A DNA stretch of 64,000 bases from an uncultured Bacilli bacterium (GTDB lineage Bacteria > Bacillota_I > Bacilli_A > RF39 > UBA660): positions 10,037 to 74,036 of the forward strand of contig CAKOPW010000003.1 of NCBI GenBank assembly GCA_934101115.1. The letters run 5' to 3'. A program made the position numbers and the translations under genes. The notes under the pieces are model-generated. The model made no database searches. It had not been told where the DNA came from and saw nothing but the letters and a program-made list of their open reading frames with translations. Positions 1-64,000 of this stretch are shown one piece after another (position 1 is the first letter of the stretch; every line of letters begins with the position of its first letter).

Positions 1-1251
1 ATTCAAGAAGCTGATAAGTTAGGATTATTAATAGTTGTAGACCAAATGTTAACTGGGTTTGATTCCAAATGGCTAAATGCCCTATATTTAGATAAAGTTT
101 TAAAATATGAAAATATTATACAAGCTTTTTCAAGAACTAATAGAGTTCTTAATAACCAAACAAAACCTTTTGGAATTATAAAATATTATCGAAAACCATA
201 TACAATGGAATTTAATATTGAAAAAGCTATAAAATTATATTCTGGGGATAAACCTTTTCAATTATTTGTACCTAAATTGGATGAAAATATAAAAAAGATG
301 AACATTATATTTGAAGATATTGAAAATTTATTTAAATCTGAAGGAATAGAAGATTTCTCATCTTTGCCAGATAATAAAGATGTTAAGAAAAAATTTGTAA
401 AGTTATATAATGAATTTAGTAATTATTTAAATGCAGCAAGGATACAAGGATATGTTCCAAAGAAAAATGCTGATGATTATTATGATAGTATTTCATATGA
501 ACCATTATTTGTTGCAGAAGAAACAGTAGAATATGGAAATAAAACTGAAGAACATAATAAAATAGGTCAAAATAATCAAGTAATTAAAGAATCAATTTTA
601 GAAAGTCCAATTACTCAAGAAGCGATTGACGCAATAAAAGCTAGATATATTGATATCGGTAAAAATCATACTTCAAACGAAGATGAAATTCCATATGATA
701 TTGAAGGTAGTTTAATTGAAATTGATGATGGGAAAATAGATTATAACTATATGAATAATAGATTCAGGAAATTTTTAAAGGTTCTTAATAAAGAACATTA
801 TGATACAATTGAATTACAGGAAGCATTAAATAATTTACATAAATCATTTTCTTCTTTATCTCAAGATAAACAAAAATATGCAAACATTTTAATACATGAT
901 ATTGAAAGTGGAGATTTAATAGTAGACGAAAATAAAAGTTTTATGGATTATATAACCGATTATGAAGAAGCAAACGAAAATGATCAAATAAAAAAGATTT
1001 CAGAAGCTTTTGGTTTAGATGAAGAAAAGTTAAGAAAAATTATGTCATCCGTTGTGACTGAATATAATATTAACGAATACAATAGATTTGAAGAATTATT
1101 AAAAACAATAGATAACGACAAGTCAAAAGAAACACTTGAGAAATTATATAAACGAGAGCTAAAGCGTTGGGAAATAAATATAGAAGTTGATAAGATATTG
1201 AGAAAATTTATAATTCAAGGTGATTTTGATTTAGATAATTTAGATATATAA
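1..1251 (+). CDS. hsdR: Type I restriction enzyme R subunit (HsdR), C-terminal part; the 5' end lies outside the window
   Basis: Frame 1 is open from base 1 (IQEADKLGLLIVVDQMLTGFDSKWLN...QAFSRTNR). These are SF2 helicase motifs V-VI typical of HsdR, followed by a helical C-terminal domain. The gene sits next to hsdS/hsdM. Confidence 0.85.
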   Translation: MQEADKLGLLIVVDQMLTGFDSKWLNALYLDKVLKYENIIQAFSRTNRVLNNQTKPFGIIKYYRKPYTMEFNIEKAIKLYSGDKPFQLFVPKLDENIKKMNIIFEDIENLFKSEGIEDFSSLPDNKDVKKKFVKLYNEFSNYLNAARIQGYVPKKNADDYYDSISYEPLFVAEETVEYGNKTEEHNKIGQNNQVIKESILESPITQEAIDAIKARYIDIGKNHTSNEDEIPYDIEGSLIEIDDGKIDYNYMNNRFRKFLKVLNKEHYDTIELQEALNNLHKSFSSLSQDKQKYANILIHDIESGDLIVDENKSFMDYITDYEEANENDQIKKISEAFGLDEEKLRKIMSSVVTEYNINEYNRFEELLKTIDNDKSKETLEKLYKRELKRWEINIEVDKILRKFIIQGDFDLDNLDI

Positions 1252-1285
1252 AGGATAAGTTCAAAATGAATTTATCCTTTTTTTT
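1251..1285 (+). terminator. Rho-independent terminator after hsdR
   Basis: aaggataa (1251-1258) pairs with ttatcctt (1272-1279), and a T-run follows directly after the hsdR stop. Confidence 0.6.
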
Positions 1286-1788
1286 GGGAACAACGTAAGT
1301 TAAAAGAAATATCAAATGTTTATGATGGAACACATCAAACTCCAAATTATACAAATAATGGAGTAATGTTTTTATCAGTTGAAAATATTAAAAATTTAAC
1401 GTCTGAAAAATATATTTCTAATGAAGATTTTAAAAAAAATTTTAAAATTTACCCTCAAAAAAATGATATTTTAATGACAAGAATTGGTGATATAGGAACC
1501 ACAAATATTGTTAAGGACAATTCTCCAAAGGCTTATTATGTAAGCCTTGCATTGATAAGACCAATCAATATAGATCCGGAATTTTTGAATATTTCTATCT
1601 CTTCTGATTTTGTACAGTGGGGGTTGAGAAATAGATCTTTATTAACTGCAATACCAATGAAGATAAATAAAGACCAAATAGGCGAGGTAGATATTAAATT
1701 TCCAATCAATAGTAAAGAACAGCAAAATATAGGAAGCATTTTTAAAAACATAGATAATCTTATCACTCTTCATCAACGTAAGTATTAA
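1284..1788 (+). pseudogene. Silent hsdS target-recognition-domain cassette 1 (no start codon)
   Basis: In-frame WEQRKLKEISNVYDGTHQTPNY...GSIFKNIDNLITLHQRKY*. It is bounded by the 19-nt WEQRKL repeat (1284-1302) and the 31-nt DNLITLHQRK repeat (1751-1781). The frame is closed by TGA at 1267-1269 and there is no start before the repeat. Confidence 0.8.
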
Positions 1789-1802
1789 TAGATTTTTAAT
1801 TA

Positions 1803-2364
1803 TTGGGAACAACGTAAGTTAGGAGAGATTGGAAATACTTTTACTGGTTTATCTGGAAAAACAAAAGAGGATTTTGGACACGGTGAAGCAAAATTTGTTA
1901 CATATATGAATGTTTTTAGTAATCCAATTGCTCAATTTAATAAAACTGAACCAATTGAAATAGATAATAAACAAAATCAAGTAGAATATGGAGATGTATT
2001 TTTTACTACATCTTCCGAAACACCTGATGAAGTAGGTATGTCCTCTGTATGGCTTGAAAATAAAGGAAATATTTATTTAAATAGTTTTTGTTTTGGATTT
2101 AGACCATTCGTTAAAAATGATCCATATTATATGGCATATATGCTTAGGTCCAAGAATTTCAGGGAAAATATGACTTTATTGGCACAAGGTATTTCAAGAT
2201 ATAATATTTCAAAAAATGGAGTAATGAATATTGACATTCAATTACCAATTAATCAAGAACAAGAAAAAATAGGGGAACTTTTTTATGAAATAGATAACCT
2301 TATCACTCTTCATCAACATAATAGAATAAAGAGGAGAAATAGAAAAAATGAACACTTACGATGA
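1803..2364 (+). pseudogene. Silent hsdS target-recognition-domain cassette 2 (no start codon)
   Basis: In-frame WEQRKLGEIGNTFTGLSGKTKEDFGHGEAKFV...GELFYEIDNLITLHQHNRIK...*. It is bounded by repeat copies 1803-1821 and 2291-2317. The frame is closed by TAG at 1789-1791. Confidence 0.8.
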
Positions 2365-3283
2365 ATATAAAAATAATGATAAATTTTGTGACTACTATGA
2401 AAAATGGATAAATGTATATAAAGAAGGTGCAATTAGAAATTCAACAATGTTGAAATATAAATTAACGTTAAAATGGTTAAGACAAATTGTTCCTAATTTA
2501 AAAATAAGTGAGATAAATAGAATAACATATCAAGAAATATTAAACAAATATGCTGAAAAACATGAAAGGCAGAGTACAATGGATTTTCACCACCATTTGA
2601 AAGCTGCAATATTGGATGCTGTAGATGAAGGAATTATTAATAGAGATCCAACAAGAAAAGCAATTATTAAGGGTAAAACGCCTAGAACTAAAAAAGATAA
2701 ATATCTAAATCAATTTGAATTACAAAAATTAATAGGAGATTTGGATTTAAAAGAAATAATAAATTATGATTGGATGATTTATCTAATTGCAAAAACTGGT
2801 TTAAGATTTTCTGAAGCTTTAGCTTTAACACCAAAAGATTTTGACTTTCAACATCAATCGCTAAATGTTGACAAAACATGGAATTATAAGGAAAATGGTG
2901 GATTTGAACCAACAAAAAATAAATCTTCTGTACGTAAGGTGCAATTGGATTGGCAAACAGTAATCAAGTTTTCAGAATTGATAAAGAATTTAAATCAAGA
3001 TGAACCTGTTTTTGTAAATAAAAAAATTTATAATTCAACGATAAATGATATTTTAAAAAGACATTGTATAAATGTATCTATTCCTATAATATCAATTCAT
3101 GGATTAAGGCATACTCATGCATCAATTTTGCTTTATGCAGGAGTTTCAATAGCTAGTGTTGCACATAGATTAGGACATGCAAGTATGTCGACAACGCAAA
3201 AAACTTACTTGCATATAATTCAAGAATTAGAAAATACCGATATAGATAAAATAATGAGAGCGTTAACAACTTTAAGTAATTAG
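2348..3283 (+). CDS. Tyrosine site-specific recombinase (phage-integrase family), likely the hsdS invertase
   Basis: 311 aa. C-terminal HGLRHTHASILL...VAHRLGHASMSTTQKTYLH carries the R/HxxR/Y catalytic signature. RBS aagaggag lies upstream. The gene sits between inverted hsdS repeats. Confidence 0.85.
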   Translation: MNTYDEYKNNDKFCDYYEKWINVYKEGAIRNSTMLKYKLTLKWLRQIVPNLKISEINRITYQEILNKYAEKHERQSTMDFHHHLKAAILDAVDEGIINRDPTRKAIIKGKTPRTKKDKYLNQFELQKLIGDLDLKEIINYDWMIYLIAKTGLRFSEALALTPKDFDFQHQSLNVDKTWNYKENGGFEPTKNKSSVRKVQLDWQTVIKFSELIKNLNQDEPVFVNKKIYNSTINDILKRHCINVSIPIISIHGLRHTHASILLYAGVSIASVAHRLGHASMSTTQKTYLHIIQELENTDIDKIMRALTTLSN

Positions 3284-3869
3284 AAAATAGATAGAGTTTA
3301 CGTTGATGAAGAGTGATAAGGTTATCTAGATTGGTAAATAAGTCACCTATTTTTATTTGTTCTGTCTTGTTAGGTACTAAATAATCAGTGTTTTTTATCC
3401 CATTCCAATTTACAAAAATTTGTGTATTTCCTTGACTTTGCTTTATAATTTTATTTCTTATTTGAGGTGCATTTAATAGTTGATATATAAATATTGGTTC
3501 AAAATACTCTTTATAGATTTCAATTCTTTCTGTTCGTTGATTATATACATAAGTACCTGATTTATCAATATATAAGACCCTTCCAATAATTCTACCATTT
3601 GCTGTTTTATCATTTAAAATCATTGTTAAATCAGACTTGTTCAATATTTTTTCTTTTGTTTTATCAGATAACATTGCCCTAATTCCTTGATCATTATATT
3701 TACTGTTTTCAGAATAACTACCTATACTAATTACTTTATATATACCATTTTCAGAAAACTCTGATTCTATTGATGTTCCACCTGTAGCTTTACCAAAATC
3801 TTCTAACTTACGTTGTTCCCAAGCATCAGTAAAGCCTTTAAATCTTATTTTTGGTATATTTTCATTCAT
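3153..3869 (-). CDS. hsdS: Type I R-M specificity subunit HsdS, expressed copy with a single TRD
   Basis: MNENIPKIRFKGFTDAWEQRKLEDFG...(one TRD)...FTNLDNLITLHQRKL. ATG 3869 lies 2 nt after the hsdM stop, behind GGTGA. The last ~47 codons (3153-3297) run antisense through the recombinase 3' end and are not HsdS-like. Confidence 0.8.
   Translation of the reverse strand: MNENIPKIRFKGFTDAWEQRKLEDFGKATGGTSIESEFSENGIYKVISIGSYSENSKYNDQGIRAMLSDKTKEKILNKSDLTMILNDKTANGRIIGRVLYIDKSGTYVYNQRTERIEIYKEYFEPIFIYQLLNAPQIRNKIIKQSQGNTQIFVNWNGIKNTDYLVPNKTEQIKIGDLFTNLDNLITLHQRKLYLFSNYLKLLTLSLFYLYRYFLILELYASKFFALSTYLHVLIYVQH
3298..3328 (-). repeat. Inverted copy of the DNLITLHQ(RK) recombination repeat
   Basis: Its reverse complement, tagataaccttatcactcttcatcaacgtaa, matches 1751-1781 (30/31) and 2291-2317 (27/27). 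Confidence 0.9.
3804..3822 (-). repeat. Inverted copy of the WEQRKL recombination repeat
   Basis: Its reverse complement, ttgggaacaacgtaagtta, is identical to 1284-1302 and 1803-1821. Confidence 0.9.
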
Positions 3870-3870
3870 T

Positions 3871-6438
3871 CTAATCACCATTTAATAAAGATTTTAAATC
3901 TTCTAGTCCTTTCATATCAAACTCTGAACCAGTAAGTTCACCAATCATAGAAGATAGTTCTCTTTCAGTTTTACTTATATCATTATTTATATTATTTAAT
4001 GTACTGTTATATTTATTTGATAACTTTTCAATATTTTTAGCAAAATCACTAATTATTTCATCAATTTGTTTATTTAATCCATTTATTATAGGTAAAATCC
4101 ATTTTCTTTCCAATAAAACCATAATATCTTCGTAGTTTAAATTTTCTATTTCTTTTTCAACTTCAGTTATTATTTCATTGTTACCATCTTTTATTGATTT
4201 ATTAAGTCTTTTTTGTTCATCGAACAAATGATTAACTTCAATAACTTTCTTTTCAACAGAATCCTCAATAATTGAACTTTTTAGGTACTCTTTTGCTTTC
4301 TTTGCAACTTCCTTTGGAACAAATGCATCATTTTCTTCAGTCAAAATATCTTCAATTTCAGATTTTTCATCATCTGATAAATTATCAAAAATCTCGCTTA
4401 TTTCAGAATCTATTTCTGATAATCTATTTTCTTTGTTCGAAATACTATCTTTTAAATTTGATAATTTATAATCTATAACTAAATCTAATGGGAAAATATG
4501 CCCTTTTATACCATTTTGAACTTCTGTTTCTTTATCTCCTTTTTTCTTTATTTCAAAGATAGGATCAACTTTTTTACAAGCCTCTATTCCTTCAGTAGAG
4601 ATCAGCTCTAAATCTCCAGAAATTTCATTCCATACATCATCTAATATTTGATATGAATTATATTTATTCATTAATGGTACATTTTCTATTCTATTAAATA
4701 AAGCTTTGCTTATATTTCCCTCTTCAGAAGGAATATCAATTTCATTTATATTATTTAATAATTCAGCTTTTAAATAATCATCAAAATTATCAAATTGCTC
4801 TTTAAACATTTCTTTGTATTTCATAACATCTGAATGATTCATAACAAAATTATGAATATCATCTGTAGCAATTTCATAATATGAATCATTTATATTTTTA
4901 AATAGTTCATTTTTTAAATTAGGAAATACTTTAAAGAAATCATCAAATTTATTTATTTCTGTAGATGGTATTCCACCATTCATTAATGAATATATATCAT
5001 ATGTTTCGGTTTCATCACTTGAATCTACATAACGAGGAATATTTAAATTATAATCATTGTTTCTAATCTCTTCTCGTGTTACTACTTTAGAAAATTTATC
5101 AATTGTTTTTCTTTCAATTACTGTATCAACAATTTTTTTAATATCTGATGATCTAAGCTTGTTATTTTTACCTTCTTTAATAAAGCCTTTTGATGCATCT
5201 ATTATTAAAGTATCAGTATTTTGTCTATCTTTTCTAAGAATCATTATAATAGTAGGAATACCAGTTCCAAAGAAAATGTTTGATGGTAAACCGATTATGG
5301 TATCAATGTTGTTATGTTCAATTAGATTTTTTCTAATTTCGCCTTCTTCTCCACCTCTAAATAATACTCCATGAGGTAAAACAATTGTCATAATTCCGTC
5401 ACTCTTCAAGTGATATAAATCATGTAATAAGAATGCAAAATCCGCTTTAGATTTTGGCGCTATACCATATTCTTTATATCTTGCATCTGTTTCTCTATCA
5501 GTCGAATCCCAATTTTGTGAATATGGCGGATTTGAAACAACTGCATCTACAAATAATGGTTGATATGATGAGTGTTCATCAAAATATGGCCAATCATCCT
5601 CAAGTGTATCACCATTTCTTGTAAATATATTAGATGGAATAATACCTCTCATTATTAAATTCATTCTTGTTAAGTTATATGTATTTTGTTTCAATTCTTG
5701 TGCAAAATATTTAATCTTATTATCTTCTTTAATATATTTTGAAGCGGTTTTACCAATATTAATTAACAATGAACCAGAGCCACTTGTTGGATCATATATT
5801 TCAATTGTATTTCTATCCTTTAAATAATCTGCAATTATTTCTGACATTAATAAAGAAACTTCATGCGGTGTATAGAATTCACCAGCCTTTTTACCTGCAT
5901 TTGCAGCAAAGTTAGAAATTAAATATTCATATATAAATCCTAAAACATCATAATCCTGTTTATTATCCATAGGAATATCATTAATTAAATAAATTAAATC
6001 TTTAACTGCTTTTGTTTGACTTGTTGATGTATCACCTAACTTACTTAACCCAGTTTCTAATGTATTAAAGATACCTTCAAATACTTTTTTATGATTAGGA
6101 CTTATCAATCTATTAAATGCAGATAAAGCATCACGTACATTTGAAATATCAAAATCATTTCTCATATCTATCCATGTTGAGAATAAATTTTCATATGAAA
6201 TAAAATAACCATTTGTATTTTTTAATTTATTTACTATTTCTGCATTTTCTTCCCTAACTTCGTTTTTAATGTCTTCCTTTTGCATTCCTATTTGTTCTAA
6301 CGAAACTACTTCTTTATTTGATAAAAATTTATAAAATATAAATCCTAAAATATAATCTTTATATTCATTTGCTTCTATTTTTGAACGCATCTTATTTGCT
6401 GATTCCCAAATCTTTGATGCTAATTGCTGTTTATTCAT
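3871..6438 (-). CDS. hsdM: Type I R-M N6-adenine DNA methyltransferase HsdM with a long C-terminal extension
   Basis: 855 aa. AdoMet motif YDPTSGSGSLL and catalytic VVSNPPYS are present. LNIPRYVD at about aa 468 usually lies near the HsdM C-terminus, but about 385 more acidic, helical residues follow. Confidence 0.9.
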   Translation of the reverse strand: MNKQQLASKIWESANKMRSKIEANEYKDYILGFIFYKFLSNKEVVSLEQIGMQKEDIKNEVREENAEIVNKLKNTNGYFISYENLFSTWIDMRNDFDISNVRDALSAFNRLISPNHKKVFEGIFNTLETGLSKLGDTSTSQTKAVKDLIYLINDIPMDNKQDYDVLGFIYEYLISNFAANAGKKAGEFYTPHEVSLLMSEIIADYLKDRNTIEIYDPTSGSGSLLINIGKTASKYIKEDNKIKYFAQELKQNTYNLTRMNLIMRGIIPSNIFTRNGDTLEDDWPYFDEHSSYQPLFVDAVVSNPPYSQNWDSTDRETDARYKEYGIAPKSKADFAFLLHDLYHLKSDGIMTIVLPHGVLFRGGEEGEIRKNLIEHNNIDTIIGLPSNIFFGTGIPTIIMILRKDRQNTDTLIIDASKGFIKEGKNNKLRSSDIKKIVDTVIERKTIDKFSKVVTREEIRNNDYNLNIPRYVDSSDETETYDIYSLMNGGIPSTEINKFDDFFKVFPNLKNELFKNINDSYYEIATDDIHNFVMNHSDVMKYKEMFKEQFDNFDDYLKAELLNNINEIDIPSEEGNISKALFNRIENVPLMNKYNSYQILDDVWNEISGDLELISTEGIEACKKVDPIFEIKKKGDKETEVQNGIKGHIFPLDLVIDYKLSNLKDSISNKENRLSEIDSEISEIFDNLSDDEKSEIEDILTEENDAFVPKEVAKKAKEYLKSSIIEDSVEKKVIEVNHLFDEQKRLNKSIKDGNNEIITEVEKEIENLNYEDIMVLLERKWILPIINGLNKQIDEIISDFAKNIEKLSNKYNSTLNNINNDISKTERELSSMIGELTGSEFDMKGLEDLKSLLNGD

Positions 6439-6653
6439 TATTTTGCCTCCTTAATAAATTCAACTACGTCTCCTACATTGCAATTGAGTACATTACATAT
6501 TCTTGCAAGATTTTCTATTTGAACAGACTCATTTCTACCTAACTTAGCCATAATATTAGTAGAAATTCCTGCTAGTTCTCCTAATTGTGTTTTATTAATA
6601 TTTTTATCTATTAATAATTTCCATAACTTATTGTAACTAATAGACATACACAT
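6438..6653 (-). CDS. XRE-family HTH protein, candidate controller (C-protein-like) of the R-M operon
   Basis: 71 aa; ...NKTQLGELAGISTNIMAKLGRNESVQIENLARICNVLNCNVGDVVEF is a classic XRE HTH. Its stop overlaps the hsdM start (ATGA at 6438). Confidence 0.75.
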   Translation of the reverse strand: MCMSISYNKLWKLLIDKNINKTQLGELAGISTNIMAKLGRNESVQIENLARICNVLNCNVGDVVEFIKEAK

Positions 6654-6677
6654 TCCTCCATATATCTTCTTTCCTAC

Positions 6678-6725
6678 TATACTAGTATAACATTTTTATT
6701 TAGTTTTTGAAATAAATTCTTGCAA
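6678..6725 (-). promoter_or_regulatory. Putative promoter plus palindromic operator of the XRE-hsdM-hsdS operon
   Basis: On the minus strand: TTGCAA (6720-6725), a 17-bp spacer, then TAAATA (6697-6702). The perfect 12-bp palindrome TATACTAGTATA (6678-6689) lies 25 bp before the XRE start. Confidence 0.45.
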
Positions 6726-6804
6726 ATTTAGAGATTTTTTTGAATTTTAGTAATACTTTCTTTAATTGTGTAAATAATATATAATATAGATTAAGAGAAA
6801 ATAA

Positions 6805-7140
6805 ATGAGGTATATAATGTATAAAAATAAAGAAGTAAATGTAGCAGAAGAATTAACAGAAATATTAAATAATATGAACTTTAATTTACCAGATAAGCGA
6901 ATGGAACAAATTGATTTAAAACTTAATACTCTACTAAATAATATGGAATATAGAGACTATATAAATTTTATTAAAAGTGATGAAAAATTAAAACTATATG
7001 ATTACTTATTAGGAAAATATTCTAACAATGATACATTATCTAAAATGTTAGTTAAAGGTTTTGATAATGATTTGTATGAATACTTAAATAAAATAATAGA
7101 TATCAAGCTTAAAGAACTTAACTTAAAACAAAAAAAATAA
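6805..7140 (+). CDS. Hypothetical protein
   Basis: 111-aa ORF, the only plus-strand gene in this stretch. It ends at a shared hairpin terminator. No recognisable motif. Confidence 0.45.
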   Translation: MRYIMYKNKEVNVAEELTEILNNMNFNLPDKRMEQIDLKLNTLLNNMEYRDYINFIKSDEKLKLYDYLLGKYSNNDTLSKMLVKGFDNDLYEYLNKIIDIKLKELNLKQKK

Positions 7141-7170
7141 AGTCCCTCTGAACTAACAGAGAGACTTTTT
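7141..7170. terminator. Bidirectional hairpin terminator between convergent genes
   Basis: agtccctctg (7141-7150) pairs with cagagagact (7157-7166) with one mismatch, and a T-run follows. Confidence 0.5.
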
Positions 7171-8773
7171 AATTGTTTTTAAAATATACAAATTGAGAAG
7201 TATTTTGCCACTTATATTTACTCCATAAATCAGTTGCACTACTACCTGGATCAGCCATTGTAACTCTATTACCTGTTGTATCTATTACTGCAACCCAATG
7301 TTGTCCTGTATTGCCCATTACTTCTACTGCAAGATAATAATTATGTGATTGATACTTATTAATTAATTGATACTTTTCATTTTTAGATTTTCCTTCCAAA
7401 TCTACTCTTCCCACAAAAGAAAATCTTGGAATAAACTTAGCAATTGCACCATATTGTAAATTACCATTTTCGTCAAAACCACCATTTTCATTCATCTTCT
7501 GAACAAATGTCTGTGGAGTAAAAGGTACTATTGTCTTTCCTGCTCCAGACCTTTCAATTAATATAGAAATAGATGTTGCTAAACAACCTATCTGTCTTAA
7601 AGTTTTACCAGATGTGCCAATAGGTGTACTTGCCCAAGTTTCATCAGTTTGTTTCCAATTAATAAAATCACCAAAGTTTGTTCCATATAATAACTGAGCC
7701 CATAAATCTGAATACTTATCACTTAATAGTTCTCTAGTATTTTTCTTTTGCTCATCTGTAAAATTATATTGATTCATTATCTCATCTAAACTTTTTGATT
7801 GAATAATAACATGAATAATTGTCTTACCATCATCAGTTTTCGTTTGTGTATTAGATGAACTACCTTGAATAAAAGAACCATCTGTTGCTATTAAATATCC
7901 ATTACTTGATGCTTTAGATATACTCACTTTATTAAAATCATTAAAAACATTTCGTATATTTTTAATATTTTTTTCGTTTATATACATAATTATATCAGCA
8001 TTTTCTTTATCATTTGCATACTTAACAGAATATACTGCAATTACTTCTTTCCAATTAGTAACTGTATTATCCACAACTATTTCACTATTAGGAGTCATTA
8101 ATTGTTCCTTTTCTGCCTTCTCATAAATCTCATTATTAATCTGGGATATTACACTACTCATTGTTCTACTATTAGATTCATTAGAAAAGAAAATACCAAA
8201 CATAGATGAACATAATAATCCTATCAAACAAATTAATATTACTACTATAATTGCTATTACTCCACCTGTACCAAGCAAAGCAACTAAAGATTTAACACCA
8301 GCAATTAACGATTTAGTAAAACTAATCATTGCTTTTATTATTTTCTTTGTTACACGAGCCGTTACCTTTGCTGTTTTTTGTGCTGTTTGTTTAGTTTTTA
8401 TAGCAAATTTTCTTGCTCTTTCAATATTTTTAGGAGTATCTTTAACCTCCTTAATTGTCTTATCTTTAATTTTCTTTTCTACACCAGTTTTAATTTTATT
8501 TACTTTTTTATTTTTATAATTCTTTATCATTCTATCTTTTGTTTTAGTAAGTACTTTTTTAGAACTATTAATCGTTGCATTTTTAGATTTATTAGTCATC
8601 ATCTCAATCTTGTTATCAGCATATTCTACATTAGATGTTTTTTCTTCATTAAGCATATTACTTCTATCTCTTATATCACTTATAGAATCTTTTACTTTAG
8701 AAGTCCATACAACTGATTTATCAATAGTTTTAATACCTGTTTTATATTTTTCTTTTACTTTAATATCTTTCAC
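7169..8773 (-). CDS. Membrane-anchored putative cell-wall hydrolase of the T4SS (papain-like Cys/His peptidase domain)
   Basis: 534 aa. Lys-rich N-terminus and one TM (GGVIAIIVVILICLIGLLC). The C-terminal domain has ...RQIGCLATSISIL... and ...GQHWVAVID... (Cys...His arrangement). It lies immediately downstream of VirB4. Confidence 0.5.
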   Translation of the reverse strand: MKDIKVKEKYKTGIKTIDKSVVWTSKVKDSISDIRDRSNMLNEEKTSNVEYADNKIEMMTNKSKNATINSSKKVLTKTKDRMIKNYKNKKVNKIKTGVEKKIKDKTIKEVKDTPKNIERARKFAIKTKQTAQKTAKVTARVTKKIIKAMISFTKSLIAGVKSLVALLGTGGVIAIIVVILICLIGLLCSSMFGIFFSNESNSRTMSSVISQINNEIYEKAEKEQLMTPNSEIVVDNTVTNWKEVIAVYSVKYANDKENADIIMYINEKNIKNIRNVFNDFNKVSISKASSNGYLIATDGSFIQGSSSNTQTKTDDGKTIIHVIIQSKSLDEIMNQYNFTDEQKKNTRELLSDKYSDLWAQLLYGTNFGDFINWKQTDETWASTPIGTSGKTLRQIGCLATSISILIERSGAGKTIVPFTPQTFVQKMNENGGFDENGNLQYGAIAKFIPRFSFVGRVDLEGKSKNEKYQLINKYQSHNYYLAVEVMGNTGQHWVAVIDTTGNRVTMADPGSSATDLWSKYKWQNTSQFVYFKNN

Positions 8774-8775
8774 AA

Positions 8776-11112
8776 CTATTTATCCTTTGGATTTGTACTC
8801 ATCAATTTATATAATTCTAAATCCTTAGGAAAATGATTTTCAAAAGGAATTAAATTACTTCCTATTTTTAATAATCCTTCTCCTGGTTCAGAATTAGTAA
8901 TATAACTTAATTGCATTTCAGATATATTAAGAAGTTTTGCTAATTCCAATCTATCAGTAGCTGCTTGATTTAACATAACAATCAATTCAGAGTTTGCTAA
9001 CATTGTTTTAGCTGTATGACTTTGTAATAAATCTTCTACATTTTGTGTTATACCAGTACAATATGCTCCATACTTTCTGACTCTTTTCCAAAGTTTAAAT
9101 AAGAAGTTTGCAGAATATTCATGTTGAAATAATAAGTATATTTCATCTATAAAAATATAAGTGTTTCTACCTTTATTTCTATTCAATGTTATTCTATTTA
9201 AAATATTATCAAGTACTACTAACATACCAAATGATCTAAGTGATTTATCTAACTCTAAAATATCATAGTTGATTATTCTACTATTAATATTTACATTTGT
9301 TTCCATTGCAAAAGTATTAAATGAACCATTAGTATATCTTTCAAGAACTGTTGCTAAATCTTTTGCTTCTTTTTCTGGTTGCTTTAATAATTCTTCTCTT
9401 AAATCAATAAGTGTTGGTGGAACTCCTTGATAGTTTCCTTGTTGATAACTTCTATATACTTTATTAGTACATCTATCAATTATAGATTCTTCTAGTGGTC
9501 CTAATTTTTTATCTTTCATCAATATCTCACATAAGGACAATATAAATTCTGATTTTAAAGTTACTGGGTTACTGCCTTCTCCATATTCAGAGTTAATATC
9601 CATGGGATTTATATGATTATTACTAGTTGCACTAATAACAACATTTTGACCATTCAAAGGTCCTATTAGTTTTGCATATTCTCTTTCAGGATCAATTATT
9701 AATATGTCTGCATTTGGATCTCTTAATGCTAGTGAAACTATTTCATTTTTAGCAGAAAATGACTTGCCAGAACCTGATACTCCAAGTATAAAACTATTAC
9801 CATTTAATAACTGTTTTCTATCAGCTACTATCATATTTTTACTTATTACGTTTAGTCCATAATAAATACCATTTGTATGATTTACTTCTTGTACTCTAAA
9901 TGGTGTAAAAACTGCAAGTGACTCAGTAGTTAGTGTTCTTAAAGCATTTATTCTCCTTATACCATAAGGAAGTGCTGTATTAAGTCCATCTAATTGTTGA
10001 TATTTTAATACTCCTAATTGACATAAATGTTGTTGACCGATTGATAAGATACTTTCTGTATCTTCATCTAGTTGTTTCTTTGTATCAGCCGTATGAACAT
10101 AAGTAATGACACATACAAACATTCTTTGATCACGTGTTGTTAAATCGTCTAACATCTCTTTAGATTCTTGTCTTTGCTGTTCCATATCATAAGGAATAAC
10201 CGCACTAAAGTTATTATTACTATTTTGTCTTCTCTGCCAATTCGTAATATTAGTTTCTACACCTAATCTTCTATTTTCTACTTCTCTAATTGCTACATCC
10301 ATAGGTATAGGCATTATATCTATGGATAATATTACACTTTTATCAATATCAGTTAATTCTGAAATCATATCATCCTTAATAAAATTAGCATATTCTTTTA
10401 AAAATATTGCTCTACCAAATTTATTTTCAAATTCAAAATAATCACTTTGAAAAGAAGCTGACGAAGGACAAATATAATCTTTGAAATTATGTCCTTTTTT
10501 CATTAATTCTTTATTATCAAAATTAAATGTTTCTGTATCATCTAATCTGTAAAAATCATGAATGAGTCTTAACCTTTCACTAGCATCCAATTCTATCAAA
10601 TGTGAACCAAGTTCTCTTAAATGATTATTAAACTCGACATCAATTCTTTTAAAATAGTTTCTTGCCTCCTCAACACTTTTCTTTTCGATTGATACAGTAA
10701 TATATTTTTCTTGAATCATCTTTTTATTATTAGTTATTTGTTCTAATAACATTTGATTATATTCATTTCTATATTTATCTAAGTTATCATTGGAACTTTT
10801 TAATAATATATTCTTTTCAAAATCAACTCTATTTAACTTTCTATTTATTATTGTTATTTTTGTAGTAGCATCACTATCTAAGGAATTTAATAGTTCTGAA
10901 TATTTTAAAAATATTGCTTCTTTATCGTTTCTACTTGCAACTGCATAGTTAATATCAGTAAACATATAAGTTTTATTATATTTATTTTTTCCTATTAAGA
11001 ATATTCCATCTTTCCATATTCTGTTAATAGGTATTATTCCTTGAACATTTTTAGGAATATCAAATTCATCTACATCTTTTTTGAATTTAAAAACTTTTTT
11101 CATTGCTTTCAT
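8776..11112 (-). CDS. virB4: VirB4-family conjugation ATPase
   Basis: 778 aa. Walker A GVSGSGKSFSAKNE and Walker B-like YIFIDEIYLLF. The size and position after a PrgI-like gene are typical. Confidence 0.85.
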   Translation of the reverse strand: MKAMKKVFKFKKDVDEFDIPKNVQGIIPINRIWKDGIFLIGKNKYNKTYMFTDINYAVASRNDKEAIFLKYSELLNSLDSDATTKITIINRKLNRVDFEKNILLKSSNDNLDKYRNEYNQMLLEQITNNKKMIQEKYITVSIEKKSVEEARNYFKRIDVEFNNHLRELGSHLIELDASERLRLIHDFYRLDDTETFNFDNKELMKKGHNFKDYICPSSASFQSDYFEFENKFGRAIFLKEYANFIKDDMISELTDIDKSVILSIDIMPIPMDVAIREVENRRLGVETNITNWQRRQNSNNNFSAVIPYDMEQQRQESKEMLDDLTTRDQRMFVCVITYVHTADTKKQLDEDTESILSIGQQHLCQLGVLKYQQLDGLNTALPYGIRRINALRTLTTESLAVFTPFRVQEVNHTNGIYYGLNVISKNMIVADRKQLLNGNSFILGVSGSGKSFSAKNEIVSLALRDPNADILIIDPEREYAKLIGPLNGQNVVISATSNNHINPMDINSEYGEGSNPVTLKSEFILSLCEILMKDKKLGPLEESIIDRCTNKVYRSYQQGNYQGVPPTLIDLREELLKQPEKEAKDLATVLERYTNGSFNTFAMETNVNINSRIINYDILELDKSLRSFGMLVVLDNILNRITLNRNKGRNTYIFIDEIYLLFQHEYSANFLFKLWKRVRKYGAYCTGITQNVEDLLQSHTAKTMLANSELIVMLNQAATDRLELAKLLNISEMQLSYITNSEPGEGLLKIGSNLIPFENHFPKDLELYKLMSTNPKDK

Positions 11113-11452
11113 TTGTTTTCTCCTTTTCCCTCGTATTTATTAATTCATAATAAAAATTAGTCGGTTCAAAGACTAATTCTCTTTTAGTTAAAAACTCAGA
11201 TTTAATATAAGTAAGTATAAATTGCTCACCAGTCATACCGTTGTATTTAACAAATCCCATTATTCCAAATGGAGTAGCACCAATTATACAAATCCATGAT
11301 GTTATTTCTGTTCCTAAAACTGGTTTGAATATAAAGAATAATATGAGTGCACTTGCACAAGCTAAAATACTAAAAATAAATTGCCTTAAAGATAATCCGA
11401 AAAATATATTTTCAGAATAGTTTCTTATTTCTTTATTAATTTTTACTTCCAT
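11087..11452 (-). CDS. PrgI/TcpE-like small conjugation membrane protein
   Basis: 121 aa; ...NIFFGLSLRQFIFSILACASALILFF... with two TM segments, directly upstream of VirB4. Confidence 0.6.
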   Translation of the reverse strand: MEVKINKEIRNYSENIFFGLSLRQFIFSILACASALILFFIFKPVLGTEITSWICIIGATPFGIMGFVKYNGMTGEQFILTYIKSEFLTKRELVFEPTNFYYELINTREKEKTNESNEKSF

Positions 11453-11949
11453 TATCTTTCTTTATCCTTTCCATTATAAAATTTCATACAATCTTCTGGT
11501 AATTTAGAAAATTCACAATATTTTTCTATTGTTTCTTTTGTTATATTATTTTGATTACAAAATTTTAAATATTTTTGAACACCCTTTTTACAATCAATAT
11601 CATTTGGATACAATTCATGAAGTGAATTCCATAATCCATGATGAGTGTTTGGTGATACATATAACAATCTATTACCTTTAATTTCTAATTCATTAAATAC
11701 ATAATAGTCAAAATTAAAATCCCATTCAGGAACATATATTTCATTTGTTATTCTATTTGAAAATACATCTACAGTGTCTTCGTATGAAGATTCATATCCA
11801 TCGGATATTAATACTTTAAATTCATTTTGCAATTTGTTGTATAAGATATATTCTATTTCCATACCATTATGGAAATTGTTATTATCTAAATCTTTTAATT
11901 TATCTAACAAATACTTCTCTGTTTTCTTATCAATAAAATTATCTATCAT
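11452..11949 (-). CDS. Hypothetical protein (ICE-1)
   Basis: 165-aa ORF, translationally coupled on both sides (overlapping start and stop codons). Confidence 0.5.
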   Translation of the reverse strand: MIDNFIDKKTEKYLLDKLKDLDNNNFHNGMEIEYILYNKLQNEFKVLISDGYESSYEDTVDVFSNRITNEIYVPEWDFNFDYYVFNELEIKGNRLLYVSPNTHHGLWNSLHELYPNDIDCKKGVQKYLKFCNQNNITKETIEKYCEFSKLPEDCMKFYNGKDKER

Positions 11950-12848
11950 CTAATATTTTTCCTTTCTTTACTTCTCATTTTATCTTCAATATATTCACAT
12001 ACCTTATTTGACTCATTTATTGCTTTAAATAATTCATTAGGTTTATCTTTTAATATTTGAATCCAACTTTGAATATATGCTTTATGATTGTTATAATCCT
12101 CAGTCTTTGGATTTATATCTAATTTTTGCATCAAAAAAGAAGAACTAATCTCAGCAATTAATTCTTCCCTTGCGTAATCTTGTTTATTATTAATATCAAA
12201 CCTATTTAGCCTAGATTCATGTCTAGTAGAATGACATAATTCATGAAGTTGGGTTGCATAATATGAATATTTATCAAAAAATTTGCTTTTTTCAGGTAAT
12301 ACTACTTGATCTTCTTTTGTATTATAAAATGCCTTATCGCCTTCTTCTTTATATTTAACTCTTAACTTATCTATAATTTTATTTATATAGCTATTTACTT
12401 GAATATTATTATTTTTTGCTTTATCTATTTCTTTAAGTCCTTCTATTAAACTACCATTAAATACAAAAGTAACATTACAAAATGTCTTATATTGTTTTTT
12501 AAGTTCAGGAGATTTGTCTATTATTTTGTTATATTCTTCAAAAGAAATTCTCTTTTTATTCTTAATGTCATAAACTGACCAAAATTCTATAGGAACACCT
12601 TTACCTTTACTATTTTTTAACTTATATCCTTTTTCTCTAATTTGAACATAAGTAAACCATCTATTATCCTCATAATGTTCTTTATATGAAACATAAGATA
12701 ATATTAACTGATTAATACCTTTATAAGAAGTATTTGTAATACCATTTTTATTTAATGAAGTGTTCCACCTTTGTCTCCATGGTATTTTATTTTCTTCTAA
12801 AGATTCTAGATACATCTTTATTAATTCATCTTTAGTTTTTGTATTCAA
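11946..12848 (-). CDS. ardC: ArdC-like antirestriction/ssDNA-binding metalloprotease
   Basis: 300 aa. The N-terminus ...IPWRQRW...YKGINQLIL...RWFTYVQIREKG... resembles ArdC_N. The C-terminus has the zincin motif HELCHS. Confidence 0.75.
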   Translation of the reverse strand: MNTKTKDELIKMYLESLEENKIPWRQRWNTSLNKNGITNTSYKGINQLILSYVSYKEHYEDNRWFTYVQIREKGYKLKNSKGKGVPIEFWSVYDIKNKKRISFEEYNKIIDKSPELKKQYKTFCNVTFVFNGSLIEGLKEIDKAKNNNIQVNSYINKIIDKLRVKYKEEGDKAFYNTKEDQVVLPEKSKFFDKYSYYATQLHELCHSTRHESRLNRFDINNKQDYAREELIAEISSSFLMQKLDINPKTEDYNNHKAYIQSWIQILKDKPNELFKAINESNKVCEYIEDKMRSKERKNIR

Positions 12849-12870
12849 TTAAATCACCTTCTTTCTGTAA

Positions 12871-12900
12871 ATAAAAAGACCAGAAATTTTATTCTGATCT
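12871..12900 (-). terminator. Rho-independent terminator closing the cargo island
   Basis: The minus-strand RNA forms AGAUCAGAA...UUCUGGUCU (9 bp, one G-U pair), followed by UUUUAUUU. It lies 12 nt after the sirtuin stop. Confidence 0.6.
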
Positions 12901-12911
12901 ACTGGATAAAT

Positions 12912-13754
12912 TTATTTCTTTAAAATGTTTGTAATAGCATTTGCACAATCATCTTTGATACATATTGCTTTATTCTTTAATTCATAAGCCATATCATTAT
13001 ATTTATCATTTATTCTTATTAAAGTAACATTATCATGTGTATATGCTAATTTTTCGAATGGAAATCTAATGATTCCAGGTGTATTAAATCCAACACCTAA
13101 CTCGATTAAAATTAATTTTTTATTTATATTATCATTAATAAACTTTTCATAATTATTACTAAGTTTATCCCAGTTATCATCTTCAACAAAGAATGCATCT
13201 TTTCTAATATTTATCTCCATTTTTTCGCCACAAACTGGGCAATATGGTATGAGATTACTATCAACGCTTAAATTGTCTTTAGACTTCAACATCTTTTTAA
13301 CTAACTCAGTATCATCATACAATTTATTATGACAACCTTTAGAACATTGCATTTTTCCATAACTACCTTGAACCTCAAATACTTTATCATGTTCAAAACC
13401 AGACTTTTCAAATTGTCCATCTACATTTGTCGTAATAACAAAATAGTTTTTATCTTTTACAATGTCTAATAATTCTTTATATGCCTTTAATGGAGGTGGA
13501 GCTATAAATGAATAGTTAATGTGTTTTGCCCAATAACTCCATCTTTCTTCCTCTGTATTAAAATTATAAAAACTAGATGTATACATATCAGTCATTCCAT
13601 AAGCATCAACTAGTTCTGGAAAATTCTTTTTAAAACTTTCTTTCGAATAATCTATGCCTGCTGATGCAGATAATCCAGCTCCAGCACCAATAACGATTGC
13701 ATCGGCATTTTTTATTAAATCTTTAATTTTTAAATAATTTTCTGTATTCATCAT
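12912..13754 (-). CDS. Class-M sirtuin-like protein (SirTM-type, predicted ADP-ribosyltransferase)
   Basis: GAGAGLSASAGIDY (NAD fold), TTNVDGQF, and a Zn ribbon CSKGCHNK...CPVCGEKM. The usual catalytic HG reads QG (FEVQGSYG). It overlaps the upstream macrodomain gene. The start is taken at M8, behind GAGAGTGA. Confidence 0.7.
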   Translation of the reverse strand: MMNTENYLKIKDLIKNADAIVIGAGAGLSASAGIDYSKESFKKNFPELVDAYGMTDMYTSSFYNFNTEEERWSYWAKHINYSFIAPPPLKAYKELLDIVKDKNYFVITTNVDGQFEKSGFEHDKVFEVQGSYGKMQCSKGCHNKLYDDTELVKKMLKSKDNLSVDSNLIPYCPVCGEKMEINIRKDAFFVEDDNWDKLSNNYEKFINDNINKKLILIELGVGFNTPGIIRFPFEKLAYTHDNVTLIRINDKYNDMAYELKNKAICIKDDCANAITNILKK

Positions 13755-14487
13755 AATCACTCTCACTAAAAACATTAAGTATAACTTTTATATTTGATTT
13801 ATACTTACTTAGCGTTTCTTTAACTGAGTTATAGGCAACTATTTTTGCTTTATTTATTGGGTAGCCAAAGAGTCCTGTTGATATGCTTGGAAATGCAATA
13901 GAAGTATAACCATTCTTAATGGCATACTCTAGAGAATTTCTGTAACAACTAGATAAATCTAATTCATTTTGTTTTGTTACTTCATTTAAGACTTGAGGCC
14001 CTACAGTTGTAATTACTTTTTTACTAGGTAAGTTATAAGCATCACAAACAATTATCTCACCAGTAGAAAGTTCTTTACCTTTTAAAATTTCATTGCATTC
14101 AAGTCTTAATCTCATTCCCGCATTAGTATGAATCACATTATCTACACAAACATGACTTGGATTAAAACAACCTAATCCCTCTTTGTTACCAGCATTAACA
14201 ATAACATCACACTTTAAAGTAGTAATATCTCCTTGCCACAAAATTATATTATCTTCGCTTTTCTTTAAAAAATTAGCATCAACTACTTTTTTATCTTTTA
14301 ATTCTAGACTTAAATATTCATCTTCTAACTTTAAAATTTCTTCATTTATTGGTTTAGGTGGTCTTATATTAACAAGTGTCTTATACAATTTTTTTAAATT
14401 TTCATAAGAATCTGGTATTTCAATATCATAATTATTTTCCTGAATTAAATATTCTATTATCTTTAATAACAATTTTTCTTTATTCAT
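13723..14487 (-). CDS. Macrodomain protein-ADP-ribose hydrolase (sirtuin-linked type)
   Basis: 254 aa. A helical N-terminal extension is followed by ILWQGDITTLKCDVIVNAGNKEGLGCFNPSHVCVDNVIHTNAGMRLR..., the macrodomain core as in the staphylococcal/streptococcal SirTM-linked macro proteins. Confidence 0.8.
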   Translation of the reverse strand: MNKEKLLLKIIEYLIQENNYDIEIPDSYENLKKLYKTLVNIRPPKPINEEILKLEDEYLSLELKDKKVVDANFLKKSEDNIILWQGDITTLKCDVIVNAGNKEGLGCFNPSHVCVDNVIHTNAGMRLRLECNEILKGKELSTGEIIVCDAYNLPSKKVITTVGPQVLNEVTKQNELDLSSCYRNSLEYAIKNGYTSIAFPSISTGLFGYPINKAKIVAYNSVKETLSKYKSNIKVILNVFSESDYDEYRKLFKN

Positions 14488-14810
14488 TTTTGATTCTTAT
14501 ATTTAATACCAAATTCTTTCATCATATCAAGAACACCTTTAAGTTCCATACCTTTTTCAGTTAGTGAATATTCTACTTTTGGTGGAACAACAGGATAAAC
14601 TTTTCTTTTAACTATCCCATCATTCTCTAAGTCTTTTAAATTTTGTGTTAAAACCTTAGCAGATATTCCAACAACAGATCTATTAAGTTCATTATATCTT
14701 TTTGTTCCAGTAATTAAATCTCTCAAAATTAAAACTTTCCATTTATTTGAAATAATAGATGCCGTATATTCAACAGGACAATTTGTATAAACTTTAGCCA
14801 TTATTATCAA
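14484..14810 (-). CDS. HxlR-family winged-helix transcriptional regulator
   Basis: 108 aa; CPVEYTASIISNKWKVLILRDL...RYNEL...ISAKVLTQNLKDLENDGIVKRKVY...PPKVEYSLTEKG. Confidence 0.85.
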   Translation of the reverse strand: MIIMAKVYTNCPVEYTASIISNKWKVLILRDLITGTKRYNELNRSVVGISAKVLTQNLKDLENDGIVKRKVYPVVPPKVEYSLTEKGMELKGVLDMMKEFGIKYKNQK

Positions 14811-14845
14811 CTCCTGTTTTCATTATACCATTATATGTTACTTTT

Positions 14846-14863
14846 AGTAAGTACGCACTTTTT
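14846..14863 (-). promoter_or_regulatory. Conserved 18-nt box upstream of the hxlR-like gene
   Basis: agtaagtacgcacttttt matches 15777-15794 (agtaagtatgcacttttt) at 17/18 positions. It lies 36 nt upstream of the hxlR-like start. Confidence 0.4.
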
Positions 14864-14903
14864 GGTAAGTATTAAAAAAAGTGAATGTTACTTCACTTTA
14901 TAA

Positions 14904-15695
14904 TTATTCTCCAAAGAAGAAACCAGCTGTCATTTCTAGATAATTAACTCCACTATAATTTGGATATTCTTCTTTAACTTTTTCTATCATTTCATCTTTG
15001 CTTTTACAAGTACTAGCAATATTTAATAAAGTTTCAATATATGATATCTTTGTATCAACTGCTTTAATATCTTCTGGAATATAATGTGATGTTAAAATTA
15101 AATTATATTTTTTTTCTATATATCCTTTTAATGTATCAATCATAGTATTTGCATGATCTACACCAGCAATAATAGAATGACAGTCACTACCTAACATATG
15201 AGTGTATATAGAATTTATTTCTGGTATTTCAATATCAAAAGCATCACTTGTTGGAATAATATTCATTTTTATATCTGCTAAAGTAATAGTTCCACCATTA
15301 ATATAATCAGTTACGTGATGTATATTATTATCAAATGACTCTCCAAATGCCTTTGTAAAATTATCAACTAATGTTTTACCTCCACCAGTATGTCCATATT
15401 CATCAGCCTTTTTAGTAGCATATTTTTTAGAATCTTTTAAGAATGTTCCTCCTCCCATATGGTATGAAAGTAATACTCCATCAAGTTCAGCTCCTAATGA
15501 TTCAATATATTTTTCTAATTCTTTATTATTATCATAAAATGCAGGAGATTCTATAACAGCAATCTTTCCATTCTTTTCAAGTAAAATAACTTGGTCATCA
15601 ATATAATCTGCTGTATTGTAATTATGAACTTTTACTTCTCCAAAATCATAAACCAAAACATATCCTTTATCTAAATTTATCTTTTTATTTTTCAT
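14904..15695 (-). CDS. Hypothetical protein, possibly a degenerate MBL-fold protein
   Basis: 263-aa ORF with its own upstream operator-like repeat. His-containing patches (SYHMGGG, YTHMLG, TSHY) are present, but there is no clean HxHxDH motif. Confidence 0.5.
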   Translation of the reverse strand: MKNKKINLDKGYVLVYDFGEVKVHNYNTADYIDDQVILLEKNGKIAVIESPAFYDNNKELEKYIESLGAELDGVLLSYHMGGGTFLKDSKKYATKKADEYGHTGGGKTLVDNFTKAFGESFDNNIHHVTDYINGGTITLADIKMNIIPTSDAFDIEIPEINSIYTHMLGSDCHSIIAGVDHANTMIDTLKGYIEKKYNLILTSHYIPEDIKAVDTKISYIETLLNIASTCKSKDEMIEKVKEEYPNYSGVNYLEMTAGFFFGE

Positions 15696-15772
15696 TTTTA
15701 TTTCCTCCTAATTTTCTGTTCAAAGAGGTGTGCACTTTTCCTTGACAATTAAATTATAGAATAATGAAAAAT

Positions 15773-15813
15773 AAAAAGTAAGTATGCACTTTTTTGTTAG
15801 ATACTTACTTTTT
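15773..15813. promoter_or_regulatory. Perfect 13-bp inverted repeat (candidate HxlR operator)
   Basis: AAAAAGTAAGTAT (15773-15785) and ATACTTACTTTTT (15801-15813) are separated by 15 bp, upstream of the 263-aa gene. Confidence 0.45.
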
Positions 15814-15883
15814 GGTATAAATTTAATTAAATTAAGACTTTGCTAAGTAATTTTTTTAATAATATAATAAATCTCATAATTTA

Positions 15884-16552
15884 TTATTTTGATGTCAAAT
15901 TATAACTACAACTTATTAACTCACATATTGTTTCGTCTGACAAAGTATCATTTAATACTATAGACAACCAATATTTCTTGTTCATATGATATGCTTCATA
16001 TATTCCTTTTATCTTTAGTAAATCATCCTTAGCATTTGGATTTATCTTTACATTTATAATTTCTATAATTGTATCATTATTAATTTTCTTTTCAACTTTA
16101 TTCATTTGAATATCCATTATTATTGAAAACCATTTATTATTTTTATTTCTATATACAGCATAGTTTGGATATTTATTCCATAAAAATTCAGGTAACGACT
16201 CAAATGAATTTTTAATATATTCATTTATTCTATTAGATTGTTTATAAATAAAGTTCTGCTTTTCACAACACTTATTTCTAATATCTAATAATATGTTTTT
16301 AAACTCTTCTTTTACTTTTTGATTAAATTCTCCAATCATGTTTGTTCTAAAATTAGTATATTCTTCATTTAAAGCTAGTTCAACAATTCTTCCCATAATA
16401 CAATTATCACAATATTCAACAATCACATCAAAAGAATTATCCATGATTTTTTGATGATATATCAACTTATTATTATCTTCTTTAAAGCCATATTTTAATA
16501 AGCTATTACTGTTTATTGTATATCTATTAAATATTTCTCTTTCTATATTCAT
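15884..16552 (-). CDS. MmcQ/YjbR-family protein with an N-terminal extension
   Basis: 222 aa. The C-terminal half ...YAVYRNKNNKWFSIIMDI...GIYEAYHMNKKYWLSIVLND...ELISCSYNLT resembles the YjbR fold family. Confidence 0.5.
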   Translation of the reverse strand: MNIEREIFNRYTINSNSLLKYGFKEDNNKLIYHQKIMDNSFDVIVEYCDNCIMGRIVELALNEEYTNFRTNMIGEFNQKVKEEFKNILLDIRNKCCEKQNFIYKQSNRINEYIKNSFESLPEFLWNKYPNYAVYRNKNNKWFSIIMDIQMNKVEKKINNDTIIEIINVKINPNAKDDLLKIKGIYEAYHMNKKYWLSIVLNDTLSDETICELISCSYNLTSK

Positions 16553-16574
16553 TAATTTTCACTTTTTCAAATTA

Positions 16575-16742
16575 TTACTTATCTTTTTTATTAAATGAAA
16601 TAAGACTTGCAATAATAGTAAATGATGTTCCAAACAAAATAATAGCAAATCTTCCTATTCCATCAATCTCTGTGATAATACCATAATCCAAAATTCCTAT
16701 TCCAAAAATCATTAAACCTATTTTTAATATATTCCTTTTCAT
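16575..16742 (-). CDS. Small membrane protein (55 aa), not in the ORF track
   Basis: Read from the sequence as MKRNILKIGLMIFGIGILDYGIITEIDGIGRFAIILFGTSFTIIASLISFNKKDK*. It has two hydrophobic segments, RBS ggaaggg, and fills the gap between two genes. Confidence 0.4.
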   Translation of the reverse strand: MKRNILKIGLMIFGIGILDYGIITEIDGIGRFAIILFGTSFTIIASLISFNKKDK

Positions 16743-16764
16743 AATTCATTACCCTTCCAAATTA

Positions 16765-17271
16765 CTATTTATATTCTACTATGTCCTCTATATTTTTTCT
16801 TTTATTATGCAAAGGATTAATCGGACAATCTACTGTTCTGTATCCTAATGGAAGTAGACAAACAGGGATTAATTCATTTGGAATATCAAATTCTTCTTTT
16901 AATATCTTTTCATCAAAAGCCTCTATCCATATATTATCTACTCCAAGATTTGTTGCTTCTAGCATCATGTGTGTAGCAACTATACAGGAATCCATTTCAT
17001 AAGTTGTAAAATTTTCTTTATGATAAGCTTCTTCTTTATTTCCACACACTATTAGAATTGTTTTTGCACCATATCTACATCTTGATGCTTTATCTATTCT
17101 TTCAATTCCATTATTACTTTGAACAACATAAATTTTAATTGGTTGATTATTTTTAGCAGTTGGTGCTAATCTTCCAGCCTCTAATATTTTATCTAATTTT
17201 TCTTTTTCCAACTCTTTATCACTAAATTTTCTTATTGCTGTTCGTTTTCTTATAATCTCTTCAAAATCCAT
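16765..17271 (-). CDS. Nitroreductase-family protein
   Basis: 168 aa; MDFEEIIRKRTAIRKFSDKEL...ILEAGRLAPTAKNNQP... is a typical nitroreductase N-terminus. Confidence 0.8.
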   Translation of the reverse strand: MDFEEIIRKRTAIRKFSDKELEKEKLDKILEAGRLAPTAKNNQPIKIYVVQSNNGIERIDKASRCRYGAKTILIVCGNKEEAYHKENFTTYEMDSCIVATHMMLEATNLGVDNIWIEAFDEKILKEEFDIPNELIPVCLLPLGYRTVDCPINPLHNKRKNIEDIVEYK

Positions 17272-17343
17272 TTTTCTTTTCTCCTTACAAATTACTACTT
17301 ATCAAGCTAATATAATATTTAACAGCTTTCATAAAATATTATA

Positions 17344-18180
17344 TCATAGTCCCATCATTTCTCTTACTATTCTATCTGATATTTTTATAGTTCCTACTAA
17401 AACTAACATATTAAATATTAATTCTCCAATGTACTTCCAGACCTGCGTTACTGCTGCAGCACTTGAATCTACTACTGGTGGTGATGATGCAAATAAACTA
17501 AATATAATGCAAGATAATACAATAATCGCTCCTTCCAAACAAACTGCTGTGTAACTTTTCAAAAAAGATTTTCCAATATTACTGGTTGGTTCACCTGCAA
17601 AACTTGATAAAGGGATCGGGGCTAAAGCTGTATATAAATATAATTTAAAGAACCTACCATATACTGTCATTATCATAATAAATGATAAAACAGTTACAAC
17701 TAGTCCTCCAATTAATGTAACTGCCCATAATGGAATAGATTCAAAGAAACCACAAGACTCTATTGCTGTAATTATAGAATTAGGTAAGGTACTTTTTGAA
17801 CTAAAAGTAATATTGGCTGTAGATATTATTTTTGATGTTATACCTTGAGTTATTTTAAATACATCTAGCATTAATGTCATTCCATAGGTAACAACTATCT
17901 TTGCCAAAACAAATCTAATAAATAATTTAAATACCTGTTCTGGTCTTTTAACTTCATCAAAAGAACCACATGTTTTGATCATTCCTACAAGAAAAAATAG
18001 AACTAGTAATCCTAGTCCTATTCCTTGCATAGAATTATAAATACCTTTAATTACATTCCATATTGCACCTCCTTTAAAGGTCTCTGGTGTAGTTGTAACT
18101 AAACTCCAAATTTCTGCTAATTTTGAGTTCCATGTATCAAGTGCATTTTGTAAGTTTTGAACAACCCAATTATCACTCAT
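17344..18180 (-). CDS. TrbL/VirB6-like polytopic conjugation membrane protein
   Basis: 278 aa with at least 5 TM segments, positioned between Maff2-like/T4CP and the cargo island. Confidence 0.55.
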   Translation of the reverse strand: MSDNWVVQNLQNALDTWNSKLAEIWSLVTTTPETFKGGAIWNVIKGIYNSMQGIGLGLLVLFFLVGMIKTCGSFDEVKRPEQVFKLFIRFVLAKIVVTYGMTLMLDVFKITQGITSKIISTANITFSSKSTLPNSIITAIESCGFFESIPLWAVTLIGGLVVTVLSFIMIMTVYGRFFKLYLYTALAPIPLSSFAGEPTSNIGKSFLKSYTAVCLEGAIIVLSCIIFSLFASSPPVVDSSAAAVTQVWKYIGELIFNMLVLVGTIKISDRIVREMMGL

Positions 18181-18192
18181 TTATAACAACTC

Positions 18193-18516
18193 CTATCCTA
18201 ATATTTTTGTAATAATTGCTTTTGAAAAACAAATTATTAACCCTCCACCTATTGTCATTACACTACTTGCTCTTTGGCTTGCATCATGACTTTTAAAAGA
18301 CATACCAAATTGGACAACACCAAAGATTAGCATTATTGCTCCTAAAGATTGAACCAAAGTAAAAATAAAATTTGTTAAATTGTTCACTGCTGCTATTGGA
18401 TCATCTGCTGCATAAACAGTTCTAGTATTTAATAATGGAACTAAAGAAAGACCTATCATTTTTAATTTAGATTCAGTCTTTTTTAGTTTGTTTTTTTGTT
18501 TTTCTTTTTCTTTCAT
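18193..18516 (-). CDS. Maff2/VirB2-like small membrane protein
   Basis: 107 aa. Signal-like N-terminus, then ...LVQSLGAIMLIFGVVQFGMSFKSHDASQRASSVMTIGGGLII.... It overlaps the T4CP 3' end, so the true start may be the internal MIGLSL. Confidence 0.5.
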   Translation of the reverse strand: MKEKEKQKNKLKKTESKLKMIGLSLVPLLNTRTVYAADDPIAAVNNLTNFIFTLVQSLGAIMLIFGVVQFGMSFKSHDASQRASSVMTIGGGLIICFSKAIITKILG

Positions 18517-20305
18517 ATTTTCCCTTTCTTTCTAAAAAATCATCTATCTCTTCTGAATAAATGACTTCATATTTATTTTTGATTTTTTCTATTTCATTAA
18601 ATTCAGTATTTTCATCTATTAAAGAAATACTAACTTCTCCAATAGATTCATTTGTTGTTCCATGATAATAATTTTCTCCATTTCCATCGGGAGTAAAATT
18701 AATATTTGGATGTTTTTTTATATCAAATTTTAAATCTATAATTGGTCTTTCGCCACGAATAAAAATTAAACATTTTTTATTGTCTATCATTCTTACTTCA
18801 TCAGGCGTTAATAACTCTCTTCCAGTAATTTGATAATTGGTAGAATAATTACCTTTTAACCCACTTGTTTTGCCATAAGTATTTGTATCAATGGTTTCTT
18901 TTCCCATAAGATTTGATAAAAATTTAAAAGTTTCTTGCTCATTCCCTCCCAAATAAAGTAAAGTATCAGAGTTACCAACAATAGATTCCCATTGTTTTTC
19001 AAAAAGTGCTTTTAGTTGGGTTAAGTTTTGTAGAATAATGGATACAGATACATTTCTACTTCTCATAGTAGATAAAATATTTTCAAAGTCATCAGGTAAA
19101 CTTACATTAGCAAATTCATCCATTAAAAAATGCACATGAACAGGAAGTGCACCATTATAAAAATTATCTGCTAAATAAAATAATTGCTGAAATAATTGAG
19201 TATATAAAATACTGACTATAAAATTAAAAGACTTATCTGTATCAGGTATGATTGCAAATAAGGCTACTTTCTTTTCTCCTAATGAACCTAAATCTAATTC
19301 ATCAGTTTGAGTAAGTTTACTCATTGAATCAAGATTAAATTTTTCTAATCTACTTATTAAAGTTATTTGTATAGATTTTAATGTTTTACCAGCACCAGAT
19401 TTATATCCTTTATAATATTTTATAGCAATATGATCTGGCTCTCTTGCTTCTAATTCATTGAATAGCATATCAAGAGGACTTACATAATAGTCGTCATCCT
19501 CTTTAACATCTCCAGCTCTTATCATTTCCATTACCATAGGAAAATTCTGTTCTTCTTCAGGTGCCTCATACTTTAAATAAAATATTAAAGCAGAAAGTAA
19601 CATGGAAGCAGCAGTGTCCCAGAATGGATCTTGAGATGTTGAACCTTTAGGAGTTGTACTCTTAAAAAGATTGGTAACTAATCTTTGAACATCATTCTCA
19701 TCTTTTATATAAACAAATGGATTATAGCAATGAGATTTTTCCATATTAATTAAATCCAACACTTTAACTTCATAACCTTTTTGTTTCAATAAATTACCTT
19801 CTGCTCTAGTTATTTCACCCTTAGGATCTAGTATTACAAACGATGTATTGGCTTGCATCACATTAGGCTTAGCATAAAATCTTGTTTTACCAGCACCACT
19901 ACCACCAATTACAATAGTATTTAAATTTCTCATATGCTTATGGGCATCATATCCTATAGAAAAATTTCTACTCAATATTTTATTAACTTCAAATGGATAT
20001 TGAGAATATTTCTTATTTAATTCGTGAACATTTCCCCATTTAGCTGAGCCATACTCTTCTCTTTTTCTATAATTCTTTTTATCCATTAAATAAATTGTTA
20101 TTCCGAATACATAAACTAAAACAAAAATAAATACTACTGGTATGGTATTTTTACAAAAAATTATATTAAACGGATGACTTATAACATCACTAAATCCTTC
20201 AATAATATTAAATAGTCCATCAGAGGATATTGGTGCTATAAGTACTCCTAACCATATAACTGGAATAATTCCAAATATATAAACTAAATAATTATCTTTC
20301 TTCAA
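18473..20305 (-). CDS. Type IV coupling protein (TraG/VirD4 family)
   Basis: 610 aa. Two N-terminal TM segments, Walker A VIGGSGAGKTRF and Walker B FLMDEFANV. Confidence 0.85.
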   Translation of the reverse strand: MKKDNYLVYIFGIIPVIWLGVLIAPISSDGLFNIIEGFSDVISHPFNIIFCKNTIPVVFIFVLVYVFGITIYLMDKKNYRKREEYGSAKWGNVHELNKKYSQYPFEVNKILSRNFSIGYDAHKHMRNLNTIVIGGSGAGKTRFYAKPNVMQANTSFVILDPKGEITRAEGNLLKQKGYEVKVLDLINMEKSHCYNPFVYIKDENDVQRLVTNLFKSTTPKGSTSQDPFWDTAASMLLSALIFYLKYEAPEEEQNFPMVMEMIRAGDVKEDDDYYVSPLDMLFNELEAREPDHIAIKYYKGYKSGAGKTLKSIQITLISRLEKFNLDSMSKLTQTDELDLGSLGEKKVALFAIIPDTDKSFNFIVSILYTQLFQQLFYLADNFYNGALPVHVHFLMDEFANVSLPDDFENILSTMRSRNVSVSIILQNLTQLKALFEKQWESIVGNSDTLLYLGGNEQETFKFLSNLMGKETIDTNTYGKTSGLKGNYSTNYQITGRELLTPDEVRMIDNKKCLIFIRGERPIIDLKFDIKKHPNINFTPDGNGENYYHGTTNESIGEVSISLIDENTEFNEIEKIKNKYEVIYSEEIDDFLERKGKYERKRKTKKQTKKD

Positions 20306-20483
20306 TATACTTTCTTGGAAACATTCTCTTTTTCTCTGGTAGATTTAATACTTTTAATAATAATTCATCTACAAAAGTTGTATCCTTTCCTTCCTCAATT
20401 AATTTATTTCTAAATTCATTTAATGCATTTATAATAAGTCCTTCTTCATATTTATCTAATTCTAAAACTTTTACATCTTTCAT
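20292..20483 (-). CDS. Hypothetical small protein (ICE-1)
   Basis: 63-aa ORF, translationally coupled between PcfB-like and T4CP. Confidence 0.45.
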   Translation of the reverse strand: MKDVKVLELDKYEEGLIINALNEFRNKLIEEGKDTTFVDELLLKVLNLPEKKRMFPRKYIEER

Positions 20484-21181
20484 TTAGTTCTACCCTTTGA
20501 TTTATTTATGTTTTTATCAATATTAATCTCTTTACTTACAGATTTATCCTTTATTTCTTTCTTATAATCATTTAACTTTGCTCTAACTGATAGCTTTTTA
20601 CTTTTTAAATTATTACCCTTAATTGGTGAAGTCTTTTGCACTTCTGAGAAAGGCTTTGACAGAGGGCTTTTTTCTGTCTTTGCCAAATGGGGGTTTAAGG
20701 AATTATCTTCTTTCTTTTTGACTCTTGATTTTGGATTTTGCTCCTTACCTTTATTAACACTCTCTCTATTTTTTTCAATGCTAGATATAATTTCTGCTTT
20801 ATTAAATTCTGCAAATTTAAATCTTTCTACAATCCTATTTATTCTTGCTGAATCTTCTTTCCTAACAACTATATCTACTATTCCATCTTTAGATTTATTT
20901 TTTTTATCCACTAATGCACAATAAAGTATTCCATATCTTTTTGCTTCTTGCTGAAACTTTGCAAGATCATCTTTTTTAACAGTAAAAATTGTAAGAGGTT
21001 TACCACTTTTTAGCATACTTGAAAGTTTTGATTTACCACTTGTTTGTTCTTTATTTTTCATGATGGTATATAAAAGCACTGCAATATTTTTAGCACCACT
21101 TCCTGTTACTTTAGCAGCGACCTCAAAGCCTTCTAAACTCATTCTTACAATTTGTTCTGCAGCATCACTTGACTGATTCAT
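20480..21181 (-). CDS. PcfB/DUF3801-family protein
   Basis: 233 aa; ...AAEQIVRMSLEGFEVAAKVTGSGAKNIAVLLYTIMK...SSMLKSGKPLTIFTVKKDDLAKFQQEAKRYGILYCAL... matches my memory of the DUF3801 pattern. Confidence 0.7.
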   Translation of the reverse strand: MNQSSDAAEQIVRMSLEGFEVAAKVTGSGAKNIAVLLYTIMKNKEQTSGKSKLSSMLKSGKPLTIFTVKKDDLAKFQQEAKRYGILYCALVDKKNKSKDGIVDIVVRKEDSARINRIVERFKFAEFNKAEIISSIEKNRESVNKGKEQNPKSRVKKKEDNSLNPHLAKTEKSPLSKPFSEVQKTSPIKGNNLKSKKLSVRAKLNDYKKEIKDKSVSKEINIDKNINKSKGRTK

Positions 21182-22351
21182 TTACTCATTCCTTTCCTTT
21201 TGATTTTCTTTTTCTAATCCCTCGATTTTTTCTTTAATGGATTTAGATTCAACATTTATTTCATTACATAAATCTATTTCTTTTTTTAATTTAGGTAATT
21301 CTTCATTTATTTCTTTTATCTTTTTCATGATTCGTATTTTTTCTTGTTCATTATTAATACTAGAAAATTGTTTTCTTAACTTCTTTCTAATATTGATTAA
21401 ATCATCATATTTATTATTTATCATAATTTCATACCTTCTAAATGATTCATCATCAGTTATTTGTTCTCTATCAAACATTCTAATAATTGAATTGTATTTT
21501 TCCAATTTCATAACATCATCTTTGATATAGGTATAGTTATTATATTTTTTATTAGGATAAACTTTTAATAGATAACAATAATATCTATATAAAGCAACAA
21601 TTCCGTGATGCCTTTGATTAAAATTTTTCTTATAAAAGCTCTTATTATTTTGAGATACATCGTCAATATATTCTTCCTCTAATATTCTTGATTTAATATT
21701 ATCTATAGAATATTCTTCACCAAAGTATCTCTCAATTCTAATATTTCTTTTATAATCTAAATTTCTAACTGAAAGTTTTCCATATCTATTCTGAACTTCA
21801 TAATTCATAGAAGACAGTATTTCAATAAATTCTTTATAATTTGATGATTTAGCTATAGCAATATCTATATCTTTTTTGTTTTTTTTATAATAGTTATTTC
21901 TGTTAGTATTCTTAAGATAATACGGAAAGTAAATTCTACCTTTAGATGTTGGCTTTTCATCTAAGACTGATAATCCATATTCTTTACATAAATCATCACT
22001 AATTTCTCTTAATCTTGCTGTTGATGATCTATTAGAATAAAATTTCATGCCATCAACAAATGAAACTGAATTAACAATAAAATGATTATGAAAATGCTTA
22101 GTGTTTAAATGAGTTGAAACTACTACTTCAAATCTATCACCCCACATTTCATTTGCTAGTCTAACTCCAATTTCATGAGCTAATTCTGGAGTAACTTCTC
22201 CCTCTTTAAATGATTGATAACCATGAAATCCTAAAATACCTTTTGTTTTATTAAATAATCTTTTAGTCTGATTCATTTGCTGTAAAGCTGTAGCTATTTC
22301 ACAATTAATTCCAGATACATAAAAAAATTCCTCAGTCTTATCTTTATTCAT
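21182..22351 (-). CDS. Relaxase/mobilisation nuclease (PF03432-type, MOBP-like); coordinates are ATG-bounded, see the finding on the missing start
   Basis: ...FHGYQSFKEGEVTPELAHEIG...VVVSTHLNTKHFHNHFIVN (HxDx..HxH-type metal motif). An in-frame conserved N-terminal extension runs up to 22471. Confidence 0.8.
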   Translation of the reverse strand: MNKDKTEEFFYVSGINCEIATALQQMNQTKRLFNKTKGILGFHGYQSFKEGEVTPELAHEIGVRLANEMWGDRFEVVVSTHLNTKHFHNHFIVNSVSFVDGMKFYSNRSSTARLREISDDLCKEYGLSVLDEKPTSKGRIYFPYYLKNTNRNNYYKKNKKDIDIAIAKSSNYKEFIEILSSMNYEVQNRYGKLSVRNLDYKRNIRIERYFGEEYSIDNIKSRILEEEYIDDVSQNNKSFYKKNFNQRHHGIVALYRYYCYLLKVYPNKKYNNYTYIKDDVMKLEKYNSIIRMFDREQITDDESFRRYEIMINNKYDDLINIRKKLRKQFSSINNEQEKIRIMKKIKEINEELPKLKKEIDLCNEINVESKSIKEKIEGLEKENQKERNE

Positions 22352-22475
22352 TGCATAATCAATAGCAACATTTAAATCAATAAGATTGGAATTAGTCTTT
22401 TTTCTATCCTCTGCATAATCAATAGTTCTGCCTAAATTACTCCCTATTTTCCATAATTTTGTTACTGCTATAAAA

Positions 22476-22805
22476 TCACCTTCTTATCCTACCAATATCT
22501 AAAACTTTATCTCTTATTTCTAAAATTAGTTTATCTAATTCTTTTTTATAATGTTCTAAATAAATATAATTAACAGTTCCCGTTTGATTAGAAACCTTTG
22601 CTATTTGATTTATATTAATTCCTATCTTTCTAATCTCATAAGTTAATTTATTAATTTCTTTATTAAGATTAGTATTAGGCATATAATCATTAACCAATGA
22701 TCTAAAAAATTCTGACTCAGTAATTCCTAAATCAAAACATTTTTTTCTTAACAATTTTTCTTCTTCACTCGTTAGTCTTATGTTCTTCTGTCTTGTTCTT
22801 TTCAT
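22476..22805 (-). CDS. mobC: MobC-family relaxosome accessory protein
   Basis: 109 aa; ...NIRLTSEEEKLLRKKCFDLGITESEFFRSLV...IRKIGININQIAK.... Confidence 0.8.
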   Translation of the reverse strand: MKRTRQKNIRLTSEEEKLLRKKCFDLGITESEFFRSLVNDYMPNTNLNKEINKLTYEIRKIGININQIAKVSNQTGTVNYIYLEHYKKELDKLILEIRDKVLDIGRIRR

Positions 22806-22917
22806 AAGATCCCAATTCTAAATCAGATTTTTTAGAAATTATACACATACACATTAATGTTATACCTGATAATCCTCCTATCATTAAACCTAATAGGAAA
22901 AATAAAAAATTACTCAT
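22765..22917 (-). CDS. Small hydrophobic peptide upstream of mobC (DUF3789-like?)
   Basis: Read from the sequence as MSNFLFFLLGLMIGGLSGITLMCMCIISKK.... It overlaps the mobC start. Similar mini-ORFs precede mobC in related elements, as far as I recall. Confidence 0.3.
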   Translation of the reverse strand: MSNFLFFLLGLMIGGLSGITLMCMCIISKKSDLELGSYEKNKTEEHKTNE

Positions 22918-22940
22918 AATTTTGTTCCTTTCTATATTAA

Positions 22941-23035
22941 GGGGATTGGGGTTTCCCCATATTTGAATTTGAAAGCACCTTCAAGGGTGCTATACAAATT
23001 CATTGCTTGCTAGTAATGAGGATATTACTCCTCAT
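22941..23035 (-). promoter_or_regulatory. Hairpin cluster; candidate oriT and/or terminator of ICE-1
   Basis: Three stem-loops lie within 95 bp: ggggattggggtttcccc (22941-22958), agcacc/ggtgct (22974-22991) and atgagga/tcctcat (23016-23035). They sit immediately upstream of the mobC-relaxase operon. Confidence 0.35.
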
Positions 23036-23207
23036 CTTCTGTTTCTTGGTCATTATTTTTTACTGACTTAATAGTTATCATAGACTCAGTATCATTTTCT
23101 TTTAGAAAATCGCTTATGGCTTCCATAACTGCACGATCACTGCTATCAGCCTTTACCACGTAACTATTGTATGATTCTGCAAATATTTCTACAGTATATT
23201 CTTTCAT
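23025..23207 (-). CDS. Small, strongly acidic protein
   Basis: 60 aa with 16 Asp/Glu against 6 Lys/Arg, and a C-terminal ETEDEE tail. It sits between ssb and the oriT candidate. Confidence 0.5.
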   Translation of the reverse strand: MKEYTVEIFAESYNSYVVKADSSDRAVMEAISDFLKENDTESMITIKSVKNNDQETEDEE

Positions 23208-23242
23208 TATTTTCTCCTTTCTATAAAGTTAAAGAGATGAAT

Positions 23243-23590
23243 TTATCTTTCATCTCTTGCTTCTTGTTCTTTACTTCTACTTGATAGAAATGTTACCTTT
23301 TCTGCAATAACATCTGTTGAGAATCTTGTTTCTCCATCTTTCTCATAAGAGTTAGATTGCATTCTTCCTTTAACACCTACTATGTCTCCTTTTTTACAAT
23401 ATTCAGAACAATTTTCAGCAACTCTATCAAACATTTTTGCTGAAATAAAATCAGTTTCATAAACACCTTCTGCATTTTTAAATGTTCTAGGAATTGCTAA
23501 TGTTACTACTGCATATTTATTACCATTCTCAGATTCTTGTAATTCAATATCCTTAGTAAGTCTTCCAACAAATATAACTTGATTTAACAT
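23243..23590 (-). CDS. ssb: Single-stranded DNA-binding protein
   Basis: MLNQVIFVGRLTKDIELQESENGNKYAVVTLAIPRTFKN...GDIVGVKGRMQSNSYE. A strong RBS aaaggaggtggg precedes this ATG; the longer track ORF start is less likely. Confidence 0.85.
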   Translation of the reverse strand: MLNQVIFVGRLTKDIELQESENGNKYAVVTLAIPRTFKNAEGVYETDFISAKMFDRVAENCSEYCKKGDIVGVKGRMQSNSYEKDGETRFSTDVIAEKVTFLSSRSKEQEARDER

Positions 23591-23609
23591 TTTCCCACCT
23601 CCTTTCGTG

Positions 23610-23846
23610 CTATTTTTTAAACTCATTATCTTTATCACCTTCTTTCAAAATAAAAAAAGTCATAAAATTTTTGTTTCTTATGGCTTCTCTCAACAATTTA
23701 ATATTTTTAATATCATCAGTTGTTATACCTTTAATATTAAAAATATCATCAATCTTGATATTTCTAATTTTCTCATCAGAATCTATTCCATTTTTTATCA
23801 ATTTTAGAATAGTTTTATATCTTAAATTAATTATTTTATTTTCCAA
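23610..23846 (-). CDS. Hypothetical small protein
   Basis: 78-aa ORF in operon context. No clear motif. Confidence 0.4.
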   Translation of the reverse strand: MENKIINLRYKTILKLIKNGIDSDEKIRNIKIDDIFNIKGITTDDIKNIKLLREAIRNKNFMTFFILKEGDKDNEFKK

Positions 23847-23855
23847 TCTATCCTC

Positions 23856-24482
23856 CTATTCTAGTTCTAATATCATAACTATTTGTTTTTCAGTATTATG
23901 CCTACAAGTAATTAAAGTTAATGTTGTTTTAGATAAGTTCCTTTTAATTTCAACTTTACCATTCTTATCAACATCATAAATATTAACTACTTTATAAGTA
24001 TAAGTTTTATCTTTGTAATCAACTGTTGCCTCATCCCCAATTTCTAATTTATTTAAATTTCTAAAATAAGAAATTCTTGCATTACCAGAGTGAGCAGCAA
24101 GTATTAAGTTACCACCAATAACATCAGGCATATTAGAACCTTTTATTATTTGTACATTATATTTAACATTATTTAAATAACTAGATTCATCAACTAATCC
24201 TCTAACTAAATTAATTTTATTAATTTTAAGCACTGCAACATAATTGATTTTTTTATTTTCTGCTTGTTTGTTATCTGAATCACTTTCTATATTTTCTTGT
24301 TCAGTTTCTTCATTTGATAAATCATCTTGATAAAATTCTTGAATCATTTTTTCTTCTTGCTTATCGTTAAAATAATTAAGGAGCAATTTGTAATTGCCCC
24401 CTATTATTGCAAATAATATTAAAATAATTCCTATAATTATATATTTATTAAATTTTATTTTTTTCATATCGTATCCTTCCAT
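23856..24482 (-). CDS. Sortase (ICE-1 copy)
   Basis: 208 aa. N-terminal TM, LILAAHSGN (His) and TLTLITC (TLxTC Cys motif). The start may be M6 (24467), behind GGAAGGA. Confidence 0.8.
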   Translation of the reverse strand: MEGYDMKKIKFNKYIIIGIILILFAIIGGNYKLLLNYFNDKQEEKMIQEFYQDDLSNEETEQENIESDSDNKQAENKKINYVAVLKINKINLVRGLVDESSYLNNVKYNVQIIKGSNMPDVIGGNLILAAHSGNARISYFRNLNKLEIGDEATVDYKDKTYTYKVVNIYDVDKNGKVEIKRNLSKTTLTLITCRHNTEKQIVMILELE

Positions 24483-24501
24483 ACAAAATAAAAACAGAAT
24501 A

Positions 24502-24963
24502 CTAATCCTTGTATTCTATCTCCATATAATATTCTTCTGATATAAGATCACTCTCATCCTTTGTTGCAACTTTATCTTCGTACAATATTGATTCTTTATG
24601 AAGTTGCTTAAGTAAATCTATAATGGCTTTATCTTCATATCTATACTCATAATATGAATCATTTATTCTAAAATTTTCTGCTAATAATTCATTATAAATA
24701 TTCATTTCATGCTCTAATGTTTTTCCACTTGCAAATTTAAATACTTTAATATATTTAATATCATTTATTTCTTTTTTATCCTCAAGTTCTAATTTAAGAA
24801 ATTTATTGTTAAGTATGTTATATATTTCAGTTAAGATTTTCTTTTCCTTTATACCATCATATTTTTCATTATAAATCATCCTTACTTTTTCTAATAATAT
24901 TAAATCATTTAAATTTATTGTCTTTCTAACCTTCATATTCTCACCACAAGAACATGATAACAT
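24502..24963 (-). CDS. Hypothetical protein
   Basis: 153-aa ORF between the adhesin and the sortase. It has no counterpart in the ICE-2 cassette. Confidence 0.45.
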   Translation of the reverse strand: MLSCSCGENMKVRKTINLNDLILLEKVRMIYNEKYDGIKEKKILTEIYNILNNKFLKLELEDKKEINDIKYIKVFKFASGKTLEHEMNIYNELLAENFRINDSYYEYRYEDKAIIDLLKQLHKESILYEDKVATKDESDLISEEYYMEIEYKD

Positions 24964-25020
24964 TTAGCTTATAAAAAGAAAAATCTGTAAATTTTAATTT
25001 TATACATTTATTAATGTTAA

Positions 25021-27492
25021 TTATTTTTTTCTATTCTTTTTTACTCCATAAGCAATAGTTCCTATACCTGCAACACCAACAATTATAGCAATAATTACAT
25101 ATTGATTATTATCAGTAATATAAGTATTAGGTACTTCTACTATTTGGTTGTCTTTCATAACTGATTTAACTATTTCTCCATCCTCTTTTATTTCAAAGAA
25201 CATTTTATCAGGATTAATCTCCCATCCTTCTTTGGCTTCTTTTTCAAGAATATAGTATTTGCCAACAGGAAGTCTGTTTATTATGATTTTTCCATTTTCA
25301 TCAGTCACACCTGTAAAAACTAACTCATCATTTTCAGTATATATTTCTATTTTTGTATCTGGAAGTGGCTTACTAGTTGAAAAATCTATTTTAGTAAATT
25401 CTAATTTCCCTGATGCCAAATGATTTTTAATTGAAGTTGTATATTCGATTGTATCAGTATATTGATCCTTATACTTTAATTCAAATTCATATTTAGTTTT
25501 ATCCAATACATGATTTCCAACAGTTGCTATTTCTTGTAAATAATATTTTCCTAGATGAAGATTATCTATTTTAATATTACCATCTTTATCAGTTAATACT
25601 TCTTTTACTAAATCACCTTTTTTATAAATTACTTTTCCTGTTCCATCAGTGATGTTTTCATTAGCATATAAACCGAATTTAACTCCTTTTAATTCTATTT
25701 CTTTATATTCATATCCATTTTCTTTAAGTTCTACATTTTCACCTTTCTTATTTACTTTAATAGTACCTTTTACTTCTTTATTTTCAAATTTAACCTCAAA
25801 TAATATTCCATATTCATTATCGTTGATTAATTTTGAATCTTCACCTATAGTGAATTTTTGAGATTCTTTATTCCATAAATATTTATCGATTACTTGATCA
25901 ATTTCTTCTAATTTATAATTACCACTTTCTAATGGATTAGGTGTGATTAATTCACCATCATTATTAGTACAAAACTTATCAAGTGTTTCTTTCTTAGGAT
26001 ATGTTACTGATTGTGATACATATTCATTTTTATCTGTATTGAATATTCGAAAACAAATATTAGATCTTTTAATTACTTCTTTAGTATCTTTATCTATCTT
26101 AACAACTTTTAATTTTGCTGTTATTTTAGCATTAGAAATTGTGTAATAAATTTTACTACCACTTTCCCTTACATCTAAATTAAAATCATCTACCTTAGTT
26201 GTATCCTTTGAAGTTGTAAGTTGTTTAACTGTATAGCTTCCATAAACCAAATTAACTGTAAGTTTTCCGTTTTTATCAGTAACTCCTTTAGTAAATAATT
26301 TCCCTTTATTATTGTAAAATCCAAATTCAACATTTGGCTCTGGTGTCATTATTTCCGATTTGTTTATTGCATATACTTTTGTAATTTCTACATCTCTATT
26401 AATAACTTTTTCGTTAACTGCTATTTCATTATCAATATTTTCTAAAGTACTTTCAAAATAATATTTATTAGTATCTAATTCGTAACCCTTAGATGGAAGA
26501 ATCTCTTTTAAGTAGTATTTCGCAAAGGCTGGTAAATGTTCTAGTTTACCTTTCCCATCTTTTCCAGTTGTAACTTTAGAAACTAATGCATCAGTTTCAG
26601 CATTATATATTCCATAAACTGCCCCTTCTAAGGTTGCTTCACCACTAGGAATTGTTGAATTGTTATCTCTATCATACTTTGTAAATTCAACTTTACCTCC
26701 AAGTGATTCAATATTAACTACTGATAGTGCTGGATCTACAACTCCTGATGACATCATAGTTTGTTTGCCACTTGAGTAATAAACTAAATATTCTCTATCA
26801 GTATATAATCTCTTTTTAAATTGCAATGTTACTTTACCAATTTTAGTTGTTTTAACTATTAATTTGTTTCCATCAATTCTAACTTCTGCACCATTGCTTG
26901 CTGATACATAATAATTTGATAAAACATTGTTTATATCTGTAAGTATTACTTCTTCTCCTACTTTTGCATTAATAGTAGTTCCATTGAATGAAGGTCTTAC
27001 ATAATGATTTCTTACTAATCTTTCTATTTCATTTCTTTGAGTACTAATATCATATATAGTACCTTGTGCCCATCTCCTTGATGAAAATACAGTTTGATCT
27101 GCATTTATTGTTTCCCATAAAAGAGCTTGAGTTGCTGCTCTATATTCAGTTGTTTGATGTCCAGTATAGTCATAACCATAATATGCAATTAACATTATTC
27201 TTTCTTTTTGTTCATTTGAAATATTATATGAATCTAAATTTCCAGTTTGATAAGTATCTCCTTCTGGAATACCTGGTTGAATACAATATGCTATTCTTCC
27301 ATTAAATTCATACCATGTTAAATGCCAACTATGATAATTTCCATCATCTGGTTGAATTCTTTGCCACCACCAACCACTATCAGTCATTTTTAATGTGGTT
27401 GATTCAGCGTTAACTGTGTGAGTGCCTACAACTAATCCTACAACTGAAAGTGTTAGTGCAAATACTCCCATTAATATTTTCTTTATTTTCAT
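25021..27492 (-). CDS. Surface adhesin with a putative N-terminal Cys-Gln thioester domain, repeated Cna-B/SpaA-like domains and a C-terminal sorting signal
   Basis: 823 aa. Signal peptide; IAYCIQPG (thioester Cys motif) and AATQALLWE (TQxxxW Gln motif); repeated ...GKYYLQE.../...GKYYILEKEA... modules. The C-terminus is VPNTY, then a hydrophobic helix, then KKNRKK. Confidence 0.7.
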   Translation of the reverse strand: MKIKKILMGVFALTLSVVGLVVGTHTVNAESTTLKMTDSGWWWQRIQPDDGNYHSWHLTWYEFNGRIAYCIQPGIPEGDTYQTGNLDSYNISNEQKERIMLIAYYGYDYTGHQTTEYRAATQALLWETINADQTVFSSRRWAQGTIYDISTQRNEIERLVRNHYVRPSFNGTTINAKVGEEVILTDINNVLSNYYVSASNGAEVRIDGNKLIVKTTKIGKVTLQFKKRLYTDREYLVYYSSGKQTMMSSGVVDPALSVVNIESLGGKVEFTKYDRDNNSTIPSGEATLEGAVYGIYNAETDALVSKVTTGKDGKGKLEHLPAFAKYYLKEILPSKGYELDTNKYYFESTLENIDNEIAVNEKVINRDVEITKVYAINKSEIMTPEPNVEFGFYNNKGKLFTKGVTDKNGKLTVNLVYGSYTVKQLTTSKDTTKVDDFNLDVRESGSKIYYTISNAKITAKLKVVKIDKDTKEVIKRSNICFRIFNTDKNEYVSQSVTYPKKETLDKFCTNNDGELITPNPLESGNYKLEEIDQVIDKYLWNKESQKFTIGEDSKLINDNEYGILFEVKFENKEVKGTIKVNKKGENVELKENGYEYKEIELKGVKFGLYANENITDGTGKVIYKKGDLVKEVLTDKDGNIKIDNLHLGKYYLQEIATVGNHVLDKTKYEFELKYKDQYTDTIEYTTSIKNHLASGKLEFTKIDFSTSKPLPDTKIEIYTENDELVFTGVTDENGKIIINRLPVGKYYILEKEAKEGWEINPDKMFFEIKEDGEIVKSVMKDNQIVEVPNTYITDNNQYVIIAIIVGVAGIGTIAYGVKKNRKK

Positions 27493-27546
27493 TCTGCTTT
27501 CCTCCTTAATTTGAAAATAAAAAAAGCACTAATTTCTTAGTACAAT

Positions 27547-28146
27547 TTAATAACCTTTATATCTATCACAATTTCCAGATGTACATTTTAAATATAGATA
27601 TGCTCCTAATACTTTTCCATTCTCGTCTTGAACTTCCATACACCACGATCCATATATATCATTTACATCCATCATTAAATATTTCTCACTATTTTTTTGA
27701 CATTCGTCTAATGATGAAAAATCTATGTGTCCGTGATGAAATGAATAGTAATAAGAATTAGGATCAGGAACATCTATATAATGTTTTTTATCATCTGTTT
27801 GTTTTTTAGGTTCTTCTACTTTTACCTCTACTTCTTTTGTTTCATTATTAGAATTGATTGGTGTAGAAGTATTTTTATTATTTGTTGATGAATCTTTTGT
27901 TGAACTATTCTTTTTATTTGTATTAGATTCTTTAGAAGATTTAGAAGTATTATCACCTTCTCTTTCTTCTTTTGTTATTTCTGTTTTTTGTTCTTCTTCT
28001 GATGCATCAGTTTTTGTTTCTTCTTTAGTATTTATTTTTTCTTCTGTCTTCGTTTTTGGTGTTTCGGATTTGTGAGTAACTTTGATTATAATTGGTATTG
28101 ATATAATCATTAATAAAATAGCAAATAAAATTACTTTCTTTTTCAC
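27547..28146 (-). CDS. Membrane-anchored low-complexity protein with a conserved Cys-containing C-terminal domain
   Basis: 199 aa. N-terminal TM and a K/E/T/S-rich linker. The C-terminus ...CQKNSEKY...SWCMEVQDENGKVLGAYLYLKC is paralogous to the C-terminus of 54289..54894. Confidence 0.55.
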   Translation of the reverse strand: MKKKVILFAILLMIISIPIIIKVTHKSETPKTKTEEKINTKEETKTDASEEEQKTEITKEEREGDNTSKSSKESNTNKKNSSTKDSSTNNKNTSTPINSNNETKEVEVKVEEPKKQTDDKKHYIDVPDPNSYYYSFHHGHIDFSSLDECQKNSEKYLMMDVNDIYGSWCMEVQDENGKVLGAYLYLKCTSGNCDRYKGY

Positions 28147-28206
28147 TTTGTATCACTCCTTTGAATCATTTTTACATAAATTTAAATTAATTTAAAATGT
28201 GCGAAT

Positions 28207-28992
28207 TTATCTTTCATTATCACTTTTAACATTTAAAATGTCATCAAATAAGTCATCACCATATAAATCAGTTTCACTTTTCATATACTCCAACTTATTT
28301 AAATTACTTTTTAAAGCATTATTAAAATAACCAAATTTATTAGAAATTTCATTTCCATCTTCATCTCTAAATTTATTTAATTTGATTTTTGATGTAATGT
28401 AATGAATAGAAGTATAAATATCTTCAGAAGAATACTCTTGCATTATATTATTAAACAATTCATAGTAGTTTTTAATATCATTATCCTCAATCGTTATATA
28501 TCCAGACTTAATTAATTCATTTAAAAATCTAGAATTATTGACGTAAGTCGATTTATCATATTTATCATATTTTTTATTATTTAATTTATTAGTATTTAAT
28601 TGTTGCTGGTTATCCAACGTTGGATGATCCATAGCTGGAAAATCGGGTCCTGGATTATTTTTTTCTAAAATGTATTCCTGAGGAGTATCAAATACTTTAT
28701 ATTTATAAACGAATAACCCTTTAGAATTTTGTTCTTTCAATATATCAATATAACCAAATCTTTTCAATTCATTAATTGCTGATCTTACTGCTGACTTACT
28801 TTCTGAACATATCGAAACTAATCCATTAAATGAATAATCCCAATCAGGTGGTAAGCTATACATTTTGCATAACAACCCAACGGCTTTTAAAGATATTTTT
28901 TTATTTCGTAAAATAGAGTTATCTACAATCGTATAATTATTTTTTCTATTAATTTCAAATTCTTGTGCATTCAATTTATTGTCTTCTCTCAT
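28207..28992 (-). CDS. Winged-helix DNA-binding protein, possible replication initiator/organiser
   Basis: 261 aa; ...YTIVDNSILRNKKISLKAVGLLCKMYSLPPDWDYSFNGLVSICSESKSAVRSAINELKRFGYI.... It lies directly downstream of parAB. Confidence 0.4.
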   Translation of the reverse strand: MREDNKLNAQEFEINRKNNYTIVDNSILRNKKISLKAVGLLCKMYSLPPDWDYSFNGLVSICSESKSAVRSAINELKRFGYIDILKEQNSKGLFVYKYKVFDTPQEYILEKNNPGPDFPAMDHPTLDNQQQLNTNKLNNKKYDKYDKSTYVNNSRFLNELIKSGYITIEDNDIKNYYELFNNIMQEYSSEDIYTSIHYITSKIKLNKFRDEDGNEISNKFGYFNNALKSNLNKLEYMKSETDLYGDDLFDDILNVKSDNER

Positions 28993-29004
28993 AAAAAGAT
29001 TTAA

Positions 29005-29934
29005 TTATCGCTCTCTATCTCTATTTAAATGCCTACTATAATATTCAACTGCTTTTACAATAAAATCTTCCATATTATTTACTTTATAATTTTTAGGCAT
29101 CACTGATTTAATCTTATTTTCACTAATTTTAATTTTAGTTATTTGATTAGGCTTTTCTTCATTCATTAAATTTTCAATAAATTCCTCTGTTAACCCATTT
29201 AACTCACTCTCTTTTCTTAATTTTATTGCTTGTGCATGAGATGGAGTCGCATCAGAATATTCTATTGAATTAAAAAGCATTTCTTGTTCATCTTTAGATA
29301 AATATGATATTTCAACTGCTGGTCTCAATGCCATTGCTGGTTTTTCGTTCAAAACTGAATTATCTACCGTTTCTAAAAGTTCTGGTATTAATTCATTCAA
29401 ACGTAAATACCTTTGTACTTGTCTTCCACTTTCTGAATTTTCTTCACCTAGTATATCCCTTGTTCTAGCATTGTGGCCCAGTGGTCCACCTTTAATATTT
29501 TTTATTGCATTCATTTTCATTTTATAGGCTTTTGCTTTTTCACTTGGAAGAATGTTGGTTCTATGAAGATTTGAATCTACCATATATACTATTGCTTCTT
29601 CTTTTGTCATATCTCTAACTATACATGGTATAAAGTTATTACCTAATAATTCAGAAGCAAATTTTCTCCTATGTCCTGCAATTATTTCATATCTATTATT
29701 TTCTTTTTTTCTTACAATAATTGGTTCTAATACACCATTATCTTTTATACTTTCTTTTAACTTTGATAAATCTTCATTTTCTTGTACCTTAAATGGATGC
29801 TCTGGAAAATCATCTATTAAAGATAAATCAATTATTTCTACTTTTTCTTTCTTATCTTCATCTCTGTCTTCTTGAGTTGAAAAGAAATCATCTAACTTGA
29901 ATGTTGTTAGGTCTATGTTTTTCTTTTGTTCCAT
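29005..29934 (-). CDS. parB: ParB/Spo0J-family partition protein
   Basis: 309 aa; ...GVLEPIIVRKKENNRYEIIAGHRRKFASELLG.... Confidence 0.85.
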   Translation of the reverse strand: MEQKKNIDLTTFKLDDFFSTQEDRDEDKKEKVEIIDLSLIDDFPEHPFKVQENEDLSKLKESIKDNGVLEPIIVRKKENNRYEIIAGHRRKFASELLGNNFIPCIVRDMTKEEAIVYMVDSNLHRTNILPSEKAKAYKMKMNAIKNIKGGPLGHNARTRDILGEENSESGRQVQRYLRLNELIPELLETVDNSVLNEKPAMALRPAVEISYLSKDEQEMLFNSIEYSDATPSHAQAIKLRKESELNGLTEEFIENLMNEEKPNQITKIKISENKIKSVMPKNYKVNNMEDFIVKAVEYYSRHLNRDRER

Positions 29935-30715
29935 CTTTCAATACCTCCTTTGCAAAATTCTCATAAGCAAGTGCAACTTTACTATTTTTATCATATGAAA
30001 ATATACTTTGCCCCTGTGCTGTTGATTCAGCAATTTTTATTGCTCTTGGAATTTGTGTATCAAATATTTTAAATACCATTCCATAAGTGTCATTTAATTC
30101 TTGCCTAATATTCCTAGCTAATCTTGTTCTTTCATCAACTAAAGAAAGTAATATTCCTCCGACTTCTAAGTTAGGATTAATTTTCTTTCTGACTTTAATT
30201 ACTGTTTGTAATAAGTGTCCCATACCCTTAGTAGCTAAAAACTGACTCTGCACAGGAATTATAACTTTATCTGCACAAGCAAGAGCGTTAATTGTTATCA
30301 TTCCTAAACTTGGCATACAATCAATTAGTACATAATCATAATCTTTCTTTAAATCATGTAGGACATTTTTCATTGTATATTCTCTACTCATTGCATTTAC
30401 CAAACTTACTTCCAACGACGAAAGTTCTAGATTGGATGGAATTAAATCTACACCTTCACTATGATGAAGGATTGCTTCTTTTGGATTCACATCTTTATCA
30501 GTTATTGAATCTTGCATAAGTGTTGCTAAAGTAATTGGTATCTCATCTACATTATGCCATCCCATATAAGTTGTTAAATCTCCTTGTGGATCAGCATCTA
30601 CTAATAAGACTTTTTGTCCTTTTTTAGCAAGTGCTACTCCAAGGCTGAATGTAGAAGTTGTTTTTGCTGTTCCTCCTTTCTGATTAGAGATTGCTATAAT
30701 CTTACCTTCTTTCAT
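29888..30715 (-). CDS. parA: ParA/Soj-family ATPase
   Basis: MKEGKIIAISNQKGGTAKTTSTFSLGVALAKKGQKVLLVDADPQG. RBS aaggaggtg precedes this ATG. Confidence 0.85.
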   Translation of the reverse strand: MKEGKIIAISNQKGGTAKTTSTFSLGVALAKKGQKVLLVDADPQGDLTTYMGWHNVDEIPITLATLMQDSITDKDVNPKEAILHHSEGVDLIPSNLELSSLEVSLVNAMSREYTMKNVLHDLKKDYDYVLIDCMPSLGMITINALACADKVIIPVQSQFLATKGMGHLLQTVIKVRKKINPNLEVGGILLSLVDERTRLARNIRQELNDTYGMVFKIFDTQIPRAIKIAESTAQGQSIFSYDKNSKVALAYENFAKEVLKDGTKEKHRPNNIQVR

Positions 30716-30773
30716 CTGTTCACCTCCTTCTTTTTTAGCCATCTTAATAATGGCTATGTATCCCATTTGGGTA

Positions 30774-30809
30774 TAAAAAAAGAACTAAGTACAATTTGTA
30801 TTTAGTTCT
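30774..30809 (-). terminator. Rho-independent terminator
   Basis: A 14-bp stem (agaactaagtacaa / ttgtatttagttct, one G-U pair) is followed by U7 on the minus-strand RNA. Confidence 0.6.
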
Positions 30810-30820
30810 CTATAATATGT

Positions 30821-31147
30821 TTAAATTTTTGGATTTTTAAGTTGATAATAATTAAACTTGCACTTCTTCCAAATATCTTCTATCTCTTTCTCTATTTCTT
30901 CAAGTGTCATATTCTCAATCGAATATATTGTAGTTCTAACCCAAAATTTATCTTTTTGAGTTACTAATCTAAATTCATAATTATATTCATCACTTATTTC
31001 ATATTCATATACATCTATGAAATATTTTATACCTTTATCATCTTTTACCTTCTTTTGAAAAAATCTATTTGCATACTGTTCTACTACAGGAACTGATGCT
31101 TCCTTATAACCAGCATTAATTAAAACTTTTTCTGTCATCATTACCAC
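30821..31147 (-). CDS. Hypothetical protein
   Basis: 108-aa ORF overlapping the upstream gene end. Confidence 0.45.
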   Translation of the reverse strand: MVMMTEKVLINAGYKEASVPVVEQYANRFFQKKVKDDKGIKYFIDVYEYEISDEYNYEFRLVTQKDKFWVRTTIYSIENMTLEEIEKEIEDIWKKCKFNYYQLKNPKI

Positions 31148-31493
31148 CTACATTCTTATATTTTTCATAAATATCATCAATAGTTTTAATAGAACTACTA
31201 CAATCTTCGGGATAATTAGTTTTCCACCAATTGAACTTATTTTCTATTTTTTTTCTAACCTTTGAAGTATTTATATTAGAGTATTTTTCAATTCCTAACA
31301 AAACAGGTATAATAGAATTTCCACAAATACATACATCATAATTCACAACTTTCATAAATCCATATCCATTATTTTTATAAGAAATTTTATCTTTATAAGA
31401 TATATACAGATAATCATCTTTAAATAAATGATTAATCTCTAATGGTATATAATCTATATCAACTACATCAGCAGTTTTAACATAGCCAAACAT
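31116..31493 (-). CDS. Hypothetical protein, probably the 3' part of a frameshifted gene
   Basis: 125-aa ORF. Its frame stays open upstream to about 31585 without a start codon. Confidence 0.4.
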   Translation of the reverse strand: MFGYVKTADVVDIDYIPLEINHLFKDDYLYISYKDKISYKNNGYGFMKVVNYDVCICGNSIIPVLLGIEKYSNINTSKVRKKIENKFNWWKTNYPEDCSSSIKTIDDIYEKYKNVGGNDDRKSFN

Positions 31494-31549
31494 ATACCAA
31501 ATTACTCTACTGCGAATTTCTACATAACTTTCTGGTAAATCTTCTCTTT

Positions 31550-31666
31550 TTATTTTTGTTGGATATATTCCATGAGAAAAAGAAATTCATTATCAGTATC
31601 AACTGTTTCTCTGGTTTTTTTTCCAAACTTTCCTCTTGTATAAACATTTGAATTAATTTGCTTCAT
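31550..31666 (-). pseudogene. 5' part of the same frameshifted gene
   Basis: AGGTGA RBS plus ATG at 31666; MKQINSNVYTRGKFGKKTRETVDTDNEFLFLMEYIQQK*. One extra base in the T5 run (A5 at 31577-31581 on plus) would fuse it to 31116..31493. Confidence 0.4.
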
Positions 31667-31677
31667 TTTCTTATCAC

Positions 31678-32604
31678 CTACAATTCTCTAGGACAATGTG
31701 GTTTATAAAGAACATCTTTAAATCCATATACTTTTTTACATTCATGACATATTACTGCTATAGCATCAAATCCTTCAATTATTTCCCCATCACCTTTTTG
31801 AATAACTATATTTTTAGATTTGCACTTAGGACAAAATACTCCATCATCTTTAAATACTTCTTCTTTAGTACAAAAATCTCTAATTATTTCATATCCATTT
31901 AAATAATCATATTTAGGAGCAAATTCATCACTATTAAAAACTTTAACTCTTCCAAACATAAACTCAATTTTATCAATCTTTTTTTCTATATGATAGTGTC
32001 CACAATACCATTTATCATAATCAATTAATTCTTCAACAATATCTAAAAAATTTTCCATTGATTTATCAACTTTGGACTGATTTATAAATGGTAAAAAAGT
32101 TTCTTTAGGTTCATATTTTAAGGGACATGTATGTGACAAAATCACATCAACATGTTTACCACTATATTTTTTTAATATCATTTCTTTTTCCCTGTCAAAT
32201 AATTGCTCATCTTTAAACCACTGATATCCATTACATAATCTATAATCTTTATCTACTGAGTATGCACCACCTATAACAAGAACTTTTTTACCATCAAGTT
32301 CATAGCATTCTCCATTTTTTGCAAAAATAATATATGGGTACTTTTCTTCAATAAAAACTTTGCCATCAAACATTTCTACCTCTTTATAAGTTTTAATATT
32401 CTCTGGTCTTTCTTCATGATTACCTTGAATACAAAATAATTTTATTTTATATGAGCTTATAAATTCTTTTAATTTAGAGTCTTTATTATTTAAATAATAA
32501 TTAATTCCAGCATCACCTAAAATAATAATTATATCTTCATCTGTTTGTTTCAAATGACCTAATCTATAGAACTCTCCATGAGTATCACCTGTTATAAATA
32601 TCAT
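31678..32604 (-). CDS. Metallophosphoesterase with a C-terminal zinc ribbon
   Basis: 308 aa. Motifs GDTHG, GDAG, GNHE and GHYH, then CPKCKSK...CHECKK. Confidence 0.7.
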   Translation of the reverse strand: MIFITGDTHGEFYRLGHLKQTDEDIIIILGDAGINYYLNNKDSKLKEFISSYKIKLFCIQGNHEERPENIKTYKEVEMFDGKVFIEEKYPYIIFAKNGECYELDGKKVLVIGGAYSVDKDYRLCNGYQWFKDEQLFDREKEMILKKYSGKHVDVILSHTCPLKYEPKETFLPFINQSKVDKSMENFLDIVEELIDYDKWYCGHYHIEKKIDKIEFMFGRVKVFNSDEFAPKYDYLNGYEIIRDFCTKEEVFKDDGVFCPKCKSKNIVIQKGDGEIIEGFDAIAVICHECKKVYGFKDVLYKPHCPREL

Positions 32605-32713
32605 ACTTTTCCTCCTTCAATTACAATAACTAAATTTTAATATATTCTCTTAAATTATAAAAATATGCAAAATAAAAACCAGCCATTTTTTGACTAGTTC
32701 TAAAAACAAAGTA

Positions 32714-33901
32714 TTATTGTTCTATCAATTTTTTTAATTTGTTAATCTGTCTATTTAATAAGATACATAATTTATTAATTCTTCTATCCGTCATTTTAGT
32801 AATATGCTGATATTTATGCAATAAGCTATCGAATTCTTCAACTATGCCATCTAACTTAGATGCATCTATTCTCTTAATATCTTTTACTACTTTTATTATT
32901 TCATCAAATGGTTTAACTTCATAAAATAGACGACCATGTCCAGAAATAACAACTTCTTCATCATTGTAATCTTGAATATTTAAACTTTGTCCATTATCAA
33001 ATATTGGAGCCATATCTAACCATTCTAAAGTATTAACATCACGAATTATACCAAAATTATTTAAATGTCTATCTTCATTCATTATTAAGAAATCTAAGAT
33101 ATACATATTTTCTAATTTTTCACGAGCATCTTTAATACCTTTTCTTTCTAAAAGTTTAACATAATCTTCATAATCTTCTATACTATCATGTCTTTTCATA
33201 TCATTTCTTATCTGATATGCTGTAATAAGTTCTGTGTCTTTTGTTATAAAACAAGGACATTTAGAAACTACCATATCTTTATAAGTATCTATAGTATAAG
33301 TAACATGATTAAAACCTAATCTTTCACAAATCATTGATGCTAATACTTCATTAAAAGGTTGTAATATCTCATTTTTATAACCACCTTTTAGTAAATATCT
33401 TGTCTTATCTTCAATAATCCACGCTTTTTTTAGCATTCCATCTGTTGTATTATTTGGTGTCTTTAATGATTCACCGCTAGCTATAGTTTTGGTATTTAAA
33501 GATAAAGATGCTTCCATAAATTCAGTATAATCAAAATCATTGTCAAAGAAATTGATATCATCATATTTAATATCACTATCGTAAGGTTTTAACCAAAATT
33601 GATCAGATAAAGATAAACCAAAAGCTTTATCTAATAGTTCGCTAGGAGCAATTATATCTAATCGATGCAACAACAAGTCCAACTTATCTCGCCATGATGG
33701 AATTCCTCTTCCTTGAAACCATTTACTAAGATTAGTTCTAAATGGAGTATTATTAAAATCTTCCTTAGTATAAAAAGCTTTTAATATATAAGGTGCATAT
33801 TCAATATTATAAACATCATAAATTCTTGTAAATACGCCAACTCCAGAATCATACTCAGTTACTAGCACTTCCTTATCTTTATTCATAAGAATACATTTCA
33901 T
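32714..33901 (-). CDS. HipA-like kinase-domain protein
   Basis: 395 aa; ...DFLIMNEDRHLNNFGIIRD...APIFDNGQSL... is the HipA_C-type catalytic region. No HipB-like gene is adjacent. Confidence 0.55.
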   Translation of the reverse strand: MKCILMNKDKEVLVTEYDSGVGVFTRIYDVYNIEYAPYILKAFYTKEDFNNTPFRTNLSKWFQGRGIPSWRDKLDLLLHRLDIIAPSELLDKAFGLSLSDQFWLKPYDSDIKYDDINFFDNDFDYTEFMEASLSLNTKTIASGESLKTPNNTTDGMLKKAWIIEDKTRYLLKGGYKNEILQPFNEVLASMICERLGFNHVTYTIDTYKDMVVSKCPCFITKDTELITAYQIRNDMKRHDSIEDYEDYVKLLERKGIKDAREKLENMYILDFLIMNEDRHLNNFGIIRDVNTLEWLDMAPIFDNGQSLNIQDYNDEEVVISGHGRLFYEVKPFDEIIKVVKDIKRIDASKLDGIVEEFDSLLHKYQHITKMTDRRINKLCILLNRQINKLKKLIEQ

Positions 33902-34055
33902 TTGATAATCAGCTCCTTTCTCTCTATATAATATTATACCATTTTTATTGATATAAATAAATGAAATTACAGTGTTTTTCCTGTTAACTATAGTTCTTTA
34001 TTTATATATAAAAAGCCAGTTATTATATTAACTAGCATATCTTAATATCAATCAA

Positions 34056-34073
34056 GTGCCGAGGCAACGGCAC
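34056..34073. repeat. GC-rich hairpin at the extreme right end of ICE-1
   Basis: gtgccg aggcaa cggcac: a 6-bp GC-rich stem in very AT-rich DNA, 5 nt from the point where amidase homology stops. Confidence 0.6.
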
Positions 34074-34078
34074 ACAAG

Positions 34079-34316
34079 ACCTCCTGCATTTATGTGATTA
34101 GACACAACAATAACATTACTATCATTTCCAAAAGCATTCTTAATTCTATTGACTCTTTGAGTTGGACTCAATGTTTCATCTGTTTCCCTTGTAATATAAA
34201 CAGGAATCCCAAGTCTTTTTAACTCATCATACATTATTTTACTAATAGCTAAAGTCATATTTTTTTCAATTATATCATTTCCACTTGCACCGTTATCAGT
34301 ACCACCATGTGGAGGA
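34079..34316 (-). pseudogene. Internal fragment of an N-acetylmuramoyl-L-alanine amidase (Amidase_3) gene
   Basis: The minus strand reads ...PPHGGTDNGASGNDIIEKNMTLAISKIMYDELKRLGIPVYITRETDETLSPTQRVNRIKNAFGNDSNVIVVSNHINAGG, then unrelated LVCRCLGT*. It has neither a start nor a C-terminal half. Confidence 0.8.
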
Positions 34317-34335
34317 ATCGGAAAAATCCAAATAA
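34290..34335. other. Left junction (hybrid att site) of ICE-2
   Basis: Plus strand: taccacca TG tggaggaatcggaaaaatcc. The element-side arm is the inverted counterpart of 60571-60590. Confidence 0.7.
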
Positions 34336-34347
34336 ATTTAAAATTAA

Positions 34348-35952
34348 TTAAAAATCAAAATTCCATTGTATTTCTATACTTCTTGTTTTAGTTTCCTTAT
34401 TGTATTCTCCAATATAAATCTTATCAATAAATTCATCAACTACTACTTTATTTAATTCTTTAATATGTTTATATTTCTTTAAAAGATCATCCGCTTGCTT
34501 TTTTTCTTCTTTAACATTTTCTAAAGAAGTTAATTCATTTTCTATTATTTTTATTCTTTTAGTCATAGCTTCAATCTCTCTTAAATAATCACTAGACATC
34601 ATTGCAAACATATCACTAGTAATAACTCCTTTAACTTTATCTTCATAAAGATTTCGATAATAATCTCTATTATCATCAATTTTTCTGATAAGACTATTTT
34701 TTTCTTTTTCTAAAGTCTTTATTGCATTTTGATTATCCGAACTTCCCATTCTACTTTTTTCGTATAACTCTTTCAAGTTATTTTTATCATAATATTTTTC
34801 TAGTAAATCATTGATAGCGTTAAGTAATATTTTTTCTAACTCATCCATTCTAATTGCCTTATTATTTGTACATATACCAAATTTTTTATTTCCTTTACAT
34901 TGCATATATGCTCGTTTGCCGGTTTCTTCACTTTTAACTTTAAAAACGTTTCTCATAAAAGTTTTTCCACAACAGCTGCAATAAACTTTTCTAGTCAAAT
35001 AATGTACTTCACCAGTTTTAATAGGTTTATTATGTGTTCCTAATATCATTTGCACTTTATTCCATGTTTCTAAATCTATAATTGGTTCGTGTGAATTTAA
35101 AGTTCTAATCCACTCCTTTTCAGGTACTTTTTTAGGTTTATGATTTTTATAACTTACAAAAGTTGTTCTTCCTTGAACTAAATTACCAATATATACCTCG
35201 TTTTTTAACATTTGAGCAATTGTATCAGGTCTCCATTTAACTGTTTTTAAATCACATGTAGAACATACAAATTTACTACCCTTTTGTTTTTTATAAAGAG
35301 CTCTTGATGGAATATTATTATTATTTAGATACTCGCAAATTCTATAATAGCCATAACCATTTGCATACATTTCAAATATTTTTTTCACTACTTTAGATGC
35401 CACTGGATCTATAATCAACTTATGTCCATCTTCACTTCTATCATATCCGTAAGAAGCAAAACTTCCCATAAATAATCCATCTTCTCTTTTATTTTTTAAA
35501 GATTTTTTAATATTTTGTGACAAATCATCCAGATACCATTCATTAATAAGACCATTTATCTGGCGAGATTTTTTATTTGATTCAATACTTGTATCAGCAT
35601 TATCAACAATACTTACAAATCTAACTCCCCACTCTATAAACTTATTGTGCAAATATCTTTCGATAACTTCCATATCCCTTGAAAACCTTGATTGTGATTT
35701 ACATAAAACTAAATTAATTTTGCCGCTTTCACAATCTTTTATCAATCTTTCAAAATCCGGTCTATAAGTTCCTGCTCCCGAAAAATCATCATCAGAATAA
35801 ATATCAACAACATTCCACCCATTTTGGATAGCATATTTTAAACACATACTTCTTTGATTAACTATACTATTACTATCATCATCTTTATTTAATTTGTCTC
35901 TGTCTTCATCAGATAATCTACAATAAACACCTACCTTTTCTAACATAGCCAT
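34348..35952 (-). CDS. Large serine recombinase
   Basis: 534 aa. VGVYCRLSDEDRD (catalytic Ser region), a recombinase domain, a Zn ribbon (CSCCGKTF...C...C) and a C-terminal coiled coil. Confidence 0.9.
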   Translation of the reverse strand: MAMLEKVGVYCRLSDEDRDKLNKDDDSNSIVNQRSMCLKYAIQNGWNVVDIYSDDDFSGAGTYRPDFERLIKDCESGKINLVLCKSQSRFSRDMEVIERYLHNKFIEWGVRFVSIVDNADTSIESNKKSRQINGLINEWYLDDLSQNIKKSLKNKREDGLFMGSFASYGYDRSEDGHKLIIDPVASKVVKKIFEMYANGYGYYRICEYLNNNNIPSRALYKKQKGSKFVCSTCDLKTVKWRPDTIAQMLKNEVYIGNLVQGRTTFVSYKNHKPKKVPEKEWIRTLNSHEPIIDLETWNKVQMILGTHNKPIKTGEVHYLTRKVYCSCCGKTFMRNVFKVKSEETGKRAYMQCKGNKKFGICTNNKAIRMDELEKILLNAINDLLEKYYDKNNLKELYEKSRMGSSDNQNAIKTLEKEKNSLIRKIDDNRDYYRNLYEDKVKGVITSDMFAMMSSDYLREIEAMTKRIKIIENELTSLENVKEEKKQADDLLKKYKHIKELNKVVVDEFIDKIYIGEYNKETKTRSIEIQWNFDF

Positions 35953-36016
35953 TCCTCCAATATTTTGGAATAACTAAAAATGCTAAATTGCAATACACTT
36001 TTATTATAAATCATTT

Positions 36017-36154
36017 TTAAGAATTATTTAATCTAAAATTTTCAGTTTCTAATTTTAAAATAATATTTAACAATTTTTTGTTAAGCAAATCTTTCAATTC
36101 TTTCTCAGATATTGATTCATTATTTTTAAATTTGTATTTTACATTATAAGTCAT
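36017..36154 (-). CDS. Possible small ORF (45 aa) upstream of the recombinase
   Basis: Read from the sequence as MTYNVKYKFKNNESISEKELKDLLNKKLLNIILKLETENFRLNNS*, with a weak RBS. It is the only candidate ORF in a 500-bp gap. Confidence 0.2.
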   Translation of the reverse strand: MTYNVKYKFKNNESISEKELKDLLNKKLLNIILKLETENFRLNNS

Positions 36155-36450
36155 TCCAAAAATTTTTTCCTTTCTCTTTTAGTTTTTAAATAAGATTTTA
36201 CACAATAAAAAATTCTTATCTTCTTAGCTTATAGATTTGCAACAATATAATTAATTTTTAATAAAGGTAATAAATAAGAAAAAGACATTTACTTTATTTA
36301 CAATATAATAAGAATCTTATGATAAGTTTATACGTAGCAGTTATTATTTGATATGCATAACCTATCAATAAATAATATTCTTGAATTCATAATAAATTTA
36401 CAAATCAATTTGATAATATTTTCTATTGTTATCAAAACAGCAAATATTGC

Positions 36451-38445
36451 TTAAAGATTTTTATTTAGTAAACTTAACATTTCTGTCAAACCCTTTACAT
36501 GAATATTAAAAATTGTTTTATCAGCTTTTGATAAATCCTCGATATGAAAGTATTCTTGATCTATACAACTGTTTACTTTTAACCATATCTCATTTGTTTT
36601 TTCTCTATTAATAGTTACTTGAACATAAGCAGTATCATTTTTTCTTAAAAACTCCACCTCATACGTAATGTCTTTAAAAACTTCATTTAACTTTTCTATA
36701 ATCGTATTAAATATTTCTTTTTCGGATTCATTTGATTTTTTATAAAAATTTTGATTTCCTTTTGAATTTTCAAAAAAGTCTAGGTCGGTTTCATAATCAA
36801 AGTTGATTTGCTCCACCGTAAAATATGTATTATCAAGCTGTTTCAATGGTTGAACTTTTCTATCAATTTCACCTTTTTCATAACAAGAAAATTTGTTATA
36901 CATAACTGTATCTCTAAAAATTGGATAACCAACTATAGGAAAAATAATGGTCTTATAGTGAAGTTGTTTTACTTCATCTGCTGTAAGTAAATCCCTTGAT
37001 ATTAAAGAAGTAGATTTATTTCCGTTATAATTCATTAAACTCATTGATTGACTAATGGAATTACTTTCTATCGTTTTCTTACCTAATCTTTTTGAAATTG
37101 CTTCAGCTGTATCTTGTGTATTAGTTTTTAAGTAAACAAGCCCACAATTATCTAATATTATTTGTGCAACTTCTTTGCCATAAACATTGTCAAGCTGAGA
37201 AAAAGATTGAATAAAAAAATGAAACCTCATACCTCTACTCCTAGCCACTGAAACAATTGCTTCAATATCTGCTAGTGGTGGACAGTTAGCAAATTCATCT
37301 AATATCCAATCAATTTGAACTGGTATTTTTTTACTATCTTGCAAATTAGCAAGTTTTACCAATTCTTTATATAAAAGTCCTACTATAATCGTAACTAAAG
37401 TAAAATAAACTTTATCTTCGTCTGGTACTATAATAAATAATGCTGTTGCTTCTCTACCTAATAAATCAAAGTCAAAGTCAGAGTCAGATGTTACATTTGC
37501 TACATTGATGTCATCAAATAAAGCCATTTTCTCAGCAAATACTGCTGTTATCGACTTATAAGTATTTTCGGATGTACTTAATATCGAAGTTAAAGAATCT
37601 TTACTCTTATTTCCATATTCTTTCTTTTCAATGTATATTTTGAACTTATTAAAATTCTTTTCTTGCATTGAACTATTTTGAAACTTACGAATAGAAGTCA
37701 TTGTAATTTGATTCCTTTTAATATTCCCATTCTTATACTCTTCCAAAAAAAATCCTATTAAGCCTTCTAATAAATTTCTTGCACTATTATTCCAAAATGG
37801 ATCTTTTTGTTGGACCTTTTCTTGCATTATCATTGTAGCAAGTGAAGTTATTAATCTGTTAGTTTCAGCAAGTGAAGTCATTGCCAAATTATTATATTTA
37901 ACTTTATCTTTTTTACTTATAATTGACTTTTTTTCATATTCAATATACATTTCATATTCCTTAATAATTGGTTCTAATATATTAAAATGATTAGACTTCT
38001 CTGGATGTCTAAAATCAAGTGTTAATACATTATATCCATTGTCTTTAAACATTTTTGAAGTTGTATTAAAAATTTCACCTTTTGGATCAGTGATAAAAAC
38101 ACTCCTTTTATTCTTTGCAGTAGCAATAAATGAACACATTGGAATAACCGCAGTAACTGATTTACCACTACCAGTTGATCCTAGATAAGTGTAATGTGGC
38201 GTTTCCCTATCAAACCAAACATATTTATAATTTTTACTAAACCATATTGGTACACCAGATTCTTTAATGTTACTAATTTTTTCTTTATCAAAGTTTTTCT
38301 TAATTTCCTTAGCACTTGAAAATCGTGCTGAACCGTATTCATTACTATTTTTTATTTTATGTTTTGATATTAATGGTTCAATATAAATAAAAACTATCAT
38401 TATTACTAAAGTTATGATTAAAATTAATATATATGTTGTTCTCAT
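36451..38445 (-). CDS. Type IV coupling protein (VirD4/TraG family) with a C-terminal extension
   Basis: 664 aa. N-terminal TM, Walker A LGSTGSGKSVTAVIP and Walker B ILDEFANC. Confidence 0.8.
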   Translation of the reverse strand: MRTTYILILIITLVIMIVFIYIEPLISKHKIKNSNEYGSARFSSAKEIKKNFDKEKISNIKESGVPIWFSKNYKYVWFDRETPHYTYLGSTGSGKSVTAVIPMCSFIATAKNKRSVFITDPKGEIFNTTSKMFKDNGYNVLTLDFRHPEKSNHFNILEPIIKEYEMYIEYEKKSIISKKDKVKYNNLAMTSLAETNRLITSLATMIMQEKVQQKDPFWNNSARNLLEGLIGFFLEEYKNGNIKRNQITMTSIRKFQNSSMQEKNFNKFKIYIEKKEYGNKSKDSLTSILSTSENTYKSITAVFAEKMALFDDINVANVTSDSDFDFDLLGREATALFIIVPDEDKVYFTLVTIIVGLLYKELVKLANLQDSKKIPVQIDWILDEFANCPPLADIEAIVSVARSRGMRFHFFIQSFSQLDNVYGKEVAQIILDNCGLVYLKTNTQDTAEAISKRLGKKTIESNSISQSMSLMNYNGNKSTSLISRDLLTADEVKQLHYKTIIFPIVGYPIFRDTVMYNKFSCYEKGEIDRKVQPLKQLDNTYFTVEQINFDYETDLDFFENSKGNQNFYKKSNESEKEIFNTIIEKLNEVFKDITYEVEFLRKNDTAYVQVTINREKTNEIWLKVNSCIDQEYFHIEDLSKADKTIFNIHVKGLTEMLSLLNKNL

Positions 38446-38454
38446 TTTACCTCC

Positions 38455-38478
38455 AAAAAAAAAGACTCATCGAGTCTT
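38455..38478 (-). terminator. Rho-independent terminator abutting the T4CP RBS
   Basis: Minus-strand RNA: AAGACUC GAU GAGUCUU followed by U9, then immediately ggaggtaaaATG. The 25-nt core is identical to 54268-54290. Confidence 0.6.
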
Positions 38479-38632
38479 ATATCAAATTACTATAAATCAG
38501 ATTCATAACTTTTATTTTCGTTATTAGATAATTTCTTGATTTGTTTTTGCATTTGTATTTTTCTATTTAATTTTCGTTGATAAGTTTTTCGGAAGAATCT
38601 CTATAAGCCACTTTTAAAACATATTTAATATT

Positions 38633-39121
38633 TTATTGGGCATTTATATCTTCTAAATACAATTCACCAGATTTATAATATATATATTTATACAAACATA
38701 TATCATAATTTATTTTATCAACAGCATATTTATCATAGTTATTATAATCTTGTGCAACTAAAATCATTTTAGGACTATCCCAGCTAATCTTTGTATTTAC
38801 TCCTAATTTTCTTTTAGCTGCAATTTCAAAGTCTGCTTTATGATTAACGAGCCAATTCATATAAAACGATATTTGGCTTATCATTACTTTGCTTTTATCA
38901 TACTTATATTCGATAATAACTGGATTACCTTCAAAATCTAATGCAATGGTATCTAAACGACCATTATAATCATCAATCAATGGAAATTCAGTATCTACAA
39001 ATTTAACCTGCAATAACTCTTCAAGATTGCTTTCAAATAAATGCTGTAATTCGCTTTCGTTATTAAATTGTTCAGTTTCTTCTCTAATAATCTTGTTATC
39101 CTTTATTTTAAATAATGACAT
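38633..39121 (-). CDS. PD-(D/E)xK-type nuclease-like protein (NucS/DUF91-like)
   Basis: 162 aa; ...GRLDTIALDFEGNPVIIEYKYDK... (D...ExK arrangement). Confidence 0.35.
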   Translation of the reverse strand: MSLFKIKDNKIIREETEQFNNESELQHLFESNLEELLQVKFVDTEFPLIDDYNGRLDTIALDFEGNPVIIEYKYDKSKVMISQISFYMNWLVNHKADFEIAAKRKLGVNTKISWDSPKMILVAQDYNNYDKYAVDKINYDICLYKYIYYKSGELYLEDINAQ

Positions 39122-39210
39122 AGCTACACCTCTATTTCATTATATCAAAAAATAAATTTATTTTCAGTTTTCTTTTTTGACTGTTAGAGTATTAAAATAA
39201 TAAATTTAAT

Positions 39211-40527
39211 CTATTTTTCGTATTCATCATTTTTAAACAATTTACTAAATTCTTCTGATGCTTCTTCCATCTCGTAATTAATATTTCTTATAGATTTACA
39301 AATTTCTTGTTTATTTTGAAATTTGTTTGAACTTAGATAATTTCTGACAATATCTCTTTTTGTCATAGACTTATTTTTTTTATAATTAATTAAAATTATC
39401 TCCTTCATTATATCTTCTTCAGTTCCTTTCAATTTTTTATATTTATAAATGTTATTAGAATAATTTACCAAATAGTTATAAATATAGTTATTTAAATATT
39501 CTTGTTTATTTTTAATAATGGTATAATCAATTTCTTTATCTTTTATGTTATTAGATTTTCCAGTTTCATATAAATAATTTCTTAATTTATCTACAGATAT
39601 GTCAAAACTCGCTTTTAAACTTTTAAATTCTGAATCGTTATTATACAAATACCTATATATACTTTTTGTGAGACTGCGTATTTTATTATCATCTATAGAA
39701 TTAAATTTAATTCGATTATTACTATTATTTTGTACATACAATAATTTTCCTAGTTGAAGAATATTTTCTTCTAAAATTAAATCTTCGTGTTTCTTTAATA
39801 GCATATTTTTATTGTCTCTGCTAAAATATTTTTTAAATTCTTCTATGTCAATATTGATATTTTTTAACATTGGACTAAAGTTTTTTTCTCTTTCTATAGA
39901 AATTGCAATTAAATTTTTAAGATAATTATAATCACTTTTTTTTAATTTTCCTAATCTCCTGTATGCTAAAAAGCCATTTTTGTTTATTGTATTAGGCTCT
40001 TTTTCCATAAATGCAATATGGAAATGATAGTTATCAGTATTTGCATGAAGAGATATTTGATACATCATTTTATCTAAATCTTTAAATTCAAGTTTTTTTA
40101 AAAATCTAGGTATAACCTCTTTTATCATTTTTTGTTCTAAATCTTTTAATGATATATTTTTGTCGATATAGTCATTATCAAACGAAACAACTAATTTCCA
40201 TAGATTTGAATTATAGATTTGATTTCCAATAAATTCTTTTCTTTTCATTAATTCTTTATTTGTAGCATAAGATCCATTTTCAATTATTAAATTTACTTTA
40301 TTGTGCTTGTTTATTTTACCAGTAAAATAGTCAACCAAATTTATAGCAATCTTTTTTTCATTTGCAAAATACTCTAACATTTTTTTACTATACTTAACTT
40401 TACTTTCTTTAGATGATTCGTCATACCTACAATCTCTATTATTCAATGCTAATTGAAATCTACCTCTAACGAAAATATTATTTTTCTTATCAATCATCCA
40501 TTTTCCTTTCTTTATATAAACTTTCAA
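39211..40527 (-). CDS. Putative relaxase of ICE-2
   Basis: 438 aa. ISLHANTDNYHFHIAFMEK parallels the HxDx..HxH motif of the ICE-1 relaxase (HLNTKHFHNHFIV). It lies downstream of the oriT-like site. Confidence 0.55.
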   Translation of the reverse strand: MKVYIKKGKWMIDKKNNIFVRGRFQLALNNRDCRYDESSKESKVKYSKKMLEYFANEKKIAINLVDYFTGKINKHNKVNLIIENGSYATNKELMKRKEFIGNQIYNSNLWKLVVSFDNDYIDKNISLKDLEQKMIKEVIPRFLKKLEFKDLDKMMYQISLHANTDNYHFHIAFMEKEPNTINKNGFLAYRRLGKLKKSDYNYLKNLIAISIEREKNFSPMLKNINIDIEEFKKYFSRDNKNMLLKKHEDLILEENILQLGKLLYVQNNSNNRIKFNSIDDNKIRSLTKSIYRYLYNNDSEFKSLKASFDISVDKLRNYLYETGKSNNIKDKEIDYTIIKNKQEYLNNYIYNYLVNYSNNIYKYKKLKGTEEDIMKEIILINYKKNKSMTKRDIVRNYLSSNKFQNKQEICKSIRNINYEMEEASEEFSKLFKNDEYEK

Positions 40528-40804
40528 ACTTTTTTAAATTTTTGGAATTTTTTATATCATTAAAAGGTAAATTTAGATCAGAATAAATTTGCTTAAGTAA
40601 CGATTTTATATATAAGACATTCCACTTACAATCATTAACACTTTTACTAATTTCTTTAACGTAGTTGTCTTTTTCATTCAAACTTAATCCAATATTGCAT
40701 AACCTATCTACTGCTTTAGAAAATGTTAAGTGATTTATTTCCGCGTAGAGTAATATAGAATTTAATAATTCATATTCAAAATACACTTTTTTATCTTTTT
40801 TCAT
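40490..40804 (-). CDS. Hypothetical protein (possible relaxosome accessory)
   Basis: 104-aa ORF overlapping both neighbours. Confidence 0.4.
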   Translation of the reverse strand: MKKDKKVYFEYELLNSILLYAEINHLTFSKAVDRLCNIGLSLNEKDNYVKEISKSVNDCKWNVLYIKSLLKQIYSDLNLPFNDIKNSKNLKKFESLYKERKMDD

Positions 40805-41192
40805 TATCTAACATAGCCCTTACTTCAGAGTATATACGTGTTTTTAAGTCTTTTGTAGATTCACGATTTGTTTCTATATTTTTAACCGGTATTATGTTTA
40901 ACATTTCGTAATCTTTAGAATATAAAAAATACTCTTTTCCATACCGAAAAAAGATATTTCTCCAAGCTAGAATCCTTTTTTGAGGAAGATTTGGATTCAT
41001 TATTTGTAAAGGAAACCCTGCAATATAAAACAAGCTTCGAGCCGAAACTTCTGGATATAAATTTTTGGCTAAGACACACCATAGTTTAAAAATTGGATCG
41101 TATTCGATAAAACGATTATATTTTATATCTAAGACAAAAGGATTTTGTTTAAGTAAAATTATTTCTTGTTCAGTATAAATTTTAGATTTCAT
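40791..41192 (-). CDS. Hypothetical protein
   Basis: 133-aa ORF in the same operon. Confidence 0.45.
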   Translation of the reverse strand: MKSKIYTEQEIILLKQNPFVLDIKYNRFIEYDPIFKLWCVLAKNLYPEVSARSLFYIAGFPLQIMNPNLPQKRILAWRNIFFRYGKEYFLYSKDYEMLNIIPVKNIETNRESTKDLKTRIYSEVRAMLDNEKR

Positions 41193-41251
41193 AATAAAAA
41201 TTTCCTTTCATAATTTTATCTCTATTTAAGTTTTGTAAACATTTATTAAAT

Positions 41252-41386
41252 TCAAATTTTTTCAATATTGAGATTCTCCATTCTACAATAGCCAATTTGT
41301 AAAAGTTCAATCATTAAGTCATTTAGTGACCTATATCCTAATTCTTGTTTCATCAATATCAATTTAGAGTGCATATAGTCACTCAT
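41252..41386 (-). CDS. Possible small ribbon-helix-helix protein
   Basis: Read from the sequence as (IKIRTTIR)MSDYMHSKLILMKQELGYRSLNDLMIELLQIGYCRMENLNIEKI*. It has a beta-strand-then-helices pattern like CopG/Arc, with AAAGGAG upstream. The exact start is unclear. Confidence 0.3.
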   Translation of the reverse strand: MSDYMHSKLILMKQELGYRSLNDLMIELLQIGYCRMENLNIEKI

Positions 41387-41457
41387 TCTAATAGTTGTTC
41401 TTATTTTAATCACTCCTTTTATTTTATTTTTTTATTAAATCGTCGATTTAATTCTAA

Positions 41458-41522
41458 CAGGATAAGATAATGACACCATAATAGCCTACAAACCCTTTCT
41501 TTGTAATACTTTTTATGGTGTC
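41458..41522 (-). promoter_or_regulatory. Candidate oriT of ICE-2
   Basis: The minus strand reads TGACACCATAA (30 nt) TTATGGTGTCA ttatctt ATCCTG T. This is an 11-bp perfect inverted repeat, then 7 nt, then the MOBP-type nick consensus YATCCTG/Y. Confidence 0.55.
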
Positions 41523-41665
41523 AAACTTATTTTGCACTTGCAAAATGGGTACTTTTTTGTTTTTATTAGAACCATGAAAGCACAAACACGCATTAATTGC
41601 CGTACTTAGATAGTTCCCAAAAATATCCCCAACTAGTTATTTTTTCTTAAGAATTATAAAATACT

Positions 41666-42514
41666 CTAATTATTAAAATCTATTAAGCTCATTCCATCTA
41701 CTAATAAACCATCATTATTTTGAACTTGAAAATGTAAATGCGGACCTGTAGAATAACCTGTAGTACCGACCTCAGCTAATTGTTTTCCTTGTTGAATTAT
41801 ATCTCCTACTTTTATTTTTGCACTGCTAGGATACAAATGCGCATACGTAACATAGTATTTTACTTCATCTAAAGAATCACATTCAATCCTGATAAAGTTA
41901 CCTAATCCTCCCGATTTATCAATTTTATTTTCTAAGTAATTAAATGACACTTGATTTACTTTACCATCACAAACAGATAAAACTGGTGTTTTATTTTGTG
42001 CAGCAAAATCCCAAGCATTATGAATATCATTTTTAGAATAAATAATTCGTTCTTGTTTAAAATAACTTGTTATGCTTGATTTAGAAAAATCGAGCGGCAT
42101 CGAAAACGGTTTGTTTTGTATTTCATTAACTTGAGTTGAATCCTTAATTGAATCTGCAGAGCATACTTCCATATATTTATATTTATTTTTTATGCAAACA
42201 TCACTTATTGGAAGAACCTGTTTACTTTCTAAATTCAAATTATCAGAATAAATTTCATCAAAAGTTAAAGAATCATCTTCTAAATAGAAATATAAAATCC
42301 GTGATAATGATACATATCCACTTTTTTCTCTTATATTTTTATTAACAACAGAAAGATATTTAGCAGAATAGTCAGCATTGTTTTCAACATAATTGTCTGT
42401 AATATTAGCTCCAAAAAAATCTAATAGCATTAAACAAGAAACTAATATACTAACAAACAAAGCAGTTGAAATTATGGAAGAACCCAATATTATTTTTTTT
42501 ATTTTATTTCTCAT
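41666..42514 (-). CDS. M23/LytM-family peptidoglycan endopeptidase (membrane anchored)
   Basis: 282 aa. N-terminal TM, then ...HNAWDF...GTTGYSTGPHLHFQV.... Confidence 0.8.
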   Translation of the reverse strand: MRNKIKKIILGSSIISTALFVSILVSCLMLLDFFGANITDNYVENNADYSAKYLSVVNKNIREKSGYVSLSRILYFYLEDDSLTFDEIYSDNLNLESKQVLPISDVCIKNKYKYMEVCSADSIKDSTQVNEIQNKPFSMPLDFSKSSITSYFKQERIIYSKNDIHNAWDFAAQNKTPVLSVCDGKVNQVSFNYLENKIDKSGGLGNFIRIECDSLDEVKYYVTYAHLYPSSAKIKVGDIIQQGKQLAEVGTTGYSTGPHLHFQVQNNDGLLVDGMSLIDFNN

Positions 42515-43286
42515 TATCTAATTTTAAATCCTGAAATTTATTTTTTGCAAATTTATTTAAAGATTCAATTAGTCTTATTCCATTTTGATAATTTCTTTTT
42601 GTAATGGGCTCGCTTAGATCTCCGTGTCTAGCGATTTCACCTAGATTGACACTAATTATATCTACTAAATTTGTTATCCCTTTTTTTGATGATAATAATT
42701 TGTCAAAATTGAAATATGCATCTTCTTTTGATTCATATGAATTATAAAACTTATCATAATCTTCTTCCAATTCACACTTTATTATTTCTTTTATTAAACT
42801 ATCCTTTTTCTTATCAATTGGATAGATCTTTCCCATCACTAACAATTTATCAAATAATGATTCAAATTTAATGTCCGATGAGTTATTTAGTAATTCAGAA
42901 TAAAACCATCGTTGACTATTTTCATCATATAAATATGCAATTTCTTCACAAGACTTTAAAAAGTACTTTTTGTATTCATTAATATTTTTAAACGTCTTCT
43001 TACTACATATCTTTTCATCTTCATTTCTATCCCTATGATAAGCAACAGTAATTTCTTGTTGTCTATTTTCATAATCAAAATTATGTGTAAAATCTGGCTC
43101 AGGATTTACTCTTCTACCCAAAAATGAAATATCTCCCAGATTAATTAAATTATTTATTTTTCTAATATCTCTGTAAAAATAATTTAATAGTACTCCATTT
43201 TGATATAAATATCCGTTAGAATAACAATATATAGAATCAATTGTTCCGTTTTTTCTTAGTACTGCAATATTGCTTTTTTTACTCAT
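42504..43286 (-). CDS. Hypothetical protein
   Basis: 260-aa ORF between VirB4 and the M23 peptidase. Confidence 0.5.
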   Translation of the reverse strand: MSKKSNIAVLRKNGTIDSIYCYSNGYLYQNGVLLNYFYRDIRKINNLINLGDISFLGRRVNPEPDFTHNFDYENRQQEITVAYHRDRNEDEKICSKKTFKNINEYKKYFLKSCEEIAYLYDENSQRWFYSELLNNSSDIKFESLFDKLLVMGKIYPIDKKKDSLIKEIIKCELEEDYDKFYNSYESKEDAYFNFDKLLSSKKGITNLVDIISVNLGEIARHGDLSEPITKRNYQNGIRLIESLNKFAKNKFQDLKLDNEK

Positions 43287-43294
43287 GATACCTC

Positions 43295-45751
43295 CTATTT
43301 CTCGTTCATCATTTTACGTTCAAGTTCTGTTGCACGTATCCATATTCTTAACCTATTTTTAAAATCAATATTCAACAAAAATTCTCCACGTCTAGCCGAT
43401 AAAAGGAAGGATTTTTGAGTGTCTGTTAATGGATTTTGCTTAAATAATTCTAGATAGGCAATTAAATCGTCTTCTTTTAACATACCAATCATTTGATATT
43501 GACAATTATTAAATATTGCTGTTGCATGTCTCAAAATTTCATTTGACCCTACAAAATCTTTTACAGATTGAGTAGCAACAACTAATGAACCAGAGTATTT
43601 CCTGATCCTTCTTGCTAATTGTCCAAAATTTCTTAAGACTTCAAAGTTATTTTCATCAATAAATAAATGAAACTCATCAGCCACAACCATTATGTGTTTT
43701 TTATCACTAATATTAACTTTATCATTTAAAATTTTATTTGCAACTATAGTATTGTTTAAATACGTTAATAAATTAAGAGTTTGCGTATTTATTAATCTTT
43801 GATTACCACTATAAAGTAATTCTTGTAAATTAAATCCTATTAAGTCATTGTTTAAATTGATATTCGTATATCCATTAAATAAAAATGAATCTGTTCCTGT
43901 TAAAAATCTTGATAATAGTATTTCTAATTGATCTATTATTTTTTTCTTTTCATTACTCTTTAAATTACTTTTATATTCAGGAAGATAATTATATAAATCC
44001 GAAAAAATTGGATAATCCTCTGCTTTTAACTTTTCTAAAGCCTCTATGGATGTATTTCTATCAATTCCTTTTTTATTATATAAACTTTCAACAATATTCA
44101 GCAGCATAACTAGTTCTTTTTCAGTTATATTCTCAAAAGCTGATTTGAAAAAAGCTTCTAAAAAGCCTAAATGTTTCGCTAGTGTACAATCACTTTCTCT
44201 TATATCTCTATCTTCATCTGAAGGAATGTATCTTATCTGAAGTGGATTTATTATTCCACCTTTTGCTGAATATAAATCAATGTATGATCCTCCAATATTT
44301 TTGATAAAGTTATATTCATTTTCAGCATCAAAAATGAATATCTTAGTATTTCTAGCGTATTCATTTATTATCATTTTTTTTAAAGTGTATGACTTTCCTC
44401 CTCCGGTAGAACTAATAATTGCCATATTATGGCTTGTTCTTAAATTGTTTAGAGCATATATATCAAAAAAAATTGGTAATGATGAATGTATATCAAGACC
44501 AAGCATATATCCATTATAATCATTAAAATAAGACTCAGTAAAAGGAAACCCTGCACTAAGTGTTAAAGAAGGCAAATAAATTGAATAGTCGGATAATGAT
44601 TTCATTGTTATATCATATGTTTGCCAAGTTTCCATTTGTCGCAATTTGGGTACATCGATTTTTATTTGGTATAAATCTGCAATGCGTTTTAGTTCTCTAA
44701 TTGTATTTTCCCTATTTTTTTTGTCACCTTCAACTAGAAAAATTAAAGATACCTCTTTTATTTTTTCATCGCCGTTTTTTATTTCATTCATTAATGCTTG
44801 AAAATTTTCTTGCTTTCTATCCAATTCTGTAGCATCACTTAATTTTTTTGTAGTGTTTATATCACTTAATAAAAATTGATATTGACTATTTAACCATCGT
44901 ACCAACTCTTCTTGTGAAATTGTATCTTTTATAGAAAGTGACACCCTAACATTAGGAACATTAAATAACTCTTCAAAAAATAACTCTGAAACAAAAAAAG
45001 GTATACTTTTAATAGTAAGTAATTGAAATTCCTTATCATCAAATCTTATTGAATTAGCTCTTTCTAATACATTCATTGGACATAGTAAATTAGGTAAATC
45101 ACTCATAATTAATTCGTCTAAAGTATTACTAGTTAAGTATAAATTTGATAAAAATTTATAAATTTCTAACTTATTATCAATTATGTTTATATTTATTCTT
45201 GGGACTATATTACTAGTTATTTCCTCAATTTCGTCTAAAACTTTTTCTAGTTCTTCTACAGTCTTAGATATAATAACTAAATAATAAACACTCGATATTG
45301 TGTAACCATTTTTTTCTAAGTCTTCTATTAAACCTAAGTTATCCATTAATAAATTTGATTTAATTTCATTATTTACCACATTTTCTAACTTTTTATTTAA
45401 ATTAATTTTATTATTGTTTAAATTAATTTTTTGATCCAACTTATAACATTTGAGATTTAGTCCTCTTATTTGATATAAGCTTTTTAAAGCAACAAAAAAA
45501 TTATTTTTTTCTTGCTTACTTGCTAAAGATAAATCAACTGCTTCTATTTCTAATAATGTAGCAACTTCCCCAGTTTTTAATCGAATTAATCCAGTATCTT
45601 CAACTTTTTTTATATTTGATATTGATTGAGAGTTTTTTACTCTTTTTTTCATATTTTTTCTTTCTTTATATTTGTTATATTTTTTTTCGCATTCTTTCTC
45701 AATAAAATCATATTCTTCTTTTATTTGTTTTTGTTTTTTCAATTTCTTCAC
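43295..45751 (-). CDS. virB4: VirB4/TcpF-like conjugation ATPase
   Basis: 818 aa. Walker A ISSTGGGKSYTLKKM and Walker B MVVADEFHLFID. Confidence 0.8.
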   Translation of the reverse strand: MKKLKKQKQIKEEYDFIEKECEKKYNKYKERKNMKKRVKNSQSISNIKKVEDTGLIRLKTGEVATLLEIEAVDLSLASKQEKNNFFVALKSLYQIRGLNLKCYKLDQKINLNNNKINLNKKLENVVNNEIKSNLLMDNLGLIEDLEKNGYTISSVYYLVIISKTVEELEKVLDEIEEITSNIVPRININIIDNKLEIYKFLSNLYLTSNTLDELIMSDLPNLLCPMNVLERANSIRFDDKEFQLLTIKSIPFFVSELFFEELFNVPNVRVSLSIKDTISQEELVRWLNSQYQFLLSDINTTKKLSDATELDRKQENFQALMNEIKNGDEKIKEVSLIFLVEGDKKNRENTIRELKRIADLYQIKIDVPKLRQMETWQTYDITMKSLSDYSIYLPSLTLSAGFPFTESYFNDYNGYMLGLDIHSSLPIFFDIYALNNLRTSHNMAIISSTGGGKSYTLKKMIINEYARNTKIFIFDAENEYNFIKNIGGSYIDLYSAKGGIINPLQIRYIPSDEDRDIRESDCTLAKHLGFLEAFFKSAFENITEKELVMLLNIVESLYNKKGIDRNTSIEALEKLKAEDYPIFSDLYNYLPEYKSNLKSNEKKKIIDQLEILLSRFLTGTDSFLFNGYTNINLNNDLIGFNLQELLYSGNQRLINTQTLNLLTYLNNTIVANKILNDKVNISDKKHIMVVADEFHLFIDENNFEVLRNFGQLARRIRKYSGSLVVATQSVKDFVGSNEILRHATAIFNNCQYQMIGMLKEDDLIAYLELFKQNPLTDTQKSFLLSARRGEFLLNIDFKNRLRIWIRATELERKMMNEK

Positions 45752-45758
45752 TTCCTTT

Positions 45759-46025
45759 TCATTTTTTTAAAATGTATTCTTTGCACCTAAACATGTAAGA
45801 AAATACTAAAATAAAAACTTTATACATTCTATTTTTTTTTGATAAGCTTATAGGTAACATCATAAATGCTGTAATTGAAAATAGTACAAGAGATAATATT
45901 CTTGTTTTATTTATAGAAAACAAGATTAAAAATAATATAAACAATGGCAAACCGATAAATAAATCTGTCAATTCAATATATTTTCCTAAAGTCTTTTTCA
46001 AACTTTTAACTGTTATGTACATCAA
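45759..46025 (-). CDS. PrgI/TcpE-like small membrane protein
   Basis: 88 aa with two TM segments, directly upstream of VirB4. Confidence 0.4.
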   Translation of the reverse strand: MMYITVKSLKKTLGKYIELTDLFIGLPLFILFLILFSINKTRILSLVLFSITAFMMLPISLSKKNRMYKVFILVFSYMFRCKEYILKK

Positions 46026-55575: not shown

Positions 55576-55896
55576 CTAAAAATTCTAATTTTTTGTTCGC
55601 TGGCTTTAGATAAATATGCAATGACGTAAAACTAAAAACGTTCTATAACCAACTTACTTCATTAAGTAATATGATTATCAAGCATTATTTTTCGTAAATA
55701 CGTCAAATATTGTAATATTTTATCTTAGTCTTGTCAACTTTTCAAAAATTGGATTTGTTTCCAAATACGTCCAATTTACTCCATTTTAACATGTCTATAG
55801 AGATACACAAGAATATTATGGATATACCTTGGATATATTTTGGCTATGTTTTGGCAAACTTTTTTTATTAAAAATCTATACTTCCTAACATAATTC

Positions 55897-55934
55897 AAAA
55901 AAAAAGTATAACAATTCATTAATAATTGTTATAC
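55897..55934 (-). terminator. Rho-independent terminator after the anti-sigma gene
   Basis: Perfect 11-bp stem gtataacaatt / aattgttatac with a 7-nt loop, followed by U9 on the minus-strand RNA. Confidence 0.7.
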
Positions 55935-55971
55935 CATTCATAAACACCACTTATTTATCAATTTTTGCTAC

Positions 55972-56814
55972 TTAATAGTGAAATCCATCTAATATTTTTT
56001 GAACAGTCCCAAAAGGATCATTCGCATCTTCAGTTCCTATGTGCACTTTCAATCTATAAGCTATATTATCGTGTATTATAATAATATTTTGAGTTGATTT
56101 AGGAGAAACATATGTTGCATAGGCTTTCTCGTTAATAGCTTTAATATAATATTCGTGAATATTATTTTCGGATGATACGTTTGCTTCCCAAACAGTATCA
56201 ATATTTTTATCATTATATTTTGTTCGCATTGCAACATCTAGCCATACTGCTGTTTGATTTCTTACGCCAAATTTGGTGTTCATTGGATTCGGCATATGTA
56301 ATTTTATATATGAGATATTTCCATCAACACGAGAAACTTTAGTTAAGAGCATTCTATTATCTGTAAAGAAGTCATTTTTTAATATTTTTATTCCTAAGAC
56401 ATCTGCTAATTCTTCAGGAGTATATGCAGAATAGCATGCATCATCATCACTTATATTTTCAAATAAATTGAAAGATCTTTGACATCTAGGTTCATTTAAA
56501 TTAGCATTATAGTTAAGTTCCTTTCTTGCCTCTGACTCTAATTTATAATTTGTGTAATAAGAATCATTTTGAGTCTTTAAATTGGTTATTTTAGTTATAA
56601 CTTTACTAATACCATCTTTGATTTCTTCTGCATAAGTTACTCCTGCACTAACAATCAAAATACTAAATGCTGCAACTAAACAAAATATAATACTATTTTT
56701 TTTCTTATTTTTATAATATCTATTGATAGTTTGTATTTTTAGGTATTTATTTCTTTCATCAGTCAAAATTATCTTATCAATGTTGTCAATGTAATCATTC
56801 TCGATTTTACTCAT
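55972..56814 (-). CDS. Putative membrane anti-sigma factor
   Basis: 280 aa with one TM (IIFCLVAAFSILIVSAGV) and an extracytoplasmic domain. Its start overlaps the ECF sigma stop (ATGA). Confidence 0.5.
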   Translation of the reverse strand: MSKIENDYIDNIDKIILTDERNKYLKIQTINRYYKNKKKNSIIFCLVAAFSILIVSAGVTYAEEIKDGISKVITKITNLKTQNDSYYTNYKLESEARKELNYNANLNEPRCQRSFNLFENISDDDACYSAYTPEELADVLGIKILKNDFFTDNRMLLTKVSRVDGNISYIKLHMPNPMNTKFGVRNQTAVWLDVAMRTKYNDKNIDTVWEANVSSENNIHEYYIKAINEKAYATYVSPKSTQNIIIIHDNIAYRLKVHIGTEDANDPFGTVQKILDGFHY

Positions 56815-57275
56815 TGAAATCCCTCCATTTCCAATCGTAACTTATCTTTTCCTCTTGATAAATTCATTTTAATAGCTGATTCAGTTTTCCTTGTAATTGC
56901 AGCTATCTCCTTTATTTTATATCCCTGATAATAATATAAATATAATGCAATTCTATAATCTTTTGGAATACTTTTTAACAAATCAAAAGTTTCATTTGTA
57001 TTTAAATCATAAAATCCAGTTTCACTATCTGGCATAGAAATATGTTTTTTCCAAGGTGATTTTAATAAATCTTTGGCATTATTTATACTTACTTTTATTA
57101 ACCATTTTTTTACGTCCTCATTTGGAAGAGACAATATTTTCTTATTTTTGTATAGCTTCATAAAAGTTTTTTGAAGAATATCTTCAGCATCAGGAATATT
57201 CAAAATATAACTATAAATTAATTTATAAATATCTCTACTATATAAACTATAGATTTCATCAAAACGCTCATTCAT
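56811..57275 (-). CDS. ECF-type RNA polymerase sigma factor
   Basis: Region 2 DAEDILQKTFMKLYKN and region 4 YYQGYKIKEIAAITRKTESAIKMNLSRGKDKL. RBS aaaggag precedes ATG 57275. Confidence 0.8.
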   Translation of the reverse strand: MNERFDEIYSLYSRDIYKLIYSYILNIPDAEDILQKTFMKLYKNKKILSLPNEDVKKWLIKVSINNAKDLLKSPWKKHISMPDSETGFYDLNTNETFDLLKSIPKDYRIALYLYYYQGYKIKEIAAITRKTESAIKMNLSRGKDKLRLEMEGFQ

Positions 57276-57377
57276 ATTTACTCCTTTCACTATAATAACG
57301 ATTGAAAATGCAGAAAAGTCACTAAAAATTTTAAAAAAAAAGGAATCAAAGTTGATTGATTCCTACACTTTGGTTTA

Positions 57378-58313
57378 TTAGAAGTTGGCTTGAACTCCTT
57401 GCATTCCATCATAATAGTTTCGTACAGTGCTATTACTAAAATATACTACATTTCCAAGGCCACCTGATTTAAAAGTATATGACTTTGCTTGACTTAAAGT
57501 AATATTACTATTACGTGCGTGTTGATAAGTAGCATACATTGGATTACCAACAGGATTAACAAGATTTAACTCTAATTCTAATGTCAACTCTGAATTTGCT
57601 TTATCAAAAATATTCATAATTTGTCCAAAACCTTTATCAGTAATCTTTATGTTATTACTAGAAAGATCGTATTCGGCAGACAACTTATCTCCATTTTTGT
57701 CATAACATGTTTGTACCCCTGAATAGCTAGATATATTTGAAGTTGGCATAGAATTATCCCAACGAACTGCTAATATATCATATTTTTTTATCATTGGTAT
57801 ACTAAACCATTCAACATCCATAAGAACTATAGGATTGTCGTCCCAAACATATTGTCCATAAACAAAAGATAATCTTTTACTAGAAGTAGTATAACTAACT
57901 TCGGGACCTCCCTCAGGCATCCAATATGGTATAATCATTTTTGATACATCATGTAATTTGTTATCGGAAAGCACGTGTAATTTATCATTTGTTACTACAC
58001 TCATAGCTTCCTCTTCTGTTGCTGGTATTGTAATTGAATCAATAACTTCACCATTTTTTACCATTTCAGTAGTTATCGCGTATTCTGTACCTGTTTTAAC
58101 AACTGAATTTTCATCTGAAAATAACAAAACCGCATTTTGACTCATATTATCAATAGTTCGGTCACTAAATCTTTTTGTTAAATTTTCATATTGTTTAGAA
58201 GTAATTTTTACTTCTCTAGAATTTACATATTCTCCATTTTTATTTAACTCAAGTGCATTTACTGAGCTAATAGTAAAAAATAAACATCCAATAAATAATA
58301 ATCCTTTTTTCAT
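57378..58313 (-). CDS. Secreted protein of unknown function (paralogue A)
   Basis: 311 aa with a signal peptide. C-terminus ...ATYQHARNS...SYTFKSGGLGNVVYF...YYDGMQGVQANF is shared with 58444..59166. Confidence 0.55.
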   Translation of the reverse strand: MKKGLLFIGCLFFTISSVNALELNKNGEYVNSREVKITSKQYENLTKRFSDRTIDNMSQNAVLLFSDENSVVKTGTEYAITTEMVKNGEVIDSITIPATEEEAMSVVTNDKLHVLSDNKLHDVSKMIIPYWMPEGGPEVSYTTSSKRLSFVYGQYVWDDNPIVLMDVEWFSIPMIKKYDILAVRWDNSMPTSNISSYSGVQTCYDKNGDKLSAEYDLSSNNIKITDKGFGQIMNIFDKANSELTLELELNLVNPVGNPMYATYQHARNSNITLSQAKSYTFKSGGLGNVVYFSNSTVRNYYDGMQGVQANF

Positions 58314-58443
58314 AAATTTTTCCTCCTATCTTATTAAAAAGTCTTATTAATCTTTTCTATATATCACACTCCATTCCACAATTTAACACCCATGGATTTT
58401 GTTAAATTTATTTATACTAAATTCTAAAATTTAATATACTCAA

Positions 58444-59166
58444 TTAAGACATTTTTAATTCAACACCAACCATACAATCATAATAATCTTGAATTCCTGT
58501 ATTAAATTTGAAAACGCCACCTATACCAGATTTAGAAAATGAATACTTTTTGCTATTTGTTGATGAAATTGTTTTTTTAGCATGTTGATAACTAGCTTTA
58601 ATTGAACCTTTATTTTCCAACAATAATAGTTGAGAAACATCCAAATACGTTACATCAGTAGGAAGCTTAAAAGATGTTCCTATTCCAATATTCTCCTTTT
58701 TGTCATAAGAATACTCGCTTTTACCTTTATTAGTATCTACTCTCACCTTATTTACTTGAATAGGTGATGCACCATCTAAATAAATTCCAAGTATGTCATA
58801 GCTTCTTATTTTTGGTAAATTAATCCATCTAAGAGTAATAGACACTAAACAATTAGTGTTACATGACATGCTCATTTTTAAAGATTTATTAGCCGTTGTG
58901 TGCTCTGCTTCTGACAATAAACTATAATCAGAATTATTAACTAATGTTGTTTTAATTTCATTTTCAAATAATCCGTTTTTCTTTAAAAAATTGTATTCTT
59001 CTTGTGATAAATTATCTTGATAGCCATCCCAATAAAAGTCACTTATAGCACTGTATTCTTTTTGAGTGAGAATAACTCCATTACTATTTTCATAAAAGAT
59101 TCCCTGTGCATTTACTCCTCCAATAAAAACAAATGATAATAATATCAATAAAAAATTTTTTTTCAT
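58444..59166 (-). CDS. Secreted protein of unknown function (paralogue B)
   Basis: MKKNFLLILLSFVFIGGVNAQG signal peptide. ...WINLPKIRSYDILG... and ...ASYQHAKKT...KYSFSKSGIGGVFKF...YYDCMVGVELKMS. RBS gggaga precedes ATG 59166. Confidence 0.55.
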   Translation of the reverse strand: MKKNFLLILLSFVFIGGVNAQGIFYENSNGVILTQKEYSAISDFYWDGYQDNLSQEEYNFLKKNGLFENEIKTTLVNNSDYSLLSEAEHTTANKSLKMSMSCNTNCLVSITLRWINLPKIRSYDILGIYLDGASPIQVNKVRVDTNKGKSEYSYDKKENIGIGTSFKLPTDVTYLDVSQLLLLENKGSIKASYQHAKKTISSTNSKKYSFSKSGIGGVFKFNTGIQDYYDCMVGVELKMS

Positions 59167-59228
59167 ACATCTTCTCCCTTTTTCTGATTTCATGTTAGCA
59201 TATTTTTGTCAAAAAAAGGGAGGTCTTG

Positions 59229-60350
59229 TTAAGACCCTCCTCTAATTATCTCATTAAACACACTATTTAAAGTATCAACAACAATACTATCACAATTATT
59301 TTTTTGACTTTTATTTTTTTCATAATAGCAATCATCTAGTAGATTTAGCTCCATATCCATTTTATTATAACTTGCACTATCATACTTTACATCATATGTA
59401 ATCGAATAATTATATTTTTTATCCTTCCAATATATTAAAATTGATGCTGTCTCATCTGCATAATTTATATTATACAAATTACCTTTTATTTTAATTTTTT
59501 TAAAATAAAGCCTATTTTCTTCCTGAAAGTTCTTTTTTATAGCATTTATAACATCGTTGCTTATAATTTCTTTAGATTCAGATTTTTGAAGTTTAGTTTT
59601 TTTCGATTTAGAAAAAAATATTTTTTTATTAGAATAATCCTCTTTCAATATTAGCTGAATAGTCTTTACTTTATTGTCATAATATATATCCACAAAAAGT
59701 GAATCAAATTTTATATTTTTATTTTTAATTTCGAAATATTCATTGTAATCATAAAAATCTCTTATAAGAGCATCTTTTCCAGAAGAAGTCTTGTATATAA
59801 TTGATTTATTACCATTACCATAATATAAAATTACTTTTGATATCTTATTTTCATCAACACCATTAATATTTCCTAATCTAAAATAAATGCTCTCACCGGT
59901 CAGCATAACTGCACCATCCGTTAAATAAATATCATCTGGAGCAGACTCTATGGTATATATTTTTACTGAATCATAAGAGTTTAAAAAATAATAAAGCAAA
60001 AAAGAAATTATCATAATCAGTAATACTATTAAACTTACAACAAGAAACTTTGCTGTTTTATTATACTTTTTATTTATTAAATTTCTATCATCATATATCA
60101 TCAAATTAATATCCTGTAATTTTTTTTCATTCTCTTTAGACCTATATTCACCAAACATAATTTCATCAATTGAAACATTAAATATTTCACTAAGTCTAAT
60201 TATTGTCGAAGAATCCGGAATTGTCCTACCATTTTCCCACTTACTTATTGCTTCTCTATTAATTGGTATCTTTTCAGCCAAAATATTTTGACTCATATTA
60301 TTTTTTTGTCTAAGTTCTTTTATAAATAAACCAATTTTTTTACTATCCAT
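59229..60350 (-). CDS. Membrane-tethered XRE-family regulator
   Basis: MDSKKIGLFIKELRQKNNMSQNILAEKIPINREAISKWENGRTIPD, then one TM and a ~240-aa extracytoplasmic domain. Confidence 0.7.
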   Translation of the reverse strand: MDSKKIGLFIKELRQKNNMSQNILAEKIPINREAISKWENGRTIPDSSTIIRLSEIFNVSIDEIMFGEYRSKENEKKLQDINLMIYDDRNLINKKYNKTAKFLVVSLIVLLIMIISFLLYYFLNSYDSVKIYTIESAPDDIYLTDGAVMLTGESIYFRLGNINGVDENKISKVILYYGNGNKSIIYKTSSGKDALIRDFYDYNEYFEIKNKNIKFDSLFVDIYYDNKVKTIQLILKEDYSNKKIFFSKSKKTKLQKSESKEIISNDVINAIKKNFQEENRLYFKKIKIKGNLYNINYADETASILIYWKDKKYNYSITYDVKYDSASYNKMDMELNLLDDCYYEKNKSQKNNCDSIVVDTLNSVFNEIIRGGS

Positions 60351-60564
60351 AAGTTCACCACCAAATTTTAAAATCGTATTTAAATAAAATATTAACAAGC
60401 AAAGTAATAAAGAATATAAAAAATGAAATTAGCATTATGATAACTATAATGTACATAATTTTTTTTCATAAATAATCCCTATATTCATTATATCATGAAA
60501 AAAGATACTTTTTAATAAAGTACCTTAAATCCCTGTATTGCCTGCCTCTTTAGTTATTCACTTA

Positions 60565-60610
60565 TTTTTTGGATTTATCATGTTCCTCCATGTCCAGGGT
60601 CAATTATAAT
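60565..60610. other. Right junction (hybrid att site) of ICE-2
   Basis: Plus strand: ggatttatcatgttcctcca TG tccagggtcaattat. The element-side arm is the inverted counterpart of 34311-34337. Confidence 0.7.
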
Positions 60611-60625
60611 CTTATAATTATTCAT
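60578..60625 (-). pseudogene. 5' stub of the disrupted amidase gene
   Basis: AGGTGA RBS, then ATG AAT AAT TAT AAG ATT ATA ATT GAC CCT GGA CAT GGA GGA ACA TGA = MNNYKIIIDPGHGGT*. Sequence downstream of the TG at 60591-60592 (lower plus-strand coordinates) is element-derived. Confidence 0.75.
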
Positions 60626-60691
60626 AGTATCACCTAGAATAGTGTATGAAAAAAAATGAAATATGGCACTTTTCATATTTCATTTTTCTTT

Positions 60692-61330
60692 TTATTTTAA
60701 ACTATCTGTAAACGTTTTTATGTCTGCATCACTTGCACTAGACGAAAATCTTTGACCAGTTTTCCAGTTTCCACCATTTGCCATCTCTTCAAGCAACTTT
60801 CCACTTTGACCAAGTCCACTTGATGCTGAAGTACAAAATGGAATAATTGTTTTAGCGGTAAAATCATTATCTTTAACAAAATTATTAACTGGCCAAGCTG
60901 CTACACCCCACCAAATTGGATATCCAATTAAAACAGTATCATAACTATCCCAGTTATCAATTTTTGTGTTTTTTAATTCAATATCTCTTAAAGCTTCATT
61001 ATCATGTTCTTTTGAAACTCTAGATTCTTCATCTGACCAATTTAAATCAGCTGATGTATAAACATCTTTTAGTACAATCTCGAATATATCAGCATTTAAA
61101 TTAGCCGCAATTTTTTTAGCAACTGCTTCAGTATGACTTTGAGCAGAATAATAAACAACTAAAACATTTTTAGAAGAAGTATTGTTATTATCATTTATCA
61201 TTGATCCATTACCATCATTTATATTATCTTTATTATTATCCATATTTTTATTATTTAAAATCAAATAAATTCCAACACCTATAACAAGAACTATAGCTAT
61301 AAATCCAATTATTGATAAAACCTTTTTCAT
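60692..61330 (-). CDS. Flavodoxin-like protein with an N-terminal membrane anchor/signal
   Basis: 212 aa; ...VLVVYYSAQSHTEAVAKKIA...YDTVLIGYPIWWGVAAWPVNNFV.... Confidence 0.7.
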   Translation of the reverse strand: MKKVLSIIGFIAIVLVIGVGIYLILNNKNMDNNKDNINDGNGSMINDNNNTSSKNVLVVYYSAQSHTEAVAKKIAANLNADIFEIVLKDVYTSADLNWSDEESRVSKEHDNEALRDIELKNTKIDNWDSYDTVLIGYPIWWGVAAWPVNNFVKDNDFTAKTIIPFCTSASSGLGQSGKLLEEMANGGNWKTGQRFSSSASDADIKTFTDSLK

Positions 61331-61339
61331 ATATTCTCC

Positions 61340-62230
61340 CTACCAATTCTTCTTATCTTTACGACAATCTTCATTATCTCTTCTTGATTTTACAATCTCA
61401 TCAAACCATTCAACCATTTTTGGATCTTGATGATTAAAGAATAAACTATTTTGTGTATTTAATTTATTAATTTTTTCCATATCTTCATCAGTTAATTTAA
61501 AATCAAATACATTAAAATTTTCTTCCATGCGTTCAATATGAGTTGATTTGCATGCAATAATAACGCCTCTTTCAATTAACCATCTAAGCATTACTTGAGC
61601 AGAAGATTTATTATATTTTTTACCAATACTTGTCAATACTTCATTTTCAAATAAACCATTTCTTCCTTCTCCAAATGGTGCCCAGGCCTCCATTTTAACT
61701 CCATATTTTTCCATATTTTCTTGTGCTTCTACTTGAGCATTAAGAGGATTTACTTCCACTTGATTGATTGCAGGAACAACTTTTCTTCCAAATAAAGAAA
61801 TATCACTTAATCTATCAGGATAAAAATTTGACACTCCAATTGCTCTAATTTTTCCTTCATGATATAGATCTTCTAAAGCACGATATGCTCCATAATAATC
61901 AGCAAAAGGTTGATGTAGTAAAACTAAATCAATATAATCAGTTTTAAGTTTCTTTAATGATTCCATAACTGATTTTTTACAGTTTTCATAACCATAATTA
62001 TCTATCCATACCTTAGTAGTAATAAATAATTCCTCTCTTGGAATACCACATTCTACTATAGCATCTCCAACTTCACTTTCATTAAAATAACTTTGAGCTG
62101 TATCAATACTTCTAAATCCCACTTTAATTGCATCAAGTACACATCTCTTAGTATCCTCTTTAGGTATTTGATAAACACCAAAACCTAGTATAGGCATTTT
62201 TACTCCATTATTAAGTTCAACATATTCCAT
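61340..62230 (-). CDS. Aldo/keto reductase
   Basis: 296 aa; ...LGFGVYQI...GFRSIDTAQSYFNESEVG...DLVLLHQP... Confidence 0.85.
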   Translation of the reverse strand: MEYVELNNGVKMPILGFGVYQIPKEDTKRCVLDAIKVGFRSIDTAQSYFNESEVGDAIVECGIPREELFITTKVWIDNYGYENCKKSVMESLKKLKTDYIDLVLLHQPFADYYGAYRALEDLYHEGKIRAIGVSNFYPDRLSDISLFGRKVVPAINQVEVNPLNAQVEAQENMEKYGVKMEAWAPFGEGRNGLFENEVLTSIGKKYNKSSAQVMLRWLIERGVIIACKSTHIERMEENFNVFDFKLTDEDMEKINKLNTQNSLFFNHQDPKMVEWFDEIVKSRRDNEDCRKDKKNW

Positions 62231-62261
62231 ATAATCATTCCTTTCTTTTTGTGAACATAAA

Positions 62262-62319
62262 TTGACTTCAACTTCTTTTTACTCTATAATTATAAATGTC
62301 GGAAGTTACTCACGGTCAA
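62262..62319. promoter_or_regulatory. Divergent overlapping promoters (merR-like gene vs reductase operon)
   Basis: Plus strand: TTGACT (62262-62267), 17 bp, TATAAT (62285-62290). Minus strand: TTGACC (62314-62319), 19 bp, TATAAT (62289-62294). The 19-bp spacer is typical of MerR-controlled promoters. Confidence 0.55.
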
Positions 62320-62353
62320 GTATAAAATTAAATTTGTAAAGGAGAAACACATA

Positions 62354-62776
62354 ATGACTAACAAGACTTTATATTCAATGAAAGAAACATGTAAAAAAAC
62401 CGGATTTTCTTATGATACATTAAAATTTTATTGCAATGAAGGATTAATTCCAAATGTCAAAAGAAACAAAAGCAATTATCGAGTATTTGACGATAATGAT
62501 ATAAATTGGATTAAAAATCTATCATGTTTAAAAAAATGTGGAATGAATATCACAGAAATGAAAGAATATTTAGATTTATGTTTAAAAGGAAAATCATCTA
62601 TTCCAGAAAGAAAAAAAGTTCTTGATATAAAACTTCAAGAACTGGAAGAAAGAAAAAAAGAAATTCAAGATGCAATTGATTTTGTTAATTGGAAACAAAG
62701 TTTTTATGACGATGTCTTATCTGGAAAAAAAGAATATTTTAGTTATTTAATAAAAACAAAAAATGATGGAGAATAA
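62354..62776 (+). CDS. MerR-family transcriptional regulator
   Basis: 140 aa; YSMKETCKKTGFSYDTLKFYCNEGLIPNVKRNKSNYRVFDDNDINWIKNL..., followed by a coiled-coil dimerisation helix. Confidence 0.85.
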   Translation: MTNKTLYSMKETCKKTGFSYDTLKFYCNEGLIPNVKRNKSNYRVFDDNDINWIKNLSCLKKCGMNITEMKEYLDLCLKGKSSIPERKKVLDIKLQELEERKKEIQDAIDFVNWKQSFYDDVLSGKKEYFSYLIKTKNDGE

Positions 62777-62795
62777 CCATCATTTTTTATATACT

Positions 62796-63557
62796 TTAGC
62801 TAACTTTTGTTTCATAAAGCAAATTAGATTTTCTTATTACCTTATTTAACTTCGTTGTATCTTGATTTTCATATATTTTATTTATATGTGATAAACTTTG
62901 TTTAGTATAATAAACTTTTTTTATCTTTTTTAAACAACTATCACTTACATATAAATCATTTGTAGAAGTATTTTCACTTAAATCATAACCAGTAAATTCA
63001 TCAAATTTCTTACTTCTATTTATTATTGTTCCAAGATCTTCATAATACGTAACAAAAGCTAAACATTCATTTTCATATTCAAAATAAACATATTTTGTAT
63101 TTCCAAGCACCGGAGTAGTAAGTTTTAATGAATGATTTTCAAAAGTCACATTCATTGTACGTTTATCATAATCTTGTTTAATATAAATATGGTTTAATAA
63201 AAAATTAAATGCAATAACCGATATTAAGAAAACAACAATAAATAAAATGACTAAGTTAAAAATCCTAATAGTTTTATTTTTAAGTTCCACATTTTCAACT
63301 ACATCTATCATATTTTTTTCAAATTTATCTTGATATTCATCTTTTTTCAATTTTTCTCCGGATAAGAATTCATTAATTGATATTCCTAAGACCTCGCATA
63401 TTGAATTATACATGGACATATCCGGCATACATTTCCCATTTTCCCATCTTGATATACTTCTACTATTAACATTTAATTTTTCAGCTAACTCTTCTTGAGT
63501 TAAATTACATTCTTTACGCCTTTCAGCAATAAACTTACCAATTTTTTCTTGATTCAT
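62796..63557 (-). CDS. Membrane-tethered XRE-family regulator (chromosomal)
   Basis: 253 aa; MNQEKIGKFIAERRKECNLTQEELAEKLNVNSRSISRWENGKCMPD, then one TM. Confidence 0.75.
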   Translation of the reverse strand: MNQEKIGKFIAERRKECNLTQEELAEKLNVNSRSISRWENGKCMPDMSMYNSICEVLGISINEFLSGEKLKKDEYQDKFEKNMIDVVENVELKNKTIRIFNLVILFIVVFLISVIAFNFLLNHIYIKQDYDKRTMNVTFENHSLKLTTPVLGNTKYVYFEYENECLAFVTYYEDLGTIINRSKKFDEFTGYDLSENTSTNDLYVSDSCLKKIKKVYYTKQSLSHINKIYENQDTTKLNKVIRKSNLLYETKVS

Positions 63558-63628
63558 AACTTTCTTCCTTTCTGTCTTTATACTACAAAATCTAGTTTAT
63601 ATAATACACGACACAAAGTGAGAATTAA

Positions 63629-64000
63629 TTATTTTTCATTATACTCTTCCAAGAAACTTTTATATTTACCATTCTTTTTAGTTCCTAAAACACAGTTTAA
63701 ATTAACATTATCCATACTTTTAAATATATTATGATCAATTTCTCTGTTAATTTGTCTCATTTTTTTTATTAATTCTTTCATTTCTTTTCTTTTGCTTGTA
63801 CCATCATTGATTAATGAACAACCTTCAGTAAATCTACAAGCACAGTTGATAAATGTAAGTTCATTATAATTTCTCCAAGAAATAATAGCTCCCTCTTTCA
63901 CCAAATAAAGAGGTCTAATAAGTTCAAGCCCTTCATAATTATCAGAATGAAGTTTAGGCATCATAGTTTTAATCTCAGCTCCATAAAACATTGAAAGTAA
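63629..64000 (-). CDS. PP-loop ATPase family protein (TtcA-like tRNA thiolation enzyme?), C-terminal part; the 5' end lies outside the window
   Basis: The frame is open to the window edge; ...FYGAEIKTMMPKL...LIRPLYLVKEGAIISW...CACRFTEGCS.... Confidence 0.45.
   Translation of the reverse strand, partial: LLSMFYGAEIKTMMPKLHSDNYEGLELIRPLYLVKEGAIISWRNYNELTFINCACRFTEGCSLINDGTSKRKEMKELIKKMRQINREIDHNIFKSMDNVNLNCVLGTKKNGKYKSFLEEYNEK

Follow-up and report, generated by a model that had tools for sequence, protein, structure and literature searches.

The stretch of DNA analysed here (the window, 64,000 nucleotides from a low-GC, as yet uncultured member of the gut Bacilli/Mycoplasmatota) very probably carries at 34310-60592 an ICE of 26,283 bp, ICE-2, which was put into an Amidase_3-LysM gene at a CA dinucleotide by a TnpX/TndX-like recombinase, the site being largely dictated by a protein motif. 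The recombinase would have recombined an attP of ~56 bp with an attB inside this cell-wall hydrolase gene, by a 2-bp staggered cut on CA (TG on the plus strand), with which the codon for His in D-P-G-H-G-G, a zinc-binding motif, begins. Orientation would be fixed by the non-palindromic core, and excision by the same recombinase would rejoin the two halves exactly at CA.

Junctions of the element

Both junction sequences described in an earlier note on this DNA are found in the window as given there. That note's reading of the element and of its junctions is supported, while the observation itself is only partly confirmed and needs small corrections. The right TG is at 60591-60592, as claimed, but the left one, put at 34309-34310, was off by one: those bases are GT and the true TG is 34308-34309. 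The length is 26,283 bp, the distance between the repeats being the element with one copy of the core, instead of 26,282 bp. The two ends and the interrupted gene are organized as follows.

34079..34307, minus strand: central part of the Amidase_3 gene (GGTDNGA...NHINAGG), whose homology to intact genes stops at 34079/34080
34308..34309, no strand: attL crossover dinucleotide TG (CA on the gene strand), from sequence and comparative junctions
34310..34336, no strand: recombinase-proximal attP half-site (P arm), 21/27 symmetry with the other arm
60564..60590, no strand: distal attP half-site (P' arm), from sequence and symmetry
60591..60592, no strand: attR crossover dinucleotide TG, from sequence
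60593..60627, minus strand: 5' fragment of the Amidase_3 gene, MNNYKIIIDPG-H (codons 1-11 and base 3 of the His codon)

The CA of attL corresponds to bases 1-2 of the GHGG His codon. The P arm, with inner motif TGGAGGAA and outer motif AAAAATCCAAA, is kept in 28 close relatives. The 38 nt counted earlier between the stop codon of the recombinase gene and the core are indeed there (34310-34347), and the same is true for the symmetry of attP, whose 8-bp arms match perfectly (8/8) within 21/27 symmetric matches overall. Judging from 2 million random arm pairs taken from the window, the chance of at least 21/27 is ~1e-6 and that of eight perfect positions ~8e-5. On the gene strand the predicted attP is ...TTTGGATTTTTCCGATTCCTCCA-CA-TGGAGGAACATGATAAATCCAAA..., about 56 bp and pseudo-palindromic, with the non-palindromic 2-bp core at its centre (21/27 about TG); its predicted attB partner is GACCCTGGNCAYGGTGGTACTGA.

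Target gene and empty sites

When the chromosomal halves are joined, the minus strand reads MNNYKIIIDPGHGGTDNGA, which is the N-terminus of an Amidase_3 enzyme, as had been proposed; database proteins 95-99% identical possess the same N-terminus uninterrupted, with a Pfam Amidase_3 match. The predicted attB also passes the comparison with 12 empty sites of the same species, which match it save for one synonymous base adjacent to the core. These sites align to it over 140 nt, each with 2-4 substitutions in all; L104, which is more divergent, has four. ICE-2 thus has an integrase and defined ends around a chromosomal site that is otherwise contiguous on 12 contigs. The differing base is at position -1, beside the core, where all 12 empty sites have GGT versus GGA in the attR of the window; strain polymorphism would be the simplest explanation of this synonymous difference.

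The expectation that excision would restore the amidase holds for the N-terminus and the reading frame but not for the whole gene, because a second element inserted at about 34079 would leave the rebuilt gene cut short. The rebuilt amidase would end after NHINAGG, with a stop at about 34052, and tblastn found no amidase C-terminus in the window.

Position of the crossover

Since attL and attR of the window have 6 bp in common (ACATGG on the gene strand), the window alone cannot single out TG, which was picked out by the symmetry axis of attP and by related elements. We compared the attL/attR identity blocks in six elements whose two ends are both available. The block is 1+CA+3 in the ICE-2 of the window, 1+CA+0 in L005 (ACA in common), 0+CA+8 in L041 (CATGGAGG in common) and 0+CA+0 in L015, a 9-kb relative whose ends have CA alone in common. 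Variants of ICE-2 also bound the core from either side: the attL of L108 reads CCA-CA-CGG, an identical P arm being followed there by CA-CGG, and the attR of L116-119 reads GGT-CA-TGGAGG. These independent insertions support the placement of the crossover at CA/TG to the base pair.

It is very improbable that the crossover occurred at another dinucleotide inside ACATGG (AC, AT, TG or GG, gene strand). The 6-bp identity in the window does leave all candidate dinucleotides alike, and the unexpected A at attR position -1 might point to cleavage more to the left; that position, however, varies in other elements (T, G or A) and is therefore chromosomal. In L015 CA is the sole common sequence, L005 rules out any position right of CA, L041 and L116-119 rule out any position left of it, and the symmetry axis of attP passes through the middle of CA. 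AT is also rejected as a core because, being palindromic, it could not set the orientation.

The recombinase and its small partner

34348..35952, minus strand: large serine recombinase, 534 aa, TnpX/TndX type with DUF4368 (Pfam and PDB matches)
36017..36154, minus strand: conserved 45-aa ORF, paired with the recombinase in relatives, candidate accessory or directionality factor

The Pfam domains of the recombinase are Resolvase (E = 1.3e-23), Recombinase (PF07508, E = 2.4e-27), Zn_ribbon_recom (PF13408, E = 5.6e-09), the latter two both over their cut-offs, and a C-terminal DUF4368 (PF14287, 35.1 bits versus a cut-off of 25). The nucleophilic serine of the resolvase catalytic domain is Ser14 in YCRLS, which aligns to YCRVS of PDB 3g13. 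The PDB matches are TnpX 2mhc and 3g13, with TnpX the best, and over its full length the protein is ~31% identical to TndX. The other ORF of 534 aa in the window (7169-8773), considered as a second recombinase, is unrelated.

In 44 loci the 45-aa ORF precedes the recombinase by 54-83 nt, with 41-71% identity, and an identical copy is present on at least 87 contigs; judged by this conservation it is a real partner of the recombinase. Its 14 homologues gave no Pfam match at E <= 10, and the AlphaFold model consists of one long helix (residues 17-44, mean pLDDT 78.6). It may serve as an accessory or directionality factor, but the latter is not a given because, according to the passage of PMC3783163 that cites Lyras 2004 and Wang & Mullany 2000, the closest relatives of the recombinase to have been characterised, TnpX and TndX, each suffice for integration and excision.

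Gene content of ICE-2

36451..38445, minus strand: Type IV coupling protein (VirD4/TraG-like; Pfam T4SS-DNA_transf, E = 2e-66)
39211..40527, minus strand: relaxase-like protein (weak MobL and MobA/VirD2 matches)
41666..42514, minus strand: M23 peptidase, likely cell-wall hydrolase of the transfer apparatus
43295..45751, minus strand: VirB4-like T4SS ATPase (Pfam P-loop_TraG, DUF87)
47457..47738, minus strand: T4SS pilin-like protein
47786..49051, minus strand: a pair of SSB genes (47786-48136 and 48653-49051) separated by a small ORF
49496..54185, minus strand: surface module of a Listeria-Bacteroides-repeat protein, S26 signal peptidase, sortase and thioester/SpaA adhesin (the last at 52329-54185)
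56811..57290, minus strand: sigma-70 family (ECF-like) factor
59229..60350, minus strand: XRE-type HTH regulator (Pfam), 373 aa from the ATG at 60350, last gene before attR

A coupling protein and a VirB4 ATPase are thus both present and all backbone ORFs are intact; on sequence grounds the element is a real ICE of the T4SS type. A prophage was considered and rejected, as megablast against phage records was empty and the gene content is conjugative. The matches of the relaxase-like gene are weak, both being below cut-off (MobL 22.8 bits versus 28.5; Relaxase 20.9 bits), and identical genes in L106 and L108 carry precomputed MobL matches. For the XRE regulator the ATG start was picked from the sequence: exactly this product is recorded in public contigs, while no public record was found for a product from the TTG start. 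Loci with P0183-type regulators do not have them at the element end. Scans for promoters and terminators gave matches no more frequent than in shuffles.

We also evaluated whether ICE-2 could be a fixed, immobile remnant, its att sites being historical scars never reused, and consider this unlikely. No attP junction was recovered (the junction pattern had 0 matches in metagenome_contigs and 0 in viral_contigs, and no excised circle was seen there) and, because the second insertion already kills the amidase, there would be no selection for precise excision. A remnant is, however, difficult to reconcile with intact backbone ORFs, with a full-length recombinase that keeps its catalytic serine and with the 45-aa ORF identical on so many contigs. 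Moreover the same P arm adjoins three different B' alleles, a copy of the element 99.06% identical occurs in another sample, and two contigs stop exactly at ...CCTCCACATGG, as expected of samples with several junction forms. ICE-2 may well be active at present, and would excise as proposed above.

Related elements and recognition of the motif

In 47 of the 80 genome loci with relatives of the recombinase (52-83% identical), the element arm is followed by CA and by (T/C)GGNGG of an Amidase_3 gene, and 12 more metagenome junctions follow the same pattern; about 60 related junctions share one position, the His codon (CA|Y) of GHGG, in diverse Amidase_3 genes. L038 and L064, with a recombinase 69% identical and the same T4SS backbone, are inserted in the opposite orientation, the core being read TG. 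In their inner half-sites P and B' are in register (shift 0); for the outer motif the best alignment is obtained at shift 5, a modest signal (0.38 versus 0.11-0.28 at other shifts). This 5-bp shift matches the LSR attB model, as outlined in PMC3783163, in which the outer motif is moved inward. Symmetry between half-sites is 16-21/27 for attP versus 5-12/27 for attB.

Recognition by the recombinase is very probably set in large part by the protein motif: TGGNGG, from the His-Gly-Gly codons, fits the inner half-site, and GATCC, from the Asp-Pro codons, the outer half-site motif moved 5 bp inward. One recombinase clade would be able to enter many amidase genes at the same codon because the sequence encoding the motif largely dictates recognition. 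The ~60 natural, independent attB variants and the six fully paired attP/attB sets, all for one recombinase clade, suffice for working out how it recognizes its sites and for checking the published half-site model even when no structure is at hand. Our literature search returned nothing relevant on amidase genes as targets of serine recombinases.

Comparison with known systems

A GA core dinucleotide is reported for TndX and TnpX. ICE-2 resembles Tn5397 (TndX) and Tn4451/Tn4453 (TnpX) in the Resolvase, Recombinase, Zn-ribbon and DUF4368 domains, in the recombinase located at the element end and in the crossover at a 2-bp core; like Tn4451, some small relatives (L008 among them) carry a Mob_Pre relaxase. 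Unlike in those elements, the core is CA and not GA (about 60 junctions), insertion is directed to a single codon within a conserved protein motif and not to loosely defined sites, and a 45-aa partner ORF is conserved. The conjugation module is unrelated to that of Tn916.

Like the multi-targeting DUF4368 clade described in Durrant et al. 2022 (PMC10083194), ICE-2 has a DUF4368 recombinase with close relatives in many target-gene clusters; the text of that paper and the supplements consulted name no amidase targets. In contrast to the picture given there, the many targets found here would not come from relaxed specificity, since all carry GGN-CA-YGGNGG...GAYCC in Amidase_3 genes. A recombinase that is multi-targeting by gene-cluster counts can thus be strictly specific for motif-coding DNA, which bears on the choice of serine integrases for genome engineering.

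With the A118/LI, phiC31, Bxb1, TP901-1 and SPbeta SprA integrases the recombinase has in common the domain plan, the central non-palindromic dinucleotide, a pseudo-palindromic attP with a less symmetric attB, and an attB outer motif ~5 bp inward; unlike them, it belongs to an ICE or IME rather than a phage and has a DUF4368 tail. One integration module is common to the ICEs, mobilizable elements and deletion derivatives of these gut Bacilli/Mycoplasmatota, which are uncultured and poorly known.

A second insertion site in the same gene

The NHINAGG site (about 34079) is a second hotspot. In L084 it is occupied by a 9.5-kb element that encodes a 551-aa serine recombinase of its own, and the LysM C-terminus lies beyond that element. 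The second site is occupied in every empty ICE-2 site examined and empty in some ICE-2 carriers (L106-L108), and its occupants vary widely from strain to strain. The hairpin of the ICE-1 end, GTGCCGTTGCCTCGGCAC, was absent from all loci fetched.

These data bear on whether the insertions are reversible gene switches of the skin/SPbeta type, with regulated excision of both elements rebuilding the amidase when needed, which seems quite unlikely to us. Each of the two insertion points interrupts coding sequence at a conserved motif, and the reading frame would be restored by precise excision; the L084 arrangement and the constant occupation of the second site where ICE-2 is missing also agree with a switch. 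Its strain-variable occupants, however, look like opportunistic landings and not like a fixed developmental element, its emptiness in some ICE-2 carriers goes in the same direction, and the recombinase clade is not confined to one gene but enters many different paralogues of the amidase. Rather doubtful, too, is the broader idea that several unrelated serine-recombinase elements have converged on codons adjoining the zinc-ligand motifs of the amidase (GHGG and H-x-N-A-G-G) and that reversible interruption of the gene is a switch from which either the host or the elements benefit, with multi-targeting DUF4368 recombinases as predictable readers of motif codons.

As in skin (sigK) and SPbeta (spsM), the serine-recombinase elements of this gene lie in coding sequence and their precise excision would be predicted to restore the frame; unlike skin and SPbeta, the occupants are conjugative or mobilizable and strain-variable, and there are two separate sites in one gene. 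In these bacteria a single amidase gene is therefore a two-site hotspot for mobile DNA.

Junctions and gene content of ICE-2

The conjugative element ICE-2 is bounded by a left TG (attL) and a right TG (attR) inside an Amidase_3 gene, and both junction sequences quoted in an earlier note on this DNA are present in the window as read. The right TG lies at 60591-60592, as had been proposed, and a scripted check moved the left one from 34309-34310, which reads GT, to 34308-34309; the element length is likewise corrected from 26,282 to 26,283 bp (one core copy counted). The stop codon of the recombinase is 38 nt from the core, the distance originally given. Joining the element-side halves reproduces the reported attP symmetry, with perfect 8-bp arms (TTCCTCCA / TGGAGGAA) and symmetry at 21 of 27 positions; a random set of 2 million such pairs drawn from the window gave a mean of 8.2/27, P(>=21) of ~1e-6 and P(first 8 perfect) of ~8e-5. 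Since six bases (CCATGT, plus strand) are common to attL and attR, the crossover pair is not identifiable from the window alone, in which only the symmetry axis indicates TG. With the core written on the gene strand as CA, the predicted circle junction of the excised element would be ...GATTCCTCCA-CA-TGGAGGAACATGATAAATCC..., and the predicted rejoined chromosomal site ...GACCCTGGN-CA-TGGTGGTACTGA....

Genes of ICE-2 annotated with Pfam (window coordinates, strand, product)
34348-35952, -, large serine recombinase, 534 aa (Resolvase, Recombinase, Zn_ribbon_recom, DUF4368)
36451-38445, -, coupling protein
39211-40527, -, MobL/MobA-like relaxase (weak match)
43295-45751, -, VirB4
59229-60350, -, XRE regulator, adjoining attR
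within ICE-2, -, M23 hydrolase
within ICE-2, -, T4SS pilin-like protein
within ICE-2, -, two SSB proteins
within ICE-2, -, HTH_36 protein
within ICE-2, -, surface module: sortase, signal peptidase, thioester/SpaA adhesin
within ICE-2, -, sigma factor

This conjugative gene set, together with the lack of any match to ICE-2 among phage records, identifies the element as an ICE. Compared end to end with annotated TndX genes, the recombinase shows 31% identity; among proteins of solved structure, its best relatives are the catalytic domain of TnpX (2mhc) and a recombinase from a C. difficile conjugative transposon (3g13). Alignment of its YCRLS with YCRVS in 3g13 makes residue 14 the catalytic serine. 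The mechanism is the one familiar from other large serine recombinases, and the element a typical Firmicutes-type ICE.

Mapping of the crossover by related elements

A recombinase scan of the genome collection returned 80 loci, nearly all in metagenome-assembled genomes of gut origin that bear the label Bacilli, Mollicutes/Tenericutes or Mycoplasmatota. Downstream of the recombinase, 47 of them show the element arm, CA, (T/C)GGNGG and then the part of an Amidase_3 gene that starts with the GHGG His. The recombinases of these 47 loci are 52-83% identical to that of ICE-2, and the amidases entered are diverse, including LysM-type proteins of >300 aa and CwlD-like ones of ~180 aa. Where element arms are identical, the chromosomal DNA beyond them diverges directly after CA (for example in L046-L049, and in L007, L008, L014, L015, L018 and L021). 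A metagenome scan with the recombinase-proximal attP half-site (P) plus CA found another 12 such junctions, spread over 12 amidase genes; one of these genes is that of the window itself, from a different sample (99.06% identity over 5.3 kb).

Both element ends were found in one locus in five small relatives of 8.9-11.3 kb, one of which, L008, carries a Mob_Pre relaxase and therefore looks like a mobilizable element. CA is the sole dinucleotide compatible with all six shared blocks.

Blocks shared by attL and attR (bases left + core + bases right)
L015: 0 + CA + 0
L005: 1 + CA + 0
L041: 0 + CA + 8
L008: 2 + CA + 3
L039: 2 + CA + 6
ICE-2 (window): 1 + CA + 3

Concerning ICE-2 itself, its core is bounded on both sides by the attL of L108, where a P arm identical to that of ICE-2 is followed by CA-CGG, and by the attR of L116-119, a variant with 97% identity, where the sequence is GGT-CA-TGGAGG. 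In this variant the distal attP half-site (P', TGGAGGGACA...) and the chromosomal half-site B' of L105, L107 and L110 (TGGAGGGACA...) have 10 bases in common after the core, giving a common attL/attR block of 12 bp; the match may reflect coincidence, site choice or conversion between repeats.

Two elements with a recombinase 69% identical and with VirB4, T4CP, M23 and relaxase conserved (L038 and L064) sit in the amidase His codon in reverse orientation, with the recombinase-proximal arm abutting the 5' part of the amidase. Their core in element orientation is TG, not CA (positions ~11600-11700), and such an inverted core is the prediction of a core that sets polarity.

More distant recombinase relatives, 49-51% identical (L067-L069, L071), lie in ABC-transporter ATPase genes just before ...VALIRTLA...LLLDEP, a further conserved-motif target.

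Site recognition

Half-site consensus sequences were derived from the 28 closest elements, read outward from the core, and are TggAGGAATCGGAAAAGTCCAAA for P and TGGTGGtActGATCCaGG for B'. Over the inner ten positions the two agree best at shift 0 (expected identity 0.53 vs 0.17-0.35 at other shifts), and the outer motif at positions 15-24 agrees best with B' placed 5 bp towards the centre (0.38 vs 0.11-0.28). A difference of this kind between attP and attB has been proposed from the structure of an A118-family integrase, and the 5-bp shift of the outer motif in the ICE-2 family agrees with that model (PMC3783163). Symmetry is 5-12/27 for attB vs 16-21/27 for attP. The bases read by the recombinase would be the H-G-G and D-P codons, so that a single clade could use the same codon in many amidase genes. 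In Amidase_3 enzymes the His of GHGG and that of the H-x-N-A motif are zinc ligands.

DUF4368 recombinases are described as a multi-targeting clade by Durrant et al. (PMC10083194), in whose text and supplements, as far as these were examined, amidase targets find no mention. In the literature searched, no account of serine recombinases that target amidase genes was found; what this case adds is a target that is one catalytic-motif codon, common to a whole recombinase clade.

The target gene and its empty sites

Read on the minus strand, the ICE-2 flanks encode MNNYKIIIDPG|H|GGTDNGASGND...NHINAGG. The rejoined halves had been taken for the start of an Amidase_3 enzyme, and Pfam Amidase_3 is indeed present in database proteins that share 95-99% identity with the rejoined sequence. 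The ICE-2 site is empty in all 12 same-species contigs fetched (L001-3, L084-90, L103, L104). The earlier note had named a mismatch between such sites and the predicted attB as grounds for refutation; the joined flanks align to the 12 contigs over 140 nt with 2-4 substitutions, L104 being the most divergent with four, and the predicted attB has thus withstood this check.

The Gly codon left of the core is GGT in 12/12 empty sites vs the synonymous GGA in the window attR (A at 60595 in CCTGGA, adjoining the core), and no empty site with the GGA allele was found among these 12. Because the attR base beside the core varies among other elements (T, G or A), this base is chromosomal, and the difference would most simply be read as a strain polymorphism. 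The GGA allele may also be a better-fitting integration site, since attP has A there too.

A stretch of 2.1 kb at 60699-62794, with flavodoxin, aldo/keto reductase and a 140-aa ORF, separates the amidase promoter from an HTH gene; it is missing from L084, where promoter and HTH gene are adjacent.

A second hotspot and the outcome of excision

Rejoining at CA would restore MNNYKIIIDPGHGGTDNGA. The frame still ends at ~34052, after NHINAGG. Similarity to intact amidase genes stops at 34079/34080, and the window lacks the remainder (DGAEV..., LysM repeats). Immediately beside ICE-2, at ~7100-34078, lies a second conjugative element, ICE-1.

Genes of ICE-1 (window coordinates)
8776-11112, VirB4
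18473-20305, T4CP
21182-22351, relaxase
other genes: ArdC-like, SIR2 and Macro, sortase, thioester adhesin, ParA/ParB, metallophosphoesterase, HipA-like kinase

The integrase and left end of ICE-1 are not within the window, and its right-end hairpin, GTGCCGTTGCCTCGGCAC, is absent from all fetched loci. At this second site (34052-34080), five or more unrelated element ends join the amidase no further than ~12 bp after NHINAGG(G) (L001, L006, L008, L012, L035, L043, L054, L056, L065, L084, L088, L109). In L084 the site holds an element of 9.5 kb that encodes a 551-aa serine recombinase of its own, and the LysM C-terminus is found past this element; in some ICE-2 carriers (L106-L108) the site is empty, with an amidase remainder of 311 aa. 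This pattern of occupancy makes the gene a two-site hotspot, a further addition of this case. With the second site interrupted, loss of ICE-2 alone would leave the amidase of this strain without function; cutting of the gene after NHINAGG(G) also explains why the database is rich in ~98-aa 'amidases'.

At 46-6438 the window holds a type I restriction-modification locus (hsdR C-terminus; two partial hsdS on the plus strand; hsdS/hsdM on the minus strand) with a tyrosine recombinase inside it at 2348-3283, a layout like that of a phase-variable specificity shufflon.

The 45-aa ORF

In 44 of the 80 loci the recombinase is preceded, at a distance of 54-83 nt, by a 45-aa ORF (41-71% identity), mostly with a GTG start, which is kept whatever the cargo, be it an ICE, a mobilizable element or a deletion derivative; identical copies occur on at least 87 contigs in public data. 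The ORF matches no Pfam family and is predicted to fold as a single long helix behind an extended N-terminus (mean pLDDT 78.6). Small phage directionality factors are of comparable size, and the ORF is a credible candidate for an accessory factor. TnpX and TndX, the nearest characterised recombinases, are reported to need no partner, according to references given in PMC3783163.

Mobility

No circle junction of ICE-2 was found in the assemblies searched. Recent mobility is suggested indirectly by its intact genes, by near-identical copies across several samples and by the occurrence of one arm beside three different B' alleles. A further such sign is a derivative in L105, L107, L111 and L112 that has lost the whole transfer module (window ~36.4-55.9 kb), in which the 45-aa ORF and the recombinase are identical and the sigma-factor/280-aa gene pair is directly upstream. 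So are two independent contigs (L113, L114) that stop exactly at ...CCTCCACATGG / ...TTCTGATTCCTCCACATGG, where the junction forms diverge, which suggests more than one junction form in those samples.
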